In this document: piece by piece, positions 1-64,000 of the stretch | Layout of the letters: each line of letters opens with the position of its first letter | Numbering within the stretch: the first letter of the stretch is position 1 | From: Dehalococcoidia bacterium | Lineage (GTDB): Bacteria; Chloroflexota; Dehalococcoidia; Lucifugimonadales; CAJWER01 | Length of the DNA: 64,000 bases | Assembly (NCBI GenBank): GCA_965261325.1 | Contig: CBDHCU010000001.1 | Span: forward strand, 191,200 to 255,199 | Direction: 5' to 3' | Notes under the pieces: model-generated | The model's input: the letters and a program-made list of their open reading frames with translations, nothing else | Databases searched by the model: none | What the model was told of the DNA's origin: nothing | Position numbers and translations under genes: made by a program

Positions 1-168
1 TCATTCGACCTTCCCGTAGAATGCTCATCCACGCCCCGAACATACCTGTCGAGGCAGTCCTGCCTGCGCCACCCGGACTGGCACTCATTCGCACCCCTCG
101 ATATGCCAACCGCAAGTGTCCCGGACCCGCTGCAAACATCTTGAGAGTGAATTAGTTGGAGCAGATGG
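1..168 (+). mobile_element. IS4-family insertion sequence, copy A (3' end only, cut by window edge)
   Basis: Bases 1..168 match 3099..3266 of the complete copy B. They include the last ~51 transposase codons (stop at 151-153) and the right terminal inverted repeat AATTAGTTGGAGCAGATGG. Confidence 0.9.
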
Positions 169-433
169 GGTTTGAAACCCGCCCCTACAGCCGGGCACGC
201 AAACATCCCCCTCATCCCTTCGGCAAGTTCAGGGCAGGCTCCACCCCCCTCAAGACCGGGGATGGGTTCCCGCCTCCGCGGGAATGACGGCCATGCGCGC
301 GGGAATGACGGTTGTGGTGTGCAAGTTGTTGGCCCCGCTCGGCCCGGTTGGGCGGCGGGGCGGGTTCAGACCCAGATTTTGAACCGGCTGGGTCTGGGGA
401 TGCCGGCCTCGCGCATCTTGTCGAAGGGCCGCT

Positions 434-1741
434 TCATCCAGACGCTCTCGGCCTTGGGCGTGGTCCCGGGTTCGCGGGAGCGGCGGCGCTTGGGCGAAGT
501 TTTCTTCTGATAGACCTGGGGTATGCCGGGGCGTACTCCCAGATGTATTTGCCGTACGCGTCTGGGACCTCGCCTGAGATCCAGTAGCGGACTTCGTCGT
601 CTTCGTCGTTCTCCTTGTCTTTGCCGTGGAAGACGGCGGCTACCTCGTCGTATGCCTGGACGAACTTGTGGATTGGGTGGGACGGGTCGCGCTGGGCTTC
701 GGCGATCTTGCGGTCGATGTCGTAGCAGCCGCGGTGGTCGTTCGTGTCGTCTGCGTCGGCGGGGCCGGGGATGGGTTCCCGCCCCGTATCGAGTACGGGG
801 CAGGCTCTTCTCGGGAATGACGGAGCACCCTCACCCTCACCCCAGCCCTCTCCCGTCAAGGGAGAGGGGGACGGCGGGAGCCCGTCCTCATCCCCGCCGC
901 CCTGGATACCGGGTTCCGCCGGTATGACGGTCAGGTCTGCTTCGTCGGTGCTGGGGATGGGTTCCCGCTTTCGCGGGAATGACGATCCGTCGGGCGGGAA
1001 TGACCCTTCGACTGCGCTCAGGGCAGGCTCTTCGGCGGGGCTCAGGGCAGGCTCAACTGGAAGGGAGCCGGAGCGGGCGATCTCGTCGCGGGCTATGTGT
1101 CCGAGGAGCTCGCTGGCGGCATCGACCCTCTGGCGGGGCCTGAAGCCGCGGACTACGCCGTGCATGACGTGCATGAGGAAGCTGACGACGGTCTTGCCGT
1201 GGTCGGTGCTCCCGTGGACGATGCCCGTGACGCGGGGGTCGTGGGCGAGGGATGGGGCGGCGAGGGCCGAGGCGAGGTATTCGAGGGCCTCGTGGCGCGC
1301 GCGGGCGGTTTTGGCGCAGTCGGCGTCCGGCCGGGGATGGGTTCCCGTCGCCACGGGAATGACGGTGGTGTCGCCACGGGAACGACGGGTGGTGTCGCCA
1401 CTGGAACGACGGGTGGTGTCGCCACTGGAACGACGGGTGGTGTCGCCACTGGAACGACGGGTGGTGGTGTCGCGGGTGCGCTTGCGGAGTATGACGTGGT
1501 TGCATTCGAGGCCGGTGAGCTGGGCTATGTATTCGGAGACGAGCCCGGGAGCGATGGCGTGGACCTGCTCGGCGGCTTCGAGCCTGTGGCATACTTCGAA
1601 GCCGTCGTCGTTTAGCTTTCCCTCGATGACGTCGAGGTAGAAGCGGACGATGGTCTCGCCGTTGTTGGTCTCGCGGCGGACGATGTCCGCGAGTGTGGGC
1701 GGCTCGGACTGTTCGGTGTTGCGTTCTTTGTTATGGCTCAT
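434..1741 (-). CDS. IS-linked paralog P1, unknown function (C-terminal tail out of frame relative to P2/P3)
   Basis: 435-aa ORF. It is highly similar to 3464..4882 and 21715..23149 in its N-terminal, middle and C-terminal blocks. The G-run at 492-494 is one base shorter than in P2 and P3, so the conserved tail ...KRSRSREPGTTPKAESIW.KRPFDKMREAGIPRPSRFKIWV (ancestral stop at 366-368) is lost. Confidence 0.7.
   Translation of the reverse strand: MSHNKERNTEQSEPPTLADIVRRETNNGETIVRFYLDVIEGKLNDDGFEVCHRLEAAEQVHAIAPGLVSEYIAQLTGLECNHVILRKRTRDTTTRRSSGDTTRRSSGDTTRRSSGDTTRRSRGDTTVIPVATGTHPRPDADCAKTARARHEALEYLASALAAPSLAHDPRVTGIVHGSTDHGKTVVSFLMHVMHGVVRGFRPRQRVDAASELLGHIARDEIARSGSLPVEPALSPAEEPALSAVEGSFPPDGSSFPRKREPIPSTDEADLTVIPAEPGIQGGGDEDGLPPSPSPLTGEGWGEGEGAPSFPRRACPVLDTGREPIPGPADADDTNDHRGCYDIDRKIAEAQRDPSHPIHKFVQAYDEVAAVFHGKDKENDEDDEVRYWISGEVPDAYGKYIWEYAPAYPRSIRRKLRPSAAAPANPGPRPRPRASG
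1347..1468. repeat. 24-bp tandem repeat (about 5 units) inside P1, encoding TTRRSSGD octapeptides
   Basis: GTCGCCAC(G/T)GGAA(T/C)GACGG(G)TGGT is repeated head to tail. The unit is the right arm of an R1 hairpin (TTCCCGT CGCC ACGGGAA). Confidence 0.9.
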
Positions 1742-1748
1742 ACGTTCT

Positions 1749-1778
1749 ACTATGAGGGATCGGGTGGGGGTTTGTCAA
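1749..1778 (-). promoter_or_regulatory. Putative sigma70-type promoter of P1 (TTGACA, 18-nt spacer, CATAGT), start codon 7 nt after the -10
   Basis: Minus strand reads TTGACAaacccccacccgatccctCATAGTagaacgtATG. It is positionally homologous to the consensus promoter of P2. Confidence 0.5.
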
Positions 1779-1820
1779 GGGGTTGGACTTGCGATCTACA
1801 ACGACAGGGCGGGTTTAAAA

Positions 1821-3266
1821 CCATCTGCTCCAACTAATTGATAAAAAGAACCGTCCTTTCCTTTGGGTAGTCCTCCTTTGGATAGTATCAGGATAAGACT
1901 ACTCCAAAGGAGGGACAGAGCGAAATGTCCACCAGTACCGGGGACGATACAGCCACCATCGGGAGCATAGAGGAGTTTCTTCAGCAGTGTTTGAAGGACA
2001 TGGAGCCAGACCACAGTCTCAAGGGCCCTGGCAGGCCGCGCGTCCTGCCCGCAATGGCTCTGTGGGCAGGGCTGCTGGTCTGCGTCCTGAGAGGCTTCGG
2101 CAGCCAATTGGCGGTGTGGCGTCTTATCTCGGAACGCGGACTCTGGTTCTTCCCCCGATTCCCGGTTACAGACCAAGCGGTCTACAAGAGGCTCCATAGC
2201 GCGGGAACCAAGCCATTGGAGAGACTCTTCGAGCAGATCAGCGGCGTATTGGCACAACGATTGCAGGGTGTGGTAACGGAGAAGCTGGCGCCATTCGCCG
2301 AGGGCGTGGTGTGCATAGACGAGAGTACACTGGACGCCATGTCGAGAAGGCTTCCGCCTCTGAGAGAGATTCCCCAAGGCGATAGCCGTCTGCTCCCTGG
2401 CAAGCTGGCTGGCGTGTTCGACGTGAGAGGCCAGCAGTGGCGGACCGTCATGTTTCAGCCGGACCCACATCAGAACGAGAAGGTGTTGGCGCGGAAGTTG
2501 GTGGAAGACCTGCCAGCGGGAACACTGGTGGTCGCAGACTTGGGATACTTCGGCTTCGCCTGGTTCGACTGGCTCACGGACAGGGGTTACCACTGGCTGA
2601 GCAGGCTGAGAGCAAAGACCAGCTACAAGGTGATACATACCTTCTACCATCGGGGCGACGTCTTCGATGGCATCGTGTGGCTGGGAGCCCATCGCGCCGA
2701 CCGGGCCAAACACGCCGTTCGGCTGGTGACTTTCAGACAAGGCAATACGCTGCGCCGCTACATCACCAACGTTCGGGAGCCTCACACATTCCCGATTGCA
2801 TCCATGGCCGAGGTCTACGCTCGCAGGTGGGACATCGAGATGGCGCTCAAGTTGGTCAAGCAACACCTCAAGCTGCGTCTTCTGTGGTCCGCCAAGTTGG
2901 TGGTGATCCAGCAACAGATATGGGCGACGTTGATAATCTCGCAGATTCTTCAGTCGATGCGGCTTGAGATAGCCCACAGGGCCGGGGTGGACCCGTTCGA
3001 GGTGTCCATCGGCCTGCTGGTCGAGTATGCGCCACAGTATGCCTATGAAGGCAGGGACCCTGTGAAGATCTTCGTGGAGCGAGGGCGTGAGCTGGGCTTC
3101 ATTCGACCTTCCCGTAGAATGCTCATCCACGCCCCGAACATACCTGTCGAGGCAGTCCTGCCTGCGCCACCCGGACTGGCACTCATTCGCACCCCTCGAT
3201 ATGCCAACCGCAAGTGTCCCGGACCCGCTGCAAACATCTTGAGAGTGAATTAGTTGGAGCAGATGG
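1821..3266 (+). mobile_element. IS4-family insertion sequence, copy B (complete, 1446 bp)
   Basis: Perfect 19-bp terminal inverted repeats CCATCTGCTCCAACTAATT at 1821-1839 and 3248-3266 (reverse complement). It carries a single transposase ORF. Flanks are GGTTTAAAA (left) and GGTTTGAAA (right), consistent with a 9-bp target duplication. Confidence 0.9.
1925..3253 (+). CDS. IS4-family DDE transposase (442 aa)
   Basis: Candidate DDE residues lie in ...VVCIDEST..., ...LVVADLGYFGF... and ...YARRWDIEMALKLVK. The last segment fits the IS4 Y-(2)-R-(3)-E-(6)-K signature. It differs by 1 aa from the copy at 20106..21434. Confidence 0.9.
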   Translation: MSTSTGDDTATIGSIEEFLQQCLKDMEPDHSLKGPGRPRVLPAMALWAGLLVCVLRGFGSQLAVWRLISERGLWFFPRFPVTDQAVYKRLHSAGTKPLERLFEQISGVLAQRLQGVVTEKLAPFAEGVVCIDESTLDAMSRRLPPLREIPQGDSRLLPGKLAGVFDVRGQQWRTVMFQPDPHQNEKVLARKLVEDLPAGTLVVADLGYFGFAWFDWLTDRGYHWLSRLRAKTSYKVIHTFYHRGDVFDGIVWLGAHRADRAKHAVRLVTFRQGNTLRRYITNVREPHTFPIASMAEVYARRWDIEMALKLVKQHLKLRLLWSAKLVVIQQQIWATLIISQILQSMRLEIAHRAGVDPFEVSIGLLVEYAPQYAYEGRDPVKIFVERGRELGFIRPSRRMLIHAPNIPVEAVLPAPPGLALIRTPRYANRKCPGPAANILRVN

Positions 3267-3463
3267 GGTTTGAAACCCGCCCCTACAGCCGGGCACGCAA
3301 ACATCCCCCTCATCCCTTCGACAAGCTCAGGGCAGGCTCCGCCCCCCTCAAGACCGGGGATGGGTTCCCGCCTCCGCGGGAATGACGGCCATGCGCGCGG
3401 GAATGACGGTTGTGGTGTGCAAGTTGTTGGCCCCGCTCGGCCCGGTTGGGCGGCGGGGCGGGT

Positions 3464-4882
3464 TCAGACCCAGATTTTGAACCGGCTGGGTCTGGGGATG
3501 CCGGCCTCGCGCATCTTGTCGAAGGGCCGCTTCATCCAGATGCTCTCGGCCTTGGGCGTAGTCCCGGGTTCGCGGGAGCGGCTTCGCTTGGGGCGAAGTT
3601 TTCTTCTGATCGACCTGGGGTATGCCGGGGCGTACTCCCAGATGTATTTGCCGTAGGCGTCTGGGACCTCGCCTGAGATCCAGTAGCGGACTTCGTCGTC
3701 TTCGTCGTTCTCCTTGTCTTTGCCGTGGAAGACGGCGGCTACCTCGTCGTATGCCTGGACGAACTTGTGGATGGGGTGGGCCGGGTCGCGCTGGGCTTCG
3801 GCGATCTTGCGGTCTATGTCGTAGCAGCGGCGCTGTGAGTCAGTGGGCTCCGGGTCGTCTTCACCCTCACCCCAGCCCTCTCCCGTCAAGGGAGAGGGGG
3901 ACGGCGGGAGCCCGCCCTCATCCCCGCCGCCCTGGAAAGCCGGTGTGACGGTCAGGTCTGCTTCGTCGGTGCTGGGGATGGGTTCCCGCCCCGTATCGAG
4001 TACGGGGCAGGCTCTTCGCGGGAATGACGGAGCACCCTCACCCTCACCCCAGCCCTCTCCCGTCAAGGGAGAGGGGGACGGCGGGAGCCCGCCCTCATCC
4101 CCGCCGCCCTGGAAAGCCGGTGTGACGGTCAGGTCTGCTTCGTCGGTGCCGGGGATGGGTTCCCGCCTTCGCGGGAATGACGATGAAGCTGCCGGGAATG
4201 ACGGAGCACCCTCACCCTCTCCCGTCGAGGGAGAGGGGGGTACGGAGCCGGAGCGGGCGATCTCGTCGCGGGCTATGTGGCCGAGGAGCTCGCTGGCGGC
4301 ATCGACCCTCTGGCGGGGCCTGAAGCCGCGGACTACGCCGTGCATGACGTGCATGAGGAAGCTGACGACGGTCTTGCCGTGGTCGGTGCTCTCGTGGACG
4401 ATGCCGGCTACGCGCGGGTCGACGGCGAGGGATGGGGCGGCGAGGGCGGATGCGAGGTATTCGAGGGCTTCGTGGCGCGCGCGGGCGGTTTTGGCGCAGT
4501 CGGCGTCCGGCCGGGGATGGGTTCCCGTCGCCACGGGAATGACGGTGGTGTCGCCACGGGAACGACGGGTGGTGTCGTCACGGGAACGACGGGTGGCGTC
4601 GTCACGGGAATGACGGGTGGTGTCGCGGGTGCGCTTGCGGAGTATGACGTGGTTGCATTCGAGGCCGGTGAGCTGGGCTATGTATTCGGAGACGAGCCCG
4701 GGAGCGATGGCGTGGATCTGCTCGGCGGCTTCGAGCCTGTGGCAGACTTCGAAGCCTTCGTCGTTTAGCTTTCCCTCGATGACGTCGAGGTAGAAGCGGA
4801 CGATGGTCTCGCCGTTGTTGGTCTCTCGGCGGACGATGTCCGCTAGTGTGGGTGGCTCGGACTGTTCGGTGTTGTCGTACAT
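3464..4882 (-). CDS. IS-linked paralog P2, unknown function (the only apparently intact copy, 472 aa)
   Basis: I start it at ATG 4882 (MYDNTEQSEPPTLADIV...), directly behind a consensus promoter. The track ORF extends to 5191 only because it reads through MITE sequence. The N-terminal, middle and C-terminal blocks are conserved with P1 and P3. Confidence 0.75.
   Translation of the reverse strand: MYDNTEQSEPPTLADIVRRETNNGETIVRFYLDVIEGKLNDEGFEVCHRLEAAEQIHAIAPGLVSEYIAQLTGLECNHVILRKRTRDTTRHSRDDATRRSRDDTTRRSRGDTTVIPVATGTHPRPDADCAKTARARHEALEYLASALAAPSLAVDPRVAGIVHESTDHGKTVVSFLMHVMHGVVRGFRPRQRVDAASELLGHIARDEIARSGSVPPSPSTGEGEGAPSFPAASSSFPRRREPIPGTDEADLTVTPAFQGGGDEGGLPPSPSPLTGEGWGEGEGAPSFPRRACPVLDTGREPIPSTDEADLTVTPAFQGGGDEGGLPPSPSPLTGEGWGEGEDDPEPTDSQRRCYDIDRKIAEAQRDPAHPIHKFVQAYDEVAAVFHGKDKENDEDDEVRYWISGEVPDAYGKYIWEYAPAYPRSIRRKLRPKRSRSREPGTTPKAESIWMKRPFDKMREAGIPRPSRFKIWV
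3861..4165. repeat. In-frame tandem duplication (period 177 bp = 59 codons) inside the P2 linker
   Basis: CCCAGCCCTCTCCCGTCAAGGGAGAGGGGGACGGCGGGAGCCCGCCCTCATCCCCGCCGCCCTGGAAAGCCGGTGTGACGGTCAGGTCTGCTTCGTCGGTGC.GGGGATGGGTTCCCGCC occurs from 3871 and again from 4048. Confidence 0.85.
4527..4622. repeat. 24-bp tandem repeat (4 units) inside P2
   Basis: Same unit as 1347..1468 but a different copy number and sequence variants (TTRHSRDD/ATRRSRDD/TTRRSRGD). Confidence 0.85.
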
Positions 4883-4889
4883 GGGTTCT

Positions 4890-4917
4890 ATTATAGGGGT
4901 AAATGGAGGGTTGTCAA
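4890..4917 (-). promoter_or_regulatory. Consensus sigma70-type promoter of P2 (TTGACA, 16-nt spacer, TATAAT), ATG 7 nt after the -10 (leaderless-type)
   Basis: Minus strand reads cacTTGACAaccctccatttaccccTATAATagaacccATGtacgac. Confidence 0.6.
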
Positions 4918-5000
4918 GTGGGATTTTCAGCCAAGAGGGCACGGAGGGGGAAGTTTTGAGTTTTGGGGGAGAGTTTCGGGAGAGAGGAGTTACGCAAGTT

Positions 5001-5100
5001 ATACCAATTTGGCGTGATGCCGCCGTATATGTGCGGCCAGGGAGTGGGTTCCCGCCTTCGCGGGAATGACGGCCAATTTGGCGTGATGCCGCCATATAGG
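5001..5100 (+). repeat. MITE1-related rearranged copy with short-loop R1 core
   Basis: ATACCAATTTGGCGTGATGCCGCCGTATATGTGCGGCCAGGGAGTGGGTTCCCGCCTTCGCGGGAATGACGG is followed by a direct repeat of CCAATTTGGCGTGATGCCGCCATATA. Confidence 0.7.
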
Positions 5101-5111
5101 GGCTGAAAGAG

Positions 5112-5225
5112 CAGGGCCTTTCCAAAGTCCGTTCGTGGTGAGCCTGTCGAACCACAATTGGGGCCTTCGACAAGCTCAGGCCGAACGGCAAGGTACGACC
5201 CTATCTCAACAATGGAAAGGCCCTG
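5112..5225 (+). mobile_element. MITE4 copy a (114 bp, 13-bp perfect TIR CAGGGCCTTTCCA)
   Basis: Near-identical to 30951..31063 (inverted), 41670..41783 and 53014..53127. Confidence 0.85.
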
Positions 5226-5340
5226 GCGCCAAACGCGTCCGGTAGCATGACCGGCTGTTTGATTGTAGAATGGTGCCGCTTCCGGCGATGGACCATCGCG
5301 GTCGTCGATCGGGGCAATACGGCAGGCAGGCTAGGTCGTC

Positions 5341-6108
5341 ATGAAAAGAGCATATGGATTGTTCGTATTCCTTGTCGCCCTTCTCGCTGTGGGTGCCTTC
5401 GCCGCGTGCGGATCGGGCGAAGAGGAGGCCGTGGAGCCGACGGGCATAGCGAGCACCGCGGCGGAGAAGACAGCGGCCGCTGCACCGGCCGACACGCCGG
5501 TTACGAGACGGACGCCTGTACCTGCACCCAAGGAGCCCGCAGTGCGAATGAAGCAGTACGACAGCTATCCCGCCATGACGATAGATCCCGACAAGTCCTA
5601 CACCGCCACCTTCGAACTGGAGAAGGGCGGTCAGTTCGAGGTCGAGCTCTACGCCAAAGAGGCCCCGAAGACCGTCAACAGCTTCGTTTTCCTGGCGCGG
5701 GACGGCTTCTACGACGGCGTAACCTTCCACCGCGTCATCGAGGGATTCATGGCACAGGGAGGCGACCCCACGGGGACTGGCTCCGGAGGCCCGGGCTACA
5801 GCTTCGAAAACGAGGTGAGCCTCGAGCGCAGGCACGATGCCCCTGGGACCCTGTCGATGGCGAACTCGGGCGGCAGCGCCTCGAACGGAAGCCAGTTCTT
5901 CATCACATTCATACCCACACCCTTCCTGGATGGCTATGAAGCGGACGGCACTGCCAAGGACTGCTCCCAGCGGGGCGTGTCCTGCCATACGGTGTTCGGC
6001 CGCGTAGTCGACGGCATTGATGTCGTCAACTCGATCTCCCTCCGCGACCCGGCCACGTCGAGGACGCCGGGCGATGCCATCAAGACGATCACGATCACCG
6101 AGGAGTAG
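5341..6108 (+). CDS. Peptidyl-prolyl cis-trans isomerase, cyclophilin type, lipoprotein
   Basis: FHRVIEGFMAQGGDPTGTGSGGPGYSFENE motif. N-terminal signal with a lipobox-like LLAVGAFAACGSG. Confidence 0.9.
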   Translation: MKRAYGLFVFLVALLAVGAFAACGSGEEEAVEPTGIASTAAEKTAAAAPADTPVTRRTPVPAPKEPAVRMKQYDSYPAMTIDPDKSYTATFELEKGGQFEVELYAKEAPKTVNSFVFLARDGFYDGVTFHRVIEGFMAQGGDPTGTGSGGPGYSFENEVSLERRHDAPGTLSMANSGGSASNGSQFFITFIPTPFLDGYEADGTAKDCSQRGVSCHTVFGRVVDGIDVVNSISLRDPATSRTPGDAIKTITITEE

Positions 6109-6150
6109 CGGTTCGCCGCGGGACACGGGCACACTGCGGAGAACTAAAGA

Positions 6151-6179
6151 GGGGGACCGCCCGCAATGGGCGGTCCCCC
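6151..6179. terminator. Putative bidirectional intrinsic terminator between convergent genes
   Basis: Perfect 12-bp stem GGGGGACCGCCC / GGGCGGTCCCCC with a 5-nt loop. It lies between the cyclophilin stop (6108) and the stop of the minus-strand gene (6216), with A/T-enriched flanks. Confidence 0.6.
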
Positions 6180-6215
6180 TGCCTTTGATGGACTTCGGTT
6201 AGTGCGAGCGCTGCG

Positions 6216-8399
6216 TCAGTCCGCGCTGGCTCCCTCGGGCAGGCTAGGCGGCATCATCAGGAATGTGTAGAGCTTGCCGTGCGCGCCTATCCACGTCCTG
6301 TTCTGTACGACAGCCCTGTCGACCAGCGGCTGGTTGTTGACGCGCACAGTCGACTGGCTGCTCTTACCCCTGTGTACGTGTATGGCGCCTCCGGAGAACC
6401 TGAAGGCTACGTTCTCGAGCCCGGGTATGCCGATCTCTGCGCCCCTCACGTAGCTCCTGCGGAAGATGGCGACAAGCGGATTCCGCCTGATAGCCGAAAA
6501 GTCCACGAGTCGCTCTTCCCTGTCGCCGTATATGTACCCGTATGGCCGCGTCTGGAGGAGGAAGTAGACGCCAACGCCACCCGCAATTGCCAGCAGAGGT
6601 ACTACCAGCAGGCCGAGCCACTGGAAGGACGCTGGGTCCTGGACTGTGACCGCCGGTACGGGCTGGGCTGCGGCGGGCTGGGCTGCGGCGGGCTGCGCGG
6701 CAACGGCCGGCTGCACAGCGGCGGCAGGCTGTACGGCGGGCTTCTCGACTGGCGGGACGACGACCGGAGCCTGTGCAACCCCCGACCGTAGTACGATCAT
6801 CTCTGAGAGCTTGGAGAACGTAGCCCCGCCGAACTCGGCCGTCAGCTGTATGGCGACGGAGTACGTCCCAGGCTCGGAGACGGTCAGGAATACGTCGTAC
6901 TCCCATGCCGGGCCCTCTCCGAACAGGCTCCTCGCGACGACCTCCACTTCGGTTTCCGCACCCGGGGCCCCGTTTACGATTGGGATAACGGCTTCGTGGG
7001 GGACAGAGTACGGCGCGCTGTCGATGTGGACCAGTACGTTGGCGACGTGTGTCCTCTCACCAGGCACCAGGTCATCCACATCGAGGGCGTCCACCAGGAC
7101 GCTCGGGTACCTCTCTGCATGGAAGCTCTCGAACGACATGAGGCTGTGGTTGAACTCGGCCCACGAAAGCTCGAGCTGGACCTTATACTCCCCTGCCGAG
7201 GACAGGGACGGCAGCGCGATTGAGTACAAGCCGTCTCCTGCGACCTGATCGGGGCCGGTCCCATCGTCGCGCATCTCGAGTTTCATCATGGCTTCGTCAG
7301 GAGTCGCCACCCTCGCAATTACCTGAACGTTGTCGAGCTTGACCAGGCGATCATCCTCCGAGATGTAAGCCACCATGGAGTATGGCTCGCCCAGGGGCAC
7401 CGTACCGATTGGTTGCAGGAATATCGTGTAAGAGTTGATCGAGTAGTCCCACACTGAAACGTTGCCGTCTATACCCCTCCCTGTGACCTTCCAGTGGCCG
7501 GGTACCGGGTCCTGTATTTCCCAGACGATGGCGTTGGGCGACTCGTCTATCCTGTACGTGGTGCGCTCTTCAGATATGGCGAAGCCGGTGGGGTCGCTGA
7601 GCTGGAACGAGCCCTGTGCCGAGTCTCTGAAGATGAGGATTGTCGCGTTGCTCGTGCCCGGTGCAACGCTGACGACCGAGCTCATGATCTCCATGGGAGC
7701 CAGCGTCCTTCTACCGATCTCAGCCAACATCCCTCGCGCCTGGAGACCCAGCACGTGGTCGGCGGCTGCAGACAGCCCTGCGTACGTGGTCAGGTCCACC
7801 ATACGACCTCCGGATGCTGCCGAAGCCTCGTCGAGGAAGCTCTTTGCGGAGTCCGGCGCACCCGGCAGGCTGACCCCGTTGAGGCTCCAGCCCTGCTCCG
7901 CCAGTTTCGCGACCAGTGGTCCGACGCTGGAAGAGAGACTATCGAAGTCGTTCTGAGGCGAGTCCCCGACCAGCAGGTAGATGCTGGACCCCTCCGCCGC
8001 GCGCTCCTCGATAAGGGCCGCGTGAGTCTCAGACAGCGCCTTCTCCAGGCCGTCCGACCGGATAGTGACCGGCCACCGCAGAATGGCGTCGAAGTCCGCC
8101 CGCACCTGATTGTAGGCGGGATCGGTAGGCCGGTATGGACCGACGAAGTGAGTTGAGTCGTCGGTGACCATGAGCATGACCAGCTCATCGCTCTGGAGAG
8201 TGTCGAGCAGGCTCACGAAAGAGACCGCAAGATCTGCCGCAGCCTCCGATGAACGTGCCGAGATGCCGTCGACCACGATAGTGGTAATCGGTCGCGAGAA
8301 GGCCGAGTCGGCCGAAACGTCCTGGGCCGCAGCCCATTGCGTGCCGGCGAAGAGGGCCAAGAGTAGGATGAGGATTGCGGAACGCCTGACTTTTTCCAT
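6216..8399 (-). CDS. Secreted/membrane protein: signal peptide, vWA-like domain, Pro/Ala repeat, TM helix, C-terminal FHA-like domain
   Basis: I start it at the second ATG (8399), which follows GGAGG. The architecture is read from the sequence: ILILLLALFAGTQWAAAQD signal; TIVVDG...LLVGDS vWA-like segment; PAAAVQPAVAAQPAAAQPAAAQP; TM helix LLVVPLLAIAGGVGVYFLL; and the tail ...VRVNNQPLVDRAVVQNRTWIGAHGKLYTF. Confidence 0.7.
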   Translation of the reverse strand: MEKVRRSAILILLLALFAGTQWAAAQDVSADSAFSRPITTIVVDGISARSSEAAADLAVSFVSLLDTLQSDELVMLMVTDDSTHFVGPYRPTDPAYNQVRADFDAILRWPVTIRSDGLEKALSETHAALIEERAAEGSSIYLLVGDSPQNDFDSLSSSVGPLVAKLAEQGWSLNGVSLPGAPDSAKSFLDEASAASGGRMVDLTTYAGLSAAADHVLGLQARGMLAEIGRRTLAPMEIMSSVVSVAPGTSNATILIFRDSAQGSFQLSDPTGFAISEERTTYRIDESPNAIVWEIQDPVPGHWKVTGRGIDGNVSVWDYSINSYTIFLQPIGTVPLGEPYSMVAYISEDDRLVKLDNVQVIARVATPDEAMMKLEMRDDGTGPDQVAGDGLYSIALPSLSSAGEYKVQLELSWAEFNHSLMSFESFHAERYPSVLVDALDVDDLVPGERTHVANVLVHIDSAPYSVPHEAVIPIVNGAPGAETEVEVVARSLFGEGPAWEYDVFLTVSEPGTYSVAIQLTAEFGGATFSKLSEMIVLRSGVAQAPVVVPPVEKPAVQPAAAVQPAVAAQPAAAQPAAAQPVPAVTVQDPASFQWLGLLVVPLLAIAGGVGVYFLLQTRPYGYIYGDREERLVDFSAIRRNPLVAIFRRSYVRGAEIGIPGLENVAFRFSGGAIHVHRGKSSQSTVRVNNQPLVDRAVVQNRTWIGAHGKLYTFLMMPPSLPEGASAD

Positions 8400-8550
8400 A
8401 TGAAACCTCCACATAGTAACAGGCTAGCCGCAACCCCGAATATTAGTCAACCATGTTCTATCCAAAGTTTTGACTTTGTTCGAACTCTCGACCCCGGCCG
8501 GTCCGAGCTCCAGCTTCCTAATCTGAAGATTCCCTATTTTGTTGTGTGAG

Positions 8551-8694
8551 CCCAGATCCACCACCTAATTTGGACGGATGGCGTGACGGACTGCCTCTGA
8601 GGCTATGGCTGTGCACCTTGCCGGGGATGGGTTCCCGCCCCCGACTGCTCGGGGGCAGGCTCTTCGCGGGAATGACGGAGGTGGGGGATCTGGG
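8551..8694 (+). mobile_element. MITE2 copy a (144 bp, TIR CCCAGATCC(C)CCACC)
   Basis: Near-identical to 23200..23343 and 58168..58311. It carries a long-form R1 core with inner hairpin CCCCCGACTGCTCGGGGG. Flanked by TGAG on both sides. Confidence 0.85.
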
Positions 8695-8750
8695 TGAGTT
8701 TCTCACGTTGAATCCGTGCTGCCGTTCCGATACAGTACGATACAGTACAG

Positions 8751-9512
8751 GTGGCTTGGGAACGTCACTCTGCGACTGGCTGTTTCACCACTTGGGTGAG
8801 TGCGAAAGCCCTGGTCGGAAGAACAAAGGGTGGTGCTTTGGTTCTCTTGGGTGCATTGAAGCGTATCGAGCGGCACATTGTTGGCAGGACCTTGTCCGGG
8901 TTCCTGGCTCTCATTCCGCTTATCGTCACTATAGTAATCATCCTCGTCATCGTTGGGCGCGCGGACGAGGCGGTGCAGTCGTTCGTAGAAGGGGGGCCCC
9001 TGGATTTCCCGGGCTTTGGACTGCTCGCGCTGATAGCTGTCTGCTACGCCATTGGCCTGGCGGTTTCTACGATGCTTGGGCGGAAGTTGATGGATGGGGC
9101 AAGCGTAATCCTGAACCACATACCCATCGTCAGCACCATATACGGCGTCTCTGAGAAGGCGATGCGGGCCCTCACCTCGCAGCAGCACTTCAGCCGCGTC
9201 GTCTTCGTCGAGTGGCCCCGGGAGGGTTCCGTCGCGATAGGCTTCGTTACAGGCTCACTACACGCCCCCGATCGAGAAGAGCCCATAGTCATCGTCTACA
9301 TCCCAACAGTCCCCAACCCGACCTCAGGCAACATAGCCTTCGTACCGGAGGGAGAGATCCTGGAGACCGACCTCACCGTCGAGGACGCCATGAAGCTGGT
9401 CTTCTCCGGGGGCATAGTGCTTCCTGAGGAGATTGCTCTTATTGGTTCCGGGCTTAAGGATAGGCAGGGGTCCAAGTTCATTGGCCGATTCGCAGGAAGC
9501 AGCTCAGGCTAG
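8751..9512 (+). CDS. DUF502-like membrane protein (start uncertain)
   Basis: The N-terminal TM segment LALIPLIVTIVIILVIVG, the overall length and the layout resemble DUF502. GTG start at 8751; a later start is possible. Confidence 0.6.
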   Translation: MAWERHSATGCFTTWVSAKALVGRTKGGALVLLGALKRIERHIVGRTLSGFLALIPLIVTIVIILVIVGRADEAVQSFVEGGPLDFPGFGLLALIAVCYAIGLAVSTMLGRKLMDGASVILNHIPIVSTIYGVSEKAMRALTSQQHFSRVVFVEWPREGSVAIGFVTGSLHAPDREEPIVIVYIPTVPNPTSGNIAFVPEGEILETDLTVEDAMKLVFSGGIVLPEEIALIGSGLKDRQGSKFIGRFAGSSSG

Positions 9513-9559
9513 GCAGAGCCAGGGGTGGGAAGGCAGCCGAGTGATGCAGGCGTCGGACG

Positions 9560-10741
9560 TTGATCCCCTCGAAACGAGATAGCCTCGGGCCGCTGGGGCA
9601 CATTTCAGTCCTCGACCTGACCGTCAACGTCCCCGGGCCCTTCTGTTCGACAATCCTGGGAGACCTGGGCGCCCGTGTCATTAAGGTAGAGCCTCCGGCC
9701 GGCGACCCCCTCCGGCATAGCCCCGGCATCTGGGCCAGCATCAACCACGGCAAGGAGAGCATCGCCCTAGATCTGAAGACCGACGGCGGCAGGCATGTGT
9801 TGCGAAGGCTTGCCCTTCGTGCGGACATAGTCCTCGAAGGGTGGAGGCCGGGCGTAGCCGAACGGCTTGGGGCAGACTACGCCACCCTGTCAGACGACAA
9901 CACGGGGCTGGTCTACTGCTCGATCTCTGGGTTCGGCCAGGATGGGCCATGGCGCGACAGGCCTGGGCACGACGTCAACTACCTGGCGCTCAGCGGCTAC
10001 ATGGGGCTCCAGGCTGCGGTCGAGGGGCGACCGTGGCCTCCCGCCGTCCTGTTCTCCGACCTCGTGTCGGGGCTGTACGCCGCCATCATGACCCTAGCCG
10101 CCATAGGGGGCCGGAGCGTTTCCCGCAAAGGCGCATACATCGACCTCTCTATGACCGACGCGGCGCTGGCCCTCATGGGGCTGGAGGTCGGAGGGGCAGG
10201 GGACCCGTCGGAAGACGGGCGCAGTCCAAACGTGACCTTCATTCCGCACTATGGGCTATTCCCGTGCGCCGATGGCCGGTGGCTCAGCCTCGGCATCGTA
10301 CACGAGGACCATTTCTGGGACCGATTCTGCGAGGTTGCCGGGCTCGATGATATGACAGGGATGGACCTCGACGAGCGGCTGAGGGAGGCGGACTCCATTC
10401 AGGCCGCGCTCGCTGAAGTCTTCCCCACCAGGGCCGCTGCGGACTGGGAGCAGGCCCTGCTTGGCGCCGATGTGCCCGCAGCCGCTGTTGCCGACCTCGA
10501 TGAAGTCCTGGACACCCCGCACTTCATGGCGCGGGGCATGTTCGCGTCAGTCGGCGGGAATATCTTCCTGGGACAGCCGGCGCGCTTCTCGACCGGTCCC
10601 ACCGGTCCCACCAAGTCCCCGCCGGGTCTGGGTGAACAGTCCGACGGCATACTCGCCGGGCTTGGATATACTCCTGGCGAGGTCGAAGACCTCAAAGCAA
10701 TGGGTGTATTCGGCGCTATGGAACGTACTGGCGCGTCATGA
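9560..10741 (+). CDS. CoA transferase family III (CaiB/BaiF-like)
   Basis: VLDLTVNVPGPFCSTILGDLGARVIKVEPPAGDPLR N-terminal signature. TTG start is uncertain. Confidence 0.85.
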   Translation: MIPSKRDSLGPLGHISVLDLTVNVPGPFCSTILGDLGARVIKVEPPAGDPLRHSPGIWASINHGKESIALDLKTDGGRHVLRRLALRADIVLEGWRPGVAERLGADYATLSDDNTGLVYCSISGFGQDGPWRDRPGHDVNYLALSGYMGLQAAVEGRPWPPAVLFSDLVSGLYAAIMTLAAIGGRSVSRKGAYIDLSMTDAALALMGLEVGGAGDPSEDGRSPNVTFIPHYGLFPCADGRWLSLGIVHEDHFWDRFCEVAGLDDMTGMDLDERLREADSIQAALAEVFPTRAAADWEQALLGADVPAAAVADLDEVLDTPHFMARGMFASVGGNIFLGQPARFSTGPTGPTKSPPGLGEQSDGILAGLGYTPGEVEDLKAMGVFGAMERTGAS

Positions 10742-12366
10742 GTCACGCCTACCAGATCGGCGACTACGCCGAGACCTACCGCACCTTCCGGCAGACCGTT
10801 CCGGAAACCTACAACTGGGCCTACGAAGTGTTTGACGAGTGGGGTAGGGACCCCAACAAGGTCGCCATGGTCTGGGTTGGGCAAGATGGTGTGCCGCGCG
10901 AGGCGACGTTCCGCGAGATGGGGGAGCGTTCCAAGCGAATAGGCAATGCCATGGCAGGTCTGGGGTTGAGACCCGGCGGTCGCATCTTCACGATGCTCCC
11001 GCGAGTCGTCGAGTGGTGGGAGATCATGCTCGGCTGCATGAGGACCCGCATTGTGCCAGTGCCGGGTACGACGCTGCTCACGCCCAAGGACATCACCTAT
11101 AGGATCAACATCTCCGAGGCGACGGTCGCCATCACCAACCCCGACAACGTCGACAAGATCGAGGCGGTCCGCGGAGATTGTCCCACGCTGGAAAGGGTGA
11201 TAGTCGTCGGGGGCAGGGGGCCCTGGCTCGATTACGAAGACCTGCTGAAGTCGGCATCTGCCAGCCTCCCGCACCCTGGCAACCCGTCGTCGTACCCCCT
11301 CGTCATATACTTCACGTCCGGCACGACCGGCCACCCCAAGATGGTGATGAACACCCACTCCACCTACCCCATAGGGCACGTGGCTACTGGCAAGTTCTGG
11401 CTCGACAACCGTCCTACGGACCTTCATTGGACGCTGGCCGACACCGGCTGGGCCCAGGCGGCCTGGACGAGCTTCTTCGCCCCGTGGAATATGGGCGCGG
11501 CCATCTTCATCTGGGACCACAGGGGCCGTTTCGACGCCGCGGGCACGCTGCGGATGTTCGAGGACTACCCGATCACGACCTTCTTCGCGCCTCCGACGGC
11601 ATACCGCATGATGGTCCAGGAGGACCTGGGCAAGTTCAGGCCGAAGGCTCTCAGGCACGTGGTGGGCGCCGGAGAGGCTGTCAATCCCGAGGTCATCGAT
11701 GAGTGGCGCGAGCAGACGGGTCTGCATATATGGGAGGGGTATGGGCAGACGGAGACTACGCTCCTCGCGGCTACATTCCCGGGAATGGAGTACAGGCCTG
11801 GGTCGATGGGTGTGACGGCGCCCGGCTTCTACATGGCGATCGTGGACGAGGACGGCGCCGAGCTGCCGAACGGGGAGGAGGGCAACATGGCCGTCCGCAC
11901 CGAGCCGGAATGGCCCGTGGGCCTGTTCCCCGGGTACTGGCGCAACCCCGAGGCGAACGCCAGCGCCTTCCGTAATGGGTGGTACTACACGGGCGACCTG
12001 GCGACCCGCGACGACGAGGGGTACTTCTGGTTCGTTGGCCGCGCCGACGATGTGATCATCAGCGCCTCGTACCGCATAGGCCCGTTCGAGGTCGAATCGG
12101 CGCTGGTCGAGCACGATTCGATCGCCGAGGCCGCGGTGATAGGCAAGCCTGACCCCATGCGCGGCGAGATCGTGAAGGCCTTCGTGGTCCTGGCCCAGGG
12201 CCGCAGCCCGTCCGAGGAGCTGGTTACGGAGCTGCAGGACCACGTCAAGCGTGTCACCGCTCCCTACAAGTACCCGCGCGAAGTCGAATTCGTCGACGAC
12301 CTGCCAAAGACGATCAGCGGCAAGATAAGACGGAACGAGCTGCGCCGGTTGGAGCGTGAGCGGTAG
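10738..12366 (+). CDS. AMP-dependent acyl-CoA synthetase/ligase
   Basis: YFTSGTTGHPKMV AMP-binding motif, plus YYTGD and ...LPKTISGKIRR near the C terminus. The ATG overlaps the upstream stop (ATGA). Confidence 0.9.
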   Translation: MSHAYQIGDYAETYRTFRQTVPETYNWAYEVFDEWGRDPNKVAMVWVGQDGVPREATFREMGERSKRIGNAMAGLGLRPGGRIFTMLPRVVEWWEIMLGCMRTRIVPVPGTTLLTPKDITYRINISEATVAITNPDNVDKIEAVRGDCPTLERVIVVGGRGPWLDYEDLLKSASASLPHPGNPSSYPLVIYFTSGTTGHPKMVMNTHSTYPIGHVATGKFWLDNRPTDLHWTLADTGWAQAAWTSFFAPWNMGAAIFIWDHRGRFDAAGTLRMFEDYPITTFFAPPTAYRMMVQEDLGKFRPKALRHVVGAGEAVNPEVIDEWREQTGLHIWEGYGQTETTLLAATFPGMEYRPGSMGVTAPGFYMAIVDEDGAELPNGEEGNMAVRTEPEWPVGLFPGYWRNPEANASAFRNGWYYTGDLATRDDEGYFWFVGRADDVIISASYRIGPFEVESALVEHDSIAEAAVIGKPDPMRGEIVKAFVVLAQGRSPSEELVTELQDHVKRVTAPYKYPREVEFVDDLPKTISGKIRRNELRRLERER

Positions 12367-12414
12367 CAGCAGGCTGCCCGCAATCGTCTGGGCATAGGGC
12401 ACGCAGGAGCAAGC

Positions 12415-13566
12415 ATGGAATACTTCCGTGACGAGCACGAGCTCTTCCGATCGGCGGTCCGGCGTTTCGTGGAAGAAGAGATCGTCCCAAACGTGGACGA
12501 GTGGGAGGAGCGGGGCGAGATTCCCCGCAGCCTGTTCCGCCAACTGGGCGGGCTCGGCTTCCTGGGGGTCGAATACCCGCCGGAGTACGGCGGCGGCGGC
12601 GCGGACTTCTGGATGACGGTAGTCCTGGCCGAGGAGATGGCCCGCTGCCGCGCCGGAGGCGTTGCGTTCAGCGTGATCGTCCACACGGACATGTCCTCGC
12701 CCTGGCTGGCCAGATTGGGCACTGCCGAGCAGAAGTCACGGTACCTGCCCTCCGTTATCAGCGGCGAGAAGGTATGCGCCCTGGCCATCACCGAGCCCGG
12801 CGCCGGGTCCGACATGGCGGGAATAGCCACCAGGGCGGAGCGTGACGGCGACGACTGGGTGCTGAATGGCTCGAAGACGTTCACGACGAACGGCGTATAC
12901 GGCGACCTTTACTTCGTATCGGCCCGAACGGGCAGGGAAGGGCCACGTCATCGCCAGCTCTCCCAGATGCTGGTCGAGCGGGGCACTGCGGGGCTGGCAG
13001 TCACCAAGAAGCTGGACAAGACGGGAATGCTGTCGTCCGACACGGCGGAGATAGTCTTCGAGGACGCGCGCGTTCCGGCATCGAATCTCCTGGGAGAGGA
13101 GAACAGGGGCTTCCACCAGCTGGCGTCCGGCCTGCAGCGTGAGCGTCTTCTCGCGGCCGTACTCAGCATCTCCGCCGCGTCGCAGGCGCTGGAGGACACG
13201 AGCGCTTACCTGCGCCAACGCGTCGCATTCGACCGGCCGCTCGCCGATCTGCAGGCCCTGCGCCACCGGTTCGCGGATATAATGACCCGGCTCGCGGCGG
13301 CCCGCCAGCTCACATACCACGCGGCGTCCCTGTTCGCGCGAGGACAGGAGTCCGAGGTCGCGGTGTCGATGGCCAAGCTCCACGCCACTGAGGTAGCCAA
13401 CATGGTCGCCTACGAGGGTGTGCAGATGCACGGGGGCTACGGATACATCAGGGAGACGCCGGTGGAGCGGTTCGCGAGGGACTACCGGCTCTGGACAATC
13501 GCCGCCGGCTCGTCCGAGATCATGCGTGAGATTATAGCTCGGCGAATACTGGGGCCCCCGCAATAG
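12415..13566 (+). CDS. Acyl-CoA dehydrogenase
   Basis: 383 aa with typical ACAD blocks (LAITEPGAGSD, ...GGYGY..E.PVER..RD). AGGAG lies upstream of the ATG. Confidence 0.9.
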   Translation: MEYFRDEHELFRSAVRRFVEEEIVPNVDEWEERGEIPRSLFRQLGGLGFLGVEYPPEYGGGGADFWMTVVLAEEMARCRAGGVAFSVIVHTDMSSPWLARLGTAEQKSRYLPSVISGEKVCALAITEPGAGSDMAGIATRAERDGDDWVLNGSKTFTTNGVYGDLYFVSARTGREGPRHRQLSQMLVERGTAGLAVTKKLDKTGMLSSDTAEIVFEDARVPASNLLGEENRGFHQLASGLQRERLLAAVLSISAASQALEDTSAYLRQRVAFDRPLADLQALRHRFADIMTRLAAARQLTYHAASLFARGQESEVAVSMAKLHATEVANMVAYEGVQMHGGYGYIRETPVERFARDYRLWTIAAGSSEIMREIIARRILGPPQ

Positions 13567-13694
13567 GGGATGTCTCGTCGAATGTTCCCAGCACGGGACG
13601 GCGAAACTGGAGACGAAGAATGTTGTCACGTTGACGGTGTACTGCTAACATGATTGCGTCTTAGACGAATCTTGAATTCCGGAGGAGGTTCACG

Positions 13695-14822
13695 ATGATG
13701 AAAATGGCGAAGTATGTCGTGGTCTTTGGGGCTGTGTTGGCTATGGTTGCGGCCATCGCCTGCTCCGACGGCGTGTCCCAGTCGGACTACGATGCGCTCC
13801 AGGCCGAGTTGGATGCCGCCAATGCCATGGGCGGGGAGATGATGGGAAGCCGCCTCGACACGGTCAAGCAGCGCGGCAAGGTCATATGCGCCAGCCGCAA
13901 CGACGTGCCGGGCTATGGCTCTCTCGACGCAGCCGGTAACAACGTTGGGTTCGACATCGACCTCTGCCACGCGCTTGCGGCGGCAGTCCTGGGGGACCCC
14001 AACGCCATCGATATCCGGCTGATCACGGCCGCAGAGCGCGGCCCCACGATCCAGTCGGGCGAGGTGGACATGCTCGTGCGCACGGTCACCTGGACCACTT
14101 CGCGCGACGCCTCCTGGGGCAATTACGCCCAGACGATGTTCTACGACGGCCAGGGCTTCATGGTCCCGGCGAAGCTGGGCGTCACGAGCGCCTATGAGCT
14201 CGGCGGGGCTGCCGTCTGCGTGACCGCGGGCACAACCACCGAGCTGAACATGGCCGACTTCTTCCGGCAGAACGGGCTGGAATACAACCCCAAGGTCTAC
14301 GAGGACACCGATATCGTTCTGGAGTCCTACAAGAGCGGCTCCTGCGACGTGTTCACGAACGACCGTTCGCAGCTCGCCGCGCTTCGCAGCGCTCTGCCCA
14401 ATCCCGAGGAGCACATAATCCTGCCGGAGACGATCTCCGAGGAGCCCCTTGGCCCGGTTGTGCCTCACGGTGACGATCAGTGGTTTGACATCGTGAAGAC
14501 CGTGATGAGCATACTCATCTACGGCGAGGCATACGGCATAAACTCGGGCAACGTGGACGCAATGGCCACCGGCGACAACGTGAAGGCAAAGCGTCTGCTC
14601 GGTACCGAGGGTTCCTTGGGCCAGGAGGAGATCGGTCTCGACAAGAACGTCGGCCAGACCATAATCAAGGCCGTGGGCAACTACGGCGAGATATATGAGC
14701 GCAACCTCGGAGCGGGCGGCATCGACCTGCCCCGCGAGGGCGGCCGGAACGCGCTCTGGTCCGACGCTCCCTGCTCCGATTGTCCTAAGGGCGGGCAGAT
14801 CTACGCTGCGCCTCTGAGATAG
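13695..14822 (+). CDS. aapJ: Amino-acid ABC transporter substrate-binding lipoprotein (AapJ/BztA-like), copy 1
   Basis: Lipobox AIACSDG. It has a paralog at 14874..15983 and is followed by two ~400-aa permeases and an ATPase. GGAGGAGG RBS. Confidence 0.8.
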   Translation: MMKMAKYVVVFGAVLAMVAAIACSDGVSQSDYDALQAELDAANAMGGEMMGSRLDTVKQRGKVICASRNDVPGYGSLDAAGNNVGFDIDLCHALAAAVLGDPNAIDIRLITAAERGPTIQSGEVDMLVRTVTWTTSRDASWGNYAQTMFYDGQGFMVPAKLGVTSAYELGGAAVCVTAGTTTELNMADFFRQNGLEYNPKVYEDTDIVLESYKSGSCDVFTNDRSQLAALRSALPNPEEHIILPETISEEPLGPVVPHGDDQWFDIVKTVMSILIYGEAYGINSGNVDAMATGDNVKAKRLLGTEGSLGQEEIGLDKNVGQTIIKAVGNYGEIYERNLGAGGIDLPREGGRNALWSDAPCSDCPKGGQIYAAPLR

Positions 14823-14873
14823 AGACGAGGGTCGAGCTCGCCGCGAAACGTCGTGGCGAGCTCGACTTGAAAA

Positions 14874-15983
14874 ATGTTCCGAGCTGACTGCAGTTCTATT
14901 GCGGCTGTGAGTCTCATTTTGGCTCTGGCAGCGCTTGTTGCCTGCTCAGACGGGAATGGCGAGCCCGATGCGGGCTCTGCCGGGGCAGCAGACGCGAAGA
15001 CCGAGAATTCGCGCCTGGGCGCTGTCCGAGCTCGCGGCCGTGTCGTCTGCGCCGCCGTTACCGACACGCCGGGGTTCGGCTTCCTGGACGAGACGGGCAG
15101 GACCACCGGATTCGACATCGACCTCTGCCGCGCGGTGGCGGCCGCCGTCCTGGGTGACGCCGACGCCATCGAAGTGCGGGTGATCACCGCCACCGAGCGC
15201 GGCCCCATTCTCCAGTCGGGCGAAGTGGACATGCTGGTGTTCATCACCACATGGACGACCTCCCGGGACACCTACTGGGGCAACTTCGTTCAGACCATGT
15301 TCTACGACGGCCAGGGCTTCATGGCGCCGGCAAGCCTGGGGGTCGAAAGCTCGTACGGGCTCGGTGGCGCATCGGTGTGCGTCACCAGCGGCACCACGAC
15401 CGAGTTGAACATGGCCGACTTTTTCAGGCAGAACAACCTGGAGTATGGCGCCAAGGTCTTCGAAGAGTCGCAGGTGGCTTTGGAGGCGTACGGGAGCGGC
15501 GCCTGCGACGCGTTCACCAGCGACCGTTCGTCCCTCACCGCCCTGCGCAGCACCCTCGCCAATCCGCAGGACCACGTCATCTTGCCGGAGACCATCTCCG
15601 AGGAGCCGCTTGGACCCGTCGTGCCCCACGGCGACGAGCAGTGGTTCGACATCGTGAAGGCCGTCATGGGCATGCTCATCTATGCCGAGGCCTACGGCGT
15701 CCACTCGGGCAACGTGGACGCTATGGCCGCCAGCGACGACGTGAAGGTGAAGCGCCTGCTGGGCACCGAGGGGGCCTTCGGCCAGGAGGGGCTTGGGCTG
15801 GACCCGGAGGTGGGCCAGACGGTCATCGAGGCTGTGGGCAACTACGGCCAGATATACGACCGCCACTTTGGGCCGGGCGGCATAGACCTGCCCCGCGAGG
15901 GAAGCCGGAACGCGCTGTGGGCCGCCGCTCCCTGCTCCGATTGTCCGAAGGGCGGGCAGATCTACGCCGCTCCCCTGCGCTAG
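14874..15983 (+). CDS. aapJ: Amino-acid ABC transporter substrate-binding lipoprotein (AapJ/BztA-like), copy 2
   Basis: Clear paralog of 13695..14822 (for example ...WTTSRD..WGN..QTMFYDGQGFM..., and it ends ...CPKGGQIYAAPLR). Confidence 0.8.
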   Translation: MFRADCSSIAAVSLILALAALVACSDGNGEPDAGSAGAADAKTENSRLGAVRARGRVVCAAVTDTPGFGFLDETGRTTGFDIDLCRAVAAAVLGDADAIEVRVITATERGPILQSGEVDMLVFITTWTTSRDTYWGNFVQTMFYDGQGFMAPASLGVESSYGLGGASVCVTSGTTTELNMADFFRQNNLEYGAKVFEESQVALEAYGSGACDAFTSDRSSLTALRSTLANPQDHVILPETISEEPLGPVVPHGDEQWFDIVKAVMGMLIYAEAYGVHSGNVDAMAASDDVKVKRLLGTEGAFGQEGLGLDPEVGQTVIEAVGNYGQIYDRHFGPGGIDLPREGSRNALWAAAPCSDCPKGGQIYAAPLR

Positions 15984-16019
15984 CAGCAGGCTTTACGCGC
16001 GAGCCGACCGAGTCTCCCA

Positions 16020-16400
16020 TCAGTCGTTCCCGCGAAAAGAGACCTTTGCGTTACCCCTCTCCCTCGACGGGACCTTGACGGGAGAGGGCTGGGTTGGGGG
16101 TGAAGAGTCGGCTTCCGCAAGCTGGGCCCCATATTCCGGCGCCTGGATTCCGGCCCCGTATCGGGGTACGGGACATGCTTGCGCCGGAATCACCATGGCC
16201 CTGCGAAGGCCACATAAGGGAATGAAATGGGCGCCATCTTTTGGCAAGGTCGAGGCCGACCCCGCCCCAGGTCCCTCGCTGAGGCCTCGGGACGACATGG
16301 CGGGGTGACCGGGCGTTGCTTTCGCAGGAATGATCTGGGTTATGCAAGGGTCTCCGAAGGCGGGAACCCACCCGCTGCAAGGCGCGCCGGCCATGACCAG
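16020..16400. repeat. Pile of degenerate palindromic repeat units (R1 variants, R6 GGGAGAGGG-type, R5 ATGGCC..GGCCACATAAGGGAATGAAATGG)
   Basis: Read directly. It includes a reversed half-R1 (GTCGTTCCCGCGAAAAGAGAC), an R1 variant with arms ATTCCGGC/GCCGGAAT, and R5 at 16194..16229. Confidence 0.75.
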
Positions 16401-16459
16401 GGGAGCAGTCCGTCACGCCGCCGGTCCAGGGCGGCGGCGAATCTGGCCGGCGCACTGTC

Positions 16460-17677
16460 TTGTGGGTATTGCCTGCTTATGGCATGATGGGCGCCACGAT
16501 GACATCGTCGCTCACGTATCAGGGGATACCCGTATGGCGGCACGCCAGGATTCTGGGTTGGACTGCCCAGATCGTTTCGGCCATCGTCGTAATCGCGGCG
16601 GTTGCCTTCTTCATCTACAACCTCACTTCCGCAATTGAAGAGCGGGATATCCCTCGTGGCTGGTCGTTCCTGTCCAGGGAGTACTCCACACCCATAAGCG
16701 AGTCGCTCCTGCCATACGAGGAGAGCGACACGTTCGCCTATGCGTTCCTGGTAGCCGCAACGAACACGCTGACCCTGTCCCTGGTAGGCGTGGCTTTCGC
16801 CACGGTGCTGGGGATATTCATAGGCTCCGCGCAGCTGGCTGGCAACTGGATACTGAGCCGGGCGGCCAGGGTGTTCGTGGAATTCTTCCGAAACGTGCCG
16901 CTAATCGTGCAGCTATTCTTCTGGTACATCGTGCTGCTTGGGCTCCCGCAGGTCCTGGTGGGATTCGTGTGGTTCGACGCGCTGTTCCTGAACAACTCAG
17001 GGCTGTCGTTCCCGTGGCTCAAGGGGCAGGAGACGGTCTGGGTCTGGGCAATCTGCGCCCTGCTTGCGATAGTAGCGGCGATAGTTGTTCATCGCGTTGC
17101 CTTGCGTCGGGAGCTCGGAACCGGGCGTCCTTCGTACCCCGTTATCTGGGCAGCCGTCACAGCCGGTGTCATCGGCGCCGTTGCGTGGTTTGCCGTGGGC
17201 GGCGCCCCGCTGGTTGTCGATGTGCCGTACCCTGAGGGGCGCTTTGGGCACCTGAAGGGCGGCGTCACCATCTCCATCGAGCTTGCGGCCCTGCTTGTGG
17301 GGCTCATCATCTACACCTCGTCCTTCATCGCCGAGATCGTAAGGGCGGGGCTGCAGTCGGTGTCGCGCGGGCAGGGTGAGGCATCCCGCTCGCTGGGCCT
17401 GAACACCCTGGAGACCCTGAGATACGTGACCTTCCCGCAGGCCCTTAGGGTTATCGTGCCGCCGCTCATCAGCCAGTACCTGAACCTGACGAAGAACAGC
17501 AGCCTGGCCATCGCCATCGGCTACGCGGACCTGACGAGCGTAGCGAAGACGATGACCCAGACGGCCCCGGCCATCTCGATCTTCCTGATCATCATGGGCG
17601 TGTACCTGCTGTTCAGCCTCGGCTATTCCCTAATCGGCAATCTCTACAACCGCCACATCCAGTTCACGGGGGGTTAG
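16460..17677 (+). CDS. aapQ: Amino-acid ABC transporter permease (AapQ/BztB-like); true start possibly 16499
   Basis: Multi-TM protein with the ...SSFIAEIVRAGLQSV..GQ.EA..SLGL... permease EAA-loop signature. Confidence 0.85.
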   Translation: MWVLPAYGMMGATMTSSLTYQGIPVWRHARILGWTAQIVSAIVVIAAVAFFIYNLTSAIEERDIPRGWSFLSREYSTPISESLLPYEESDTFAYAFLVAATNTLTLSLVGVAFATVLGIFIGSAQLAGNWILSRAARVFVEFFRNVPLIVQLFFWYIVLLGLPQVLVGFVWFDALFLNNSGLSFPWLKGQETVWVWAICALLAIVAAIVVHRVALRRELGTGRPSYPVIWAAVTAGVIGAVAWFAVGGAPLVVDVPYPEGRFGHLKGGVTISIELAALLVGLIIYTSSFIAEIVRAGLQSVSRGQGEASRSLGLNTLETLRYVTFPQALRVIVPPLISQYLNLTKNSSLAIAIGYADLTSVAKTMTQTAPAISIFLIIMGVYLLFSLGYSLIGNLYNRHIQFTGG

Positions 17678-17683
17678 GGGCCT

Positions 17684-18916
17684 TTGGCCGCCGCGACCGA
17701 GCATACGGAGTCCCTGGCGCCTCCCCGCTCCGAAACGGGGTGGATTGGGTGGGCCCGGCTCAACCTGTTCGGTAGTTGGTCCAGCTCGATCGTTACGGTT
17801 GTCTCGGCGCCGCTCGCCCTCTGGGCCTGCTGGAGCGGGTTGAGCTGGATCTTCACGACCGCAGACTGGACATTGGTCACGAGCCGGCCCCAGCAGTACG
17901 TCATCGGCGTATACCCTACCGAGCACGCCTGGCGCCCGCTTGTGGGGTGGCTGATGGTCTCGGTGCTGTTCGGCCTGGCGGCAGGGATGTGGAAGGGGGC
18001 CGCCGAGCGAATCGCAATGGGATATGGCGTAGTGGCCCTGGTGGCGGGGCTCCTGCCTTATGGAATGCTGCCCGAGGGCGTCAATATGCCCCTGGACGTG
18101 CGCCTTCTGGTCCTGGGCAACCTGCCTGTCCTGGCCGTCTCGTACTGGCTAGGCACCACCGAAAGGGTGGGGCGGCCACGCTGGCTCATAGTCGGCGGAC
18201 TGGCGGCCTACGTCCTGTTCCTTCTCTTGCTGGTCGGGCTGCCGGGGGTGAGCGCCATGGAGCCCGTGTCGCCGAGGGTGTGGGGCGGGCTGATGCTCAA
18301 CCTGATACTGTCGGTGTCGGGCATAGTGCTGTCCTTCCCCATCGGCGTGGCGCTGGCGCTCGGGCGGCGCAGCAACCTGCCCGTGGTGAAGCTAATGTGC
18401 GTGGCGTTCATAGAGATATTCCGGGGCGTCCCGCTGATCACGCTGCTGTTCGTGTCCCAGGTCCTCGTGCCGCTGGCCCTGCCGCAGAACTTTCCGGTCG
18501 ACTCGGTCACACGTGCTGCGATCGTCATCACCCTTTTCTCGTCGGCGTACATGGCCGAGAACTTGAGGGGTGGACTCCAGGGACTGCCCCCCGGGCAGGC
18601 CGAGGCGGCCAGGGCGCTTGGACTTCCGGGCTGGCAAGTGACGGTGCTGATACTGCTGCCCCAGGCCATACGCAACGTGATACCGACCATAGTCGGTCAA
18701 TTCATCGCGCTCTTCAAAGACACGAGCCTCGTCTACATTATCGGGATGCTCGACATCCTCGAGATAGGACGAGCGATCGTCCAGGGCAACCCGGAATTCA
18801 TTAACAATGGGCGAGAGTTGTATCTGTTCGTAGCCGTGGTCTTCTGGGTGTTCACGTACACCATGTCGTATGCCAGCCGGAACCTCGAAAGGCACCTGGG
18901 CGTGGGTGAGCGGTAA
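17684..18916 (+). CDS. aapM: Amino-acid ABC transporter permease (AapM/BztC-like)
   Basis: ...FSSAYMAENLRGGLQGLPPGQAEAARALGL... EAA loop. TTG start. Confidence 0.85.
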   Translation: MAAATEHTESLAPPRSETGWIGWARLNLFGSWSSSIVTVVSAPLALWACWSGLSWIFTTADWTLVTSRPQQYVIGVYPTEHAWRPLVGWLMVSVLFGLAAGMWKGAAERIAMGYGVVALVAGLLPYGMLPEGVNMPLDVRLLVLGNLPVLAVSYWLGTTERVGRPRWLIVGGLAAYVLFLLLLVGLPGVSAMEPVSPRVWGGLMLNLILSVSGIVLSFPIGVALALGRRSNLPVVKLMCVAFIEIFRGVPLITLLFVSQVLVPLALPQNFPVDSVTRAAIVITLFSSAYMAENLRGGLQGLPPGQAEAARALGLPGWQVTVLILLPQAIRNVIPTIVGQFIALFKDTSLVYIIGMLDILEIGRAIVQGNPEFINNGRELYLFVAVVFWVFTYTMSYASRNLERHLGVGER

Positions 18917-18929
18917 GCTAGGGAGCAAT

Positions 18930-19715
<786 letters not shown>

Positions 19716-19914
19716 GAGGCCGGAGCCGGAGCAGCGATGTGGGGAGGGCCTGGACCAGGCGACTATCTCCAGAAGTGCTTCGACAAGCTCAGCACGAGCG
19801 GGACTATACAAGGATTGTTCGCCCTGAGCCTGTCGAAGGGCAGTTCTCCGCCGATACAGGTGACTGTGAGATAACCCCCTAGGCGTCTGGAATCGGCCCA
19901 CTGCCTTCGGTGCT

Positions 19915-20039
19915 GACCGGACGGTGCCGCGCTGGGCCTTGTACAGGCGGAATATCAGCCGGGATATGGTCGTCTTGCCGCTCCCGGTGCGTTGGTCACC
20001 CCCAACGTATTCCCGCCGGGTTGTCTCTTGCACAACCAA
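19915..20039 (-). pseudogene. Possible relic of an ABC-exporter ATPase (Walker A region only)
   Basis: Minus-strand translation ...GGDQRTGSGKTTISRLIFRLYKAQRGTV resembles an ABC Walker A block. It has no upstream or downstream continuation and is bounded by repeats and IS copy C. Confidence 0.25.
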
Positions 20040-20092
20040 GTCCCGGTGTCAGTCGGCCCGCCTAGCCGGGTGGGCAGAGGGCGGGTTTGAAA

Positions 20093-21538
20093 CCATCTGC
20101 TCCAACTAATTCACTCTCAAGATGTTTGCAGCGGGTCCGGGACACTTGCGGTTGGCATATCGAGGGGTGCGAATGAGTGCCAGTCCGGGTGGCGCAGGCA
20201 GGACTGCCTCGACAGGTATGTTCGGGGCGTGGATGAGCATTCTACGGGAAGGTCGAATGAAGCCCAGCTCACGCCCTCGCTCCACGAAGATCTTCACAGG
20301 GTCCCTGCCTTCATAGGCATACTGTGGCGCATACTCGACCAGCAGGCCGATGGACACCTCGAACGGGTCCACCCCGGCCCTGTGGGCTATCTCAAGCCGC
20401 ATCGACTGAAGAATCTGCGAGATTATCAACGTCGCCCATATCTGTTGCTGGATCACCACCAACTTGGCGGACCACAGAAGACGCAGCTTGAGGTGTTGCT
20501 TGACCAACTTGAGCGCCATCTCGATGTCCCACCTGCGAGCGTAGACCTCGGCCATGGATGCAATCGGGAATGTGTGAGGCTCCCGAACGTTGGTGATGTA
20601 GCGGCGCAGCGTATTGCCTTGTCTGAAAGTCACCAGCCGAACGGCGTGTTTGGCCCGGTCGGCGCGATGGGCTCCCAGCCACACGAGGCCATCGAAGACG
20701 TCGCCCCGATGGTAGAAGGTATGTATCACCTTGTAGCTGGTCTTTGCTCTCAGCCTGCTCAGCCAGTGGTAACCCCTGTCCGTGAGCCAGTCGAACCAGG
20801 CGAAGCCGAAGTATCCCAAGTCTGCGACCACCAGTGTTCCCGCTGGCAGGTCTTCCACCAACTTCCGCGCCAACACCTTCTCGTTCTGATGTGGGTCCGG
20901 CTGAAACATGACGGTCCGCCACTGCTGGCCTCTCACGTCGAACACGCCAGCCAGCTTGCCAGGGAGCAGACGGCTATCGCCTTGGGGAATCTCTCTCAGA
21001 GGCGGAAGCCTTCTCGACATGGCGTCCAGTGTACTCTCGTCTATGCACACCACGCCCTCGGCGAATGGCGCCAGCTTCTCCGTTACCACACCCTGCAATC
21101 GTTGTGCCAATACGCCGCTGATCTGCTCGAAGAGTCTCTCCAATGGCTTGGTTCCCGCGCTATGGAGCCTCTTGTAGACCGCTTGGTCTGTAACCGGGAA
21201 TCGGGGGAAGAACCAGAGTCCGCGTTCCGAGATAAGACGCCACACCGCCAATTGGCTGCCGAAGCCTCTCAGGACGCAGACCAGCAGCCCTGCCCACAGA
21301 GCCATTGCGGGCAGGACGCGCGGCCTGCCAGGGCCCTTGAGACTGTGGTCTGGCTCCATGTCCTTCAAACACTGCTGAAGAAACTCCTCTATGCTCCCGA
21401 TGGTGGCTGTATCGTCCCCGGTACTGGTGGACATTTCGCTCTGTCCCTCCTTTGGAGTAGTCTTATCCTGATACTATCCAAAGGAGGACTACCCAAAGGA
21501 AAGGACGGTTCTTTTTATCAATTAGTTGGAGCAGATGG
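20093..21538 (-). mobile_element. IS4-family insertion sequence, copy C (complete, 1446 bp, inverted relative to copies A/B)
   Basis: Same 19-bp TIRs as copy B. Both flanks read TTTGAAACC on the + strand (= TTTCAAACC on the IS sense strand), consistent with a 9-bp target duplication inside GGGCGGGTTTGAAACCCGCCC. Confidence 0.9.
20106..21434 (-). CDS. IS4-family DDE transposase (442 aa)
   Basis: Differs from 1925..3253 by one residue (DGLVWLG versus DGIVWLG). Confidence 0.9.
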   Translation of the reverse strand: MSTSTGDDTATIGSIEEFLQQCLKDMEPDHSLKGPGRPRVLPAMALWAGLLVCVLRGFGSQLAVWRLISERGLWFFPRFPVTDQAVYKRLHSAGTKPLERLFEQISGVLAQRLQGVVTEKLAPFAEGVVCIDESTLDAMSRRLPPLREIPQGDSRLLPGKLAGVFDVRGQQWRTVMFQPDPHQNEKVLARKLVEDLPAGTLVVADLGYFGFAWFDWLTDRGYHWLSRLRAKTSYKVIHTFYHRGDVFDGLVWLGAHRADRAKHAVRLVTFRQGNTLRRYITNVREPHTFPIASMAEVYARRWDIEMALKLVKQHLKLRLLWSAKLVVIQQQIWATLIISQILQSMRLEIAHRAGVDPFEVSIGLLVEYAPQYAYEGRDPVKIFVERGRELGFIRPSRRMLIHAPNIPVEAVLPAPPGLALIRTPRYANRKCPGPAANILRVN

Positions 21539-21714
21539 GGTTTGAAACCCGCCCCTACAGGCGGGAACGCAAACATCCCCCTCATCCCTTCGACAAGCTC
21601 AGGGCAGGCTCCACCTTCTCCCGCCAGGGGAGAAGGGGCAAGAGGCCGCCCGGCGATCTGAGCTGGCTGACATTGTGTTGGCCCCGCTTGGCCCGGTTGG
21701 ACGGCGGGGCGGGT

Positions 21715-23149
21715 TCAGACCCAGATTTTGAACCGGCTGGGTCTGGGGATGCCGGCCTCGCGCATCTTGTCGAAGGGCCGCTTTATCCAGATGCTCTCGG
21801 CCTTGGGCGTAGTCCCGGGTTCGCGGGAGCGGCGGCGCTTGGGGCGAAGTCGTCTTCGGATCGACTTGGGATATGCCGGGGCGTACTCCCAGATGTATTT
21901 GCCGTACGCGTCTGGGACCTCGCCGGAGATCCAGTAGCGGACTTCGTCGTCTTCGTCGTTCTCCTTGTCTTCGCCATGGAAGGCGGCGGCCACCTCGTCG
22001 TATGCCTGGACGAACTTGTGGATTGGGTGGGCCGGGTCGCGCTGGGCTTCTGCGATTTTGCGGTCGATGTCGTAGCAGCCGCGGTCGGGGTCGGTGAGCT
22101 CCGGGTCGTCTTCTTCGGCGGGGCCGGGGATGGGGATGGATTCCCGCGAAGGCGGGAATGACGATTCGGTTGCGGTTGCAGTGTGCGGATCGTCTGCGTT
22201 GGCGGTGCTGGGGATGGGTTCCCGCCCCGTATCGAGTACGGGGCAGGCTCTTCGCGGGAATGACGGAGCACCCTCACCCTCACCCCAGCCCTCTCCCGTC
22301 AAGGGAGAGGGGGACGGCGGGAGCCCGTCCTCATCCCCGCCGCCCTGGAAAGCCGGTGTGACGGTCAGGTCTGCTTCGGCGGGGGCGGGGATGGGTTCCC
22401 GCTTTCGCGGGAATGACGGTGCGGCCTCACCCTCACCCTCACCCTCTCCCGTCGAGGGAGAGGGGGGTACGGAGCCGGAGCGGGCTAGCTCGTCGCGGGC
22501 TATGTGTCCGAGGGAGCTCGCTGGCGGCATCGACCCTCTGGCGGGGCCTGAAGCCGCGGACTACGCCGTGCATGACGTGGAGCAGGAAGCTGACGACGGT
22601 CTTGCCGTGGTCGGTGCTCCCGTGGACGATGCCGGCGACGCGGGGGTCGTGGGCAAGGGATGGGGTGGCGAGGGCCGAGGCGAGGTATTCGAGGGCTTCG
22701 TGGCGCGCACGGGCGGTTTTGGCGCAGTCGGCGTCCGACCGGGGATGGGTTCCCGTCGCCACGGGAATGACGGTGGTGTCGCCACGGGAACGACGGGTGG
22801 TGTCGCCACGGGAACTACCGGTGGTGTCGTCACGGGAACTACCGGTGGTGTCGTCACGGGAACTACCGGTGGTGTCGCGGGTGCGCTTGCGGAGTATGGC
22901 GTGGTTGCATTCGAGGCCGGTGAGCTGGGCTATGTATTCGGAGACGAGGCCGGGTGCGATGGCGTGGATCTGCTCGGCGGCTTCGAGCCTGTGGCAGACT
23001 TCGAAGCCGTCGTCGTTTAGCTTTCCCTCGATGACGTCGAGGTAGAAGCGGACGATGGTCTCGCCGTTGTTGGTTTCGCGGCGGACGATGTCCGCTAGTG
23101 TGGGTGGCTCGGACTGTTCGGTGTTGCGTCGTTTGTTCTTATGGCTCAT
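21715..23149 (-). pseudogene. IS-linked paralog P3, frameshifted mid-gene
   Basis: Two overlapping ORFs (22439..23149 and 21715..22530) together reproduce the P1/P2 architecture. An extra G in the run at 22512-22514 (CCGAGGGAGCTC versus CCGAGGAGCTC in P1 and P2) breaks the frame at ...AASEL|LGHIARDE. Confidence 0.75.
22755..22873. repeat. 24-bp tandem repeat (about 5 units) inside P3
   Basis: The units encode TTGSSRDD/TTGSSRGD/TTRRSRGD. Same position as in P1 and P2 but with different unit variants. Confidence 0.85.
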
Positions 23150-23156
23150 ACGTTCT

Positions 23157-23186
23157 ACTATGAGGGATCGGGTGGGGGTTTGTCAA
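23157..23186 (-). promoter_or_regulatory. Putative promoter of P3 (TTGACA ... CATAGT), identical to the P1 promoter
   Basis: Same sequence as 1749..1778. Homology with the other copies ends just beyond the -35, where MITE2 copy b begins. Confidence 0.5.
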
Positions 23187-23199
23187 GGGGGATTTTTCA

Positions 23200-23343
23200 C
23201 CCAGATCCACCACCTAATTTGGACGGATGGCGTGACGGACTGCCTCTGAGGCTATGGCTGTGCACCTTGCCGGGGATGGGTTCCCGCCCCCGACTGCTCG
23301 GGGGCAGGCTCTTCGCGGGAATGACGGCGGTGGGGGATTTGGG
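23200..23343 (+). mobile_element. MITE2 copy b (144 bp)
   Basis: Near-identical to 8551..8694 and 58168..58311. Confidence 0.85.
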
Positions 23344-23357
23344 TCCCCTGCCTCTCC

Positions 23358-23386
23358 TTGACTGTTTCCATAGCCAAGCCTAATAA
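23358..23386 (+). promoter_or_regulatory. Candidate promoter upstream of pheS (TTGACT, 17-nt spacer, TAATAA)
   Basis: cTTGACTgtttccatagccaagccTAATAAt lies about 45 nt upstream of the pheS ATG. Confidence 0.35.
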
Positions 23387-23430
23387 TTGATTGGTGCTGC
23401 TACTCTCTCCGTGCCAGATCGACGTGTCCC

Positions 23431-24486
23431 ATGAATGACAGGCCCACTGTCCAGCAGGTAGAGGACGTGAGGGCCGTGGCGGGCCGCGAGCTCGATGCCG
23501 CCGCAGACGAGGATGGCGTCGACCGGTGGAGGGTCGCATACTTGGGACGAAGCGGGCAGCTCACGCGCCTGCTCCGGGGGCTAGGCTCCCTCGACCAGGA
23601 CGAGAGGCGGGCCATTGGCGAGGCTGCCAACCGGGCCAAGGGCCAGCTCGAGCAGGACATGGAGGAGAGGCTGCGCTCGCTTCGCGCCGCGTCCATGACC
23701 GACCAGGTCGAGCAGGAGCGGATCGACGTTACGCTGCCCGGCTGGCCTGCTCCCCAGGGCAGGCTCCACCCCGTTACCCAGACCATCCGTGAGATCACGG
23801 AAGTCTTTGCGTCCATGGGGTTTGGCGTCGAAGAGGGCCCGGAGGTCGAGTGGGACCGGTACAACTTCGATATGCTCAACATACCGAAGGACCATCCGGC
23901 TCGCGACATGTGGGACACGCTCTGGGTCGACTACGTGGACGATGATGGCGCCCGGCCCATGCTGCTCAGGACCCACACGTCGCCTATGCAGGCCCGGATA
24001 ATGGAGACCACGCAGCCGCCCGTGCGGGTTGTGGTGCCGGGCAAGGCCTTCAGGTACGAGGCTACGGACGCGACCCACGAATGGCACTTCCACCAGGTCG
24101 AAGGGCTGGCCGTGGACGAGGGCATCACGTTCGCTGACCTGAAGGGCACGCTGTTCGAGTTCGCCAAGCGTATTTTTGGGGAGGATCGGCGGGCACGGTT
24201 CAGGTGCGACTTCTTCCCGTTCGTGGAGCCAGGGGTGGACATGGCGATAGACTGCTTCAGGTGCGACGGCAGCGGCTGCCGGATCTGCAGCGGCACCGGC
24301 TGGATTGAGATACTGGGCGCGGGGATGGTGCATCCGTCGGTGCTGGAGGGCGTCGGGTATGACTCCCAGAGGTACACGGGCTTCGCCTTCGGAATGGGCG
24401 TGGAGCGCATCTGCATGTTGCGCCACGGCATCACGGACATACGCCTCTTTTACGGCAACGACGTCAGGTTCCTGCGCCAATTCTGA
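23431..24486 (+). CDS. pheS: Phenylalanine--tRNA ligase alpha subunit
   Basis: 351 aa with class II aaRS motifs (...LRTHTSPMQ..., ...FRYEATDATH...GLAV..., ...GFAFGMGVERI...). Confidence 0.95.
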   Translation: MNDRPTVQQVEDVRAVAGRELDAAADEDGVDRWRVAYLGRSGQLTRLLRGLGSLDQDERRAIGEAANRAKGQLEQDMEERLRSLRAASMTDQVEQERIDVTLPGWPAPQGRLHPVTQTIREITEVFASMGFGVEEGPEVEWDRYNFDMLNIPKDHPARDMWDTLWVDYVDDDGARPMLLRTHTSPMQARIMETTQPPVRVVVPGKAFRYEATDATHEWHFHQVEGLAVDEGITFADLKGTLFEFAKRIFGEDRRARFRCDFFPFVEPGVDMAIDCFRCDGSGCRICSGTGWIEILGAGMVHPSVLEGVGYDSQRYTGFAFGMGVERICMLRHGITDIRLFYGNDVRFLRQF

Positions 24487-24524
24487 AGAAAGCGCCCGAA
24501 CGCAGCGGGACTCAGGTTCTATAG

Positions 24525-26951
24525 ATGCTCGTACCCCTATCATGGCTGAAGCGGTATGTCGCGGCAGACCTCTCACCGGGTGAGCTTGCGCACAGGCTCA
24601 CCATGGCCGGGACGGAGATCGGCGCCGTCGAGGAGATAGGGGGCGACTGGGACCGGGACAAGGTGCTCGTCGGGCATGTGCTGGAGGTGAACCCTCACCC
24701 GAACGCCGACCGGCTTTCCCTGCCCACCGTGGACCTGGGGAACGGCGAGACGGCTAAGGTCGTCTGCGGCGCTCCCAACGTCGCCGCCGGACAGAAGATC
24801 GCCTTCGCCCGCGAGGGCGCGATGCTGCTCAGCAACAGGACCGGCAAGGTCGAGCCCCTGAAGGCTGCGAAGATCAGGGGCGTCCTGTCGTCAGGCATGG
24901 TGTGCTCGGAGCGCGAGCTGGGTCTCGGCGACGATCACGGCGGCATCCTCGTGCTGGGCGACGATCTGCCAGTGGGCGCGCCCCTCGTTGACGTTCTGGG
25001 CGACGCCATACTGGACGCCGAGGTGACCCCGAACAGGCCGGACTGCCTGTCGGTCCTTGGCATAGCGCGGGAGGTCGGGGCCATCACAGGCGCGCAGGTC
25101 TGTGAGCCCGACGCCGCGTACACGGAGGATGGACCTCCGATAGCCGACAGGGTGACCGTCGAGATCGAGGATCCCGACCTTTGCCCCAGGTATACGGCTG
25201 GGCTGATAGAGGGGGTCAGGGTAGGACCGTCTCCTGAGTGGCTGCAGAGCGCCCTGGCCAAGGCCGGCCAGAGGACCATCAACAACGTCGTCGACATCAC
25301 GAACTTCGTGATGCTCGAGTACGGTCAGCCGATGCACGCCTTCGACTTCGACAAGGTGTCGGACGGCACGATCATCGTGAGGCAGGCGCGGCACGGCGAG
25401 CGGCTCGCCACCCTGGATGACGAGACTCACGACCTACGCCCGCCCATGCTCGCCATCGCCGACCCGTCGGGGCCTATCGCCCTGGCAGGGGTCGTCGGCG
25501 GGGTCGACACCAGCGTAACGGAGGCCACCATCTCCGTGCTACTCGAGTCGGCGAACTTCGACCCGTCGAACACCAATCGCACCAGGAGGACCATGGGCCA
25601 CGGCACCGAGGCGTCCCACAGGTTCGAGCGCGGCATTCGCGCCGACCTCGCGCCAAGGGCCCTCAGGCGGGCCATCGGGCTCATCCTGAGTGTAGCCGGG
25701 GGGACCGCCGCGGCCGGGATAGTCGATGCGTACCCGGGCCGAGCCGAGGCTCCCCAAGTGCGCGTCACGGGGACGCGCCTGCGGAAGGTGCTCGGCGTAG
25801 ACCTTCCCATGGACCAGGTGAGGCGCGTGCTGGAGTCTCTGGGGTTCCAGGTTCGCGGCGGCGAGGGTGACGAGCTTGCCGTCACTGCGCCTTATTGGCG
25901 CTCGGACATCAGGATCGAGGACGACGTGATCGAGGAGGTCGCCCGAATCGTCGGGTACGACGACATACCCACTACCGCGATGGCGACCCCCATTCCCCAC
26001 CACAGTCCCAAGCCGTTCGAGGAGCTGAGGGAGCGCGTCCGCGACGCCCTGGCGGCAGCGGGCATGCAGGAGGTCCTTACCTACTCGCTGACCGACCGCG
26101 ATACGCTCGACATGGTCAACGGCCTGGATGGCATAGGCGACCCGCTTGCGCTGGCGAACCCGATGAGCAGGGAGCTCCAGGCGCTGCGCACGAGCCTGCG
26201 CGGAAACATGCTGAAGACGCTCAGGGCGAATCGCCGCATGTCGCGTGGCGAGGGGCTGAGGCTGTTTGAGATAGGGCGCGTCTTCATCCCGAAGGAGGAG
26301 GCCAGGGAGCGGGACCTGCCCGACGAGAGGCAGATGGTCGTCGGTGCGATGTCCGGCCCGCGATTCCCGGCCTCGTGGCTCGCGCAGCAGGTCGACATGG
26401 ACTTCTACGACGCCAAGGGAGCCCTCGAAGCGATGCTCGCGGATACCGGGGTCGAGGCCGCGTTCGAGCCCGGCGAGGACGCGGTCATGCACCCCGGCAA
26501 GACGGCCCGCCTGACGGTGGATGGGAAGCAGGTGGGAGTGGTCGGCGAGGTCCATCCCTCGACCCTCCAGGGGTTCGACCTCGAGGATGCCGCGGTCGCC
26601 ATGTTCGAGATCGACCTGGAGGCGCTCTTCGAGGCCGCCTCAGCCAGTCCGACCGGCTATGTCCCGGTCAGCCGTTTCCCCCAGGCCGAGCGTGACATGG
26701 CCCTGATCGTCGACAAGGGCACGTCCTCCGCGAGTATTCAGCAGATAATCGACCGCCACAAGCTGGCGGCCTCCAGCCGTCCCTTCGACATGTACACTGG
26801 TGAGGGCGTCCCTGCCGGCAAGAAGTCCGTGGCCTACAGGATCGTCTTCCAGTCCGAGCAGGCCACTCTCACGTCGGAGGCAATAGACCGGGCCCAGGGC
26901 GACATTCTCCGCCAGCTCCAGCGCCAGCTTGGCGCGGAGCTGAGGGCATAG
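24525..26951 (+). CDS. pheT: Phenylalanine--tRNA ligase beta subunit
   Basis: 808 aa starting MLVPLSWLKRYV, with tRNA-binding, B3/4, B5 and FDX-ACB-like regions. Directly downstream of pheS. Confidence 0.95.
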   Translation: MLVPLSWLKRYVAADLSPGELAHRLTMAGTEIGAVEEIGGDWDRDKVLVGHVLEVNPHPNADRLSLPTVDLGNGETAKVVCGAPNVAAGQKIAFAREGAMLLSNRTGKVEPLKAAKIRGVLSSGMVCSERELGLGDDHGGILVLGDDLPVGAPLVDVLGDAILDAEVTPNRPDCLSVLGIAREVGAITGAQVCEPDAAYTEDGPPIADRVTVEIEDPDLCPRYTAGLIEGVRVGPSPEWLQSALAKAGQRTINNVVDITNFVMLEYGQPMHAFDFDKVSDGTIIVRQARHGERLATLDDETHDLRPPMLAIADPSGPIALAGVVGGVDTSVTEATISVLLESANFDPSNTNRTRRTMGHGTEASHRFERGIRADLAPRALRRAIGLILSVAGGTAAAGIVDAYPGRAEAPQVRVTGTRLRKVLGVDLPMDQVRRVLESLGFQVRGGEGDELAVTAPYWRSDIRIEDDVIEEVARIVGYDDIPTTAMATPIPHHSPKPFEELRERVRDALAAAGMQEVLTYSLTDRDTLDMVNGLDGIGDPLALANPMSRELQALRTSLRGNMLKTLRANRRMSRGEGLRLFEIGRVFIPKEEARERDLPDERQMVVGAMSGPRFPASWLAQQVDMDFYDAKGALEAMLADTGVEAAFEPGEDAVMHPGKTARLTVDGKQVGVVGEVHPSTLQGFDLEDAAVAMFEIDLEALFEAASASPTGYVPVSRFPQAERDMALIVDKGTSSASIQQIIDRHKLAASSRPFDMYTGEGVPAGKKSVAYRIVFQSEQATLTSEAIDRAQGDILRQLQRQLGAELRA

Positions 26952-26961
26952 GGAGGCCTTA

Positions 26962-27216
26962 GTGGTAACTAAAGAGGAGCTTCACAGCTTATTGGAGTCG
27001 CTGCCTGATTCGGGGCTCGAGCAGGTCCACAGCCTGATGGTTGTGCTCCTTCAGGAGTTCGAGGACCTGACTGAGGATGACGCGAAAGAATTGAGGGAAG
27101 GCGAGGCCGAAGTAGAACGAGGGGAATGGGTGTGGTGGAAAGACGTTCAGCGAGAGGATGTAGGAGGTACGACTGGCCCGCCGTGCGGAACGTTACTACC
27201 GTCGGGTGGATCGTGA
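26962..27216 (+). CDS. Putative type II antitoxin (small acidic protein upstream of the RelE/ParE gene)
   Basis: GTG start 5 nt after GGGAGG. The 84-aa acidic protein (…EDLTEDDAKELREGEAEVERGEW…) sits immediately upstream of, and overlaps, a RelE/ParE-like ORF. The family is not identified. Confidence 0.5.
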   Translation: MVTKEELHSLLESLPDSGLEQVHSLMVVLLQEFEDLTEDDAKELREGEAEVERGEWVWWKDVQREDVGGTTGPPCGTLLPSGGS

Positions 27217-27412
27217 CACCGCAAGACGACTGGACCAGTGCTTTGAAAACCTCACCAGCAACCCTTTTCGACCCACCCGCGTTCGCGCCTTGCGCGGTCA
27301 CTCCCAAGTATATCGTTATAGGATAGGCGGGCTAAGGGTGTTATTCACAGTCGACCGACGTACGCGCATAGTCACGGTCAACGCTATTCTCACGAGGGGT
27401 GATGCGTATTGA
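27206..27412 (+). CDS. RelE/ParE-family toxin, N-terminally truncated ORF (ancestral ATG at 27158 is followed by TAG)
   Basis: ...RRLDQCFENLTSNPFRPTRVRALRGHSQVYRYRIGGLRVLFTVDRRTRIVTVNAILTRGDAY is typical of RelE/ParE. The same frame upstream reads ATG TAG GAG GTA CGA CTG = M * E V R L ARRAERYYRRV. Confidence 0.7.
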   Translation: MDRDTARRLDQCFENLTSNPFRPTRVRALRGHSQVYRYRIGGLRVLFTVDRRTRIVTVNAILTRGDAY

Positions 27413-27467
27413 CTCCTGTTCGTGAGCAGAATTGGTAGAGCACGTACACCGTCACAAGCACGAGTCG

Positions 27468-28727
27468 ATGATCAGCGTCGAGGAGGCGCGGGAGCGCGTC
27501 CTGGGCTACTTTGGCGTGCTGGAGCCCGAGACCAGGCCGATACTCGAGGCCGACGGGCAGGTGCTGGCGGAGGATGTGGAGGGCCGGTTCGACATCCCGC
27601 CGCTGGACAACTCGGCCATGGACGGGTATGCCCTCAGGACCCAGGACATCCGGGGAGCATCCGAAGCCTCGGCGGTCACCCTCCGGGTCACGGGGTCGGT
27701 GGCTGCGGGCCAGCTTCCCACCGGCAGCGTCGAGCCGGGCTCGGCGATGAGGATCATGACCGGTGCGCCGATCCCGCAAGGCGCGGACGCGGTCGTGCCC
27801 TTCGAGGACACCGACGAGGTGGAACGGAGGGCGTCAGGCCAGTCGCTCTCCGAGATAGCCATACGAGAGGATGTGCCCGCCGCGGCCAACGTCCGTCCCG
27901 CGGGGCAGGACGTCAGGGCAGGGGATCGGGTCCTCGAGAGCGGGACCGTGCTGCGCTCGGCGGAGATCGGCGTGCTGGCCGCGCTGGGCCGCAGCAGCGT
28001 CCGTGTCATCAGGCGTCCCGTGGCGGCGATATTGGCGACCGGCGACGAGCTGGTCGACGTGGGCCAGGACTTGCAGGCGGGGAGGATCTACGACGTCAAC
28101 AGCTACAGCCTGTCCGTTGCCGTGCAGCGCGCCGGCGGCGTGCCCAGGCTGCTGGGCATCGCGCGAGACAACCTGGACGATCTCGATGCCAAGCTACAGA
28201 CCGGGCTGGAAGCCGATATACTGCTGACCTCGGCCGGGGTGTCGAAGGGCGACTACGACATCGTCAAGGACGTCCTGGCGCGTAGAGGTGAGATCGAGTT
28301 CTGGTCGGTCCGTATGAGGCCGGCCAAGCCGCTGGCCTTCGGTGTGCTGGACGGCCCCGGAGGCAGGAGGGTCCCCCATCTGGGCCTTCCGGGCAATCCC
28401 GTCAGCGCACTTGTGGGGTTCGAGCAGATCGGCCGCCCGGCCATCCTGAAGATGATGGGCAAGACACGGTTCGCCCGCCCCACCATCCGCGCCACCCTCG
28501 AGGAGCCGATACACAACTACGACGGGCGGCGCGTGTACGCCAGGGCCATAGTCACCCGTAGGAACGGCGTGTACTACGCGAGGTTGACGGGACACCAGAA
28601 TTCCAACATATTGACATCGATGGCGCGGGCGAACGGGCTGGCAGTATGCCCGGAAGACGTTGCCGTGAAGGAGACAGGGGAGGTTGTCGAGGTCCAGATG
28701 GTCGACTGGCCGGAGGATGTCTTCTAG
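27468..28727 (+). CDS. moeA: Molybdopterin molybdenumtransferase
   Basis: MISVEEARERVL..., LDNSAMDGYALR, ...TGAPIPQGADAVVP..., ...SGGVSKGDYD-like block. The ATG at 27468 is preferred over the upstream start at 27432. Confidence 0.9.
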   Translation: MISVEEARERVLGYFGVLEPETRPILEADGQVLAEDVEGRFDIPPLDNSAMDGYALRTQDIRGASEASAVTLRVTGSVAAGQLPTGSVEPGSAMRIMTGAPIPQGADAVVPFEDTDEVERRASGQSLSEIAIREDVPAAANVRPAGQDVRAGDRVLESGTVLRSAEIGVLAALGRSSVRVIRRPVAAILATGDELVDVGQDLQAGRIYDVNSYSLSVAVQRAGGVPRLLGIARDNLDDLDAKLQTGLEADILLTSAGVSKGDYDIVKDVLARRGEIEFWSVRMRPAKPLAFGVLDGPGGRRVPHLGLPGNPVSALVGFEQIGRPAILKMMGKTRFARPTIRATLEEPIHNYDGRRVYARAIVTRRNGVYYARLTGHQNSNILTSMARANGLAVCPEDVAVKETGEVVEVQMVDWPEDVF

Positions 28728-28781
28728 CCTACCCCGGGAAACAAGGCGCAAACCAAGCAGTAGCAGAGGGACCTGGAAAAT

Positions 28782-29231
28782 ATGGATGAAGTGAAGGATT
28801 CGGAACGCCGGTACCAGTTGGACGTCGACAACATTCACGGGAGCAGCGCGTCGCTGTCTGCGCTCGTTGCGGCCAGGAAGTGCTATATGCACAGGCCGAC
28901 GGACAACGAGCACTCCGCGCTCGATACCAGCCCGGAAGAGCATATCAAGGAGGTGCAGGGATGCTGCGCCGCCGCCGCCGACTACCTGCTGCCCGACACG
29001 CCCATCAAGGACGCGGTGTTCAGGGTGCTGGTGGCCCGGGGGAACGAGCCTCTGACCGCCCGGGACATCAGCGACGACCTGAGCGAGCGATGGGCGGCCA
29101 GCGCATATCCGCGCGATCTTTCGACGCGGGTCATAGAGCAGGTACTCGACAGCGGGGCAAACTACTTCATCCACGAGATGCCGGAGCCCAAGCCCGACGT
29201 GCAGCTCATCCGCCGCCAGCCGGCAGAATGA
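28782..29231 (+). CDS. Hypothetical protein (149 aa)
   Basis: The ORF has protein-like composition, but I recognise no family. Confidence 0.5.
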   Translation: MDEVKDSERRYQLDVDNIHGSSASLSALVAARKCYMHRPTDNEHSALDTSPEEHIKEVQGCCAAAADYLLPDTPIKDAVFRVLVARGNEPLTARDISDDLSERWAASAYPRDLSTRVIEQVLDSGANYFIHEMPEPKPDVQLIRRQPAE

Positions 29232-29270
29232 TCCGCAACTGAACCCAGCGGCGGCTACCCTGTCCCGATT

Positions 29271-29933
29271 CTAGACAGGCAGCGGTATGGTGCAGACCCT
29301 GCGAGTCTCGGCGCAGCAGAACCAGATCTCGCCCTCGTGAAGGGTCATTCCGTGGACCTCCGGGGCGGGCACGTCTATCTCGGCCGTCACGGCCCCGCTG
29401 TGTGGATCGAGGCGGTGAATCTTGCACATCTGCGTGTCGGCGCACCACAGGTAGCCGTTGGTCACGAATATGCCGTGGGGCCGCACGCCGGGCGTGGGGA
29501 TCGAGCGCCGGACCTGCATCGTTGCCGTGTCGATTAGGTAGAGCTTTCTCGCAGGCGGCACCGCGGCCCATATAGTCCCGTCGTCCAGCCACTCCAGGCC
29601 GTGGGCGCCGGTCACGTGCGTCCGCCCCGGGTCTCCGAACCCGACGATGCCCTTGCCGGGCGTGTCGTAGTGGTCGAGGGCGGCGCCGCCCCCGTCCAGC
29701 TTATAGATACGCGCGTTGTAGGTCGAGGCGACCCAGATGTACCCGCCGCCCTCGGTGACGCCGCTGGACCGGTCGGTCTCCGTGGGGAGCCGCGCAAGAA
29801 CAGAGCCGTCGTCGTAGGCCAGTTTGTAGAGGTGGTTGTCGCGCTGGTCTATGAGCCAGAGGCCGTCCTCGGCGGCCTGCAGCCCGTTGGGCTGCGGGCC
29901 GGGCGCAAGCCACCTGTCAGTGATGACTGTCAC
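29271..29933 (-). CDS. Beta-propeller fold protein (glutamine cyclotransferase/Vgb-like repeats)
   Basis: Repeated ...G.LW..D...N.IY.LD... strand-like motifs. Its start abuts the stop of the upstream dehydrogenase gene. Confidence 0.6.
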   Translation of the reverse strand: MTVITDRWLAPGPQPNGLQAAEDGLWLIDQRDNHLYKLAYDDGSVLARLPTETDRSSGVTEGGGYIWVASTYNARIYKLDGGGAALDHYDTPGKGIVGFGDPGRTHVTGAHGLEWLDDGTIWAAVPPARKLYLIDTATMQVRRSIPTPGVRPHGIFVTNGYLWCADTQMCKIHRLDPHSGAVTAEIDVPAPEVHGMTLHEGEIWFCCAETRRVCTIPLPV

Positions 29934-29934
29934 G

Positions 29935-30831
29935 CTACTTGCCGCTCACCGTGACGCCGGCCATGTCCTCGATGAAGTTGGCGATGGCCGAGTGGTCGGC
30001 GTCTGCCTTGCCGTCGTTCATGAGCGCCCCGAGCATCTGCTGGACCAGGCTCGTTACAGGCAGCGGGACTCCCAGGTCCTTGCCGGTGAGCAGCGCGTTG
30101 TGCAGGTCTTTCTGGTGCAGGCGAATCCTGAAGCCGGGCTGGAAGTTCCCCTCGATCATCATGGGGGCCTTCGCATCCATGACCGTGCTGCCGGCAAGAC
30201 CTCCCCTGATGGCCTGGTACACGGTGTTGGGGTCGAGGCCCGCCTTCTTGGCCAGCACCAGGGCCTCCGCGACCGCCTCGATATTGGCTGCCACGACGAT
30301 CTGGTTCGCGAGCTTGGTCGTGTTGCCTGCTCCGTAGTCGCCGCAGAGAACGATGCTGGCGCCCAGGACCTCGAACAGATGGCTGTGCCGGTCGAACACC
30401 TCCTGCTTCCCGCCCACCATGATTGCAAGGGTGCCGTCGATGGCCTTGGGCTCGCCGCCGCTCACCGGCGCGTCGAGGAACTCGACCCCCGCCGCCTCGC
30501 ACGCGGCAGCGATCTTCTGCGACGACGCGGGGGCGATGGAGCTCATATCCAGCACGGCTGACCCGGCGGCGGCGCCCTCGAGGACGCCGTCTTCGCCCAT
30601 GATCGCCGCCTCGGAGTCGGCCGAGTCGGGCACCATCGTGATTACCACGGGCGTCCTTTCGGCCACCTCACGGGCGCTGCCCGCGGCCTGGGCGCCATCC
30701 GTCACGATCTCCTCCACGGCGCTGCCGACCATGTCGTACACGGTCAACGAGTATCCGGCCTTCATCAGGTTCCTGGCCATGGGGCGGCCCATGATCCCCA
30801 GGCCTACGAATCCAACATCCTTGTCTCCCAC
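29935..30831 (-). CDS. NAD-binding 3-hydroxyisobutyrate / 2-hydroxy-3-oxopropionate reductase family dehydrogenase
   Basis: VGFVGLGIMGRPMARNLMKAGY Rossmann motif. GTG at 30831 is preceded by AGGAGAAGG. The longer track ORF (to 31041) reads through MITE4. Confidence 0.85.
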   Translation of the reverse strand: MGDKDVGFVGLGIMGRPMARNLMKAGYSLTVYDMVGSAVEEIVTDGAQAAGSAREVAERTPVVITMVPDSADSEAAIMGEDGVLEGAAAGSAVLDMSSIAPASSQKIAAACEAAGVEFLDAPVSGGEPKAIDGTLAIMVGGKQEVFDRHSHLFEVLGASIVLCGDYGAGNTTKLANQIVVAANIEAVAEALVLAKKAGLDPNTVYQAIRGGLAGSTVMDAKAPMMIEGNFQPGFRIRLHQKDLHNALLTGKDLGVPLPVTSLVQQMLGALMNDGKADADHSAIANFIEDMAGVTVSGK

Positions 30832-30950
30832 TTCCTTCTCCTTTCGGTTCAGTTCGGTATTGTCAACTGTCAGCCTACGGGGCGTGATCCCGGGGCTCGG
30901 CTGCATTATTGAAGAGCGCAGCCGCAGCGTCAAGGGCACGCAGCCCGGGT

Positions 30951-31063
30951 CAGGGCCTTTCCATTGTTGAGATAGGGTCGTACCTTGCCGTTCGGCCTGA
31001 GCTTGTCGAAGGCCCCAATTGTGGTTCGACAGGCTCACCACGAACGGACTTTGGAAAGGCCCT
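30951..31063 (-). mobile_element. MITE4 copy b (inverted orientation)
   Basis: TIR CAGGGCCTTTCCA at both ends. Flanked by AGCCCGGGT / AGCCCGGGG (8 of 9 positions match as a direct repeat). Confidence 0.85.
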
Positions 31064-31071
31064 GAGCCCGG

Positions 31072-31192
31072 GGTAGTATCGATTCAAGGTAGTTTTGGCG
31101 AACGTCCAGCCCCCCGCCCCTCTGGGTTCCCGCTTTCGCGGGAATGACGGCAATCCGAGGGTTCTGTCATATTTAGATTGAAGCAGTAGTAG
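31072..31192 (+). mobile_element. MITE3 copy b (short form, R1 core with a TTTC loop)
   Basis: GTAGTATCGATTCAAGGTAGTTTTGGCGAACGTCCAGCC...GGGTTCCCGCTTTCGCGGGAATGACGGCAATCCGAGGGTTCTGTCATATTTAGATTGAAGCAGTAGTAG. Compare 57883..58026. Confidence 0.8.
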
Positions 31193-31298
31193 TGTCTCAG
31201 TTTCAAACTGAGACACTACCGAACGTGTCCCTCGGCCTTGTCCATATTTGGGGCCGATGCTACAATCGAGATAGTAGACCTGTCCCCTTCTCCTACAC

Positions 31299-31373
31299 TC
31301 CGCAGTAGCTCAGTGGTAGAGCGGTCGGCTGTTAACCGATTAGTCGCAGGTTCGAATCCTGCCTGCGGAGCCA
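31299..31373 (+). tRNA. tRNA-Asn (GTT)
   Basis: Cloverleaf folded by hand: acceptor TCCGCAG/CTGCGGA, anticodon loop CTGTTAA, T-loop TTCGAAT, encoded CCA. Confidence 0.9.
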
Positions 31374-31410
31374 ACTCCGCCCAAAGACGCTCACGAGCTT
31401 CAACGGCGTC

Positions 31411-32541
31411 TCAGACCACCCTGGCCACGCATAGCGACTCATCGACGAACCACAGCCCCTGGTACTTTTCCAGGACTCGCGAAGTCACATCTATGTAGTC
31501 GCCCCGGCTCATCGCTGGCCTGAGCCGTTCGTCTTCTATCTGAGCGACGTATGTTGCGGCATTCCAAGCCGCGAGCAACGTCGAAGTGCTGATGTTGGTT
31601 TCCAGCTCGGAAGGCGGCAACCGCAATTCATAGTGGAACTGTGCCCGGGAATCGGGATAGCTCAGATACCGGAGTTCTGGGTGGCTGTCCCCCAGCTGTG
31701 AGCTCAGTTCTCTAAGAAGCTCCTGACGAGGAGTGGGAAAGGGGTCCTCGCCCGGCCAGACTCCACGAATTATCTCCATCCCCGGGTCCTTGCCGGTGGA
31801 CTGAATGACGACCATGCAGCCCCCGGGAGCCAGAGAGCGCGCCAGGGGAGCAAGCACGTTCCTGACTTTGACCTTCGCTGTCGCCCTGGCCCTAAAGGGT
31901 TGGGCTGCGATTACGATGTCGTATTCGTGGTTTGGGTCTCCTTTCCGAGGGATGACCGGTTCCAACGGCCATTCGTGGTCTTTGCGATATATCACCAGGA
32001 CCGAGGGACTTACGTAGAGAGGATTGCCAGTGCGCTCGCTCGGCGTTGTCTTCCACCAGTCCTGAACAAGCCGGTCCAGGTCCCTGATCTGTTCGTCGAA
32101 TTCGAAAGCCGTGCTGCCTTCGAGGGGCGCCTCCATCCAGTTGAGACGTGCCTGCATCGCATTCGACCTGGGACGGAGCCGGGGGGCTTCGGAGTAGAGC
32201 ATATTGGTCAGCACCAGGACGGTGAGCGGATGTTCATAGAACCTGTCGGCCATCTTCTCCAAGCTGATACGGACGTCCTCCTGGCTAATCTCCTTACCAA
32301 CGATTCGAAAGGGGACCGTGGGGTATTGGCGATGGAGGTCTCTCATCAGGCGAGTGAGAACGGTCGCATCACCCATACCGGCGTCAAAGATGCGTAAGGC
32401 TGGCGGCACCGGTTGGAGACCTCGGATGTCCATGGCGACGCGCTCGGCGACTACCTGTTTCTCACTGCAGGTGCTCACAAAGAGGAGGTATTTCTCACGG
32501 TTATCGTAGAACCGGAAATGGCGTTCGTAGGTGTCAGACAT
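31411..32541 (-). CDS. Hypothetical protein with SAM-dependent methyltransferase-like motif
   Basis: The 376-aa protein has RIFDAGMGDATV, which resembles methyltransferase motif I. I recognise no closer family. Confidence 0.55.
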   Translation of the reverse strand: MSDTYERHFRFYDNREKYLLFVSTCSEKQVVAERVAMDIRGLQPVPPALRIFDAGMGDATVLTRLMRDLHRQYPTVPFRIVGKEISQEDVRISLEKMADRFYEHPLTVLVLTNMLYSEAPRLRPRSNAMQARLNWMEAPLEGSTAFEFDEQIRDLDRLVQDWWKTTPSERTGNPLYVSPSVLVIYRKDHEWPLEPVIPRKGDPNHEYDIVIAAQPFRARATAKVKVRNVLAPLARSLAPGGCMVVIQSTGKDPGMEIIRGVWPGEDPFPTPRQELLRELSSQLGDSHPELRYLSYPDSRAQFHYELRLPPSELETNISTSTLLAAWNAATYVAQIEDERLRPAMSRGDYIDVTSRVLEKYQGLWFVDESLCVARVV

Positions 32542-33109
32542 TCTGAACCCTTCCGTGCCGCAGCATTACGAGCTACTCTCGCAGACTCGCGTTGATAGGA
32601 TGCACCAATCAGCCGGTCGGTGTCGATATACCTGCACTCTCTAACGAGACCAACCGGACTTGCCGAGCTGGGCGGCTGGGTCAACGGTTAGGCTGGCAGT
32701 ACCTGCCGCTCGGCGGTACTGGGAACTCCTCCACTGGCCCCATGGTCCGCAGGGCACGTCGTGCCCCATGCAATCTACCCTTGCTAACGAACCCGCTGAG
32801 CAAATGCCGATGTGTGCCCAACGGGCCTGGCGCCATTGTGAGAATGGCCGATGACCCTTTGCGTGTATACTCTCTCCAGTCTGCGGAGGACGTTTATGGT
32901 TCGACGTGCTAACCACTTACGGGTACCCGCAAAAGTACATGCTCAGTTGATGGGACGCTGTCGGCGGCGGTATCCCCCTCATCCCAGCCTTCTCCCACCA
33001 GGGGAGAAGGGGCAAGAGCCCCGCCGCTGCCCAGGGGCGAGTCATATCAACTCACTGAACCTGAGCAGTTACCCGCAAAACTGTTAGGCCGCGCGACAGG
33101 GAGGCAGGG

Positions 33110-34029
33110 ATGACGCAAGAACGTGTTGCATACGTAAACGGCGAGATCGTGCCGGAGAGCGAGGCCTCTGTCTCGATCAGCGACCGCGGGTTCATCATGG
33201 GCGACGCCGTATTCGACACTACCCGCACGTTCGGTCACGAGGTCTTCAGGCTGGGCGAGCATCTCGACAGGCTGTACGAATCGCTCAAGTGGATGCGCAT
33301 CGATCCGCAGATGACGAAGGCCGAGATGGCCGCCCTGACGATGGACGTGCTGGAACGCAACCTCCCTACGCTGGACGAGCGCGACGACACGTGGGTGACG
33401 CAGCGGGTCACCCGCGGGCTCCGACTGGCGGGCGGGGACATCCAGGCCTCCGCCGACCGTCCGGGGATCATCATCGAGTGCTTCCCGATACCGTTCAGGG
33501 AGCGCGCGCGCACTACTACCGGGACGGCATGCCCATCATCACTCCGTCGGTTCGGCGCACTCCTCCCGACGCCATGAGTCCCCGGGCGAAGACACACAAC
33601 TACATCAACCTCATCCAGGCGGACATGGAGGCGCGGGCCCAGGACCCGAACGCCTACGCCCTGCTGCTCGACGTGAACGGCAACCTGTGCGAGGGCAACG
33701 GCAGCAACATCTTCGTGGTCAAGGAGGGGGCGGTCCGCACGCCACGGAGCCAGTTCGTGCTCGGCGGCATCAGCCGGCAGACGACGATGGACCTGGCCCA
33801 CGAGCTTGGGATCGAGACGACGGAGGCGGACATCGACGTGTTCGACGCCTACACGGCGGACGAGATATTCGTGACATCGACGAGCCTGTGCATCTGTCCC
33901 GTATCGACCTTCAACGGCGCGCCGGTCGGCGACGGCGAGATGCCCGGCCCTGTGACCGACCGGCTGCAGAGAGCCTACAGCGGCCTCGTCGGCATCGATA
34001 TCGTAGCGCAATACACGCGCTGGCTGTAA
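33110..34029 (+). pseudogene. Class IV aminotransferase (branched-chain/D-amino-acid aminotransferase family), frameshifted
   Basis: ORFs 33110..33577 and 33289..34029 join as ...ECFPIPFRERAR|HYYRDGMPIITPSVRR... The frame is lost at the GCGCGCGCGC tract near 33503-33512. Downstream blocks (...K.HNY.N...A...A....YALLLD..G.L.EG.GSNIF.V..G...TP) fit fold-type IV. Confidence 0.75.
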
Positions 34030-34050
34030 GGCGGGTTTCAAACCCGCCTT
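34028..34050. repeat. Unoccupied GGCGGG-TTTCAAA-CCCGCC palindrome (same type as the IS target)
   Basis: AAGGCGGGTTTCAAACCCGCCTT overlaps the TAA stop at 34027-34029. Confidence 0.8.
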
Positions 34051-34264
34051 CCCCTGTCGTCCGTTCAACCGCTGTGAGGTTTAATCTCAAAACTATCTGA
34101 ATCGCGGAGAACTGCCCTTCGACCCTTCGACAAGCTCAGGGGAGCCAGGCTCAGGGCGAACGATCTCTTGTATAGCTTCGTCGGTGCTGAACTTGTCGAA
34201 GCATCTTTTTGAGGATAGCCTCTAGTGATTGACTTGGCGCCAGCCCGGTCTGGCAGCTTGGTTT

Positions 34265-35254
34265 TCAGTTCATCGCCGCTTCGTTCGCCGCCTGAATCAT
34301 GGCGTGGATGTACCCGTAGCAGTAAGCGAACCCGACCTGCTGCGCCTCGTCCCCGTCGATGTCCGGGACATGGTCGGGCATGAGCATGTACGGGTACCCC
34401 ACCTCCCTGTAGGTGCGGACGGCCCTCAGCATGTCCACGTCGCCCTCGTCGGGAAAGACCTCCACGAAGTCCAGCACGCCGCCCTTGATGTTGCGGAAGT
34501 GCACGTTGAAGATCTTGTTCCGGCTGCCGAAGTAGCGGATTACGTCGTATATCTCCTCGCTCGGCCTTTCCAGCATCTCGGATACGGTGTCCTGGCAGAA
34601 GTTCAGGCCGTGATAGGGGTTTTCGTACATGGCGACGAACTTCTCGAGCCCGCGTACCGTGCCCATGACTCGCGCCACGCCCCGGTACTCGTAGTCCTTG
34701 ATGCCGGGGTCCTGCGGGTGGCATGCCAGCCGCACCTTGTACTCGCTCGCCACGGGGACGACGCGCGCCAGGAAGTAGTCGATCCGCTCCCACATCGTGT
34801 CCGCGCCGGCCGCGCCGCCCTCGAACTCCGGCAGGGACTGGTCGAGGTCGGCGTATTTGAAAGACGACAGGGTTGCGCCGCCTCTGCCTGATCGAGGCCC
34901 CGTTCGCAGGTGTCCCAGGATGGTGACGTTGTATAGCAGCGCCCTCAGGCCCGCCTCCGACGCTATGCGGATGATCTCGCAGAAGCCGTCCAGCTCCCGC
35001 TCTCTCTCGTCGCTGGGGCCCAGGAACAGGTGGGGCATGCCGCTGTTGAACGCGTCCCTGGAGCTGACGGGAGAGTGGATGGACTCCACGGTGATCCCAT
35101 ACTTCGCGTACTTCTCCCGAATCGACGCCAGGAGATCGACGGTCCACTCGCTCCAGTGCTCCGTGGGCGTCACGTCGACGTGCTCCACACCCAGCTGCGC
35201 AAGCTGTCGTATATCCGTTTCATGGCGCGCCTTGAATTGCGTTCCCACATACAT
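34265..35254 (-). CDS. uxuA: Mannonate dehydratase
   Basis: I start it at ATG 35254, after AAAGGGAGGG. Blocks such as ...NVHFRNIKGGVLDFVEVFPDEGDVDM... and ...GYPYMLMPDHVP... are typical of UxuA. The track ORF extension to 35437 is R1 repeat sequence. Confidence 0.8.
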   Translation of the reverse strand: MYVGTQFKARHETDIRQLAQLGVEHVDVTPTEHWSEWTVDLLASIREKYAKYGITVESIHSPVSSRDAFNSGMPHLFLGPSDERERELDGFCEIIRIASEAGLRALLYNVTILGHLRTGPRSGRGGATLSSFKYADLDQSLPEFEGGAAGADTMWERIDYFLARVVPVASEYKVRLACHPQDPGIKDYEYRGVARVMGTVRGLEKFVAMYENPYHGLNFCQDTVSEMLERPSEEIYDVIRYFGSRNKIFNVHFRNIKGGVLDFVEVFPDEGDVDMLRAVRTYREVGYPYMLMPDHVPDIDGDEAQQVGFAYCYGYIHAMIQAANEAAMN

Positions 35255-35388
35255 GAGGAACCCTCCCTTTGCGGTCGCTCGACTCCACACTGGAACTGCC
35301 CCAGCGGAGATGGTGCGGAGCATAGATTCGGCGCGCGAGAGTGTCAACTCGCATCCGGTTTCGGGTCCCCGAGTTAGGCCCGATGATT

Positions 35389-35476
35389 CCTGCCCCGTAT
35401 CGAGTACGGGGCAGGCTTTTCGCGGGAATGACGGCAATCCGAGGGTTCTGTCATATTTAGATTGAAGCAGTACTAG
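35389..35476 (+). repeat. MITE3 copy c (right part only)
   Basis: CCCCGTATCGAGTACGGGGCAGGCTTTTCGCGGGAATGACGGCAATCCGAGGGTTCTGTCATATTTAGATTGAAGCAGTACTAG. The left TIR is absent. Confidence 0.7.
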
Positions 35477-35620
35477 ATGACCTACACGCGGAGAACCCCC
35501 GCGGTTTCGCGGCGAGGGAGGGGAGGCGTTGGGGTCCCGTTCAGGGACTCCTGGGCTGCGTGTGGGAGGGAGGGCTTATCGTTGTCCGGCAGAGCCCGCC
35601 CTCCCACGCATTCATATCTG

Positions 35621-37405
35621 CTATCGGCTGTAGCCCTTCGTCCTTGCCGTGTCCTGCGGCAGAGATGCAGTCAAGTGGTCCATCAGGAATGCGAAGTCCT
35701 GGTACGATTCCAGGTGACCGAGCTGCTGGCCCAGCGGCTGCAGCCGGTCAGACAGATCCCGCAGGTCTTGCCGAACAACGCCGCTTCCTTCTCCATCCGC
35801 GTACGGCAGACTCCCGTACCGGTCCGACGCCAGGGCCACGACGACGCCGAACTCCAGCAATGCGTCTCCAGTAGTGCCGAGATCACCGTCCAAGCGGGAC
35901 ACCATCGACGCCGACTGGCGGTTCGACTGACCGCTCATGGGAGTGACCCACCTCAGCTGGACGTTCCCCAGATCGACCGTCTCGGACAGGCTCCGCCACG
36001 CATCATCTCGCACCCGTACCTCGTAGAAGACCGTCGTCGCGGTTCCCATAGGGATCTCCGCGAACTCCTTGCGGTCCTCGACGAACGACTCGTCGGACGT
36101 TACACGATTCTCGTAACCGATCATCCGCCAGGACTCCACCACGTCGCCGTTCCACGTCACCTGGGCGCGGGTCTGGTCGGCGAAAGGTATCGACAGGGCC
36201 AGCCAGCTCTCGCGGCTGAATGTCGCACTGGCCTGGTCGACGTCGCTCAGGTAGCGGTACCAGCCATTCCCGTGCTGGGCCAGCTGCTCCAGGAGGTGGT
36301 CGTTGTAGTTGCTGATGCCCACGCCGATGGTGATCAGCCGGAGCGGGTTTCGGCTGTTGGCGTCGTACGCCGACTCGAGGATCGCGAACGGGTCCGTCGC
36401 GTCCACGTTCGCCACACCGTCGGACATGAGTATGATGTAGTTGTGCGCATCGGGGCGGTCGCGGCGAGCCCGGTCGGCAAGCTTCACGCCGAGGTCGAGC
36501 CCGGCCTGCACGTTCGTGCTCCCCTGAGGGGCCAGCCGGTCTATCGACCTTCTCACATCACGGTCGTCAGGGCCGGTGTGTCTCACCGTGAGGTCGTCTA
36601 TCACGTCGGTCGTGAAGTGCACCACGCCGATGCGGTCGCGGCTGCGAAGGCTCCTCCTGATGCTCTCGGCTGCCTCGCGGGCAATGGCCACGCGGTTCCC
36701 GTCGGACATCGAGCCCGACGCATCCAGGACCAGCGTTACGTTGAGCGGCGCGTCGTCCTGCAGCTCAGGCGCCTGGAAACCCAGCCGTACCAGGTGCATT
36801 TGGCTGTCCAGCGGGTGGGTGAACACGTCCGTCGTTATCGCGAAGCTGTCCCGGTGGGCCGGAAGCGCGTAGCCGTAGTCGAATGCGTTGATCCACTCCT
36901 CGGCCCGCACGGAGTCAGGGTCGACCTCATGGCCCGCCCGGGCCCAGTTCAGGGCCAGTTGGAACGAGGTGCGGTCGGTGTCCAGGCTGAAGGTCGAGAC
37001 GCTGTCCTCGGCCGTCGACGCGAACCTTGAGCGCTCGTAGTCCCTGAACGTGGTGGCCGGGGGCGGTGAAACAGGCGCCGGCCTGCCTACGGGAGGAGGC
37101 GCTGCCATGGCGGCTGCCATGGCGGCGGGCTGTCGTTCAATGACAGGGGCACTTGGGGCGGCAGGGGCTGATTGCTGTGTTGCCGCGGCTGATGAATCCA
37201 CGATCTTCTGGACATCCGACGCGGTGAGCTGAGGCGCCATGTCCGCTGCGGCTGCGGGTTCCGACTCTTCCGATGACGCGCAGGCTACCGCAGCAAGCAG
37301 CAGGGCCAACCCGAGGGCCACTTGCGCCGCGGTCGCCACCCTGGTAGAAACGAACTTCTTCACGATTCCTAAGTTTCCCACGCCGAGAGGCACATTTTTC
37401 TTCAT
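35621..37405 (-). CDS. von Willebrand factor type A domain lipoprotein (YfbK/DUF3520-like architecture)
   Basis: Signal and lipobox (LLLAAVACASS), ...VSTFSLDTDRTSF..., and a vWA MIDAS-like LVLDASGSMSDGNR. Confidence 0.8.
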   Translation of the reverse strand: MKKNVPLGVGNLGIVKKFVSTRVATAAQVALGLALLLAAVACASSEESEPAAAADMAPQLTASDVQKIVDSSAAATQQSAPAAPSAPVIERQPAAMAAAMAAPPPVGRPAPVSPPPATTFRDYERSRFASTAEDSVSTFSLDTDRTSFQLALNWARAGHEVDPDSVRAEEWINAFDYGYALPAHRDSFAITTDVFTHPLDSQMHLVRLGFQAPELQDDAPLNVTLVLDASGSMSDGNRVAIAREAAESIRRSLRSRDRIGVVHFTTDVIDDLTVRHTGPDDRDVRRSIDRLAPQGSTNVQAGLDLGVKLADRARRDRPDAHNYIILMSDGVANVDATDPFAILESAYDANSRNPLRLITIGVGISNYNDHLLEQLAQHGNGWYRYLSDVDQASATFSRESWLALSIPFADQTRAQVTWNGDVVESWRMIGYENRVTSDESFVEDRKEFAEIPMGTATTVFYEVRVRDDAWRSLSETVDLGNVQLRWVTPMSGQSNRQSASMVSRLDGDLGTTGDALLEFGVVVALASDRYGSLPYADGEGSGVVRQDLRDLSDRLQPLGQQLGHLESYQDFAFLMDHLTASLPQDTARTKGYSR

Positions 37406-37674
37406 TTCATGCTCCTAACGCTCCGAAGAGCGATCATGCAATCGGTATGAGTAGATAATTCGCGCCCTGGCACTTGGAACCGTTCCATAGTTCATAACGT
37501 CCGTGCCGTCGGATTGGTTGGCATGGCATCGTGGGCGCGGCATCTCTTTTTCCATGCACAGGCTGGGTCTGTGACGCCGGAACACGTCGAGGGAAAGGTG
37601 TACGAATTCCGATGGTTCTCTCAACACGGACAGGTGGGGAGTACCATGTCCCCCCCCTCGAGTTTGAACAGCTA

Positions 37675-37800
37675 ATACCAAGTCACCGTGATGCCGCCGT
37701 ATATGTGGGGCCAGGGAGTGGGTTTCCCGCCCCCGACTACTCGGGGGCAGGCTCTTCGCGGGAATGACGGCTTTACGGCGCGTTCAAAATGAATTGGTAT
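37675..37800 (+). mobile_element. MITE1 copy a (126 bp, ends ATACCAA..TTGGTAT)
   Basis: Near-identical to 42368..42493, 53223..53348 and 54961..55085. Its R1 inner hairpin is the CCCCCGACTACTCGGGGG variant. Confidence 0.85.
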
Positions 37801-37817
37801 AAGACCTGTGCTTGTCC

Positions 37818-37846
37818 TTGACACTCCCGTAGCTACAAACTAATAT
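37818..37846 (+). promoter_or_regulatory. Candidate promoter of rny (TTGACA, 17-nt spacer, TAATAT)
   Basis: ccTTGACActcccgtagctacaaacTAATATtc lies about 60 nt upstream of the rny ATG. Confidence 0.5.
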
Positions 37847-37909
37847 TCATGGTACGGAGTCGGACGAAAGGATGGCTCCCCGAACAATTGAATAGGAAGG
37901 TGAGTAGCA

Positions 37910-39439
37910 ATGGAACTAGCCATTGTCGCTGTACTCGCTGTCCTGATCGGGTTGGTTTTAGGCGCTGTTGCAGGGTTTCTGGGCCGAAGAATGGTGAGCA
38001 GGAGCAGGCTCGCCGTCGCAGAGGAGGAAGTCTCACGGATACTGGAGGTTGCGGAGGAGGAGCAGAGGAGGCTGATACTCGAGGGCAAGGAGCAGGCCCT
38101 CAAGGTACAGTCGGAGAAGGACGAAGAGTTTCGTGAGAGAAGATCAGAGATCAACCGGTCCGAGAAGCGCGTTTCGAAATACGAGGAGAATCTTGACAGA
38201 CGTGCCACAAACCTGGAGCGCCGAGAGCGCAAGCTTACCGAGAAGGAACAGGCGGTCGATGGACTTCGTACCGAGCTCGATGGAATCAAGGACAGGGAGG
38301 TCGAACACCTAGAAGCGTTATCCAACCTCTCTCTGAGCGAAGCGCGTTCCGAATTGATGGAACGAGCTTCGGTGGAAATCGAACACGATCTGGCGGTTTT
38401 CTACAGGGACGCTGAGGAGCGCGCCAGAGAAGAGGCCCACGAGAAGGCCCGCACCATCATTTCCGAGGCCATACAGAGGCTCGCCTCGGAGGTAGTTTCC
38501 GAGGTGTCCCTGTCGTCCGTATCCCTGCCCAACGACGACATGAAGGGCAGGGTGATCGGCAAAGAGGGCCGCAACATACGGGCAATCGAGAAGGCTACGG
38601 GTGTCGATCTCATTATCGACGACACGCCCGAGGCGATTACGCTCTCGTGCTTCGACCCGATCCGCAGGGAAGTGGCCCGCCTGGCAATCGTCAAGCTGAT
38701 AGCGGACGGACGCATACACCCGGCCCGCATCGAGGAGACGGTCGCGAGGGCGGAGAAGGACCTGGCGGAGACCATCCGCAAGGCGGGCGAAGAGGCCATG
38801 ATGGATGTGGGTGTCCGCGGGCTGAATGCCGAGCTCGTGCGGCTCCTGGGCCGGCTCAAGTACAGGTACAGCTACGGCGAGAACGTACTCCAGCACAGTA
38901 TCGAGGTCGGGCACCTCTCCGGACTGATCGCCGCCGAGATTGGGGCGAACGTGAGGGCCGCGAAGACAGGCGGGCTGCTGCACGACATCGGTAAGGCCCT
39001 GACCCACGAGGTCGAAGGGCCGCACGCGGAGATCGGCGCCGACGTTGCCACGCGCAACAGGGTACCGAAGCACATCTGCGCTGCGATTGGAGAGCACCAC
39101 GATGACGAGCACAGCAGCCCTGAGTCGTTCATAGTGGCGGCAGCCGACGCGATCAGCGCGGCCAGGCCCGGCTCGCGCCGCGACACGGCCGAGCACTATA
39201 TCCAGCGCCTCGAGGCCCTGGAGGAAGTGGGCAGGGCGTTCGACGGGGTCGAGAAGTGCTTCGCGATCCAGGCCGGACGCGAGATCAGGATCATGGTCAA
39301 GCCACAGGCAGTGGACGACATCGCTGCCACGAAGATGGCGCGAGACGTGACCAAGAAGATCGAGGACACGTTGACCTACCCTGGCCAGATCAAGGTCACG
39401 GTAATCCGCGAGTCCCGCTCCGTAGAGTACGCAAGGTAG
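37910..39439 (+). CDS. rny: Ribonuclease Y
   Basis: N-terminal TM helix, coiled coil, KH domain (GRVIGKEGRNIRAIEKATGVDLIIDDTPEAITLS) and HD domain (LLHDIGKA...). Confidence 0.95.
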   Translation: MELAIVAVLAVLIGLVLGAVAGFLGRRMVSRSRLAVAEEEVSRILEVAEEEQRRLILEGKEQALKVQSEKDEEFRERRSEINRSEKRVSKYEENLDRRATNLERRERKLTEKEQAVDGLRTELDGIKDREVEHLEALSNLSLSEARSELMERASVEIEHDLAVFYRDAEERAREEAHEKARTIISEAIQRLASEVVSEVSLSSVSLPNDDMKGRVIGKEGRNIRAIEKATGVDLIIDDTPEAITLSCFDPIRREVARLAIVKLIADGRIHPARIEETVARAEKDLAETIRKAGEEAMMDVGVRGLNAELVRLLGRLKYRYSYGENVLQHSIEVGHLSGLIAAEIGANVRAAKTGGLLHDIGKALTHEVEGPHAEIGADVATRNRVPKHICAAIGEHHDDEHSSPESFIVAAADAISAARPGSRRDTAEHYIQRLEALEEVGRAFDGVEKCFAIQAGREIRIMVKPQAVDDIAATKMARDVTKKIEDTLTYPGQIKVTVIRESRSVEYAR

Positions 39440-39543
39440 ACGGGACCCGACCCGCGACCCGTGGCTAGCGGCAGGCGATCATTGAGGACGAGGCGGAATT
39501 GACCTGCCCCGTCCCGTATCCCTTGCCTGGTGCGCGCCGCTAG

Positions 39544-40410
39544 ATGGTACAGGCAGACCTCCACCTGCACACGACCTTCTCGGACGGCAACCTAACGCCG
39601 ACGCAGCTGGTTGAGTTGTGTGCCGGCAGCGGTATCAGGTATGCCGCAATCACGGACCACGACTCGACGGAGGGCGTCGACGAGGCGCTCCGGGCTGCCC
39701 AGCGCTTTCCGGGCCTCGAGGTCATCGTCGGTTTAGAGCTCAGCACCGACGTACAGGACAGCGAGATACACCTGCTCGGATACTTCGTGGACCACGAGCA
39801 CGACGAGTTTCAGGGCACGCTGAGCATGTTTAGGGATGGCAGGGAGGGGCGTGCTCGCCGGATGGTCGAGCGTCTCGACGAAATGGGGCTGCCTGTGTCG
39901 TGGGAGCGGGTCGAGGAGCTGTCCGGCGGCGGGGCTCTCGGCAGGCCACACATAGCCCAGGCGATGGTCGAGGCGGGTTATGTCGAGTACCCGAAGGACG
40001 CCTTCGACAAGTACCTGGGCCGAAATGGCCCCGCCTATGTGGAGCGGGCCAGGATGACGCCGGCAGAGGCCGTACGGGTGCTGGTGTCGAACGGCGCGGT
40101 GCCCGTGATGGCTCATCCCACGTTCTCGGTCCCCCGTATGGATGACGAGGGGATTGCGGAGCTGAACCGGGTCCTGATCGAGCTCAGGGGCGAGGGTCTT
40201 GCAGGGATGGAGGTCTACTACGGGGTGTACGAGCCCGAAGTGGTCGCCCTGCTGAAGTCGCTGGCCGACGGGCTGGGGCTGATACCCTGCGGCGGCAGCG
40301 ACTACCATGCCTCGGGCAATCCCGGCGAGGCACTTCCAGGCGACGTGGGCCCGCCTGCGTCATCGGTCGAGGCCCTGAGGGCGGCCAAGGGCGACCTCGT
40401 TCGAGGGTAG
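39544..40410 (+). CDS. PHP-domain phosphoesterase (TrpH/YciV-like)
   Basis: DLHLHTTFSDGNLTPTQLV..., ...AITDHDS..., ...AHP... Confidence 0.85.
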   Translation: MVQADLHLHTTFSDGNLTPTQLVELCAGSGIRYAAITDHDSTEGVDEALRAAQRFPGLEVIVGLELSTDVQDSEIHLLGYFVDHEHDEFQGTLSMFRDGREGRARRMVERLDEMGLPVSWERVEELSGGGALGRPHIAQAMVEAGYVEYPKDAFDKYLGRNGPAYVERARMTPAEAVRVLVSNGAVPVMAHPTFSVPRMDDEGIAELNRVLIELRGEGLAGMEVYYGVYEPEVVALLKSLADGLGLIPCGGSDYHASGNPGEALPGDVGPPASSVEALRAAKGDLVRG

Positions 40411-40428
40411 GGGACCGGCGATGCACTT

Positions 40429-41160
40429 ATGACAGGACCAGTACTGATCGCGGCGGCCTACCTGATTGGCTCCATACCCTCCGCCTTCCTCGTGGCGCGG
40501 TACCTCAGGGGCATCGACATACGGGACTACGGGTCCGGGAATGTCGGCGCGTCGAATGTCATGGAGCACGTGGGACTGCGGACCGGAATCGCGCTGGGCG
40601 TCTTCGACACACTGTTCAAGGGGACAATGCCCGTGGTCGCCGCCAACCTCATGGGACAGAGCCCAGCCGTGCAGGGGGCCGTCGCTATCGCGGCCATTGC
40701 AGGCCACAACTGGTCGGTGTACCTGAAGATGACCGGGGGGCGCGGCATAGCGATAGGCATCGGCGTGCTGCTCGGCATGGGACTCTGGGTCGAGCTGGCG
40801 GTCGGGCTGCTCCTGATCGGCCTCATGGGTCGGGTCGTCATGAAGGACACGGGCGTATGGTCGCTGGTCTCCTTCCTGGCGCTGCCGGTGGCCGCGATTG
40901 CCCTCGACCGTCCTTCAGAGGTCGTGTATATGCTGGGGGGCATGGCCGTGTTGCTGGTGGTCAAGCGTCTGACGGGAAACTGGGAACGGCCCTCGACCGA
41001 CCGCTACGGGCCGGCGCGCGTTCTGCTGCATCGCTTCCTGTGGGACCGGGACGTGCCCAGACAGGAGTCATGGACCGGCCGAATGCCTGAGCCTGAGCAG
41101 GCTGACGAGGGTACCGCGGGGGACGCCGCCGCCCCCTCCACGACCGGCGGGAGGAGATAG
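40429..41160 (+). CDS. plsY: Glycerol-3-phosphate acyltransferase PlsY
   Basis: AAYLIGSIPSAFLVARYLRGIDIRDYGSGNVGASNV... and ...AGHNWSVYLKMTGGRG. Confidence 0.9.
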   Translation: MTGPVLIAAAYLIGSIPSAFLVARYLRGIDIRDYGSGNVGASNVMEHVGLRTGIALGVFDTLFKGTMPVVAANLMGQSPAVQGAVAIAAIAGHNWSVYLKMTGGRGIAIGIGVLLGMGLWVELAVGLLLIGLMGRVVMKDTGVWSLVSFLALPVAAIALDRPSEVVYMLGGMAVLLVVKRLTGNWERPSTDRYGPARVLLHRFLWDRDVPRQESWTGRMPEPEQADEGTAGDAAAPSTTGGRR

Positions 41161-41164
41161 CCGC

Positions 41165-41665
41165 ATGGCCGAGGAGCACGCACCGACCTACTGCGCAAAG
41201 CATTCGGAGACGCCGACGAACCTCCGGTGCAGCCGCTGCGACAAGCCGGTCTGCCCGGAGTGCATGGTGCAAGCGCCAGTCGGGATCCGCTGCCAGGAGC
41301 ACGGCCGGCCAACCAAGCTTCCCACGTACGAGGTCTCGACCGGATTCATCGTGCGCGGCGTTGCCGCGGGCGTTGGGATCGGCGTCCTGGGAGGCTTCAT
41401 CCTGGGGGTCGCAGGAGCATACACCAACCTGTTCTTCATCCCATACGTGTTCACGCTGGCCATGGTGGGCCTGGGCTACCTTGTGGGCGAGGGCATAAGC
41501 AGGGCCACCAACAAGAAGCGGGGCCAGCCGCTCATCGTTGCGGCGGTCGTGGGCGTAGTCGTGGCCTTCGTCATCGTGGTGGCGTTCGCAAGGCTGCAAC
41601 TGGGCCTGTTCGACCTGCTGGCTCTTGGAATCGCTCTCTTCCTCGCGATCCAGCGGGTCCGCTGA
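41165..41665 (+). CDS. Membrane protein with N-terminal B-box/zinc-ribbon-like Cys cluster
   Basis: YCAKHSETPTNLRCSRCDKPVCPECM followed by 3-4 predicted TM helices. Confidence 0.65.
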   Translation: MAEEHAPTYCAKHSETPTNLRCSRCDKPVCPECMVQAPVGIRCQEHGRPTKLPTYEVSTGFIVRGVAAGVGIGVLGGFILGVAGAYTNLFFIPYVFTLAMVGLGYLVGEGISRATNKKRGQPLIVAAVVGVVVAFVIVVAFARLQLGLFDLLALGIALFLAIQRVR

Positions 41666-41669
41666 CATC

Positions 41670-41783
41670 CAGGGCCTTTCCAAAGTCCGTTCGTGGTGAG
41701 CCTGTCGAACCACAATTGGGCCTTCGACAAGCTCAGGCCGAACGGCAAGGTACGCCCCTAATCTCAACAATGGAAAGGCCCTG
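41670..41783 (+). mobile_element. MITE4 copy c with 10-bp target-site duplication CGCTGACATC
   Basis: The direct repeat CGCTGACATC occurs at 41660-41669 and 41784-41793. The left copy contains the TGA stop of the preceding gene. Confidence 0.9.
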
Positions 41784-41869
41784 CGCTGACATCGACAATA
41801 GTTGACAGAATTCGTAGCCACAATGTAGGATTTAGGCAGATAACTCTTCTACAAGGGCCGGAAATCGAA

Positions 41870-42307
41870 ATGGACAAGCTCGACTCCAAGATAATCGAAC
41901 TACTGCAAACAGACGGACGCGCGTCGAACGCTTCCATAGCGCGCCACGTCGGCGTCAGCGAGGGCACGGTAAGACGCAGGCTCAAGCGGCTGGTTGAAGA
42001 GGAATACATCCAGGTCGTGGCACTGCCCGACGCCACGAAGCTGGGTTATGAGTCCCAGGCGCTGGTGGGAATCCAGGTCGAGCCTGACAAGGTCGACAAG
42101 GTCGCGGACTGCCTCTACGAGTTGTCCGAGATAAGCTGGGTGGCGGTCACTACGGGCTCGTATGACGTCTTCGCGTGGGCGACGTTGCCGTCGGCCGAGG
42201 AGCTGGGCACTTTCCTACGCACGCGGGTGGGGGTCATTCCAGGTGTATGCCGCACCGAGACCTTCGTCAATCTGGACAAGAAGCGGGGCCACGCTATCGC
42301 GGTGTAG
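41870..42307 (+). CDS. Lrp/AsnC family transcriptional regulator
   Basis: MDKLDSKIIELLQTDGRASNASIARHVGVSEGTVRRRLKRL HTH followed by an RAM-like domain. Confidence 0.9.
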   Translation: MDKLDSKIIELLQTDGRASNASIARHVGVSEGTVRRRLKRLVEEEYIQVVALPDATKLGYESQALVGIQVEPDKVDKVADCLYELSEISWVAVTTGSYDVFAWATLPSAEELGTFLRTRVGVIPGVCRTETFVNLDKKRGHAIAV

Positions 42308-42367
42308 TCGAAGTACCGGGATGAGCGAGCTACCGCGAAGGCCCCCTTTACCTGAGGGGGCCTTCTT

Positions 42368-42493
42368 ATACCAAGTCACCGTGATGCCGCCGTATATGTG
42401 CGGCCAGGGAGTGGGTTCCCGCCCCGTATTGAGTACGGGGCAGGCTCTTCGCGGGAATGACGGCTTTACGGCGCGCTCAAAATGAATTGGTAT
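42368..42493 (+). mobile_element. MITE1 copy b
   Basis: See 37675..37800. Located between the Lrp-family gene and aspS. Confidence 0.85.
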
Positions 42494-42523
42494 TAGTGGG
42501 CATGGGGCGCCAGGAGAGAACAG

Positions 42524-44314
42524 ATGCTTAGGACCATCCACTGCGGCGACCTGAGAGTCGGGCACGCAGGCGAGGCCGTGACCCTCGGCGGCTGGGTGCA
42601 TAACCGCAGGGACCACGGCGGGCTGATCTTCATCGACCTGAGGGACCGGTACGGGCTGGTGCAGGTGGTCTTCAACCCGGAATTGGCCCCGGAGGCCCAT
42701 GCAGCGGCCGAGAGATTCCGCAGCGAGTGGGTCGTGAAGGTGTCCGGCACTGTGAACGCACGCCCCGAGGGAACGGTGAACCCCGGGCTAGCCACCGGTG
42801 AGATCGAGGTCACTGCCACTGAGGCCGTGGTGCTCAACGAGTCGAAGACGCCGCCATTCGAGGTGGAAGACGGCGCAGAGGTAGACGAGCTGCTGCGCCT
42901 GAAGTACCGGTACATCGATCTCCGCCGTCCCAGTATGCAGGAGACCATCACCCTGCGCCACAGGGTGGTCAAGTACATGCGAGACTTCCTGGACGAACAG
43001 GGCTTCCTCGAGATCGAGACGCCCATCCTGATCAAGAGCACGCCGGAGGGGGCGAGGGACTACCTCGTGCCCAGCCGGCTATATCCGGGGCAATTCTACG
43101 CCCTCCCGCAGTCGCCGCAGCAGCTCAAGCAGCTCCTGATGGTCGCGGGAATGGACAAGTACTTCCAGATCGCCCGTTGCTTCCGGGACGAGGACCCCAG
43201 GGCCGACAGGCAGCCTGAGCACACCCAGCTCGACCTGGAGATGAGCTTCGTCGAGCAGGACGACGTCCTGGACCTGATCGAGGAGCTCTACACGTCGATG
43301 ATCGAGGAGCTTGTGCCGGGCAAGCGTATAGTCAAGCCGTTCCCGCGCCTGAGCTACCAGGAGGTGATGGACCGCTTCGCGAGCGACAAGCCCGACCTTC
43401 GATTCGGACTGGAGATGGCGGACCTGACGGACCTGGCCTCGAAGAGCGCGTTTCGCGTGTTTTCATCCGTGGCCTCCGGTGGGGGCATCGTCAAGGGGTT
43501 CAGCGTGCCGGGCGCCGGGGGGTACGGGCGGCGGCAGCTCGACGACCTGGTCGAGTTCACTAAGACGCGAGGGGCGCAGGGCCTCGTCTACATCGCGCTG
43601 GACGCGTCCAGCGCATCACTCGACGAGCTGACAGCCGACGACTTCAGGTCGCCCGCTGCGCGCTTCCTGTCCCTCGACGAGGTGCGGGAGATCGCGGCCC
43701 GGACGGGCGCGGAGCCGGGGGACCTCGTGCTCATCGTGGCCGGGCCAGCCAAGTCGACGAATATCGCCCTCAGCGCGCTTCGCAACGAGATGGGCCGACG
43801 CCACGAGCTCGCGGACCCCGACGTGCTCCACTTTATCTTCGTCGTCGACTTCCCGCTCTTCGAGTGGAACGAGAACGAGGGGCGCTGGGACGCGATGCAC
43901 CACGCCTTCTCGATGCCGAAGGACGATACGCTCCAGTACCTCGAGAGCGCCCCGGGGAGGGTCATGGCCAACCTGTACGACCTGGTCTGCAATGGGGTGG
44001 AATGCGCCAGCGGCAGCATCAGAGTGCACCAGCGCGACCTCCAGGAGCGCATATTCAAGGTGCTGGGCTACACCCAGGAGCAGGTCGGCCAGCGCTTCAA
44101 GCAGCTGCTCGACGCGCTGGAGTACGGCGCTCCGCCCCACGGGGGCATAGCTCCCGGCATCGACAGGCTCATCATGGTGCTGCTCGGTACTGATAACATC
44201 CGCGACGTGATAGCTTTCCCAAAGACCCAGAACGCCATCGATCCGCTCTTCGAGGCGCCAGATAGCGTGGAGGCGGAGCAGCTCAAGGAGCTCCACATCG
44301 AGATAACCGAGTAG
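42524..44314 (+). CDS. aspS: Aspartate--tRNA ligase
   Basis: 596 aa: OB-fold N terminus, ...FYALPQSPQQLKQLLM..., ...RCFRDED.RADRQPE.TQLD..., ...PHGG.A.G.DR... Confidence 0.95.
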   Translation: MLRTIHCGDLRVGHAGEAVTLGGWVHNRRDHGGLIFIDLRDRYGLVQVVFNPELAPEAHAAAERFRSEWVVKVSGTVNARPEGTVNPGLATGEIEVTATEAVVLNESKTPPFEVEDGAEVDELLRLKYRYIDLRRPSMQETITLRHRVVKYMRDFLDEQGFLEIETPILIKSTPEGARDYLVPSRLYPGQFYALPQSPQQLKQLLMVAGMDKYFQIARCFRDEDPRADRQPEHTQLDLEMSFVEQDDVLDLIEELYTSMIEELVPGKRIVKPFPRLSYQEVMDRFASDKPDLRFGLEMADLTDLASKSAFRVFSSVASGGGIVKGFSVPGAGGYGRRQLDDLVEFTKTRGAQGLVYIALDASSASLDELTADDFRSPAARFLSLDEVREIAARTGAEPGDLVLIVAGPAKSTNIALSALRNEMGRRHELADPDVLHFIFVVDFPLFEWNENEGRWDAMHHAFSMPKDDTLQYLESAPGRVMANLYDLVCNGVECASGSIRVHQRDLQERIFKVLGYTQEQVGQRFKQLLDALEYGAPPHGGIAPGIDRLIMVLLGTDNIRDVIAFPKTQNAIDPLFEAPDSVEAEQLKELHIEITE

Positions 44315-44369
44315 AGTGCGCGGCGCCGCAGCTGGGCGGCGCAACTATCGCAAGAAGGAGACCCTGGTC

Positions 44370-45410
44370 ATGCCTGTCGTGCAGCACGATGTCCTCGAGC
44401 GAATTGCCTTCGACGTATTCTCGGCCGCCGGTATGCCGGAGGACGAGGCGAGAATAGTCGCAGGCCACATAGTCACGGCGAACCTGCTCGGCCACGACTC
44501 TCACGGCGTCTGGTATATACCGAGGTACGGCGTCATGGCCCTCGAGGGCCACGTGGACTGGAGCAGGCACGAGGTGCTCAGGGAGAGTCCGCTGTTTCGC
44601 CTTGTCGATGGGCACGGCTCACACGGCATAGTCGCCCTGACCCGCGCCGCGGACATCGCCGTCGAGAAGGCGGAGACTTCCAGCATAGGTATGGCGGGCA
44701 TCCGGAACGTGACGCACATGGGGAGGCTGGGAGCGTATCCCACCCTCATCGCCGAGCGCGGGATGATCGGGATGGTCTGGACGAACACGGGAGGGCTCGC
44801 GGTCGCGCCCTTTGGAAGCGCTGAGAAACGCCTGCGGCTCGCACCTGTCGCCTACGCGATACCCCGCCGGAGCGGCCAGCCATTCATGCTCGACATGACC
44901 TTCAGCGTGGTTGCAGGCGGGAAGATAGAGCAGAAGATAGTGCGCGGCGAGTCTATTCCCGAAGGCTGGCTGATATCAGGGGACGGCGAATATGTGACGG
45001 ACGGCTCACGCTATCGTGCGGAGGAGGCGTCGATACTGGCGCTTGGGGGGCTCCAGTTCGGACACAAGGGACACGGCCTTGGGATGATGATGGAGATGAT
45101 AGTCGGGCCGCTTACCCTGGCTGGGTGTACCGACGGTAAGGACGGAGGAGGAGGCGCGCTCGTCACGGCCATCGACATCGCGGCCTTCACCGACGTGGAA
45201 GCCTACCTGGACGAGGTGGAGGCGTTCGCGGAGTACGTCACGTCCGCCGCCCCACTGCCGGGCGTCGGCCGCGTCTACGCGCCCGGACAGTTGGAGGAAC
45301 AGACTATGGAGCGCCTGCTGGGGGAGGGGATCGACGTGCCCGAGCCCACGTGGGACGAGATTATCGAGATAGCCAGACGCCTGGGCGTGTCCGTGCCATC
45401 CGTATGTTGA
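44370..45410 (+). CDS. Ldh_2 family oxidoreductase (malate/L-lactate/ureidoglycolate dehydrogenase type 2)
   Basis: ATG 44370 follows AAGGAG. ...LLGHDSHGV... and ...GGHKGHGLG... blocks. Confidence 0.8.
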   Translation: MPVVQHDVLERIAFDVFSAAGMPEDEARIVAGHIVTANLLGHDSHGVWYIPRYGVMALEGHVDWSRHEVLRESPLFRLVDGHGSHGIVALTRAADIAVEKAETSSIGMAGIRNVTHMGRLGAYPTLIAERGMIGMVWTNTGGLAVAPFGSAEKRLRLAPVAYAIPRRSGQPFMLDMTFSVVAGGKIEQKIVRGESIPEGWLISGDGEYVTDGSRYRAEEASILALGGLQFGHKGHGLGMMMEMIVGPLTLAGCTDGKDGGGGALVTAIDIAAFTDVEAYLDEVEAFAEYVTSAAPLPGVGRVYAPGQLEEQTMERLLGEGIDVPEPTWDEIIEIARRLGVSVPSVC

Positions 45411-45478
45411 ACACCGGCCCGCATGAACGAGCACCAGGGCTGGGAAGGACGGGACTCCGGCAAGGAATCGGGACCACT

Positions 45479-45607
45479 ATGGCCTAACGGAGGCCACATA
45501 AGGGAATGGAAATGGCTCTGCACTCGTTGCCCCGAGTTGATGGCAGTGGCCGGGGATGGGTTCCCGCCCCGTATCGAGTACGGGGCAGGCTCTCCGCGGG
45601 AATGACG
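45479..45607 (+). repeat. R5 hairpin unit plus long-form R1 unit
   Basis: ATGGCCTAACGGAGGCCACATAAGGGAATGGAAATGG (compare 16194 and 63491), then GGGGATGGGTTCCCGCCCCGTATCGAGTACGGGGCAGGCTCTCCGCGGGAATGACGG. Confidence 0.8.
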
Positions 45608-45648
45608 GATGAAGGGCGAGACGTACGCTTTTTTCAGAGGAATGACGA

Positions 45649-46227
45649 TTGGATGGACAGCCAGTGATTGACGAGGTCAAGCTGAGGGCCGCGGTAGCTT
45701 CCATGCTCGAGGCTATCGGCGAGGACCCGGGACGCGAGGGACTGACAGACACGCCGCGGCGTGTCGCTGAGATGTACGCGGAGTTCTTCGACGGTCTTGG
45801 GCAGGACCCAGCGGACGTCCTGGCGACCGGATTCGAGGAGGGACACCATGAGATGGTTGTCATCGCCGGTGTGCCTTTCTTCTCGATCTGTGAGCACCAC
45901 TTTCTGCCCTTCTTTGGGATCGCCGACATAGGTTACATACCCAGCGGACGGGTTGCCGGAGCGAGCAAGCTTGCCAGGGCGCTGGACATCGTCGCGCGTC
46001 GGCCGCAGCTCCAGGAGCGTCTCACCGTACAGCTCGCCGACGCGATCGCACAGGCGCTGGACCCGGAGGGGGTCGGTGTGGTCGTCTCCGCCGGGCACCT
46101 GTGCATGACGCTGCGGGGCGCCAGGAAGCCCGGAAGCCGCATAGTTACCTCGTCCCTGCGCGGTACATTCAGGACCGACGACAGGGTGCGGCGGGAATTC
46201 GAGGCCCTCAGGAAGGGCGCTCATTGA
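45649..46227 (+). CDS. folE: GTP cyclohydrolase I
   Basis: ...GLTDTPRRVA..., ...CEHHFLPFFG..., ...QLQERLT... Confidence 0.9.
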   Translation: MDGQPVIDEVKLRAAVASMLEAIGEDPGREGLTDTPRRVAEMYAEFFDGLGQDPADVLATGFEEGHHEMVVIAGVPFFSICEHHFLPFFGIADIGYIPSGRVAGASKLARALDIVARRPQLQERLTVQLADAIAQALDPEGVGVVVSAGHLCMTLRGARKPGSRIVTSSLRGTFRTDDRVRREFEALRKGAH

Positions 46228-47198
46228 ACGTCGCCAGCTTCCCGACCATCGAGGAGGCTGAGCCTGCGTGGGAGCAGGTGCTGGACTTGAGCGACGCAGC
46301 TACCCTCTTTCTGACCCCCTGGTGGCAGAAGGTATGGTGGAAGCACTTCGGGGGCGGTTCAGAGCTTGCCGTGTACGTGGTGAGCGACGGGCCGCGACCC
46401 ATAGGCGTGGCTCCCCTGGTGTTCTCCGACGGCGTCGTGGAGCTCCTGGGGGCTACGGACCTGTTCGACTACAGGGACTTCATCGTCGAGCGGGGCCGCG
46501 AGGAGAATTTCTGCGCCGCTCTCCTGGACCACCTGTCTCGGCGGGAATGGCACACTCTCAGGCTGGAGTCGGTCCGGGAGACCTCGCCGACGCTAAAGGC
46601 TCTTCATAGTGCCGCGGAATCAGCGGGCATGTCGGTAGAGATCGAGACGGAGGACGTCGCCCCGGTAGCCGTACTGCCGAAGACCTGGGACGAGTACGTG
46701 GCTGGCCTGTCGAAGAAGGACAGGCACGAGCTGAGGCGCAAGATTCGTCGTCTCGACGGTGCAGGGGAGGTCAGCCGCTCCGTCTGCGGCTCTCCGGACC
46801 AGGTGCGCGGCATGATGTCGGACTTCTTCCGGCTTCACAGGGCGAGCAGCCCCGACAAGGCGACGTTCATGACCGCAGCGAGGGAGACGTTTTTCGTCGA
46901 TGCGGTCGAAGAGGCCGCCCGTCGGGGAAGGCTCAGGCTGGAGATGGTCTCACTCGACGGTAGGCCGGTGGCGTCGTGCCTGGGGTTTGAATACGCTGGC
47001 GTCTTCCTGCTGTATAATAGCGGCTACGACCCAGCACAATCCAAGCTCAGTGTCGGGATAGTCAGCAAGGCGCTCGCCATCCGCGGTGCGATCGAGTCAG
47101 GCGACAGCGTCTTCGACTTTCTGCGGGGCTCCGAGGACTACAAGTACCGGCTCGGGGGACAGGACCGTCAGGTCTACCGCGTGCTCGTCAGGCGATGA
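46224..47198 (+). CDS. GNAT-fold acetyltransferase (CelD/BcsL or FemAB-like)
   Basis: The conserved part starts near a TTG that overlaps the folE stop. The C-terminal half (…LEMVSLDGRPVASCLGFEYAGVFLLYNSGYDP…SVGIV…) fits this family. The start is uncertain. Confidence 0.6.
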   Translation: MNVASFPTIEEAEPAWEQVLDLSDAATLFLTPWWQKVWWKHFGGGSELAVYVVSDGPRPIGVAPLVFSDGVVELLGATDLFDYRDFIVERGREENFCAALLDHLSRREWHTLRLESVRETSPTLKALHSAAESAGMSVEIETEDVAPVAVLPKTWDEYVAGLSKKDRHELRRKIRRLDGAGEVSRSVCGSPDQVRGMMSDFFRLHRASSPDKATFMTAARETFFVDAVEEAARRGRLRLEMVSLDGRPVASCLGFEYAGVFLLYNSGYDPAQSKLSVGIVSKALAIRGAIESGDSVFDFLRGSEDYKYRLGGQDRQVYRVLVRR

Positions 47199-47258
47199 GG
47201 CCCGGACGCCGTCAGTACGCCCTCAGCCGGATCCCGGGACAAGGAACGCGACAACCAC

Positions 47259-48509
47259 ATGTACAGCCTGGCCCTGTTGAGCGTCCACGGCTGTCCGTTT
47301 GCCCGCCTGGGCGAGCGCGACACCGGGGGCATGAACGTCTACCTGTTGCAGATAGCGAGGGAGCTTGGCAGGCGGGGCCACAGGGCCGATGTCTACACGA
47401 GGGTCCATGATCCCAACGACCCCGAGATAGTCGAGCTGGGCGAGAACGCCAGGGTCATTCACATCCAGGCCGGGCCTCATGGTGAGACCAAGCTGGGCCT
47501 GCAACGGCACATCCCGCAGTTTCTCCAGGGGCTGGAAGAGTTCTGCGAGCGCGACGGAACGGACTACGACCTCGTTCATTCCCACTACTGGCTCTCCTGC
47601 TCCGCGGCCACGGAGCTGTGCCGCCGTTGGGATGTTCCCCACGTCGCCACGTTCCACACCCTTGCGCGCGCCAAGCTGGAGGCCAGGCCGGCCGAAGAGG
47701 AGTCCCAGGCCCGCATCGACGCGGAATACGCGGCAATGATGAGCGCCGACTCGATGATAGTGTCCACGGAACAGGAGCGCAGCGACATCGCGCGTCTCTA
47801 CGGTGTGCCGAGCCGGAAGGTGGACGTTGTTCCGGCAGGTGTCGACCTGCAGATGTTCAGGCCAATGTATAGAGAAGAGTCGCGCGCGGCGCTCGGGCTG
47901 GGCGGCGGGCGGATCATACTCGCAGTCGCCCAGCGCATCGAGCCGCTGAAGGGCCTGGACGTGATCATCGAATCGCTGCCGCTGCTGGACGACATGGGCG
48001 AAACGCGCTTCCTCATCGTGGGCGGCGACGAAAACTCGGGCCCAGAGATTGCGCGGTTGCAGGGCGTAGCGGCGGACCTCGGGGTAGGGGACAGGGTGGC
48101 GTTCGCCGGGGCTGTCAGCCAGGAAGAGCTTCCCGCGTACTACAGCGCGTCGGACGTTTGCGTGCTGCCCTCGTACTACGAGAGCTTCGGGTTGGCGGCT
48201 CTCGAGTCGCTGGCTTGCGGCACGCCCGTGGTCGCATCCAGGGTTGGCGGTCCGATGTCCTTCATCGTCGACGGCGTGAACGGATACCTGGTGCCCGAGC
48301 GCAGTGCCGGGGCGTACGCACGCTGCCTCGATGCCGTGATGTCGCCAGGGCGTCCTCGTTCGGAGATGGCCGAAGCATCAAGACGGACTGCAGCCGAGAT
48401 GGGTTGGGACTCCGTGGCGGACGGGCTCCTGGCCCACTACTCGTCGCTAACAGGCGGGCGCCGGTCCGGCACCGCGGTCATGGCGTCTGCGGCGGTCATG
48501 GTGAAGTAG
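47259..48509 (+). CDS. Glycosyltransferase family 4 (MshA / sucrose-phosphate-synthase-like)
   Basis: ...SVHGCPFARLGERDTGGMNVYLLQIARELGRRGH.ADVYT... N terminus and ...PSYYESFGLAALESLACGTPVVASRVGG... EX7E region. Confidence 0.85.
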   Translation: MYSLALLSVHGCPFARLGERDTGGMNVYLLQIARELGRRGHRADVYTRVHDPNDPEIVELGENARVIHIQAGPHGETKLGLQRHIPQFLQGLEEFCERDGTDYDLVHSHYWLSCSAATELCRRWDVPHVATFHTLARAKLEARPAEEESQARIDAEYAAMMSADSMIVSTEQERSDIARLYGVPSRKVDVVPAGVDLQMFRPMYREESRAALGLGGGRIILAVAQRIEPLKGLDVIIESLPLLDDMGETRFLIVGGDENSGPEIARLQGVAADLGVGDRVAFAGAVSQEELPAYYSASDVCVLPSYYESFGLAALESLACGTPVVASRVGGPMSFIVDGVNGYLVPERSAGAYARCLDAVMSPGRPRSEMAEASRRTAAEMGWDSVADGLLAHYSSLTGGRRSGTAVMASAAVMVK

Positions 48510-48528
48510 GACTCGGGCTGGACGGCGG

Positions 48529-48942
48529 CTACGGGAAGGTCCACCCGACCATCTTGCCGGGCGTTATCGTGATCAGCACGAACTCCATGTTCCGGTACGT
48601 CTCCTCAGCGTACCGGTTGCCCTCTTCCTCGCCCTGGTAGTTGATCGACATGTCCCAGAGGACCTGCCGGTCCCACTCGGTGGAGAGCTCCGCCGTGCCG
48701 TTGACCTGCACGAATCCGTGAGGCGCCGTCTCCCTGGGGATAGAGATGCCGATGCGGGGGTCTCCGCGAAGGTTCCCTACCTTGACGCTCGACGGGGACG
48801 ACAGGATGAGCAGTCTCTCTCCGTCGTACAGGTGCCAGACGGGCGCAACGTGAGGCGAGCCGTCGGGCCGCAGGGTTGCGAAGTTGGACAGGAGCGGGAG
48901 TTTCAGGAACTCGGCGATCTCTTCGTCGGTCATTTTGGGCAT
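48529..48942 (-). CDS. Pyridoxamine 5'-phosphate oxidase family (PPOX-class, possibly F420-dependent) protein
   Basis: MPKMTDEEIAEFLKLPLLSNFATLRPDGSPHVAPVW... The ATG shares one base with the tmk stop (TGATG). Confidence 0.75.
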   Translation of the reverse strand: MPKMTDEEIAEFLKLPLLSNFATLRPDGSPHVAPVWHLYDGERLLILSSPSSVKVGNLRGDPRIGISIPRETAPHGFVQVNGTAELSTEWDRQVLWDMSINYQGEEEGNRYAEETYRNMEFVLITITPGKMVGWTFP

Positions 48943-49715
48943 CAGGCTGTCTCCACGGCAGAGGCGGTTTCGGCGGCTGGCCATAGTGGGAGGTTGTGTG
49001 TCTCGGGCGAGGCCACATCATCGGCGGCGAGCCTTGGTTCTACGGCGTTGAAGATCGCGTCGGCGACCTCTGAGATTGTGCCAAAGGCATCGATCACGAC
49101 GACCCTTTCGGGGTCCTGCTGGGCTATCTTCCTGTACCCGCGCCGCACCCGCTCGTGGAACTGCAACGACTCCTTCTTGAACCGGCGCGTTCCCTCGCCG
49201 TCGATGCGTCGGGCATGCTCAGCCTCTTGCTGATCCATTGTCATGGTCAGCTGCGACGTGCCAACGCGACCGAGGGTGTCGGCTACCGGGCCGTCCAGCA
49301 GTATGGTGATGTCAGGGGTAAGGCCGCCTGTTGCCAGGTGATTGATCCGGGCCACTTCGTCCAGGTCGATTCGGCGTCCGTAGCCCTGGTAGGCAGTTGT
49401 GGAGTCGATGTAGCGGTCCGCGATGACGACCGTGCGCCACTTCTCCAGCAGGGGACGCAGCGTCTCGGTGACAAGTGCCGACCGTGCGGCGGCGAAGAGG
49501 AACAGCTCGGCTTCCGGTGTGAGGCCCGTATTGCTTTCGTCCTTGAGCCAGCTGCGAAGGTAGTCGCCCAGCCTTGTCGAGCCGGGCTCCTTTACGAGGA
49601 CGACTCCGTAGCCGGCGTCGGAGAGCCGCGCCTCCAGGAGCTTCGCCTGGGTCGTCTTGCCCGTACCCTCGCAGCCTTCCAACGATATGAAGAGTGACAA
49701 CGCGCCCTGCCTCAT
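48942..49715 (-). CDS. tmk: Thymidylate kinase (with C-terminal extension)
   Basis: FISLEGCEGTGKTTQAKLL P-loop and DRY...ST.AYQG block. Confidence 0.9.
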   Translation of the reverse strand: MRQGALSLFISLEGCEGTGKTTQAKLLEARLSDAGYGVVLVKEPGSTRLGDYLRSWLKDESNTGLTPEAELFLFAAARSALVTETLRPLLEKWRTVVIADRYIDSTTAYQGYGRRIDLDEVARINHLATGGLTPDITILLDGPVADTLGRVGTSQLTMTMDQQEAEHARRIDGEGTRRFKKESLQFHERVRRGYRKIAQQDPERVVVIDAFGTISEVADAIFNAVEPRLAADDVASPETHNLPLWPAAETASAVETA

Positions 49716-49720
49716 GAGTT

Positions 49721-51322
49721 CTAGCGACGGTACAATACCACACGTCTCGAGGGCTCGCGTCCGGAGCTGCTCGAAGCCAGGCCTCGTTGCTCGGCGAACT
49801 GGTGCTGCAGGCGCCGTATATACGCAACCTGCGGGCTCAGGTCGGCTCTGTGCTCCCCGCCATCGAGGCGTTCTGCTGCCTCTTCGGCCTCCTTGACTGC
49901 CTGCTTTACGGAGTCCTGGGATACCATTCTCCCGGAGCTGCGGTCCAGAGCCAGGAGGAACTGGTGTATCTGGGCCGCAGTGTTCTTCCTCAGGACGTAG
50001 ACAGGCTTGCCCATGCTCTCGGCTTCATTGAGCGCCTGGGTCCTCCGCCGGTAGAAGTTCTTGGTGGTCAGGAGCAGGTCTGCCGCCGATAGATCGCCGA
50101 CGACCTCCACGGGAGCCTTTGCCGCCCGGGCCGCCTGCCGGACCTTGTCCTTGTTGACTCCGTACGGGAGGATATGAATCATGGACGTGGGCCTGTCCGC
50201 CGGGACCTCCAGGTCTGACTCCTCCAGATCGTCGCGACTTTTCGGTGTTGGGCGCAACGGCCGCTGCAACGGATCGAAGGTCGGGTTCCGCCCATTTTCG
50301 CCCAGGATGGCTGTCTCCACGTACTCCCTGCGCCTCTCCACGCCCCCCGTCTCGCCGAGAGTCCTCCTCTCGACCGTAACGGGGTAGCCCCTCAGCATCC
50401 TGTCGACCGAATCGGCAATGTCCGCGTGGATGGTCACGTCGCTCCAGCCCTGGATCTGGACGAGTGCGCCGAATGTGGGCAGCGCCCTTCTCTCGAGGAC
50501 GGTCTTCTGGGTCCTGCGCCGCCTGGCCTCCTCGTCGCCCAGGGTCACCGAGTCTATGCCCCCGATCAGGTCGCGTAGGGTTGGGTTCATTATCAGGTTC
50601 TCGAGGGTGTTGCCGTGGGCCGTCGCTACGAGCTGGACGCCCCTTTCCGCTATGGTCCTGGATGCCTCCGCCTCGAGCTCCGTGCCGATCTCGTCGATGA
50701 CTATGACCTCGGGCATGTGGTTCTCGACCGCCTCGATCATGACAGCGTGCTGCTGGGAGGGCGACGGCACCTGCATGCGCCTGGCCTCGCCTATTCCGGC
50801 ATGGGGTATGTCGCCGTCGCCGGCGATCTCGTTGGACGTGTCGACGACGACCACGCGCTTGCCCGCGTCGTCCGCCAGGACCCGGGCCACCTCGCGGAGC
50901 ATGGTCGTCTTGCCGACCCCGGGTCTTCCGAGCAGCAGGATACTGTTGCCGGTGAGCACGAGGTCCTCGATGATCCTGATGGTGCCGTAGACGGCCCGTC
51001 CGACGCGCACGGTAAGGCCCACCACCTTGCCAGTACGGTTCCGCATGGCCGAAATGCGGTGGAGAGTGCGCTCTATGCCTGCCCTGTTGTCGGCGCCGAA
51101 GGCGCCAATGCGCTGGACGACGTACTGGATGTCTTCCTCGGTCACCTCGCGTGACGAGAGGGTCGTGGTCTCGTCGAGGAACCTCGCCTGGGGTTCCCGG
51201 CCGAGGTCGAGCACCACTTCGAGCAGCTCGCCCGGGCGGTTATTGTCGCCAAATGGCTCCGAAATGTGCGGCGGCAGCTTCTCGATGATCATGTCGAGGT
51301 CGCTGTCGATCCACTCCTGCAT
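49721..51322 (-). CDS. R3H-domain AAA-type ATPase (SpoIIIAA/Ycf45-like)
   Basis: ...LLLGRPGVGKTTMLREVARVLADDAGKRVVVVDTSNEIAGDGDIPHAGIGEARRMQV... with a C-terminal R3H-like region. Confidence 0.8.
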   Translation of the reverse strand: MQEWIDSDLDMIIEKLPPHISEPFGDNNRPGELLEVVLDLGREPQARFLDETTTLSSREVTEEDIQYVVQRIGAFGADNRAGIERTLHRISAMRNRTGKVVGLTVRVGRAVYGTIRIIEDLVLTGNSILLLGRPGVGKTTMLREVARVLADDAGKRVVVVDTSNEIAGDGDIPHAGIGEARRMQVPSPSQQHAVMIEAVENHMPEVIVIDEIGTELEAEASRTIAERGVQLVATAHGNTLENLIMNPTLRDLIGGIDSVTLGDEEARRRRTQKTVLERRALPTFGALVQIQGWSDVTIHADIADSVDRMLRGYPVTVERRTLGETGGVERRREYVETAILGENGRNPTFDPLQRPLRPTPKSRDDLEESDLEVPADRPTSMIHILPYGVNKDKVRQAARAAKAPVEVVGDLSAADLLLTTKNFYRRRTQALNEAESMGKPVYVLRKNTAAQIHQFLLALDRSSGRMVSQDSVKQAVKEAEEAAERLDGGEHRADLSPQVAYIRRLQHQFAEQRGLASSSSGREPSRRVVLYRR

Positions 51323-51348
51323 GTAGCGGCGGTTACTCCTCGGTCGTG

Positions 51349-51930
51349 CTACGCCGAGCCTTCCACGATTCTCCTGAACAGATCGTGGACCCGGTCGTCG
51401 TCGGTAAGCTCTGGGTGAAAGGCGGTGGCCAGCATAGTATTCTGGCGAACCGCAACCGGCCTCCCGTCGTCCAGCTGGGCAATCACCTGGACACCCTCGC
51501 CTGTCCTGTTCACAACCGGCGCCCTGATGAAGACGCCGCGAAAGGGGTCCCCCTCTATGGACTCGATGTCCAGGTCCGCTTCGAAGCTGTCCACCTGACT
51601 GCCGAAGGCGTTCCGGCTAACCTCGATGTTCATCAGGTGGAGCGGTTCGGGCCGCCTGTCCGTGAGGCTGTCCGCCAACACGATCATGCCCGCGCAGGTG
51701 CCCCAGACCGGCAGTCCCTCCCTGACCCTGTCGGCCAGCGTGGGCCTGAAGCCGTAGATGTCGATGAGCTGGACGATCGTGGTGCTCTCACCGCCGGGGA
51801 TGATCAGCCCGTCGAGTCCATCGAGCTCCTCAGGCAGCCTGATTTCGGGTGCGTCGACACCCAGTCGTGCGAGGACGTGCTTGTGTTCCAGGAAGTCGCC
51901 CTGGATGGCGAGCACTCCTATTCTGGGCAC
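51349..51930 (-). CDS. pdxT: Pyridoxal 5'-phosphate synthase glutaminase subunit
   Basis: IGVLAIQGDF.EH..., ...GTCAGMI... catalytic Cys, ...FHPELT.D... Confidence 0.95.
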   Translation of the reverse strand: MPRIGVLAIQGDFLEHKHVLARLGVDAPEIRLPEELDGLDGLIIPGGESTTIVQLIDIYGFRPTLADRVREGLPVWGTCAGMIVLADSLTDRRPEPLHLMNIEVSRNAFGSQVDSFEADLDIESIEGDPFRGVFIRAPVVNRTGEGVQVIAQLDDGRPVAVRQNTMLATAFHPELTDDDRVHDLFRRIVEGSA

Positions 51931-51931
51931 C

Positions 51932-52831
51932 CTACCAGCCCCGGACGGCCAGCTGCTGGTCCTCCGGCATCGTCCTCACGTCGAGACCTGGCATGGCGTC
52001 GCCAAGGCCTCTCGACACCTCGGCGATGATGTCGGGGTCGTTGAAGTGGGTCGTGGCCTTGACGATGGCCTCGGCCATCAGCTCCGGCTGCGAGGACTTG
52101 AAGATCCCCGAGCCGACGAAGACGCCGTCCACACCCAGCTGCATCATGAGCGCCGCGTCGGAAGGAGTGGCGATGCCGCCGGCCGCGAAGTTGACGACGG
52201 GAAGCGTGCCAGTGTCGTGGACGTCCTTCACCAGCTCGTAGGGCGCCTGCATGTCGCGGGCCGCGGCCATCAGCTCGTCGCTGTTCATACTCTGGATGCG
52301 GCGCATCTCGCCGATTACCGAGCGGGCGTGGCGGACTGCCTCGACCACGTTGCCTGTGCCGGCCTCGCCCTTCGTGCGGATCATGGCCGCGCCCTCGCCG
52401 ATCCGCCGCAGGGCCTCGCCGAGGTTCCGGCAGCCGCACACGAAGGGGACCTTGAAGGCGTGCTTGTCCACGTGGTGGTTCTCGTCGGCGGGAGTCAGCA
52501 CCTCGGACTCGTCGATGTAGTCGATCTTGAGCGCCTCGAGCACCTGAGCCTCGACGAAGTGGCCGATCCTGCACTTGGCCATCACGGGGATGGTCACCAC
52601 GTCCTTGATCTCTACAATCTTGGTGGGGTCGGCCATCCGAGCGACGCCGCCGGCCTTGCGAATGTCGGACGGGACCCGCTCCAGCGCCATGACCGCCACG
52701 GCTCCGGCATCCTCGGCGATCTTGGCCTGTTCAGCCGTCACCACGTCCATGATGACGCCGCCCTTCAGCATTTTCGCCAGGCCGGTCTTGAGCTGCCACG
52801 TACCGGTTTCGACAGTGGTGTCCGTCGCCAT
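51932..52831 (-). CDS. pdxS: Pyridoxal 5'-phosphate synthase lyase subunit
   Basis: I start it at MATDTT (52831). ...[42 protein letters not shown]... Confidence 0.95.
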
Positions 52832-53013
52832 CTGCAAGTCTCCGTTGGGGATTTCGTAAGACGGGTGCATTATACCCCTGCCCTGGCTTTCTGGCAATTC
52901 ACCAGGCCAAGGCGGAGCTGTTCAGATTTCGTGAGAACACTGGATGCGCGCAGCCCACCGTCATACGGGTATGACGGGGTGGGGGGCCTTCCTCGCGCCA
53001 AGACTGAACAGAT

Positions 53014-53127
53014 ACCCCTGAGGCAGGGCCTTTCCAAAGTCCGTTCGTGGTGAGCCTGTCGAACCACAATTGGGGCCTTCGACAAGCTCAGGCCGAACGG
53101 CAAGGTACGACCCTATCTCAACAATGG
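53014..53127 (+). mobile_element. MITE4 copy d with 9-bp target-site duplication CCCCTGAGG
   Basis: CCCCTGAGG occurs immediately before (53005-53013) and after (53128-53136) the element. Confidence 0.9.
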
Positions 53128-53222
53128 AAAGGCCCTGCCCCTGAGGGGCACGAATTGACATGCTGACATGGCGCGGGCTATCGTTGATTAGCTGCCAACA
53201 GGCACTAGCAGGCAGCCAACTA

Positions 53223-53348
53223 ATACCAAGTCACCGTGATGCCGCCGTATATGTGCGGTCAGGGAGTGGGTTCCCGCCCCGTATCGCGTACGGGGTAGGC
53301 TCTTCGCGGGAATGACGGCTTTACGGCGCGCTCAAAATGAATTGGTAT
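53223..53348 (+). mobile_element. MITE1 copy c
   Basis: See 37675..37800. It ends 16 nt before the start of the NmrA-family gene. Confidence 0.85.
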
Positions 53349-53364
53349 AACGATTGGAGGAAGT

Positions 53365-54261
53365 ATGTCCAAACGGCTCGATGTTCTTGTCATAGGTGCA
53401 ACTGGACAGCAAGGTAGCTCGGTAGCACGACTGCTTCTTAGCAGAGGCCACGGGGTGCGTGCATTCACCCGTAGTGATGAGTCCCCTGCTGCCCGGCAGC
53501 TTCAGGAGCTGGGCGCCGAATTGGCGGTGGGCGACAACGAGGATGCCGAGTCGGTGATTCGGGCGGCCCAGGGAATGGACTCCGTGTACGCCATGACCTC
53601 GTTCTTCGAATCGGGGGTTGAAGCCGAGGTGCGTCAGGGTAAGAGAGCTGCCGATGCCATCAAGGCCGCAGGCGCCGGGCATTTCGTCTTCGTGTCCGTC
53701 GCCAGCGCCGACAGGTCGACAGGCATCCCCCACTTCGAAAGCAAGTACGAGATCGAGCAGCACATTGAGTCGCTCGGGATACCGAGCACCATTGCCGCGC
53801 CGGTATTCTTTTCCGAGAACTTGCTCAGCCCCTGGACGTTGCCGGGGCTGATGGAGGGAACCCTCGCGCTTCCAATGCCGCCCGACCGGTCGCTCCAGCA
53901 GATATCGGTCGGTGACATCGCCTCCTTCGTCGTATTGGCGCTGGAAAACCCGTCCAGGTTCCTGGGTCAGCGAATCGATATCGCGTCGGATGAGCTGAGC
54001 GGCAGGCGTGCTGCGGAGATAATATCCAACACCACCGGGCGCACCATCGACTACGCTCAGATACCGATCTCCAAGGCATACGAAATGGGCGAGGATATAG
54101 CCCGCATGTACGAGTGGTTCGATCGTGTTGGGTACAGCGCCGACATCGTCGGGCTCCGCAGAGACTACGCGGCGACGGGCTGGCGTACGTTCGAGCAGTG
54201 GGTATCGGTCCAGGACTGGAGCGTCCTCGACGCAGGAGTGGAAGCGCCTGGAGCGGTATGA
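53365..54261 (+). CDS. NmrA-family NAD(P)-binding protein
   Basis: VLVIGATGQQGSSVARLLLSRGH.VRAFTR Rossmann motif. 298 aa. Confidence 0.85.
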   Translation: MSKRLDVLVIGATGQQGSSVARLLLSRGHGVRAFTRSDESPAARQLQELGAELAVGDNEDAESVIRAAQGMDSVYAMTSFFESGVEAEVRQGKRAADAIKAAGAGHFVFVSVASADRSTGIPHFESKYEIEQHIESLGIPSTIAAPVFFSENLLSPWTLPGLMEGTLALPMPPDRSLQQISVGDIASFVVLALENPSRFLGQRIDIASDELSGRRAAEIISNTTGRTIDYAQIPISKAYEMGEDIARMYEWFDRVGYSADIVGLRRDYAATGWRTFEQWVSVQDWSVLDAGVEAPGAV

Positions 54262-54322
54262 ACGGCATTCCAGGAAAAGAGGCAGCCGACCCCGCAGCAT
54301 GAGCGTGTAGAGGAGAAGCGAG

Positions 54323-54949
54323 ATGAACAGCCACCCAAATCACGGCGACTCGAGGCCATTGAGGGTCTTGGCGATATCCGGCAGCCTTCGTAAGGCGTCA
54401 ACGAATACAGGCCTTCTACGGGCCGGGCAGGAGGTCGCGCCTGCTGGAATGGAGATATCTATCTTCAACATAGCAGGTCTCCCCTTCTACGACAGCGACA
54501 TCGAGGCCGAGGGCGATCCTGCTCCGGTGGCGGCGCTCAAGGCAGCCATAAGGGATGCCGACGGGGTGATTTTCGCTACGCCCGAGTACAACTGGGGCAC
54601 CTCAGGGGCGCTTAAGAATGCCGTCGACTGGGCTTCTCGCGACCGCAAACAGGGTTCGCTGATGGGCAAGCCTGCGACAGTCATTGGTGCAGGTGGGAGA
54701 GCGGGGACTGCGCGGGCTCAGCTGCAGCTTCAGGAATCTCTGGCGGAAACCGGCTCATTGGTAATGGTCAAGCCGGGAGTGCTGGTTCAGGCATTCGCGC
54801 CTCCTCGGTTCGACTCTCAAGGAAACCTGATCGATCGGGAGACCAGGGATATTCTTCGCGCGCACCTCGCGAAGTTTGCAGAGTGGACGCTGCGGCTCGC
54901 GCGTCCTGGTGAGTTTGTGCGGTATGAGTGCGAGATGGACATAGTGTGA
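54323..54949 (+). CDS. NADPH-dependent FMN reductase family protein
   Basis: VLAISGSLRKASTNTGLLRA... and ...FATPEYNWGTSGALKNAVDW... Confidence 0.85.
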   Translation: MNSHPNHGDSRPLRVLAISGSLRKASTNTGLLRAGQEVAPAGMEISIFNIAGLPFYDSDIEAEGDPAPVAALKAAIRDADGVIFATPEYNWGTSGALKNAVDWASRDRKQGSLMGKPATVIGAGGRAGTARAQLQLQESLAETGSLVMVKPGVLVQAFAPPRFDSQGNLIDRETRDILRAHLAKFAEWTLRLARPGEFVRYECEMDIV

Positions 54950-54960
54950 TCTGCTGTGTA

Positions 54961-55085
54961 ATACCAAGTCACCGTGATGCCGCCGTATATGTGCGGCCAG
55001 GGAGTGGGTTCCCGCCCGTATCGAGTACGGGGCAGGCTCTTCGCGGGAATGACGGCTTTACGGCGCGCTCAAAATGAATTGGTAT
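54961..55085 (+). mobile_element. MITE1 copy d
   Basis: See 37675..37800. One base shorter in the R1 inner hairpin. Confidence 0.85.
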
Positions 55086-55102
55086 AATCAGGTGGTGATT
55101 CA

Positions 55103-55304
55103 CCCAAATCCCCCACCTAGCTTCGACGAGCGGCGTAACAAACTGCTCTTGGGTCATGGCGCCGCACCTCGCGGGTGAAACAAAGGCGGAATCTCGGGAG
55201 ACGAGCTTAGCGCCTTGTCGATGCGGCCGGGGATGGATGGGGGACGGTTCCTGCGGGGCAGGAATCCGGCTTCCGCCGGTATGACCGGAAGTGGGGGATT
55301 TGGG
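55103..55304 (+). mobile_element. MITE2-like variant (same TIR type, different cargo, ~202 bp)
   Basis: Ends are CCCAAATCCCCCACC ... GTGGGGGATTTGGG. The interior differs from MITE2 and holds a divergent R1-like hairpin (GGAATCCGGCTTCCGCCGGTATGACCGG). Confidence 0.65.
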
Positions 55305-55401
55305 ATTCAGGCAAGCCTTGAAGAATTGCATGGAGCGCCTGAAGCGACATCGTCGTTAGGGGGGAGAACTCATAGCCGCTGGGGCACTGTCCGCTCCAAC
55401 T

Positions 55402-56724
55402 TTGACCAGGAACGCCCTTGCGTGCGTCGCTGTGGCGATCTGCGCTGCGCTGACGGCGTGCGCGGGAGGCGAGTCGGCAACCGGTCCCACGGCGGCCCCG
55501 CAGTCCACCACACAGGCAATCCTCACACCTGCACCCACGCCGCCGGAAACGGCAGCGCCAGCCCCAACGGCCATTTCGGCTGCCACGTCCACTCCCGGAC
55601 CTGGCAGACTTCCCCGGCTGGACGTCGAGCCTGCCTTCCCAAACCTGTCCCTGGACCGCATGGTCCATCTCACCTACCCGCCCGGTGGCGGTGACCGGCT
55701 CTACATAGTGCTGCAGCCGGGCCGGATCGTCTCCTTCGATAACCGGCGGGATGCCGCGACTGTCGAAACTTTCCTGGACATCCTGGGCCGGGTGAACGAT
55801 CAGGGCAACGAGGAGGGGCTGCTCGGGCTCGCCTTCGATCCTGCCTACGAATCCAACGGCTACTTCTATGTCTACTACTCGGCTGCGGGCCCGAGGCGCT
55901 CCGTCATCTCGAGATTCTCGGTCGATTCCGGCGACCCGGGCAAGGCCGACGTGTCGAGCGAGAAGCAGGTCATGGTCATCCCGCAGCCCTACAGCAATCA
56001 CAATGGAGGGCACCTGGTCTTCGGGCCGGACGGGTATCTCTACATCGGCGTCGGCGACGGGGGCAGCGCCAACGACCCTCAGGGACATGGGCAGGACAGG
56101 ACGACCTTGCTTGGGACCATCCTTCGCATCGACGTGTCGACGATCGACTCCGAGGGACGCTACGCGGTCCCGCCCGACAACCCGTTCGTGGGAGAGGGAG
56201 GCGGGGTGAGGGAGGAGATCTGGGCCTACGGGCTCAGGAATCCCTGGCGGTTCAACTTCGACAGCGCGACCGGCGATCTGTGGGCCGCCGACGTCGGCCA
56301 GAACGCCTGGGAGGAGGTGGACATCGTCCGGCCGGGCCTCAACTACGGATGGAATGTCATGGAGGGGGCGCACTGCTTCGCCGGAGGCAGGAGCCTTGGG
56401 AGCCTGCTGCGGAGGGGACCGGGCGAGTGCGACCAGGACGGCCTCGAGCTGCCGGTGGTCGAGTACGACCGGGACGGAGGCTGCTCCGTCACCGGCGGGT
56501 ACGTGTACAGGGGCGCGAGACTGCCGTCACTGGCCGGGGCGTATGTCTACGGCGACTTCTGCAGCGGCAAGATATGGGCCGTGCGGCAGGAGGGCGGCGC
56601 GGTCACCGAGCACCGGCTGCTCGTCGACTCATCCCTGCGTCTCGCGGCCTTCGGCGAGGGGCCCGAAGGCGAACTGTACATGCTCTCCTTCGACGAGAAG
56701 ATATACCGATTCACAGAGCCGTAG
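55402..56724 (+). CDS. PQQ-dependent sugar (glucose/sorbosone) dehydrogenase-like beta-propeller lipoprotein
   Basis: Lipobox ALTACAGG, ...EEGLLGLAFDP..., ...HNGGHLVFGPDGYLYIGVGDGG..., ...RNPWRF.FD..TGDLW.ADVGQN.WEE... Confidence 0.85.
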   Translation: MTRNALACVAVAICAALTACAGGESATGPTAAPQSTTQAILTPAPTPPETAAPAPTAISAATSTPGPGRLPRLDVEPAFPNLSLDRMVHLTYPPGGGDRLYIVLQPGRIVSFDNRRDAATVETFLDILGRVNDQGNEEGLLGLAFDPAYESNGYFYVYYSAAGPRRSVISRFSVDSGDPGKADVSSEKQVMVIPQPYSNHNGGHLVFGPDGYLYIGVGDGGSANDPQGHGQDRTTLLGTILRIDVSTIDSEGRYAVPPDNPFVGEGGGVREEIWAYGLRNPWRFNFDSATGDLWAADVGQNAWEEVDIVRPGLNYGWNVMEGAHCFAGGRSLGSLLRRGPGECDQDGLELPVVEYDRDGGCSVTGGYVYRGARLPSLAGAYVYGDFCSGKIWAVRQEGGAVTEHRLLVDSSLRLAAFGEGPEGELYMLSFDEKIYRFTEP

Positions 56725-56951
56725 AGCTTATCTCGAAGAGATCGGCCACGGTCGGGCCACTCCGCTGCCGCACAATCACACCGCAGTCCGCGGCCTCGCG
56801 CGTCAAGCTATGGGGCAAGAGCAAGGGGAAGCGCGTTCGCCCTGAGCCTGTCGAAGGGCAGTCCTACGCCAATGCTGATGGACTGGAGGTAGTCTCCCGG
56901 CGCCAGCCGGGCCATTACGGAAATCCGACTCTGCTATAATCATATGTCTGT

Positions 56952-57041
56952 GGAGAGGTGGCCGAGCGGTTTAAGGCGCCGGTCTCGAAAACCGGTATGG
57001 GAGCAATCTCATCGTGGGTTCGAATCCCACCCTCTCCGCCA
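56952..57041 (+). tRNA. tRNA-Ser (CGA)
   Basis: Acceptor GGAGAGG/CCTCTCC, anticodon stem CCGGT/ACCGG with loop CTCGAAA, long variable arm, T-loop TTCGAAT, encoded CCA. Confidence 0.9.
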
Positions 57042-57042
57042 G

Positions 57043-57132
57043 GGAGAGATGCCAGAGTGGCCGATTGGGCGCGACTGGAAATCGCGTGTCGCTGCAAGGC
57101 GACCGTGGGTTCGAATCCCACTCTCTCCGCCA
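57043..57132 (+). tRNA. tRNA-Ser (GGA)
   Basis: Acceptor GGAGAGA/TCTCTCC, anticodon stem CGCGA/TCGCG with loop CTGGAAA, long variable arm, encoded CCA. Separated from the previous tRNA by 1 nt. Confidence 0.9.
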
Positions 57133-57175
57133 CCAAGCCATTCCACATTCCCGTAGCCCTAGCGATGGCACTCAT

Positions 57176-57586
57176 TCAGCCGACGTCCGTCGTGGCCCCA
57201 GGCCACTCGGGCATAGGCTTTACGTGCTCTTCGAGCCACGAGCGGAGCTCGGCGAAGCGGAAAGAGTTCGTCTCGAACAGTTTCATGAAGTGATCGTGGG
57301 CCTCTTCGCTGTCGCAGTCGATGAAGCTGCCGTTCATGCGCAGGAAGGTGTCTGTGGCGGCGAGCGCGGTGCGTTTGTTGCCGTCGATGAAGGGGTGGTT
57401 CATGGCAAGGCTTTCCAGCATTGCCGCAGCCTCTTCGATGATGTCGGCGTAGTATCCGAGCTGCGGACGCATCATGGCGGAAGCCAGAGCTCCTGGATCG
57501 CGCAGGCCCTTCGAGCCGCCCGTCTCGCGAATCAGTACGCCGTGAATTGCGACGACCTCCTCAATCGAGGGGAAGTCGTGGTTCAC
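57176..57586 (-). CDS. doc: Fic/Doc family toxin (death-on-curing type)
   Basis: ...IHGVLIRETGGSKGLRDPGALASA... and the Fic motif HPFIDGNKRTALAA. Confidence 0.9.
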   Translation of the reverse strand: MNHDFPSIEEVVAIHGVLIRETGGSKGLRDPGALASAMMRPQLGYYADIIEEAAAMLESLAMNHPFIDGNKRTALAATDTFLRMNGSFIDCDSEEAHDHFMKLFETNSFRFAELRSWLEEHVKPMPEWPGATTDVG

Positions 57587-57810
57587 TGAGCGAGCAATTC
57601 GTGCAGACGCCTGTTCTTCTCCAAGCTGGCGTGGAAATGGGCCATCACCTCCGGACGAATCTTCTGCTGGGCTTTGTTGTCAAGGTATTCCCGCATGGCA
57701 TCTTCCAGCACCGTTTGGAAGTGACGCCCTTCTTCGTGGGCAACTTTCCGCAAAGCCGCCAATAGATCCGGGGAAGCTTGGGTGGAAAACTTCTCTCGTG
57801 TCGCGACCAT
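57583..57810 (-). CDS. Ribbon-helix-helix type antitoxin partner of Doc
   Basis: 75 aa (...KFSTQASPDLLAALRKVAHEEGRHFQTVLEDAMREYL...). It overlaps the doc start by 4 nt. Confidence 0.75.
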   Translation of the reverse strand: MVATREKFSTQASPDLLAALRKVAHEEGRHFQTVLEDAMREYLDNKAQQKIRPEVMAHFHASLEKNRRLHELLAQ

Positions 57811-57882
57811 GGGGCGAGCCTCCTATGCGGATTCTCTCCATTATCGAGCCAGGAGGCCAACCGGTCAAGAAACGTCTTGATA

Positions 57883-58026
57883 CTAGTATCGATTCAAGGT
57901 AGTTTTGGCGAACGTCCAGCCCCCCGCCCCTCTGGGTTCCCGCCCCGTATCGAGTACGGGGCAGGCTTTTCGCGGGAATGACGGCAATCCGAGGGTTCTG
58001 TCATATTTAGATTGAAGCAGTACTAG
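57883..58026 (+). mobile_element. MITE3 copy a (144 bp, long-form R1 core)
   Basis: Imperfect TIR ACTAGTATCGATTCAA / TTGAAGCAGTACTAGT (13 of 16). The interior equals copy b except for the R1 loop cassette. Confidence 0.8.
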
Positions 58027-58167
58027 TGGTCAACCCCTGATGGCACATCTCCCTTACTATACCTATGCCGACGAGCCAATCTTGGCGGATTCTTCAGCTA
58101 TGGATTGCCCCCGCCGCGTTGGCCGCCCCATGACAGTCGAACGCAGGCGGTTTCCGTAGCTGTAGGG

Positions 58168-58311
58168 CCCAGATCCACCACCTAATTTGGACGGATGGCG
58201 TGACGGACTGCCTCTGAGGCTATGGCTGTGCATCTTGCCGGGGATGGGTTCCCGCCCCCGACTGCTCGGGGGCAGGCTCTTCGCGGGAATGACGGAGGTG
58301 GGGGATTTGGG
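58168..58311 (+). mobile_element. MITE2 copy c (144 bp)
   Basis: Near-identical to 8551..8694. Flanked by TAGGG on both sides. Confidence 0.85.
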
Positions 58312-58389
58312 TAGGGACGGCTGGCTTGTCATCCGCCGCCTACGGCCTTAGAATCATCGCAGCACAGGAATTTGGCACTGGAGGGCATC

Positions 58390-59793
58390 ATGAGCGAGGA
58401 CACCAGGCTGATAGCCCACCTGATGCGCCGGGCAGGCTTCGGCGCGACCCGCGAGGAGATAGAGGCGTACGCTGCCAAGGGGTACGACGCGACGGTCGAG
58501 GAGTTGATCGACCCGCCCGACACACGCTGGATGGGCGACTACATGGCCCGGCGGTTCCACCACGAGCAGTCGGGCATGATGGGGCCGTGGGGCAGCGGCG
58601 ACAACTGGCTGTACCGGATGATCACGACGAGCGCGCCCCTCACCGAGAAGACGGCGCTGTTCTGGCACGGCATCTTCGCCACCGGCTACCCGAAGGTCAT
58701 CCACGGCAAGATGCTGTCGGACCAGATAAAGATGTTCCGCCGATACGGACTCGGCAACTTCAGGACGCTCCTCGTCGAGCTGGCCAGGGATCCGGCGATG
58801 ATCGTCTGGCTCGACAACTACGACAACCACGATAAGGCCATCAACGAGAACTTCGGCCGCGAGTTGCTGGAGCTCTTCTCGATGGGCGTTGGCAGCTACA
58901 CGGAGCAGGACATCAAGGAGTGTTCCCGCGCCTTCACCGGCTGGACCATCGGCAACACCGAGTACATGGTGCTGCGTTCTGAGCGGGACTCGGACTGGCC
59001 CTACGGGCGTATATCGTGGCACTTCGACTACAACGCGGACGACCACGACGAAGGCGAGAAGGAATTCCTGGGCAGGAAGGGCAACTTCAACGGCGAGGAC
59101 ATCATCGACATGATCTGCGAGGAGGAGTCGACCGCGCGGTTCATCGCGCGGCACATGTACCACTTCTTCGTCGCTGACGAGCCGCCGGTGCCGTCGTGGC
59201 CCTACACCCCGCCCCGGGACCCCGCAGCCATAGACACGCTCGTGAAGGCCTATTTCGACAGCGTCTACGACATCAAGTCGATGCTCCGGGCGCTTTTCAC
59301 GTCGGACTTCTTCAAGGCCGAGGACATCAGGTACGAGAAGGTGAAGAGTCCGGCGGAGTTCGTCGCGGGCGTCCTGCGGCTCACTGGCGAGTTCGACAGG
59401 CCCAGACGCGAGATCATGGACCGGGCCCGGCAGATGGTCTACATGGGCCAGCACCTGAACAACCCGCCGAGCGTCGAGGGCTGGCACCAGGGCGTCGAGT
59501 GGCTGGACACGGGGACCCTGGTCGAGCGGATCAACTTCGCGTCCGAGCAGGTCGGGGACCTGAAGAAGCCGGGCGTGAAGACCATGGTCGAGAACATCGC
59601 CTCCAGGAACGGCGAGATGCTCTCCGCCCAGAGCCTGATCGACCTCTGCCTGGAGCAGATGGGCGGCATCCAGGTCTCCGACGCGTCGCGCGATATCCTG
59701 GTCGACTTTGCCGAGCAGGCCGACCGCTCGCCGGAGGCAATAGCAGGGGTCCTGAGGCTGTCGACCGCGACCGACGAGTTCCAACGATCGTAG
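58390..59793 (+). CDS. DUF1800 domain protein
   Basis: MSEDTRLIAHLMRRAGFGATREEIEAY... N terminus, ...FWHGIFAT..., ...MIVWLDN..N....NENFGRELLELFSMG... Confidence 0.8.
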   Translation: MSEDTRLIAHLMRRAGFGATREEIEAYAAKGYDATVEELIDPPDTRWMGDYMARRFHHEQSGMMGPWGSGDNWLYRMITTSAPLTEKTALFWHGIFATGYPKVIHGKMLSDQIKMFRRYGLGNFRTLLVELARDPAMIVWLDNYDNHDKAINENFGRELLELFSMGVGSYTEQDIKECSRAFTGWTIGNTEYMVLRSERDSDWPYGRISWHFDYNADDHDEGEKEFLGRKGNFNGEDIIDMICEEESTARFIARHMYHFFVADEPPVPSWPYTPPRDPAAIDTLVKAYFDSVYDIKSMLRALFTSDFFKAEDIRYEKVKSPAEFVAGVLRLTGEFDRPRREIMDRARQMVYMGQHLNNPPSVEGWHQGVEWLDTGTLVERINFASEQVGDLKKPGVKTMVENIASRNGEMLSAQSLIDLCLEQMGGIQVSDASRDILVDFAEQADRSPEAIAGVLRLSTATDEFQRS

Positions 59794-59833
59794 ACAGCCC
59801 CGCACGGTTACGGAGCAGGCAAAGGTCATTGCA

Positions 59834-60847
59834 ATGGTCCAGGTCAAGAGTCCGAAAGCTGGGTTGATCGAGTACGACATGACGGTGGGAATGACGGCCA
59901 TGGAGGGCCGCGGTTTCTACTATCCGACCGACCTGGCAATCGGCAGGGATGGCCGCTTCTACGTGGTCAACCGCTCGCTCGAGAGCGTCGACCGGGGCGT
60001 CCGCGTCACGATGTGCGACATCGACAGCGAGTACTACGGCATCTTCGGCACCTACGGCAAGGGCGATGGGCAGTTCGTCTGGGCGAGCTGCGCCGCCATA
60101 GACAGCGAGGACCGCGTCTACATCACTGACGAGTACCTGAGCCGCGTGTCGGTCTTCGACCCTGAAGGCAATTTTCTGCACAGGTGGGGCGAGAGCGGCG
60201 TTGGAGACGGAGAGCTGGATGGGGCGTCGGGCATAGCGATAGACAGCGCGGACTCCGTCTACGTCGCCGACACGTACAACGGACGCGTCCAGAGGTTCAC
60301 GTCCGACGGTCGCCACATGCTCACGTTCGGGAGCGGAGAGCTGGACCTGCCATGGGGGCTGACTGTGGCGCCGTCTGGAGACGTGTACGTGGCGGACTGG
60401 GGAAACGACCGCATCGCCCGCTTCGCGCCTTCCGGCGAGCTGGCTGGCTCTTACGGCAGGCCCGGCCGGGGCGACGGCGAGCTGATGAGGCCCGCGAGCG
60501 TGGCTGTCGACGACGACGGCTACATGTACATCGCCGACTGGGGGAACGAGCGCGTACAGGTGCTGGACCCCGACGGCGCGTTCGTCATGAAGACGCGGGG
60601 CGAAGCGACGTTGTCCAAGTGGGCCGCGAACTTCCTGAGGATCAATGCTGAGGAGGGGGATGCCCGCTCGCGTGCAAACCTGGAGCCGGAGATCGAGCTG
60701 TTCGACCCGGACGACCCGCACGAGGAGTCCTCGAAGATAGAGAAGCTCTTCTGGGCCCCCGTATCGATAAAGCTAGACTCGTCCGGCCGGCTGCTCGTTA
60801 CGGAGGGCAACCGCCACAGGATCCAGGTATTCCGCAAGGCCGCCTGA
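59834..60847 (+). CDS. NHL-repeat beta-propeller protein
   Basis: Six repeats of the type G.GDG.F..P.G.AVD..G..YVAD..N.RVQ.F...G. Confidence 0.85.
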   Translation: MVQVKSPKAGLIEYDMTVGMTAMEGRGFYYPTDLAIGRDGRFYVVNRSLESVDRGVRVTMCDIDSEYYGIFGTYGKGDGQFVWASCAAIDSEDRVYITDEYLSRVSVFDPEGNFLHRWGESGVGDGELDGASGIAIDSADSVYVADTYNGRVQRFTSDGRHMLTFGSGELDLPWGLTVAPSGDVYVADWGNDRIARFAPSGELAGSYGRPGRGDGELMRPASVAVDDDGYMYIADWGNERVQVLDPDGAFVMKTRGEATLSKWAANFLRINAEEGDARSRANLEPEIELFDPDDPHEESSKIEKLFWAPVSIKLDSSGRLLVTEGNRHRIQVFRKAA

Positions 60848-60870
60848 GAGCACACACAAAGGAGCGCACA

Positions 60871-62010
60871 ATGAGCAGCAACGGCAAGAACGGGAGCCAT
60901 CGCTCGGTCGTGATCCTGCAGCTATCGGGAGGGAACGACGCCCTCAACTCGGTGATCCCCTACGGCAACGGCCTCTACTACGACTTCCGGCCCCACGTCC
61001 ACATCGACGCGGACAATGTGCTCGCGCTCGACGACGAGCTGGGCCTGAACCCGAGCATGACGGCGATGAAGGGGCTTTGGGACGAGGGCAAGCTGGCCAT
61101 CATCAACGGCATCGGCTACCCGAACCCCAACCGCTCGCACTTCCGCTCGATGGACGTGTGGCACACCGCCGAGAGCGAGAAGATCGGCGAGGAGGGGTGG
61201 CTCGGAAGGGCCATCCGCGACATAGACCCCAAGGCCGAGAACGTCCTCACGGGCGTGAACTTCGGCCGCGGCCTTCCCAGGGCACTGTACGCCCAAGGAG
61301 TGCCCGTCGCATCCGTTGGGAACCTGGAGACGTACGGCCTCTTCCCGGACATCGAGGACGAGAAGCTGCGGGCCTATGCCCTCGACTCATTCTCGAGGAT
61401 GTACGGAGCACAGGCCGGGGACAACGTCTCGCAATTCATCAAGCAGACCGGCTCGGACGCCCTAAAGGGCGCGGACATACTCCGCACCGCCCCGGAGCAG
61501 TACTCGTCGAGCGTCGAGTACGCGGACAATCCCATTGCCCAGAGCATGAAGTCCATCGCGCAGGTGATGACCGCCGACCTGGGCACGCGGGTCTACTACA
61601 CGCAGCACGGCAGCTTCGACACCCACGCGGGAGAGCTGCGGAGCCACTCGCTGCTCTGGAGCGAGGTCTCAGACGCCGTCGGCGACTTCATGGACGACCT
61701 CGACGAGCACGGCTTGGCCGACGACGCGGTGGTGCTGATGTTCTCCGAGTTCGGCCGGCGCATTAGGGACAACGGCGCGGGCACGGACCACGGCTCGGGC
61801 GGCGCCGCCTTCGTGGTCGGGGGCCAGGTGCAGGGCGGCCTGTACGGCGAGTACCCGTCGCTGGACGAGGACAAGCAGCTGGAAGGCGACCTGCACTTCA
61901 ACAACGACTTCCGCAGCACATACTCGACCATAGCCGACCGGTGGCTCGGCCTCGACCCGACGCCCATAACGAACGGCACCTATGAGCAGCACGAATTCCT
62001 GGTGAAGTAG
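60871..62010 (+). CDS. DUF1501 domain protein (sulfatase-like fold)
   Basis: ...VVILQLSGGNDALN..., ...SHF.S.D.W..., ...FDTH..., ...SEFGRR...N...GTDHG... Confidence 0.8.
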   Translation: MSSNGKNGSHRSVVILQLSGGNDALNSVIPYGNGLYYDFRPHVHIDADNVLALDDELGLNPSMTAMKGLWDEGKLAIINGIGYPNPNRSHFRSMDVWHTAESEKIGEEGWLGRAIRDIDPKAENVLTGVNFGRGLPRALYAQGVPVASVGNLETYGLFPDIEDEKLRAYALDSFSRMYGAQAGDNVSQFIKQTGSDALKGADILRTAPEQYSSSVEYADNPIAQSMKSIAQVMTADLGTRVYYTQHGSFDTHAGELRSHSLLWSEVSDAVGDFMDDLDEHGLADDAVVLMFSEFGRRIRDNGAGTDHGSGGAAFVVGGQVQGGLYGEYPSLDEDKQLEGDLHFNNDFRSTYSTIADRWLGLDPTPITNGTYEQHEFLVK

Positions 62011-62054
62011 ACAGGCAGTCTCGGCAGTATCGCGACTCGCCCACCGTAAGGGAG

Positions 62055-62437
62055 TTGGGGATGACTAACGCTCCCGAGAAGCTTTCGCTTGCCAAGGATC
62101 ATCTTGACAGAGTCCTTGCGGCGTGGGACGAGCCTACCGATTGGAAAGACTTGTCGGTATACGGGTTTCTTGCATTGAAGCGGCGGTGGATGCTGCTTCA
62201 ATGCACATCGGATCGCCGAGAAAACGGGATCACCTCACCAGAGAGCGTGCTGCCAAGGAACTGCATGATAGGTTTGGCCTGCCAGACGTCTCAGGTCTCC
62301 TGAACGAGCTCAATGACGCCCGGAAATCGGAACTCTATGGAGACGTCCCTGCGCCTGATCTGGACGCTGAAGATGTTGCATCAAGTATTGAGGCGTACTT
62401 AAACGCAGTAGAGCGGTTACTGACAACAGCTCCGTAG
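62055..62437 (+). pseudogene. HEPN-like domain protein, frameshifted
   Basis: ORF 62055.. (MTNAPEKLSLAKDHLDRVLAAWDEPTDWKDLSVYGF) continues in the -1 frame (62123..62437) as CIEAAVDAASMHIGSPRKRDHLTRERAAKELHDRFG...ARKSELYGD... The join lies near the GGGTTT tract at ~62163-62170. Confidence 0.55.
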
Positions 62438-62449
62438 GACTTGTGACGG

Positions 62450-63190
62450 ATGAATACACTGTTGGAAGTCGAACACGAAAGCAGCGGCGGATCACTCGAA
62501 AGGGCTATCCTAAGGTGGCCCACCAAGAGATCGAAGGAGTGGACGCTTGATCTGTTGGGCCGGGCGCCTGGCGACAAGAACATCACCGCTATAGTTGCAG
62601 TGGGGTCCACGACTCGGCCCGGTGTGCCAAGTACAGATCTCGACTTGATTGCGATTTGCGAAGACAGACTTGCCTTCAAGAGGAGGAACAGGGCTACGTT
62701 GGAGATCGACATCCGCATATACCGTTCTTCCGATGTCGAGGATTCCATTGAAAAGGGCCATGACATGCTTGGCTGGGCAGTCAAGTTTGGCAAGGTGCTG
62801 TTCCAGCGCGATGGCTATTGGGATGGGGTAGTTCGCCGTTGGCGGGAAAGACTTCCCTTCCCTGACATCGATTCCGCGTACGCCAGGGCATCGGACTCTT
62901 ACCGGTGGCTTTCCAGTTTCCACAGTGTGGGCGACACCGATGCGGCCTACGAGCATGCACTCTCTTACCTAACACACCTGGCTCGGGCGGCCCTTGTCGA
63001 ACGTGAGGTATACCCGGCTTCCAGGCCGGAACTGCCGGGACAGATGCGGGAAGTTTTTGCAGATACGCCTGCCATTGCCGTATGGCTCGAACGCCTGCTT
63101 CGCGGCCAACCCGCTCGACAAGAGATGGACGAGCTGATAGGCATCCGACTGCACGAGCAGAGGCTCCTCGTCGCATCTAACCCGGTGTGA
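62450..63190 (+). CDS. Nucleotidyltransferase (MNT-like) domain protein with C-terminal helical extension
   Basis: The ...AIVAVGSTTRPGVPSTDLDLIAI... block fits the minimal nucleotidyltransferase G-S-x(n)-D-x-D pattern. 246 aa. Directly downstream of the HEPN-like gene. Confidence 0.65.
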   Translation: MNTLLEVEHESSGGSLERAILRWPTKRSKEWTLDLLGRAPGDKNITAIVAVGSTTRPGVPSTDLDLIAICEDRLAFKRRNRATLEIDIRIYRSSDVEDSIEKGHDMLGWAVKFGKVLFQRDGYWDGVVRRWRERLPFPDIDSAYARASDSYRWLSSFHSVGDTDAAYEHALSYLTHLARAALVEREVYPASRPELPGQMREVFADTPAIAVWLERLLRGQPARQEMDELIGIRLHEQRLLVASNPV

Positions 63191-63395
63191 TCGGTCTCGA
63201 CCGGCTCTTACATTAGGCAGTGTTGATTCTCTCGTAAAAAGTCTGTGCAGGTCGAATTAGAACAACCGTACCCTTGCCTGGGTACAATATACAGTCTCTG
63301 TTCCGTGTACTACCCCAACATACGGTAGCGCTCACATGTGCTAAAGCGCTGGAACTTCCTCAAAACGGGTTTTTACGAGGGAATCAGTGTTGACA

Positions 63396-63700
63396 TTTGT
63401 GTCATTCCGAGCGCAGCGAGGAATCTAAGAACCTTGCACAAAGGCTACCACCTAGATTCTTCACTCCGCTGCGCTACGTTCAGAATCACTATGGCCTTGC
63501 GCAGGCCACATAAGGGGATGAAAATGGCGTGGCCTACCCCATCGTCACTCCCGCGAAGGCGGGAGTCCAGGGCGACTGGGCTCCGTGTCAGGTACAGAGC
63601 AGGCTCCAAGCCACCTGCCGGGGATGGGTTCCCGCCCCCGACTGCTCGGGGGCAGGCTCTTCGCGGGAATGACGGGTGTGGCTGTCTGCTGTCTATTTTC
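63396..63700. repeat. Pile of unrelated palindromic repeat units (R7 GTCATTCCGAGCGCAGCGAGGAATC type, R5, R1 variants)
   Basis: Read directly: R5 at 63491..63527, a TCACTCCCGCGAAGGCGGGAGTCC hairpin at ~63547-63570, and a long-form R1 at ~63619-63675. Confidence 0.75.
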
Positions 63701-63753
63701 ATAGCAATGACATTTGACTGGGAGCCGCTCGAATGTCAACACAACCTAGTGTC

Positions 63754-63876
63754 CCCAGATTCCCCACCTCCACATTCGGCGCCATATCTATCAGCCATCA
63801 CCCCGTAGGGGCTGGTTTCAAACCAGCCCTCCCCTTGCCATTAGGGCGTCGCCGCCATTTAGGTGGGGGATTTGGG
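63754..63876 (+). mobile_element. MITE2-like variant whose cargo is a GGCTGG-TTTCAAA-CCAGCC hairpin
   Basis: Ends are CCCAGATTCCCCACC ... GGTGGGGGATTTGGG. The internal hairpin lies at 63809..63829. Confidence 0.65.
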
Positions 63877-64000
63877 GTCACTGCTGCTCCTCCTTGAGAC
63901 CCCGGTATAGGCTGCATTCGCTCGGAATCGTTGCACCCGTAGTCAGGCAGTCGTTACTCTGATAGTTTCCCCTTGGAGGATGAACACGGATGCTGCGCAT

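Follow-up and report, generated by a model that had tools for sequence, protein, structure and literature searches.

An undescribed, lineage-restricted multigene family of uncultivated Dehalococcoidia with protein linkers made of genomic REP/MITE repeats

The window, by which we mean the whole 64,000-nt stretch of Dehalococcoidia DNA that was analysed, carries three minus-strand paralogs, P1, P2 and P3, where a preliminary description had placed them (Table 1). As that description had also stated, only P2 is intact, and the other two genes are frameshifted. P1 has a 1-nt deletion (context 487-502) that shifts its C-terminal frame, so that the called ORF ends at 434 and not at the ancestral stop at 366-368. 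P3 is broken into two ORFs, of 236 and 271 aa, by a 1-nt insertion (context 22506-22520).

Table 1. Features of the P loci and their surroundings (nucleotide positions in the window; residues of P2 where stated).
Feature	Position	Strand	Details
IS copy 1, right end	1..166	+	cut by window edge; palindrome half at 168-185
P1, pseudogene	366..1741	-	called ORF 434..1741
P1 24-nt array	1347-1466	-	
P1 promoter	1749..1778	-	TTGACA-N18-CATAGT; ATG 7 nt past -10 box
IS copy 2	1823..3265	+	transposase gene 1925..3253
GC-rich hairpin	3429..3463	-	directly 3' of P2 stop (ACCCGCCCCGCCGCCCAACCGGGCCGAGCGGGGCC); -25.4 kcal/mol, z=-2.4
P2, intact gene	3464..4882	-	472 aa; identical to database protein P0001
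P2 linker 2, REP/MITE-core modules	3779..4185	-	translated in frame; repeat family D1
P2 linker 1, 24-nt tandem repeat	4527..4626	-	in frame; 8 codons, DTTRRSRG-like
P2 promoter	4890..4917	-	TTGACA-N16-TATAAT; 12/12 consensus; ATG 7 nt past -10 box
Second MITE type	5111..5225		families D9, I4; ~200 nt upstream of P2 promoter
IS copy 3	20095..21537	-	in REP palindrome behind P3
P3, pseudogene	21715..23149	-	ORFs 22439..23149 and 21715..22530
P3 24-nt array	22755-22878	-	
P3 promoter	23157..23186	-	TTGACA-N18-CATAGT; ATG 7 nt past -10 box
146-nt MITE	23199..23344		family D7; terminal repeats CCCAAATCCCCCACC / GGTGGTGGATCTGGG; ends 13 nt upstream of P3 -35 box
Intergenic copies matching linker 2 at 95-98%	35387-35434, 42407-42463, 45549-45609, 53262-53318, 55000-55055, 57933-57984		
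P2 block N	residues ~6-87		family alignment
P2 linker 1	residues 88-123		family alignment
P2 block M	residues ~124-212		family alignment
P2 linker 2	residues 213-349		family alignment
P2 block C	residues ~350-472		family alignment

The family is not limited to three members, as had been thought. About 20 P-family ORFs lie on contigs that are apparently from this genome (an assignment drawn from shared sources and mutual clustering), and the family as a whole forms 193 protein clusters at 90% identity. Of the GTDB species only one carries the family; it is represented by a Dehalococcoidia MAG with 10 loci, comprising nine full copies and one fragment, and has a single stretch of DNA in common with the window, at 95% identity. 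P1, P2 and P3 are members of an undescribed multigene family restricted to a lineage of uncultivated Dehalococcoidia, with about 20 copies per genome. The genes neighbouring the loci include ABC transporters, pheST, restriction-modification genes and ribosomal protein genes.

The paralogs are under purifying selection in the minus-strand frame, as expected of the true protein-coding family that had been proposed; synonymous differences exceed non-synonymous ones. Among 12 copies, dN/dS ranged from 0.15 to 0.4. P2 and P3 differ by a dS of 0.13 and a dN of 0.026 (ratio 0.20), and the N and M blocks gave a dN/dS of 0.17 for P1-P2 and P1-P3. Relatives at 30-40% identity keep the same reading frame, and the three blocks quoted in the preliminary description coincide with the conserved parts of a family alignment of 108 sequences.

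The suspected internal duplication is real. Blocks N and M match each other within P2 (BLASTP E=2e-5), and alignment of the N repeat profile with the M repeat profile using hhalign gave a probability of 99.8% (E=1.9e-29). Blocks N and M are duplicates of an undescribed module of about 50 residues with three helices; AlphaFold predicts three helices in each of the regions 10-70 and 170-200 of P2, with pLDDT above 93. The protein is laid out as two such modules, a family-specific acidic/aromatic/helical C-terminal domain and a basic tail, with disordered linkers between them, the first of which is arginine-rich in P2. Several acidic residues of block C are invariant, and a few helices and no strands are predicted there with moderate confidence. 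The module is carried by 339 representative proteins, most of them with two matched stretches, and occurs in two to three tandem copies in hypothetical proteins of Chloroflexota. Relatives combine it with different C-termini: in one protein (P0234), an Mrr-type restriction-endonuclease domain replaces the P-type C-domain, and distant relatives with other C-termini sit between housekeeping genes.

Consistent with the preliminary description, no described family was matched in Pfam, NCBIfam, PHROGs (for P2), PDB sequences or by Foldseek. P2 gave only DUF6894 in Pfam (E=0.1; 13 bits against a cut-off of 24) and nothing in PHROGs or NCBIfam; ten distant relatives matched no Pfam family, and Foldseek searches of PDB and BFVD returned nothing below E=3. 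No Pfam family recurred among 114 relatives, HEAT_2 being matched by seven (best E=0.0016). A HEAT-like helical repeat protein was considered and rejected, as these seven matches were below threshold and a Foldseek hit to a designed armadillo repeat protein had an E as poor as 9.8. The module, widespread in Chloroflexota and confidently predicted by AlphaFold, thus has neither a structural nor a sequence match.

The linkers are built, in frame, from copies of the genome's own REP/MITE hairpin modules and a 24-nt VNTR. The VNTR has four to five copies in each of P1, P2 and P3 and nine in one homolog. Linker 2 of P2 contains peptides encoded by REP/MITE cores (SFPRRREPIP, PLTGEGWGEGE and SFPRRACPVLDTGREPIP) and a tandem duplication of 177 nt (59 codons). 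At the DNA level, the linkers match no fewer than six dispersed intergenic repeat cores at 95-98% identity and further copies at 84-88%; occurrences of the core motif number 45, where 2.2 would be expected. Although linker length is highly variable among homologs, intact ORFs run through, holding one frame, and linker indels are multiples of three. The linkers may tolerate such insertions because they act only as spacers.

Palindromic repeats inserted in frame in protein-coding genes are known from Rickettsia palindromic elements, or RPEs, and from other MITEs (PMC10969869). In the P linkers, as with RPEs, a dispersed palindromic repeat with intergenic copies is translated inside an ORF whose frame is kept and whose protein is under selection. 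The two differ in that RPE-type insertions are single and found in many unrelated genes, whereas the P family, of a Dehalococcoidia lineage, has accumulated many modules, in two reading frames and two linkers, within one multicopy family. The P-linker repeats are, moreover, short REP-like hairpin cores (~30-60 nt) shared with larger MITEs. They provide a clear example from outside Rickettsia of palindromic repeats built into protein linkers.

Each P copy is, as predicted from its sequence, a self-contained monocistronic unit of promoter, leaderless ATG, ORF and GC hairpin. The order TTGACA, N16-18, -10 box, 7 nt and ATG was present in 14/14 full copies, the -35 box matching the consensus and the -10 box nearly so, and is preceded by an A-rich tract resembling an UP element. 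Because the ATG follows the -10 box by exactly 7 nt, the mRNA is predicted to be leaderless. A distant paralog (L015) has the same promoter architecture, as apparently does another (L014), with an ATG downstream of the called one. A GC hairpin follows the stop in 12 of the 13 full-length copies and forms the 3' limit of the family-wide conserved unit. Judged by its promoter, P protein is probably made in large amounts; amplification has brought one subfamily to about 20 genes per genome, each self-contained, predicted to be leaderless and apparently strongly expressed.

The 5' limit of the unit is less sharp than had been claimed. Homology was said to end right after the -35 box, but between P2 and P3 it reaches ~12 nt beyond; in some copies it extends to about -60, and in others it is cut by a MITE, such as the 146-nt element that bounds P3 homology on this side. 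In 4/12 copies, a MITE of one type stops 13-14 nt short of the -35 box on its upstream side, and in a fifth copy 7 nt short; the filler between the two differs each time. In L001 and L003, upstream homology is lost a few nt ahead of the -35 box even though the two copies are 97-98% identical; gene conversion accounts for this without being proven by it.

The IS beside the P genes is an IS4-family element, by a match to the IS4 model, terminal inverted repeats and a target duplication within the 9-13 bp of that family. Its transposase matched PF01609 (DDE_Tnp_1; E=4.5e-19) and NF033592 (140.6 bits against a curated cut-off of 115). Copy 2 has 17-bp terminal repeats (ATCTGCTCCAACTAATT) and a 12-bp duplication on either side, at 1811-1822 (GGGTTTAAAACC) and 3266-3277 (GGGTTTGAAACC); copy 3 has GGGTTTGAAACC on both sides, at 20083-20094 and 21538-21549. 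Each P copy had been described as lying near this IS with its 3' end toward it, and the stops do lie ~180-200 bp from a 17-bp terminal repeat (ends at 166, 3264 and 21536), although the IS at P3 is inverted relative to the other two. The further claim that the family is linked to the IS did not stand, since the IS is absent at 10/10 MAG loci and at two other loci (L011 and L013). In L013, a relative with the same P locus as P3, the target palindrome is uninterrupted, and so represents an empty site. The IS inserts in the loop of a REP palindrome, GGGCGGGTTTSAAACCCGCCC, which lies 100-250 nt behind 9/15 P copies; the window has three canonical palindromes, and the IS sits in each. It adjoins P genes because this palindrome is often found behind them, and its association with them is incidental.

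REPs are known targets of IS (PMC1525189). Like IS1397, ISKpn1, ISPpu9/10 and others, the window element is site-specific for a REP palindrome, which it can enter in either orientation. It differs in being of the IS4 family and in making a 12-bp duplication of the palindrome centre, whereas the REP-targeting examples known to us are of the IS3 or IS110 family. For this REP-targeting IS4-family element, the loci document occupied as well as empty sites.

P copies differ by a dS of 0.09-0.4 and cluster by genome. P3 and the P gene in L013 are positional orthologs, and the flanking pheS and pheT have a dS of 0.17-0.20. P3 differs from the L013 gene by a dS of 0.31, and from P1 or P2 by only 0.10-0.13. 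Although P3 stands at an ancestral locus, it is closer to its paralogs in the same genome than to its positional ortholog, which indicates that the copies evolve in concert. The preliminary description had viewed the gene unit as a discrete, repeatedly copied module; neither terminal repeats nor target duplications belonging to the unit itself were seen at the junctions inspected, and, given the dS data for P3 and its ortholog, it is better read as a promoter-to-terminator expression unit homogenised by gene conversion. Duplicated tuf genes and rRNA operons likewise have in-genome paralogs closer than positional orthologs and homology that stops at the limits of the functional unit; the P family differs from them in its ~20 copies, frequent pseudogenes and hypervariable linkers. 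High copy number would be kept by non-allelic gene conversion and repeat-mediated duplication, and not by self-encoded transposition.

The best explanation as a whole, to which we assign a probability of roughly 0.55, is a lineage-restricted multigene family that encodes a modular protein, evolves in concert, has an incidental IS beside it and may serve in recognition. Our best guess is that P is a highly expressed nucleic-acid-binding adaptor protein. The tandem three-helix modules would recognise nucleic acid or another target, and the variable C-terminus would be an effector or serve in oligomerisation. A recognition role is suggested by the pairing of the module with different C-termini (Mrr-type in P0234), by the arginine-rich linker 1 and by the basic tail. 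The weak HEAT_2 matches (7/114) fit a protein-protein interaction module equally well.

It is unlikely that the ~1.3-1.6-kb unit is instead an undescribed autonomous mobile element, with P as transposase or recombinase, the modules binding its ends and the acidic C-domain catalytic. Its 10-20 dispersed copies per genome, set in intergenic regions dense in MITEs, IS and restriction-modification genes, would fit such an element, as would its extent from promoter to ~45 nt past the stop, like many IS, its clustering by genome, as after a burst, and the several invariant acidic residues of block C. Frameshifted and truncated copies are also present: disruptions affect four of the 14 full copies (P1, P3, L004 and, at its end, L013), and a further one (L010) is a fragment, so individual copies are dispensable, as expected for a selfish element. 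Against this, Pfam and NCBIfam searches found no transposase, recombinase or HUH domain, with no DDE, serine or tyrosine recombinase among the matches, and inspection of 14 junction pairs, with flanks overwritten by MITEs, revealed no terminal inverted repeats or target duplications. Nor is the 5' limit sharp, and the dS of 0.09-0.4 between copies contrasts with the near-identity of an active IS. The P3 locus has been retained since a split at which its flanks have a dS of ~0.2; at this sole comparable locus (P3 and L013) there was no presence/absence polymorphism of the unit, which occupies both genomes. Block C, with the few helices and absence of strands predicted at moderate confidence, would be unlike an RNase-H fold, and distant relatives with other C-termini lie between housekeeping genes.

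An improbable variant is that P is a new kind of self-propagating gene, in which the modules would recognise REP/MITE hairpins and promote the copying of the gene itself, and perhaps of the repeats, by recombination or gene conversion. On this reading, copy number, genome-specific clades, repeats within and beside the genes and the near-constant MITE-promoter distance would all be accounted for, and P would then be a Chloroflexota counterpart of REP-associated transposases with an unrelated fold.

Quite unlikely, too, is that P is a host or selfish factor that binds REP/MITE hairpins, a functional analogue of REP-associated transposases or REP-binding proteins. Such binding would account for the build-up of repeats within and near the genes: most copies have REP/MITE modules on either flank as well as in their linkers, the MITE end recurs 13-14 nt upstream of the -35 box in 4/12 copies (7 nt in a fifth) despite differing filler, the target palindrome is enriched behind P genes, and superfamily members of other genomes also have REP-derived linkers. 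This evidence is correlative, however, as a repeat-rich genome fills any tolerant linker or intergenic gap; P has no HUH/Y1 signature, and REPs built on this core are also present in phyla not known to have the P family. A REP-associated tyrosine transposase (RAYT/Y1 HUH) was rejected as a candidate, there being no Y1_Tnp/HUH match in Pfam and the conserved histidines forming HxxH, not HUH. If P does handle repeats, it would bear on REP/MITE upkeep in bacteria without known REP transposases.

That P genes are prophage remnants, with the module a small-terminase-type DNA-packaging domain, is very improbable and largely refuted. The R-x-x-A-A pattern had been said to recall, only vaguely, small DNA-binding proteins of phages and mobile elements, and relatives share with phrog_641, phrog_6694, phrog_15261 and phrog_21661 a short helical motif (FLxxVMxG ... 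HRxxAAKELLxRGF) of weak significance. Among 114 relatives, phrog_6694 was matched by 56, phrog_15261 by 38, phrog_21661 by 21 and the terminase small subunit family phrog_641 by 12 (best E=7e-4). P2 itself, however, falls below detection in PHROGs, and the phrog_641 matches cover only ~35-45 positions (86-131 of 162), a partial motif, whereas the P modules are tandem repeats fused to long disordered regions. Phage genes were absent beside every locus inspected, and no relative was found in 50,697 phage genomes, IMG/VR or plasmids. Most reading frames of REP sequences are open, and the plus strand has long overlapping ORFs, but the idea that the long ORFs are artefacts of GC-rich repeat DNA staying open by chance has practically no probability and is refuted by purifying selection in the minus-strand frame, blocks conserved to 30% identity in 339 representatives, a confidently predicted fold and a frame held in intact copies with linker indels in multiples of three.

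In annotation, members of the family will be mistaken for many unrelated hypothetical proteins. The family also breaks short-read assemblies, as exemplified by contig L012, which stops 20 nt upstream of pheS.

The preliminary description had placed three paralogs, P1, P2 and P3, on the minus strand, and we found them there. Alignment of their DNA showed near-identity across the three conserved protein parts (blocks N, M and C), with indels only between the blocks. P2 is the sole intact copy of the three, as had been claimed: P1 has lost and P3 has gained a single base. The P2 protein is identical to a database protein (P0001) encoded on a 454-kb NCBI/ENA contig. Between P2 and P3, dS is 0.13 and dN 0.026 (dN/dS 0.20), dN/dS of P1 versus either over blocks N and M is 0.17, and the median over 12 copies of this gene family (P) from two genomes is about 0.36; the minus-strand frame is the one under selection. 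Counting loci outside the window, disruptions affect 4 of 14 full copies (P1, P3, that at locus L004, and the end of that at locus L013) and one further locus, L010, holds a fragment. Single P copies are therefore expendable.

Blocks N and M had been read as an internal duplication, which was borne out by BLASTP within P2 (E=2e-5) and by hhalign of the N-repeat against the M-repeat profile (99.8% probability, E=1.9e-29). Profile searching, run exhaustively over 1.84 billion representatives, returned 339 proteins with E ≤ 0.001. Outside the close family, most match over two stretches only, blocks N and M; the distant relatives are hypothetical proteins of 250–500 residues, and where a source name is given, as it is for a few, it is Chloroflexi or Chloroflexota. 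The relatives carry two or three tandem copies of a motif of ∼50 residues, LAxIVRxxTxxGxxIVxFLxDVMxGxxxGFKPxHRxxAAKELLxxGF, followed by long low-complexity regions and then by unrelated C-termini. A few (e.g. P0149, P0158) retain a diverged block C, and in P0234, a distant relative from outside the window, two module copies are joined to an Mrr-type restriction-endonuclease domain. An AlphaFold model of N+M, built with a deeper alignment, reached pLDDT 79 and pTM 0.65; three helices are predicted per repeat, and pLDDT exceeds 93 at residues 10–70 and 170–200. Modelling of full-length P2 gave a poor result (mean pLDDT 52.8), with a few helices of moderate confidence for block C and disordered linkers. 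The P protein is modular, helical and under purifying selection.

Similarity searches agreed with the earlier remark that P2 falls into no described family: Pfam, PHROGs and NCBIfam gave no match. Pfam searches with 10 and then 114 distant relatives found no family beyond a weak HEAT_2 (7 of 114, best E=0.0016), a PDB sequence profile search returned only noise (E=2.2), and Foldseek with the predicted model found nothing under E=3 in PDB or BFVD. The only recurrent signals among relatives were weak ones, to small phage proteins and HEAT repeats: of the 114, 56 matched phrog_6694, 38 phrog_15261 and 21 phrog_21661, all weakly and all profiles of unknown function, and 12 matched phrog_641 (terminase small subunit; best E=7e-4, about 40 of 162 profile positions covered). 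The module and the family are undescribed.

All 14 readable full-length copies (three in the window, nine in a MAG and two on ENA contigs) share one layout: TTGACA, 16–18 nt, a (C/T)AT(A/G)(A/T)T-like -10 box, exactly 7 nt, and ATG. The P2 promoter region includes GCCCTCTGCGnTGAAAA. The P2 promoter matches the sigma-70 consensus at 12 of 12 positions, and the only two promoter-like sites in window positions 1–5400 belong to P1 and P2. Because the ATG lies 7 nt past the -10 box, the usual distance from this box to the transcription start implies that P mRNA would be leaderless. A distant paralog (L015) shows this promoter and leaderless arrangement, and L014 appears to share it, provided that its start is the ATG downstream of the called one. 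A GC-rich hairpin lies immediately 3′ of the P2 stop codon (-25.4 kcal/mol, z=-2.4) and after the stop in 12 of 13 full-length copies examined; family-wide homology reaches its 3′ limit about 45 nt past the stop. The gene forms an expression unit running from promoter to hairpin. With a consensus promoter and about 20 copies, its protein is probably abundant.

An A-tract (TGAAAAAYT) is retained 5′ of the -35 box in many copies, and GCCCTCTGCG in some; others have a MITE, one of the genome's dispersed small palindromic repeats, in place of the A-tract DNA. The motif GCCCTCTGCG(N)TGAAAA precedes the -35 box at P2, L003, L005, L011 and L014. It recurs among several P copies and in a paralog whose protein is only about 35% identical, and may serve as an operator or UP element.

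The family had been counted as three-membered, a figure that does not hold. Using the three blocks as queries, we recovered 193 protein clusters; among the 120 top-scoring ones, all had E below 1e-99, none was named or had a Pfam domain, and many sit on the same long contigs. Twenty P ORFs, mutually clustering at 88–97% identity, lie on five NCBI/ENA contigs (454, 381, 763, 1434 and 1509 kb), which we infer to be this genome because of their shared sources and the clustering of their P ORFs. Among 185,579 GTDB species representatives, the family occurs in a single species, a Dehalococcoidia MAG (CBDCTY01) that has nine complete copies plus a fragment dispersed across 4.3 Mb; a single non-P stretch, 95.5% identical, is common to this MAG and the window. 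Neither tblastn against phage genomes and plasmids nor a scan of IMG/VR found relatives. Neighbours differ at each P locus and are commonplace genes (ABC transporters, pheST, restriction-modification genes, ribosomal protein genes), so a conserved gene neighbourhood was rejected; the ABC permease genes recurring near several loci merely form a large paralog family. Synteny between P loci of different genomes was absent except for L012 with L013. The contig of one PheS representative (P0376) begins at pheS and was uninformative.

L013, part of a 5.4-Mb ENA contig, is collinear with window positions 23200–30948 at 93.8% identity and carries a P gene at the P3-equivalent position, upstream of pheS. 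The flanking orthologs pheS and pheT have dS of 0.17–0.20; P3 and its positional ortholog have dS of 0.31, and P3 versus P1 or P2 0.10–0.13. For every copy attributed to this genome, the closest match is in-genome (88–97%), and identity to any copy elsewhere is only 73–86%. In contrast, the MAG and a 4.3-Mb genome have some P pairs in common at 91–94%. The P copies evolve in concert, in the pattern that non-allelic gene conversion would leave, perhaps combined with lineage-specific amplification. Such conversion would explain why homology stops at the limits of the shared functional unit.

Two further differences mark this locus. Relative to window positions 23190–23200, L013 carries ∼800 nt more (its positions 5980–6793), including a DUF6226 gene, between its P promoter and the MITE that precedes pheS. 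On the other side, synteny stops just left of the IS target site, and the P3 locus therefore lies at a rearrangement breakpoint.

The preliminary description had called the family IS-linked. An IS does adjoin each of P1–P3, but it was found at none of the 10 MAG loci, nor at L011 or L013. Its transposase is of the IS4 family (PF01609; NF033592 at 140.6 bits versus a cut-off of 115), and it has 17-bp terminal repeats. It always sits at the centre of the palindrome GGGCGGGTTTSAAACCCGCCC, between 12-bp duplications GGGTTT(G/A)AAACC, in the same orientation behind P1 and P2 and the opposite one behind P3; at L013 the palindrome is uninterrupted. Nine of 15 P copies have this palindrome 100–250 nt behind them; about 265 kb of sequence contains it at seven further sites. 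REPs are documented IS targets (PMC1525189). The association with P is incidental, arising because the IS targets REPs and this REP class is common in the P 3′ flank. All three canonical palindrome copies are occupied by the IS, and two variant copies in the window are free of it.

The linkers of P2 are built from repeats. Linker 1 (residues 88–123) contains a 24-nt (8-codon) tandem array, with 4–5 copies in P1–P3 and 9 in one homolog, followed by a REP hairpin translated as VIPVATGTHP. Linker 2 (residues 213–349) is a chain of modules read as SFPRRREPIP, PLTGEGWGEGE and SFPRRACPVLDTGREPIP, and in P2 also has a 177-nt in-frame tandem duplication. Its segments are 95–98% identical to intergenic copies, six of which are tabulated: the linker modules are genuine copies of repeats dispersed in the genome. 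The window contains the core motif GTCRTTCCCGYG 45 times, versus 2.2 expected. One hairpin is translated in two different frames inside a single protein, which is consistent with independent insertions. Among homologs, linker length is highly variable and the frame is preserved; the linkers may serve as spacers able to absorb inserted repeats. Rickettsia palindromic elements, which insert in frame, offer the nearest known precedent (PMC10969869); for the repeat peptides themselves we found no literature match.

Swappable C-termini (one a nuclease), an arginine-rich linker and a basic tail suggest that the tandem three-helix modules serve in recognition, with nucleic acid the most likely target. 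To the whole picture, in which a promoter-to-hairpin unit evolving in concert beside an incidental IS encodes an abundant modular protein with repeat linkers as spacers and a recognition role, we give a probability of about 0.55; the proposed function is far less certain than its descriptive parts. The surrounding phenomena have precedents in concerted-evolution multigene families, in-frame palindromic repeats, REP-targeting IS and leaderless genes.

That the dispersed unit is a new mobile element with a transposase gene of its own is unlikely: no catalytic domain was found, neither terminal repeats nor target duplications were seen at the 14 junction pairs inspected, the copies are old and the locus is conserved. 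As candidate terminal inverted repeats, the promoter A-tract and the gene's 3′ end resemble MITE ends only briefly, and the resemblance is absent from most copies. A role for P as a REP/MITE-handling factor, for which the support is correlative, we consider doubtful. Interest would rise sharply if the protein handled repeats or drove its own copying. Despite the weak phrog_641 matches, a prophage or terminase remnant is highly improbable, there being neither phage context nor phage relatives. A spurious ORF is refuted by selection and deep conservation.

Features of the window, with positions in window coordinates
Feature	Position	Strand	Remarks
P1	366-1741	minus	called ORF ends at 434; base lost in context 487-502; C-terminus out of frame
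P2	3464..4882	minus	intact ORF, 472 codons
P3	21715-23149	minus	split into two ORFs; base gained in context 22506-22520
P3 promoter	23157-23186
GCCCTCTGCG(N)TGAAAA motif at P2	about 4925-4950
Intergenic copies matching P2 linker 2	45549-45609, 42407-42463, 55000-55055, 57933-57984, 53262-53318, 35387-35434
End of L013 synteny	about 19900-20010
Variant palindrome	34029-34049		AGGCGGGTTTCAAACCCGCCT
Variant palindrome	63809-63829		GGGCTGGTTTCAAACCAGCCC
REP core GTCATTCCCGCG, examples	5059, 8665, 23314, 31137, 35421, 37757, 42450, 45595, 53305, 55042, 57971, 58282, 63662
146-nt MITE	8550-8695, 23199-23344, 58167-58312		ends CCCAAATCCCCCACC / GGTGGTGGATCTGGG; 98-99% identical
Second MITE type	5111-5225, 53023-53137, 30951-31064 (inverted), 41669-41783		ends ATACCAATT...TTGGTAT; three copies 100% identical
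139-nt repeat	37662-37800, 42355-42493, 53210-53348, 54947-55085		same REP core
Adjacent paralogous genes	13695-14822, 14874-15983		74% identical over 300 nt

Several observations concern the repeats around the genes. The REP core is strongly biased in orientation, with 17 exact copies on the minus strand versus 2 on the plus strand outside P genes; GC skew is positive over the entire plus strand of the window, and if REP orientation is tied to replication direction, single-strand-based spreading would fit. All three P genes are oriented like the repeats. The 146-nt MITE also lies upstream of P genes at L001, L004, L007, L008 and L009. Its right end is 13–14 nt upstream of the -35 box at P3, L001, L008 and L009, 7 nt at L007 and farther at L004, with different filler bases each time; the spacing may result from preferential targeting of the promoter A-tract or from a conversion-tract limit. 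At L010 (6001–6468), a truncated P gene retains the C-terminal block only and runs, at its last codons, into the right end of a MITE, and bases AGGTGGTGGATC are apparently inserted into AAAATCTGGG. The second MITE type also occurs upstream of the P gene at L008, where it is nested in the 146-nt type; because TA flanks this copy, a Tc1/IS630-like origin is suggested. An Rfam scan of the whole window found three tRNAs only. A further dispersed family of 139-nt repeats and a pair of adjacent paralogous genes were also noted (see table).

Follow-up and report, generated by a model that had tools for sequence, protein, structure and literature searches.

A hairpin repeat resembling Ssn-related motifs points one way along 64 kb of a Dehalococcoidia genome

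Results

The window, by which we mean the whole 64-kb stretch analysed, holds 30 units of a hairpin repeat, R1, all pointing one way (30:0), among flanking genes that lie on both strands, as an earlier note on this DNA had said. Eleven are hairpins with a short loop, 14 are long forms that contain a nested hairpin, and 5 are extra right arms. The lock itself, also claimed in the note, is borne out by counting exact matches: GGGAATGAC occurs 31 times, always on the + strand, against 0.63 expected and a largest shuffle value of 3, and GTCATTCCC is not found on the + strand of the window. One of the 31 matches, at 59887, was rejected as an R1 unit; it is without a left arm, lies within a gene and does not fit the 12-mer of the earlier note. 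The partition of the units into 18 at paralogous loci and 12 dispersed is correct. Seventeen lie in or at three paralog loci and the unit at 5062, beside locus 2, makes 18; the dispersed units are at 8668, 23317, 31140, 35424, 37760, 42453, 45598, 53308, 55045, 57974, 58285 and 63665. Counting 12-13 sites as independent, a two-sided binomial test of one-way orientation gives p of ~2-5e-4 (hand arithmetic). That the polarity of R1 is real, and not chance, is confirmed.

The paralog ORFs are on the - strand, and the R1 units in and near them are on the + strand. ORF 1 (434-1741, 435 aa) has its frame intact, ORF 2 (3464-4882, 472 aa) is also intact, and locus 3 (21715-23149) consists of two split ORFs (21715-22530 and 22439-23149). 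The annotation of this ORF family is without function; a poor structural model predicts an all-helical fold. On the 3' side of ORF 1 there is a short hairpin (GGTTCCCGC-CTCC-GCGGGAATGACGG, 265-290), for which the Ssn-sense strand (see below) is the - strand, and an extra right arm as a half unit (299-311). Within ORF 1 are a long form with its nested hairpin (774-823), an NTS variant-like hairpin of R1 polarity (CGTCATACCGGCGGAACCCGGTATCC on the - strand, approximately 901-928), a short hairpin with an extra right arm (960-1004) and, in frame, an R1 variant with the compensated stem CCCGT/ACGGG, followed by 24-nt right-arm tandem repeats (ACGGGAACGAC; 1340-1460). ORF 2 has a short hairpin with an extra right arm on its 3' side (3363-3409) and contains a long form (3981-4030), a short hairpin with an extra right arm (4158-4204) and the CCCGT/ACGGG variant with tandem right-arm repeats, the last of them a canonical right arm (4520-4616). 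At locus 3 we find a short hairpin (GGATTCCCGC-GAAG-GCGGGAATGAC, 22138-22162), a long form (22217-22266), another short hairpin (22394-22419) and the variant with 24-nt tandem right-arm repeats (22748-22890). The frame of ORF 1 runs through R1 and other repeat modules, which are read as linker peptides (VIPA..G, SFPRKREPIP), and in the paralog linkers several different modules and tandem half-units are piled up together. An IS4-type insertion sequence (1800-3290, + strand; DDE_Tnp_1 transposase at 1925-3253) abuts the 3' end of paralog 2, a reversed copy (~20040-21560) abuts paralog 3 at the same site, and a partial copy occupies 1-190.

R1 is a passenger in the window and is not mobile by itself. 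Besides riding in frame in this multi-copy ORF family it sits within at least three classical, DDE-type MITE families, A, B and C, and once stands alone (long form, 45559-45608), in agreement with the earlier note; all these carriers are again on the + strand. Family A, with the TIR CCCAGATCCACCACCT / AGGTGGGGGATCTGGG, is found at 8550-8695 (TSD TGAG, long R1 8630-8678), at 23199-23344 between paralog 3 and pheS (long R1 23279-23327), at 58167-58312 (TSD TAGGG, long R1 58247-58295) and, as a right-hand part, at 63616-63681 (long R1 63627-63675). Family B (TACCAAG...TTGGTA) is found at 37662-37800 (TSD TAA, long R1 37721-37770), 42355-42493 (TTA, 42414-42463), 53210-53348 (TAA, 53269-53318) and 54947-55085 (TAA, 55007-55055); a variant at 5000-5125 carries a short R1 (5047-5072), and its left module recurs on either side. 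Family C, with the TIR TAGTAnnGnTTCAA, is found at 31074-31192, where the short R1 (31125-31150) is the best NTS match with 1 mismatch, in partial form at 35385-35476 between two - strand genes (long R1 35385-35434), and at 57884-58026 (long R1 57935-57984). The three families have unlike TIRs and clean TSDs, all obey the lock, and R1 loop variants are shuffled among them. Since R1 carriers have TIRs and TSDs of 3-5 bp, they were pasted by DDE-type transposition and not as single strands.

Are there exceptions? The earlier note recognised only degenerate reversed pieces in a pile at 16020-16400. Those pieces are real: the pile (16020-16375) contains a reversed half, GTCGTTCCCGCG, at 16023 and a reversed 3' half, GAAGGCGGGAACCCA, at ~16355, together with a forward GGATTCCGGC...GCCGGAATCAC variant at ~16146-16193. 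They are not alone, as two variant hairpins of the R1 superfamily, with the + strand as sense strand, also run reversed near the right end, the NTS-like CGTCACTCCCGCGAAGGCGGGAGTCCAG at 63543-63570 and the imperfect GTCATTCCGAGCGCAGCGAGGAATC at 63399-63425 (~63401). Neither variant appears in the earlier note. MITE4, which is without R1, does occur in both orientations, as claimed, but with merely 3 forward copies (5111-5225, 41670 and 53023) and 1 reversed (30951-31064) it is a weak control.

The sequence of R1 makes it very probably the Chloroflexota version of the Ssn-related motif (SRM), which in Neisseria is NTS/dRS3. Its reverse complement, CGTCATTCCCGCGAAGGCGGGAACCCAT, matches the Neisseria motif at 26 of 28 positions; the hairpin has 7-8 bp, (A)TTCCCGC / GCGGGAA(T), and its flanks are asymmetric, with CGTCA 5' and C 3' of it. 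With ≤3 mismatches allowed, the 28-nt NTS consensus finds 7 copies in the window, all on the - strand (0 expected), and the degenerate SRM pattern from the literature is matched by 5 window copies. R1 also conserves the bases described as critical (PMC11893778), namely the three that precede the palindrome on its 5' side and the C immediately after it. Across phyla the long form preserves its inner stem by compensatory change (27 cells; 0 of 500 shuffles). Ssn-like GIY-YIG genes adjoin R1 copies in loci L052, L004 (R1 on both sides) and L119, the last a Dehalococcoidia MAG locus in which the gene sits amid 9 R1 units, with direct arrays of R1 half-units on its flanks. A protein search returned 8000 Ssn-like proteins, and several among those named are from Chloroflexota or Dehalococcoidia MAGs. 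Neither the window nor the loci sampled from its closest relatives yielded an ssn gene; 19% of SRM-rich genomes are without one (PMC11893778). In other bacteria SsnA, a GIY-YIG nuclease of ~95 aa, binds and cuts the SRM hairpin as ssDNA only and on one strand only, acting on the CGTCATTCCCGCG strand and cutting a few bases 5' of the motif; transforming ssDNA is a known target (PMC11893778). Because R1 matches the one-strand-only target motif of these nucleases, its direction would have a physical meaning.

In a related 4.3-Mb MAG, CBDCTY01, neighbouring R1 pairs agree in 40 of 42 cases at 21 loci, and with the window included the orientation is 89:2. Four extra 21-kb loci, three from the 4.33-Mb contig of a further related assembly and a fourth (L147) from a contig of 90.7 kb in yet another assembly, give 8:0, 6:2, 6:0 and 6:0. 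The orientation flips in CBDCTY01 between blocks of ~0.1-0.6 Mb: on contig_2 it is + at 0.28-0.33 Mb, - at 0.90-1.51, + at 1.62, - at 1.72, + at 1.86 and - at 2.14-3.18, and contig_1 has one more switch. One origin and one terminus permit only two switches, so this block count argues against a replication link. In other genomes the same hairpin often forms inverted doublets 40-150 bp apart.

The skew evidence is likewise divided. Of 31 overlapping windows along the 64 kb, 28 have positive GC skew, and the cumulative curve climbs almost unbroken, without inflection. For non-repeat genes the coding-strand skew is 0.054 on the + strand versus 0.007 on the - strand (p = 0.004), 72% of coding bases are on the + strand, and all three tRNAs, pheS and pheT are +. 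The strand that Ssn would cleave, the - strand, is the C-rich one. Skew, coding share and the direction of the tRNAs, pheS and pheT together point to the cleavable - strand as the leading-strand template. Over all loci, housekeeping units co-oriented with the + form of R1 number 10, against 4; rpsF, dnaE and two pairs of tRNAs point the other way. After masking, oriented GC skew has a small positive value in genomes that are unrelated (+0.023, p = 0.03) and also in viral contigs (+0.041, p = 0.04). Pooled over the CBDCTY01 loci, gene-level GC skew has no association with R1 orientation (r = -0.006, 95% CI -0.025 to +0.013), the same measure being +0.023 in the window; GC3 at these loci leans opposite to expectation, and three loci that neighbour one another at 0.28-0.33 Mb agree in skew but with the wrong sign, against a replication link. 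The values at the four extra loci are +0.016, +0.023, -0.026 and -0.012, and words whose strand skew was learned from the window do not carry over to the relative (251 vs 253). As to the comparison with GC skew that the earlier note proposed, in relatives there are more than two orientation blocks and skew is not tracked. A replication link of R1 orientation is plausible, and the window is consistent with it, yet it is unproven, as is the cause of the region-wise lock.

Discussion

The type of motif is known, and the regional polarity is not reported in the literature found. R1 and the SRM share the core CGTCATTCCCGCG-MAV-GCGGGAA-C, a hairpin with asymmetric flanks, copies by the hundred, NIME-like combination with other repeat modules into mosaics, and the flanking of Ssn-like genes seen in L004, L052 and L119. 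The R1 palindrome differs in having 7 bp, not 8, followed by CCCAT and not CYRG. More than half of R1 copies have a loop insertion of 24-28 nt, a second covarying hairpin with an invariant GCAGGCTCTTC, and this long form escapes the published SRM pattern, which has a loop of 0-5 nt. R1 also rides in MITEs with TIRs and TSDs and in frame in ORFs, whereas 2% of NTS in N. meningitidis lie within genes (PMC11893778), and its strictly regional polarity is absent from that account.

Chenal et al. 2025 compare the NTS motif with REP/RAYT and IS200/IS605 (PMC11893778). REP/BIME and REPINs with RAYT (TnpA-REP) are likewise short, extragenic, high-copy hairpins in mosaics, and they flank the gene of the small nuclease that recognises them as ssDNA. 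IS200/IS605 and its PATE derivatives, which move by single-strand peel-and-paste at the lagging-strand template, share a strand-specific hairpin signal and an orientation bias relative to the chromosome strand. We rejected R1 as an element of either kind: it lacks a GTAG head and, in the window, inverted doublets; no HUH, Y1 or RAYT gene was found in the window or the 21 related loci with approximate query sequences; the partner enzyme belongs to the GIY-YIG and not the HUH family; and the carriers have TIRs and TSDs, without TnpA or TnpB, with the recognised strand apparently on the leading-strand template. The idea in the earlier note of a hairpin handled as ssDNA survives insofar as the class of R1 is read as ssDNA on one strand, and finds no support as to these routes of mobilisation. 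KOPS and Chi, 8-mers that are spread through coding sequence and that translocases read in duplex DNA, resemble R1 in near-absolute strand bias along a replichore; R1 differs as a hairpin of 26-50 nt on mobile elements. Rickettsia palindromic elements (RPE), which Ogata et al. are said to have reported in 2000 in frame in protein-coding genes, are a parallel for in-frame hairpin repeats that are tolerated in ORFs and add peptide segments between domains; the host of R1 differs in being a single multi-copy ORF family, whose linkers are shared by diverse modules and tandem half-units.

What keeps R1 pointing one way? One might think of a few events multiplied by segmental duplication, as 18 of 30 units lie in three paralogous loci, two in tandem with an IS between; the unique flanks and own TSDs of the 12 or 13 dispersed copies, the agreement of pairs across independent loci of another genome and the excess of the motif over expectation leave this a negligible chance. 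Local transcription, with R1 acting in RNA or as a promoter or terminator module and following the gene served, is most improbable. A co-oriented protein gene or tRNA does come next 3' of 10 of the 12 dispersed window copies, most divergent intergenic regions in the window carry R1, and the right end of family B, TGGTATAAT, resembles an extended -10 element on our own reading. The related genome argues otherwise, the 3' gene being co-oriented in only 32 of 52 cases; of the intergenic regions that R1 occupies there, 13 are tandem and co-oriented and 11 tandem and anti-oriented, with a further 10 divergent and 8 convergent, which upholds the independence from local transcription asserted earlier. 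Moreover, the copy at 35424 lies between two - strand genes, 16 R1 copies are antisense within ORFs, R1 has no T-run, a simple scan calls no promoter or terminator at it, and SsnA does not bind RNA (PMC11893778). The mechanism first put forward, in which a RAYT, IS200/IS605-type or Ssn-type enzyme excises and pastes R1 units single-stranded at the fork, would fix orientation relative to the lagging-strand template, and suits a hairpin recognised as ssDNA, loop variants that move among MITE families, the ssn gene of L119 between direct half-unit arrays, the well-documented replication-linked bias of IS200/IS605, and the likening of NTS-ssnA-NTS to an IS (PMC11893778). We nonetheless consider it very unlikely, since TIRs and a clean TSD of 3 bp, which peel-and-paste does not make, mark every copy of family B, and no Y1 transposase or GTAG head was found, as noted. 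We know of no strand-transfer activity of Ssn, and if + is leading, the strand that is recognised belongs to the leading-strand template, whereas an IS608-like route acts on the lagging-strand template.

A quite unlikely alternative is insertion bias of a replisome-coupled DDE transposase (through the beta sliding clamp, for example), from which R1 would inherit the polarity of its TIR- and TSD-bearing carriers; transposases coupled in this way give their elements a single direction relative to the fork. Family-specific biases relative to replication are documented for IS5a, ISL3, IS3 and IS30 among DDE families and attributed to insertion mechanism, not selection (Gomez et al. 2014, PMC3971601). 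The likeness ends there: the published biases are partial and statistical, not 89:2, with none found outside Firmicutes, Proteobacteria and Actinobacteria (PMC3971601), whereas R1 polarity is nearly exceptionless and common to the solo copy, the in-ORF copies and three families whose TIRs are unrelated, a 1-in-4 coincidence if the three families were biased independently (hand arithmetic). The block switches and GC skew are as problematic here as for selection linked to replication. It is unlikely, too, that the coherence is regional and untied to present-day replication, an older arrangement being broken up by inversions, or selection having kept cut sites off one strand of a recombination-sized tract, where Ssn would act on incoming single strands such as its known target, transforming ssDNA; in either case the window would lie inside one block. 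At least six orientation switches on a 3.3-Mb contig, true switches within 3 kb in L088 and L112, the lack of association with skew in relatives and IS copies in both orientations that could drive inversions speak for it. However, inversions flip skew and repeats together, so an old replication pattern should track skew, and it does not; the housekeeping tally and the window data lean to a replication link. We know of no process that would fix orientation along 100 kb independently of replication.

A lock common to three carrier families, with loops shuffled among them, suggests selection on the R1 motif and not insertion chemistry. The best explanation we can offer, and we offer it tentatively, is replication-linked selection against having the cleavable strand as the lagging-strand template. 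The inverted doublets of other genomes count against it, since an Ssn-bearing cell can therefore tolerate both orientations, as does the occurrence of NTS on both sides of genes in Neisseria. With only one strand of the motif a substrate, the orientation of R1 would have consequences for the cell. If selection linked to replication is at work, R1 copies would survive mainly with their cleavable side in the leading-strand template, lagging-strand synthesis would then expose a parental strand that has the inert complement only, and the result would be a uniform polarity along a stretch replicated in one direction, whatever the carrier or the direction of the neighbouring genes.

Strand orientation of R1 in the window

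The short hairpin repeat R1 is confined to one strand of the window. Its 9-mer GGGAATGAC has 31 matches in the 64 kb, where dinucleotide-preserving shuffles give an expectation of 0.63, and 31 of 31 lie on the + strand. The match at 59887 is intragenic and has no left arm; the remaining 30 are R1 units: the long form accounts for 14 and the hairpin with a 4-nt loop for 11, and 5 are extra right arms. The earlier note had placed every R1 unit on the + strand, and this is borne out, as no canonical reversed copy is present in the window. Its division of the units into 18 at three paralogous loci and 12 dispersed is also correct, and the flanks of the dispersed units are unique. With one mismatch to GCGGGAATGAC tolerated, the only additions are a reversed piece at 16023 and another at 63544. 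Two variants from the R1 hairpin superfamily, close to the right end of the window, had been overlooked: CGTCACTCCCGCGAAGGCGGGAGTCCAG at 63543-63570 and GTCATTCCGAGCG... at about 63401 are both opposite to R1. MITE4, a repeat without R1 that was offered as a two-orientation control, does occur in both orientations, but just one of its four window copies is reversed.

Identity of R1

What kind of repeat is R1? A full-text search with the R1 sequence led to the work of Chenal et al. 2025 (PMC11893778); no description of the Ssn nucleases and their motifs predates that year. That paper defines the Neisseria Transformation Sequence (NTS), CGTCATTCCCGCGMAVGCGGGAATCYRG, as an oriented form of the older dRS3 repeat, along with a wider class of Ssn-related motifs (SRM) (PMC11893778). 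SsnA has 94 aa and a single GIY-YIG domain. Its binding is to the single-stranded motif only, with none to duplex DNA, to RNA or to the complementary strand of the motif, and cleavage falls a few bases to the 5' side of that motif (PMC11893778).

The reverse complement of R1, CGTCATTCCCGCGAAGGCGGGAACCCAT, agrees with the NTS at 26 of 28 positions. Scanning the window for the NTS consensus with up to three mismatches gives eight matches, with 0 expected by chance, and the seven R1 copies within that limit all have their sense strand on the window - strand. The degenerate SRM pattern, as published, covers five of the R1 copies; the long-loop copies fit NTS/SRM outside the loop only. The 7-bp stem folds as DNA at -8.4 kcal/mol. 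Every full copy has GTCA 5' and C 3' of the palindrome, and R1 keeps the positions reported as critical (PMC11893778), which are the three bases that precede the palindrome and the C that directly follows it. The abundance is also SRM-like, at 2-5 R1 copies per 8 kb in 21 loci sampled from the related MAG CBDCTY01. R1 is very probably an Ssn-related motif. On that reading, it is a new structural variant of the SRM in a new setting, the MITEs and ORF linkers of Chloroflexota. Readings of R1 as an attC site, a CRISPR repeat or a KOPS/Chi-type replichore word were rejected.

The structural novelty is the long form. The loop of the published SRM pattern is 0-5 nt, whereas more than half of the R1 copies carry a loop insertion, GGTTCCCGC-CCCGTATCGAGTACGGGG-CAGGCTCTTC-GCGGGAATGAC, and so fall outside that description. 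Across 30 distinct versions of the long form the outer stem is invariant, and the inner stem shows compensatory substitutions (GTA/TAC, GGA/TCC, CGC/GCG and TGC/GCA); the inner-stem covariation involves three pairs with 27 cells doubly changed, a count matched in 0 of 500 shuffles. The 25-mer GGGGCAGGCTYTTCGCGGGAATGAC was found at at least 68 loci in a scan of representative genomes (L076-L143). The hosts among the matches listed include Chloroflexota, Beta-, Gamma- and Zetaproteobacteria, Acidobacteriota, Planctomycetota, cyanobacteria, Ignavibacteriales and Binatia, mostly as MAGs, so that mis-binning may affect some labels; Ramlibacter sp. WS9 is an isolate. Among these matches the 25-mer is identical over a G+C range of 35 to 72%, and the neighbouring inner stem covaries. 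Identity across such lineages means either that the 25-mer has spread horizontally or that sequence constraint on the GCAGGCTCTTC bulge is very strong.

Is an Ssn nuclease at hand? No ssn gene (cd10448 GIY-YIG, about 95 aa) was found in the window or in the 21 + 4 related loci. Ssn-like proteins are very common among Chloroflexota MAGs, and Ssn-like genes adjoin R1 in three of the loci analysed, L004 (where both sides are flanked), L052 and L119. The last of these, from a Dehalococcoidia MAG, has at L119 200-900 a 95-aa Ssn-like gene between direct arrays of R1 left-half units, with 5-7 units (CCGTCATTCCCGC...) per array and one complete hairpin at the array end. The gene has a frameshift that may be a long-read error.

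Carriers of R1

R1 is a passenger within other elements. MITE family A is 146 bp long, with TIRs CCCAGATCCACCACCT / AGGTGGGGGATTTGGG and target duplications such as TGAG and TAGGG; family B is 139 bp long, with ends TACCAAG...TTGGTA and clean 3-bp duplications (TAA, TTA, TAA and TAA); and family C has ends of the form TAGTAnnGnTTCAA. The R1 loop variants are shuffled among these families, and the hairpin therefore behaves as an exchangeable module. A 125-bp element at 63754-63878 has family A TIRs (CCCAGATTCCCCACCT ... AGGTGGGGGATTTGGGG) and no R1 inside, and would be a natural control for the R1-dependence of the strand lock; one related copy, in L134, is anti-oriented.

The earlier note proposed, as one of two readings, that R1 is mobilised as single-stranded DNA, in the manner of REP/RAYT or IS200/IS605 elements; the other was replication- or segregation-linked selection. 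The carriers speak against this. TIRs are present in families A, B and C and clean TSDs in A and B, which are hallmarks of DDE cut-and-paste transposition, and R1 is internal and single in each element. The PATEs of IS200/IS605, in contrast, are without TIRs or TSDs, have subterminal hairpins at both ends and insert 3' of a fixed 4-5 nt target. R1 differs from REP elements as well, since every R1 copy starts with CGTCATTCCC and the GTAG (or GTGG) head is absent. Inverted doublets of the REPIN type are missing from the window; in other genomes inverted pairs of the same hairpin do exist, and on IMG/VR contigs they are frequent, 40-150 bp apart. A tblastn search with IS200 TnpA and YafM queries found no RAYT/Y1 gene, either in the window or across the loci from CBDCTY01. 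The sole Y1-type signal anywhere in the DNA analysed is a weak RAYT-like match (IRYIHLNPIRAGIV...PWSS) at L109 7270-7377, about 2 kb from a long R1 in an unrelated MAG.

The second kind of carrier is a multi-copy ORF family, with members at 434-1741, 3464-4882 and 21715-23149, all on the - strand with R1 copies antisense inside. The coding strand of this family is always the Ssn-sense strand of R1. The proteins, of 330-520 aa, have three conserved helical segments joined by linkers packed with R1, NTSvar-like and other modules, and these, together with 24-nt tandem half-units, are translated in frame as linker peptides. The half-units, GGTGGTGTCGCCACGGGAACGACG, derive from the R1 right arm and lie at 1363-1460, 4543-4620 and 22771-22890; they encode TTRRSSGD-type peptide repeats, and their copy number differs among paralogs (up to 7 in the relative P0012). 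At least 188 relatives were found, all in related MAGs, and loci beyond the window include L077, L083, L086, L088, L099, L112, L139 and L145-L148; about 18 of the listed relatives are on contigs presumed to be part of the source genome. The family has zero matches in Pfam, PHROGs and NCBIfam, and its AlphaFold model (pLDDT 44, all-helical) is too poor for a structure search. A weak tblastn resemblance of the ORF to the Ssn N-terminus (E = 2) was set aside, on the grounds that the ORF product is modelled as helical and lacks the tyrosines of GIY-YIG proteins.

An IS4-type element (DDE_Tnp_1) adjoins the 3' end of the paralog ORF at all three window loci (1-190, 1800-3290 and 20040-21560). With one of the copies reversed, this placement suggests a preferred target; outside the window the observation covers L144, L146 and L148. 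At L146 and L148 a DDE transposase gene likewise adjoins the paralog ORF. An integrative conjugative element carried by a 381-kb contig harbours an identical transposase, and R1 is wholly absent from 21 kb there. Other repeat modules of the window, at 5111-5225, 30951-31064, 41670-41783, 53023-53137, 19776-19862, 34167-34203 and 56835-56880, contain TTCGACAAGCTCAGG(C/G)... and CACCCTCACCCC...CTCTCCC-GTCAAG-GGAGAGGGGG palindromes and, like R1, recur as spurious peptides across many MAG annotations.

Polarity in related genomes

The related MAG CBDCTY01 (3.33 + 1.01 Mb) contains the same MITE families A and B. Among its 21 sampled 8-kb loci, all but two have R1 on a single strand, and neighbouring R1 pairs are concordant in 40 of 42 cases; for the window and these loci together, R1 orientation stands at 89 to 2. 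Four more 21-kb loci, all with the variant CGTCGTTCCCGCG, gave 8:0, 6:2, 6:0 and 6:0; three of them are on the 4.33-Mb contig from another related assembly, and the fourth, L147, is on a 90.7-kb contig from a different assembly. Orientation is uniform in several further Chloroflexota loci too.

Does the polarity simply follow local transcription? One would think so from the window alone, as most dispersed R1 copies lie directly upstream of a + strand gene. The relative removes this explanation, in agreement with the earlier note: the R1-occupied intergenic regions of CBDCTY01 comprise 13 tandem co-oriented, 11 tandem anti-oriented, 10 divergent and 8 convergent cases, and in 32 of 52 cases R1 points the same way as the gene 3' of it. 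R1 was likewise rejected as an intrinsic terminator or Rfam RNA: it has no T-run, a simple scan gave zero promoter or terminator signal at R1, only three tRNAs in the window reach the Rfam gathering score, and orientation is independent of the flanking genes. The polarity is real, regional, and independent of both transcription and carrier type. A tandem tRNA-Ser(CGA)/tRNA-Ser(GGA) pair is present in both genomes, at 56952-57132 in the window and at L116 1045-1225; the surrounding protein genes are non-orthologous, and the adjacent R1 copies are opposite in direction relative to the tRNAs.

What orients the repeats?

The window data are consistent with a link to replication. Of 31 overlapping windows, 28 have a positive GC skew, and the cumulative skew climbs almost unbroken; with repeats removed, coding-strand skew is 0.054 for + genes versus 0.007 for - genes (p = 0.004). 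The + strand carries 72% of coding bases, all three tRNAs, pheS and pheT. By the usual rule, these data make the + strand the leading strand. The lagging-strand template then bears the inert complement of the motif, and the strand cleavable by Ssn is the leading-strand template. Such an arrangement is expected from avoidance of self-cleavage and runs contrary to the expectation from an IS608-like route; together with the TIRs and TSDs of the carriers, it leads us to regard single-strand mobilisation as very unlikely. Replication-linked selection on the one cleavable strand is the explanation that we place first; it is a candidate at somewhat less than even odds, not an established cause.

How might such selection act? 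The target hairpins of a single-strand-specific nuclease would be held on one chromosome strand, so that the cell's own cut sites would never be exposed on the lagging-strand template. This self-avoidance polarity would resemble Chi or KOPS in its logic, with an ssDNA endonuclease as the agent that imposes it, and the selection would have to suffice to set one orientation for several unrelated MITE families in which the motif is mere cargo. As a corollary, the nested-hairpin long form would make up an SRM subclass of its own, spreading horizontally and paired with a separate Ssn. We offer this specific proposal, corollary included, as tentative and rather doubtful.

The relatives do not back the replication link. 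On CBDCTY01 contig_2, R1 is + at 0.28-0.33 Mb, - at 0.90-1.51, + at 1.62, - at 1.72, + at 1.86 and - at 2.14-3.18, and contig_1 adds one more polarity switch; there are thus more switches than the two that a single origin and a single terminus would permit. Gene-level GC skew, pooled in relatives, has no association with R1 orientation (r = -0.006, 95% CI -0.025 to +0.013), a proxy for replication that is too noisy per 8-kb or 21-kb locus, and in the four extra 21-kb loci the skew scatters around zero. Strand-skewed 7-mers learned in the window did not transfer to the relative (251 vs 253) and are uninformative. Weak support for replication-linked selection comes from two other sources. Ten housekeeping units are co-oriented with the + form of R1 (pheST, five tRNA loci, dnaX, ileS, efp and infC-rplT) and four are anti-oriented (rpsF, dnaE and two tRNA pairs), where Pfam scans of 60 genes in related loci supplied, beyond tRNAs, rpsF and dnaE only; and GC skew, once masked and oriented, has a slight positive value in unrelated genomes (p = 0.03) and viral contigs (p = 0.04). 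Ranked second, and in our view unlikely, is a block-wise coherence unrelated to present replication. A replisome-coupled insertion bias of the carrier transposases (compare PMC3971601) is ranked third, as quite unlikely.

Significance

If the polarity is regional and unrelated to replication, some process orients repeats over about 100 kb, one for which there is no current explanation. Either way, the "VIPAxAG / SFPRxRE" repeats that appear as spurious or in-frame peptides in MAG annotations are very probably Ssn-type motifs, and should be annotated so. If instead SRM polarity follows the fork, Ssn would be shown to reach genomic single-stranded DNA in vivo, and what it costs a cell to carry such a nuclease would have a first signature at genome scale in the polarity. 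In lineages with weak GC skew, the direction of replication could then be read from SRM orientation, and a small passenger module would dictate the survival of transposable-element insertions.

Follow-up and report, generated by a model that had tools for sequence, protein, structure and literature searches.

REP palindromes are already known as targets of IS4-type elements. The IS4-family DDE element ISRm22 (subgroup IS4Sa) is present in 9-10 copies in Sinorhizobium meliloti 1021, each of them inserted in a REP palindrome at its axis, and the hybrid or imperfect direct repeats of some copies have been attributed to inter-copy recombination (PMC1525189). IS231A of Bacillus thuringiensis (subgroup IS231), which has CAT ends, a single transposase and duplications of 10-12 bp (11 typical), prefers the symmetric GC-rich target GGG(N)5CCC, GGGNNNNNCCC (PMC2577343). 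Conserved target arms are a feature of several IS4-family members, ISRm22 among them (PMC2266710). The IS4-family transposases of Tn10/IS10 and Tn5/IS50 likewise have two-fold symmetric target consensuses (GNNGCTNAGCNNC for Tn10, AGNTYWRANCT for Tn5), but these define hot spots rather than near-exclusive use of a repeat family, and the duplication is fixed at 9 bp. In other families, the DDE elements IS1397, ISKpn1 (IS3 family) and ISPsy8 are experimentally specific for enterobacterial palindromic units (REPs) (cited in PMC1525189). These differ from IS4-type elements in their two-ORF, frameshifted transposase and circle intermediate. Their duplications are short, at 3-4 bp. ISPpu9, ISPpu10, ISPa11 and IS621 (IS110 family) lie in REPs in 100% of copies, always at the same position, but they use a DEDD recombinase with a bridge or seek RNA guide and lack classical terminal inverted repeats.

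The element described here is a further case of REP targeting by an IS4-type element. It lies in a window, the whole stretch of 64,000 nt that was analysed, from a sponge-associated Chloroflexota genome, which holds two complete IS copies (100% identical) as well as a third represented by its right end. Whereas ISRm22 makes 6-bp direct repeats in a proteobacterial REP, the window element has CAT ends and makes 9-12-bp duplications in the GTAGGGGCG-headed REPs carried by Chloroflexota and by co-resident phyla. IS231A keeps its conserved GGG and CCC within the duplicated 11 bp; in the window element, by contrast, the conserved positions are the GGGGCR/YGCCCC arms on either side of the duplication, and the duplicated core varies freely. 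Members of the IS231 subgroup are also nearly confined to Firmicutes. Unlike the REP elements of the IS110 family, the window element combines a DDE/YREK transposase with perfect inverted repeats and one-helical-turn duplications. The initial annotation had regarded a preference for hairpin-forming repeats as typical of IS110/IS1111 or IS200/IS605 elements and not of IS4, which is contradicted by ISRm22, IS231A and the target arms of the IS4 family. The features of the window are listed below, with strand given where one applies.

1-167, + strand: IS copy A, right-end fragment truncated by the window start; terminus ...CAGATG; 100% complementary to 20094-20260; inverted-repeat match at 150-168.
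168-188: right REP half at copy A; GGGTTTGAAAC duplication copy (168-178), then CCGCCCCTAC.
1807-1821: left REP half at copy B; GGGC, then GGGTTTAAAAC, the left duplication copy (1811-1821).
1822-3265, + strand: IS copy B, 1444 bp; CATCTGCTCCAACTAATT repeats at 1822-1839 and 3248-3265.
1925-3253, + strand: transposase gene of copy B, 442 aa; D132, D205, E305; Y298, R301, E305, K312.
3266-3286: right REP half at copy B; GGGTTTGAAAC (3266-3276), then CCGCCCCTAC with the GTAG head on the - strand.
20079-20093: left REP half at copy C; GGGC, then GGGTTTGAAAC duplication copy (20083-20093).
20094-21537, - strand: IS copy C, inverted, identical to B (100% over 1446 nt).
20106-21434, - strand: transposase gene of copy C.
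21538-21558: right REP half at copy C; GGGTTTGAAAC (21538-21548, perfect match to 20083-20093), then CCGCCCCTAC.
34028-34050: AAGGCGGGTTTCAAACCCGCCTT, an unoccupied palindrome with the same type of loop; directly 3' of a TAA stop codon.
63806-63832: unoccupied GTAG-headed palindrome, GTAGGGGCTGGTTTCAAACCAGCCCTC; arm GGGGCT, not GGGGCR.
Intact form of the target palindrome: GTAGGGGCGGGTTTCAAACCCGCCCCTAC.

The IS is 1444 bp long with CAT...ATG termini and a perfect inverted repeat of 18/19 bp (CATCTGCTCCAACTAATT) at both ends. Two observations fixed these boundaries. The bases just outside CAT/ATG differ between 100% identical IS copies of single MAGs, and unitigs from the source-sample assembly start exactly at 1822 and stop exactly at 3265. 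The IS proper is therefore CAT...ATG (1822-3265), and the window duplication is accordingly the 11-bp GGGTTTGAAAC, rather than the 9 bp reported initially. It is perfect at copy C and matches at 10/11 positions at copy B, where the dyad base of the left copy is A, not G. Each window copy splits the palindrome GGGCGGGTTT(G/A)AAACCCGCCCCTAC, and the joined flanks give GGGCGGGTTTSAAACCCGCCCCTAC. Copies B (+) and C (-) split it at the same position on the + strand, with the IS inverted between them (0 differences over 1446 nt in reverse-complement relation, 20093-21538). The earlier reading of insertion in both orientations into one type of palindrome, rebuilt by joining the flanks, was borne out. 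That reading had also placed B and C 2 bp apart. On the + strand there is no such offset: copy C reads GGGCGGGTTTGAAA / CCATCTG...CAGATGG / GGTTTGAAACCCGCCCCTACAG, and the flanks first quoted for C conflict with the coordinates given for it. The apparent offset arises when each copy is read in its own IS frame, as a palindromic target produces. The right junction of copy A (family D14) shares 97% identity with the B and C junctions.

The single ORF of the IS (442 aa, without frameshift) encodes a DDE transposase of the DDE_Tnp_1 type, which matched NCBIfam NF033592 (transpos_IS4_1) at 140.6 bits (cut-off 115 bits) and Pfam PF01609 (E 4.5e-19). The IS4 family is defined by Y-(2)-R-(3)-E-(6)-K, which includes the catalytic E, and by D(60-110)D(100-150)E (De Palmenaer et al. 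2008). The YREK motif is present as Y298-x2-R-x3-E-x6-K (YARRWDIEMALKLVK at 298-312). With the catalytic D residues placed from local motifs, without alignment to Tn5, the DDE spacing is D132-(72)-D205-(99)-E305, the D-E spacer of 99 residues being one under the quoted range. All features of the ISfinder definition were found, namely a single-ORF DDE transposase, YREK, 5'-CA inverted repeats and a duplication of about one helical turn. As judged from sequence, then, the window element is an IS4-family insertion sequence, the assignment already made for 1805-3290 in the initial annotation. Membership of IS110/IS1111 or IS200/IS605 was ruled out by the DDE/YREK character of the sole ORF, the perfect terminal inverted repeats and the 9-12-bp duplications, and an Rfam scan of the element gave no RNA family. 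IS200/IS605 elements use a HUH Y1 transposase with subterminal hairpins, and elements of both groups lack target duplications. CAT ends, size and repeat length, compared by description, are compatible with both the IS231 (10-12-bp repeats) and ISH8 (10-bp repeats) subgroups. The IS231A terminal consensus CAT-------AA--TAA agrees with CATCTGCTCCAACTAATT apart from a 1-nt shift: CAT is present, AA stands at 11-12 and TAA comes one position early. Among PDB sequences, Tn5 transposase included, phmmer found no significant match. Relatives of only up to ~31% identity, labelled 'IS4 family transposase', were found in PLSDB plasmids by tblastn, and none of those listed came from Sinorhizobium. A large protein search returned relatives under the name 'IS4 family transposase' only, with no ISfinder-style name among them.

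The palindromes that receive the IS belong to a repeated class. GGTTTSAAACC occurs six times in the window against 0.02 expected, and the reconstructed sites are palindromes of 25-30 bp. GTAG-tagged REPs, already known in Chloroflexi, are GC-rich stem-loops of 20-40 bp with GTAG at one end, repeated and mostly extragenic (Di Nocera et al. 2013), and the target palindromes have these stem-loop properties. By their GTAG head, palindromy and repetition we class them as REPs. Such repeats are of modest abundance: across 245 kb of flanking DNA there are 38 GTAGGGGY heads, or ~1-1.5 per 10 kb. Of the two unoccupied palindromes in the window, too few to infer what excludes a site, that at 34028-34050 also has arms that depart from the GGGGCR consensus. 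Contigs of the source sample contain an uninterrupted REP, GGGCGGGTTTGAAACCCGCCCC, before a paralogous or allelic unit; an empty allele of the copy B site was not seen among source-run contigs aligned to copy B.

These observations bear on whether the palindrome halves are target DNA at all. If they belonged to the element, as terminal inverted repeats of ~38 bp including GTAGGGGCGG and the loop, the preference would be illusory. The flanks are indeed mutually inverted, perfectly so at four loci (L062, L064, L091 and L044), and a palindromic target is the cause of this. We regard such extended ends as extremely improbable. Non-palindromic inner segments are duplicated directly, such as CCCTTGTGG on both sides in L014, L019, L020 and L061; identical IS copies of one genome bear different flanks; and unitigs branch exactly at CAT/ATG. 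The palindrome is also found uninterrupted, at 34028, at 63806 and in the source sample before a unit of the 1.65-kb type, and the arms are usually asymmetric, with the GTAG head on one side only.

To place the window copies among others, we tabulated the flanks of further copies, the check proposed in the initial annotation. Two copies of the same lineage, L001 (0 differences) and L002 (2 differences), lie at unrelated loci, where they split GTAGGGGCGGGTTTSAAACCCGCCCT with an 11-bp duplication. Relatives were collected from GTDB genomes (76 loci), and there were 67 unique full-length copies. About 65 relatives, with 63-89% aa identity and hosts among Chloroflexota, Binatia and Latescibacterota MAGs, sit at the centre of the same palindrome class. 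REP half-signatures were found on both flanks of 56/67 unique full copies, compared to 5.7-6.0% of random positions, and on at least one flank of 66/67. At clean sites, defined as unique sites with a perfect duplication of at least 9 bp (n = 54), a GTAGGGG or CCCCTAC head lay within 11 nt of the cut in 53 cases against a background of 1.6% (P about 3e-94); flanks were de-duplicated, yet copies are phylogenetically non-independent, and L109/L140 are one site seen twice. The head was on the IRL side at 31 sites, on the IRR side at 17 and on both at five. The lineage copies and the ~65 relatives included no population in unrelated non-palindromic sequence. The association is of type 1 (Tobes & Pareja 2006) in 4/4 lineage copies with both flanks known, and the fifth, copy A, agrees with a REP target at the right junction, the only one visible. 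The preference for the palindrome is real and strong, and the flanks compared show it to be conserved, as a preference for REPs, across a clade with 63-100% aa identity.

The clean sites share the consensus GTAGGGGCG-N / 9-12-bp duplication / N-CGCCCCTAC, with an arm logo of GTAGGGGCGn / ... / nCGCCC-T-C. Where both arms could be located, the centre of the duplication fell within 1 nt of the arm midpoint at 36/37 sites. Identical IS copies share the arms and differ in the inner sequences (GGTTTCAAACC, ACCCTTGTGGT, ATTCGCGAAT, AACCATAAGGGTT), which correspond to REP subtypes. Duplications at clean sites (n = 54) range from 9 to 12 bp, with 9 the modal length and 11 that of the window; identical copies within one MAG have duplications of 9, 10, 11 and 12 bp. 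An arm spacing of 11 nt mostly accompanied 9 bp and one of 12 nt accompanied 10 bp. We dropped arm spacing as the determinant of duplication length, since a spacing of 10 nt yields 9, 10 or 12 bp and no clean rule emerges.

Genomic sites are survivors, so selection for harmless intergenic sites contributes some share of this pattern. Near-random insertion with survival only in harmless REPs, and no mechanistic preference, would make use of the fact that REPs are extragenic, that their disruption is tolerated and that all the data are survivors. This seems very improbable to us. Selection explains intergenic enrichment, but not placement within 1 nt of the dyad nor a cut 1 nt from the arm, and REP heads at their observed density in flanking DNA are far below the available neutral intergenic space.

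Within the window, we considered whether A, B and C are one insertion that was spread by segmental duplication of a 1.65-kb unit, with C inverted later. The right junction and a paralogous right flank are common to all three copies, A and B stand in a head-to-tail A-unit-B-unit arrangement, and B's left duplication copy deviates by one base, A in place of G, all of which would suit co-duplication. The IS copies are nevertheless more alike than their surroundings. B and C have 0 differences in 1446 nt, whereas the units beside them differ by several percent and by indels (about 91-100% identity per 100-nt block). Copy C, moreover, is oppositely oriented, its 11-bp duplication is perfect and its left flank is unique. 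The initial annotation's view of C as an independent insertion is thus upheld. A and B have 0 differences in the 168 nt of visible IS and 3 in the first 90 nt outside it, against a unit divergence of ~2%; for this pair the comparison leans weakly towards separate insertion or homogenisation rather than co-duplication. A single insertion behind all three copies is, in our judgement, rather unlikely. Inversion of the 17-kb B-C segment was rejected as the origin of the present flanks, as the present arrangement has matching direct duplications. Gene conversion among IS copies could imitate recent insertion, so that co-duplication of A with B keeps some probability.

B, C and L001 are identical, and IS words reach 34-60x single-copy depth in four source runs. 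The 27-nt left end of the lineage had no exact match in JGI metagenome contigs. A looser 18-nt terminal pattern gave 120 loci in JGI contigs, more than half of them chance matches in AT-rich DNA, and only loci that also had a partner end or were flanked by a GC-rich REP were kept. MITE-like derivatives of 136-476 bp in other metagenomes occupy the same site type. We consider it probable that the element is an active multi-copy IS4-family IS whose transposase picks the dyad centre of GTAG-headed REPs as its target. The transposase would select the dyad centre within GTAGGGGCG-N / duplicated segment / N-CGCCCC(TAC) and make staggered cuts about one helical turn apart, usually 1 nt inside each GC-rich arm, so that the duplicated segment is the inner stem plus loop. 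The near two-fold symmetry of the target lets the IS enter in both orientations, and the three window copies adjoin paralogous units because each 1.65-kb unit terminates in such a REP. Transposition is probably cut-and-paste, by likeness to Tn5, Tn10 and IS231A. On the model of the symmetric target consensuses of the same three elements, we infer that a dimeric transpososome may recognise the GGGGCR arms in duplex form, as two symmetric half-sites, and not as an extruded hairpin.

Site data do not separate recognition of sequence from recognition of structure, as the arm sequences are conserved and also complementary. It might instead be that the transposase, or a host factor that it uses, recognises an extruded cruciform or single-strand hairpin and cuts at the loop base, which we think unlikely; that arm conservation merely reflects the REP family of the hosts, as this would imply, is similarly doubtful. 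Inner stem positions are 71-93% complementary while their sequence varies among REP subtypes, and the cuts fall on either side of the loop and inner stem. That one element makes duplications of 9-12 bp also sits better with a target that can flex than with a fixed measure along B-form DNA. On the other hand, duplications of 9-12 bp, about one turn, are characteristic of duplex attack in the IS4 family (PMC2266710), and Tn10, Tn5 and IS231A ordinarily have symmetric consensus targets in duplex DNA. One-armed, poorly complementary clean sites are still cut 1 nt from the arm (L006, L109/L140, L052 and L030); these were judged individually, since our crude arm-complementarity score is confounded by register shifts. 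Of the earlier proposal of a preference for hairpin-forming repeats, the palindrome preference stands, seen at L001, L002 and the ~65 relatives, while recognition of a hairpin rather than a symmetric duplex is not supported.

Imperfect duplications touch on the same question. About 20/67 full copies are without a perfect duplication and have central-base mismatches, flanks from two REP subtypes or, in 4-5 cases, inverted segments. At L044, L062, L064 and L091 the flanks are perfect inverted repeats and the duplication is inverted. Such inverted duplications are hard to get from a plain duplex target, but IS-IS recombination, the origin suggested for ISRm22's hybrid repeats, can also yield them. 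One reciprocal inversion between L062 and L064 was rejected as the sole source of the inverted central base, as it predicts G/C and C/G where both are G/C. Imperfect and inverted duplications need secondary recombination or some other process. It is possible, if improbable, that the transposase is positioned by REP arms or by a hairpin or cruciform and that target geometry sets duplications of 9-12 bp, occasionally inverted. If true, this would be structure- or half-site-guided target capture, undescribed for IS4-type DDE transposases, and the clade, spread across several sponge-symbiont phyla, would be a natural, nearly site-specific DDE integration system on RAYT-generated repeats.

The preferred reading, selection of the REP dyad centre by the transposase, would explain why the IS recurs beside the same repeated unit in the window. 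The class of REP-targeting IS is thinly documented, and the present set adds more than 50 clean sites from several phyla, together with MITE derivatives; REP preference is a property of a whole IS4 clade and not of one element. For annotation, GTAGGGGCG...CGCCCCTAC halves beside CAT...ATG ends should be treated as target remnants and not as part of the element. With the consensus defined, empty sites can be searched for and IS-mediated rearrangements scored in long-read sponge-symbiont MAGs. With its narrow site choice and freely variable core, the element could serve as a model of target capture by IS4-type transpososomes.

Five ends matching the 19-nt terminal repeat CCATCTGCTCCAACTAATT were found in the window by pattern search, where 0.01 would be expected by chance; they belong to three copies (A, B and C) of one insertion sequence (IS). 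The repeat finder showed 1821-3266 and 20093-21538 to be 100% complementary over 1446 nt, and assigned 1-168 to copy A, of which the window edge leaves only the right end. Each complete copy (B, C) contains a single long ORF.

150-168, - strand: terminal repeat, copy A
1821-1839, + strand: terminal repeat, copy B
3248-3266, - strand: terminal repeat, copy B
1925-3253, + strand: 442-aa ORF, copy B
20093-20111, + strand: terminal repeat, copy C
21520-21538, - strand: terminal repeat, copy C
20106-21434, - strand: 442-aa ORF, copy C

The initial annotation had called this an IS4-family element, and the 442-aa protein bore this out. It matched Pfam DDE_Tnp_1 (E 4.5e-19), scored 140.6 bits against NCBIfam transpos_IS4_1 (curated cut-off 115), and contains YARRWDIEMALKLVK, the IS4 signature Y-(2)-R-(3)-E-(6)-K; D132, D205 and E305, with spacers of 72 and 99 residues, are the candidate catalytic residues (signature and spacing follow the family definition in PMC2266710). 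Relatives are named publicly only 'IS4 family transposase'. The closest cultured host of a relative is Nitrolancea hollandica (65%), and relatives on plasmids reach at most about 31% identity.

With slashes marking the junctions, copy B reads ...ACAGGGCGGGTTTAAAA/CCATCTG...CAGATGG/GGTTTGAAACCCGCCCCTACAG and copy C, on the + strand, ...GCAGAGGGCGGGTTTGAAA/CCATCTG...CAGATGG/GGTTTGAAACCCGCCCCTACAG. On this strand the two share palindrome and insertion position, with opposite IS orientation. The flanks given for copy C in the initial annotation did not agree with the coordinates it listed. The 2-bp shift it described between B and C was a boundary artefact, arising only if each copy is read in its own IS frame, as a palindromic target would produce. 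The bases outside CAT/ATG varied among 100% identical copies within single MAGs (G..C, C..G, T..G, A..C, G..T), and IS unitigs in assemblies of four public runs containing the source genome began at 1822 and ended at 3265. In the 19-nt repeat, the outermost C...G is therefore target sequence outside the IS, and the element is 1822-3265, 1444 bp, CAT...ATG. Within the window, 11 bp of target (GGGTTTGAAAC) are duplicated, perfectly for copy C (20083-20093 = 21538-21548) and at 10/11 positions for copy B (1811-1821 vs 3266-3276), where the left copy has A at the dyad base.

At position 1889, copies B and C have C (B-frame base); every IS unitig from the four source runs has A here, so the variant in the window is in the minority within the IS population. 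Locus L002, outside the window, likewise has A at the matching position. A contig from run X4 joins 1839 to 3248, omitting 1408 nt, which suggests that a minimal derivative, hardly more than two terminal repeats, is present in the source sample.

Paralogs of a 1.65-kb unit form the right flanks of the three copies, each unit having a - strand ORF and terminating in the targeted repetitive extragenic palindrome (REP).

169-1820: unit right of copy A
434..1741, - strand: unit ORF, 435 aa
3267-~4900: unit right of copy B
21539-23190: unit right of copy C

The 435-aa ORF had no Pfam, NCBIfam or PHROG match. It contains in-frame short interspersed repeats, translated SFPRRREPIP... and PSPSPLTGEGWGEGEG, and in unit C it is in two pieces (21715..22530 and 22439..23149). 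The units were 91-100% identical per 100-nt block, with several indels, and the IS of B and C were identical over 1446 nt. Copy C is oppositely oriented, its left flank is unique and its duplication is perfect, which agrees with its earlier reading as an independent insertion and marks it as recent. Copies A and B may have been co-duplicated with the unit; A's visible 168 nt of IS showed 0 differences from B, and outside the IS the first 90 nt held 3 differences and the unit as a whole diverged by about 2%. From these comparisons we lean towards separate insertions or homogenisation for A and B. Word depth of the IS in the four source runs was 158-1430 vs 4.7-31.6 for a single-copy gene (34-60-fold). 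The element is abundant in the source community, and other genomes may account for some of the depth. Over 1500-1783 of the unit, word depth in the source runs was 375-1214 vs 13 for single-copy DNA, and the 1.65-kb unit itself seems to be high-copy.

The window holds two other repeat families. One, of 66 nt (GGGGATGGGTTCCCGCC...GCGGGAATGACGG), has 16 copies, several of them inside ORFs; its reverse complement starts CCGTCATTCCCGC and resembles CGTC-tagged REPs (Di Nocera et al. 2013). The other, of about 115-129 bp, has three copies, with inverted copies 96-100% identical; one copy precedes a tRNA gene by slightly >200 bp. An Rfam search of the window returned nothing beyond three tRNA genes.

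8619-8684, 23268-23333, 58236-58301 and 63616-63681: examples of the 66-nt repeat
5112-5225, 30947-31075 and 53013-53141: repeat of about 115-129 bp
31299-31370, 56952-57038 and 57043-57129: tRNA genes

An exact transposase look-up yielded two further loci in another assembly, with unrelated neighbours (ABC transporter and cytidylate kinase; GMC oxidoreductase and IGPD). Their IS DNA had 0 and 2 differences from copy B, and their junctions read GTAGGGGCGGGTTTGAAACC/CCATCTG...CAGATGG/TTTGAAACCCGCCCTCCCC and GTAGGGGCGGGTTTCAAACC/CCATCTG...CAGATGG/TTTCAAACCCGCCCTGACG: the window palindrome, with its 11-bp duplication and copy-C geometry. A scan of GTDB representative genomes gave 76 loci with relatives at 63-89% aa identity, mostly in long-read MAGs of Dehalococcoidia and other Chloroflexota, the remainder in Binatia, Latescibacterota, Anaerolineae and one Poribacteria bin; related runs are labelled sponge metagenome. 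Script extraction of IS ends and flanks left 67 unique full-length copies, with perfect duplications of 9 bp (n=24), 10 bp (n=15), 11 bp (n=6) and 12 bp (n=1). Both the same-lineage loci and the relatives occupy the same palindrome class. Among the copies examined, none was found in unrelated non-palindromic sequence, the finding that the initial annotation had set against its proposal.

When flanks were rejoined, the logo showed a palindrome with constant arms, GTAGGGGCGn preceding the cut and nCGCCC(C)TAC following it, around a duplicated core varying by subtype (GTTTCAAAC, CCCTTGTGG, TTCGCGAATC, GACGCGTGCG, CCACAAGAG, TCACACATGA and others). Allowing at most 1 mismatch, a GTAGGGG/CCCCTAC head lay within 11 nt of the cut in 53/54 unique clean-duplication sites (loci L109 and L140 are one site counted twice), compared to 1.6% of 297,000 background positions from IS flanks and the window (P about 3e-94). 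With a looser signature, both flanks were positive in 56/67 full copies vs 5.7-6.0% background. The proposed target preference is thus real and, as a preference for GTAG-headed REP palindromes, strongly supported by these site comparisons. The duplication centre was ≤1 nt from the arm midpoint in 36/37 sites with both arms locatable, the most frequent layout being arm-N-[9 bp]-N-arm (17 sites). The targets form GC-rich stem-loops of 25-30 bp whose GTAG tetranucleotide is mostly at a single end, on the side of the left terminal inverted repeat (IRL) in 31 sites, the right (IRR) in 17 and both in 5. GTAG-tagged REPs are defined in this way and are reported from Chloroflexi among other phyla (PMC3733652); the occupied sites appear to belong to them. 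Flanking DNA held 38 GTAGGGGY heads per 245 kb (about 1.5 per 10 kb), and in source-sample contigs an uninterrupted GGGCGGGTTTGAAACCCGCCCC precedes the 1.65-kb right-flank unit. Two related palindromes in the window are unoccupied.

34028-34050: AAGGCGGGTTTCAAACCCGCCTT, immediately 3' of a TAA stop
63806-63832: GTAGGGGCTGGTTTCAAACCAGCCCTC

About 20/67 full copies lacked a perfect duplication. In window copy B, L033 and L068 the mismatch was confined to the dyad base or its vicinity, and the two flanks were of different REP subtypes in L041, L043, L057 and L058. In L062, L064, L091 and L044 the duplicated segment was inverted, which yields perfect inverted repeats extending over about 38 bp (for example GTTTGAAAC/IS/GTTTCAAAC and CCCCCTGTGG/IS/CCACAGGGGG); L027 has an approximate inverted duplication. 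Tobes and Pareja attributed hybrid repeats of ISRm22 to inter-copy recombination (PMC1525189), which would put differences in the loop, since the loop is the sole variable part between REPs. L062 and L064 are both on contig CBDDQX010000001.1; their origin as products of one inversion was ruled out, both being G/C.

At L032 (~1899-3575), a full IS is immediately followed by a 219-bp internally deleted copy, and only the duplicated GTTTCAAACC(C) separates them, so that two elements share one REP in tandem. L073 (~698-2310), a relative with 37% identity from an Actinomycetota MAG, has, by eye, ends CATTTGATTCAACAAATT and CATCAGTACCAACAAATT and a 9-bp duplication GCCTCGCCC in an imperfect palindrome without the GTAG head. 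From this single case, the terminal motif would predate the GTAG-REP preference, or the L073 branch would differ in preference.

A terminal-repeat scan of metagenome contigs also recovered MITE-like elements, 136-476 bp long, that share the ends of the IS and its kind of target site. Among them L144, L148, L158, L094 and L130, of 136-384 bp, have termini CATCYGYTCCAACTAATT and were inserted in GTAGGGGC-headed palindromes with 9-10-bp duplications, in metagenomes from environments unrelated to the source sample.

L144, 242-407: MITE-like element, GTAGGGGCAGGTTTCCAACA/166 bp/GTTTCCAACAGCCC
L148, 98-263: MITE-like element

REP preference is kept across a clade of 63-100% identity. The IS combines a DDE/YREK transposase with perfect terminal repeats and inserts in both orientations, with duplications of about one helical turn, conserved arms outside and a free core. 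As in Tn5, Tn10 and IS231A, a dimeric transpososome would carry out cut-and-paste transposition, capturing a duplex target and attacking the strands about 9-11 bp apart; the REP would supply two GGGGCR half-sites at suitable spacing. Two-fold symmetric target consensuses are usual in transposases of this kind, among them Tn10 (GNNGCTNAGCNNC), Tn5 (AGNTYWRANCT) and IS231A (GGGNNNNNCCC) (PMC2577343). By this analogy, the most likely mechanism is the usual duplex target capture of IS4-type transposases, here with a symmetric consensus that is very narrow. Recognition of a hairpin or other target structure by the transposase seems improbable: at the clean sites L006, L109/L140, L052 and L030 only one arm is recognisable and the cut lies 1 nt from it, which hints at reading of arm sequence rather than a hairpin requirement. 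Duplication length varied over 9-12 bp among identical copies, within the IS4-family range (10-12 bp for IS231, 10-13 bp for IS4; PMC2266710).

REP targeting has been shown experimentally for IS1397 and ISKpn1 (IS3 family) and IS621 (IS110 family), and by genome analysis for ISPsy8, ISPa11, ISPpu9, ISPpu10, ISRm19 and ISRm22 (PMC1525189). ISRm22 is of the IS4 family, subgroup IS4Sa, with every copy at a REP axis (PMC1525189), and the argument that such targeting is foreign to IS4-type transposases therefore fails. Compared with ISRm22, the present element has longer duplications (9-12 bp vs 6 bp), CAT ends, and another host range and REP class; it resembles the IS231 and ISH8 subgroups in ends and repeat length (PMC2266710). 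It adds to the known REP-targeting IS of the IS4 family; its sampling is unusually good, and it might serve as a model of how targets are captured.
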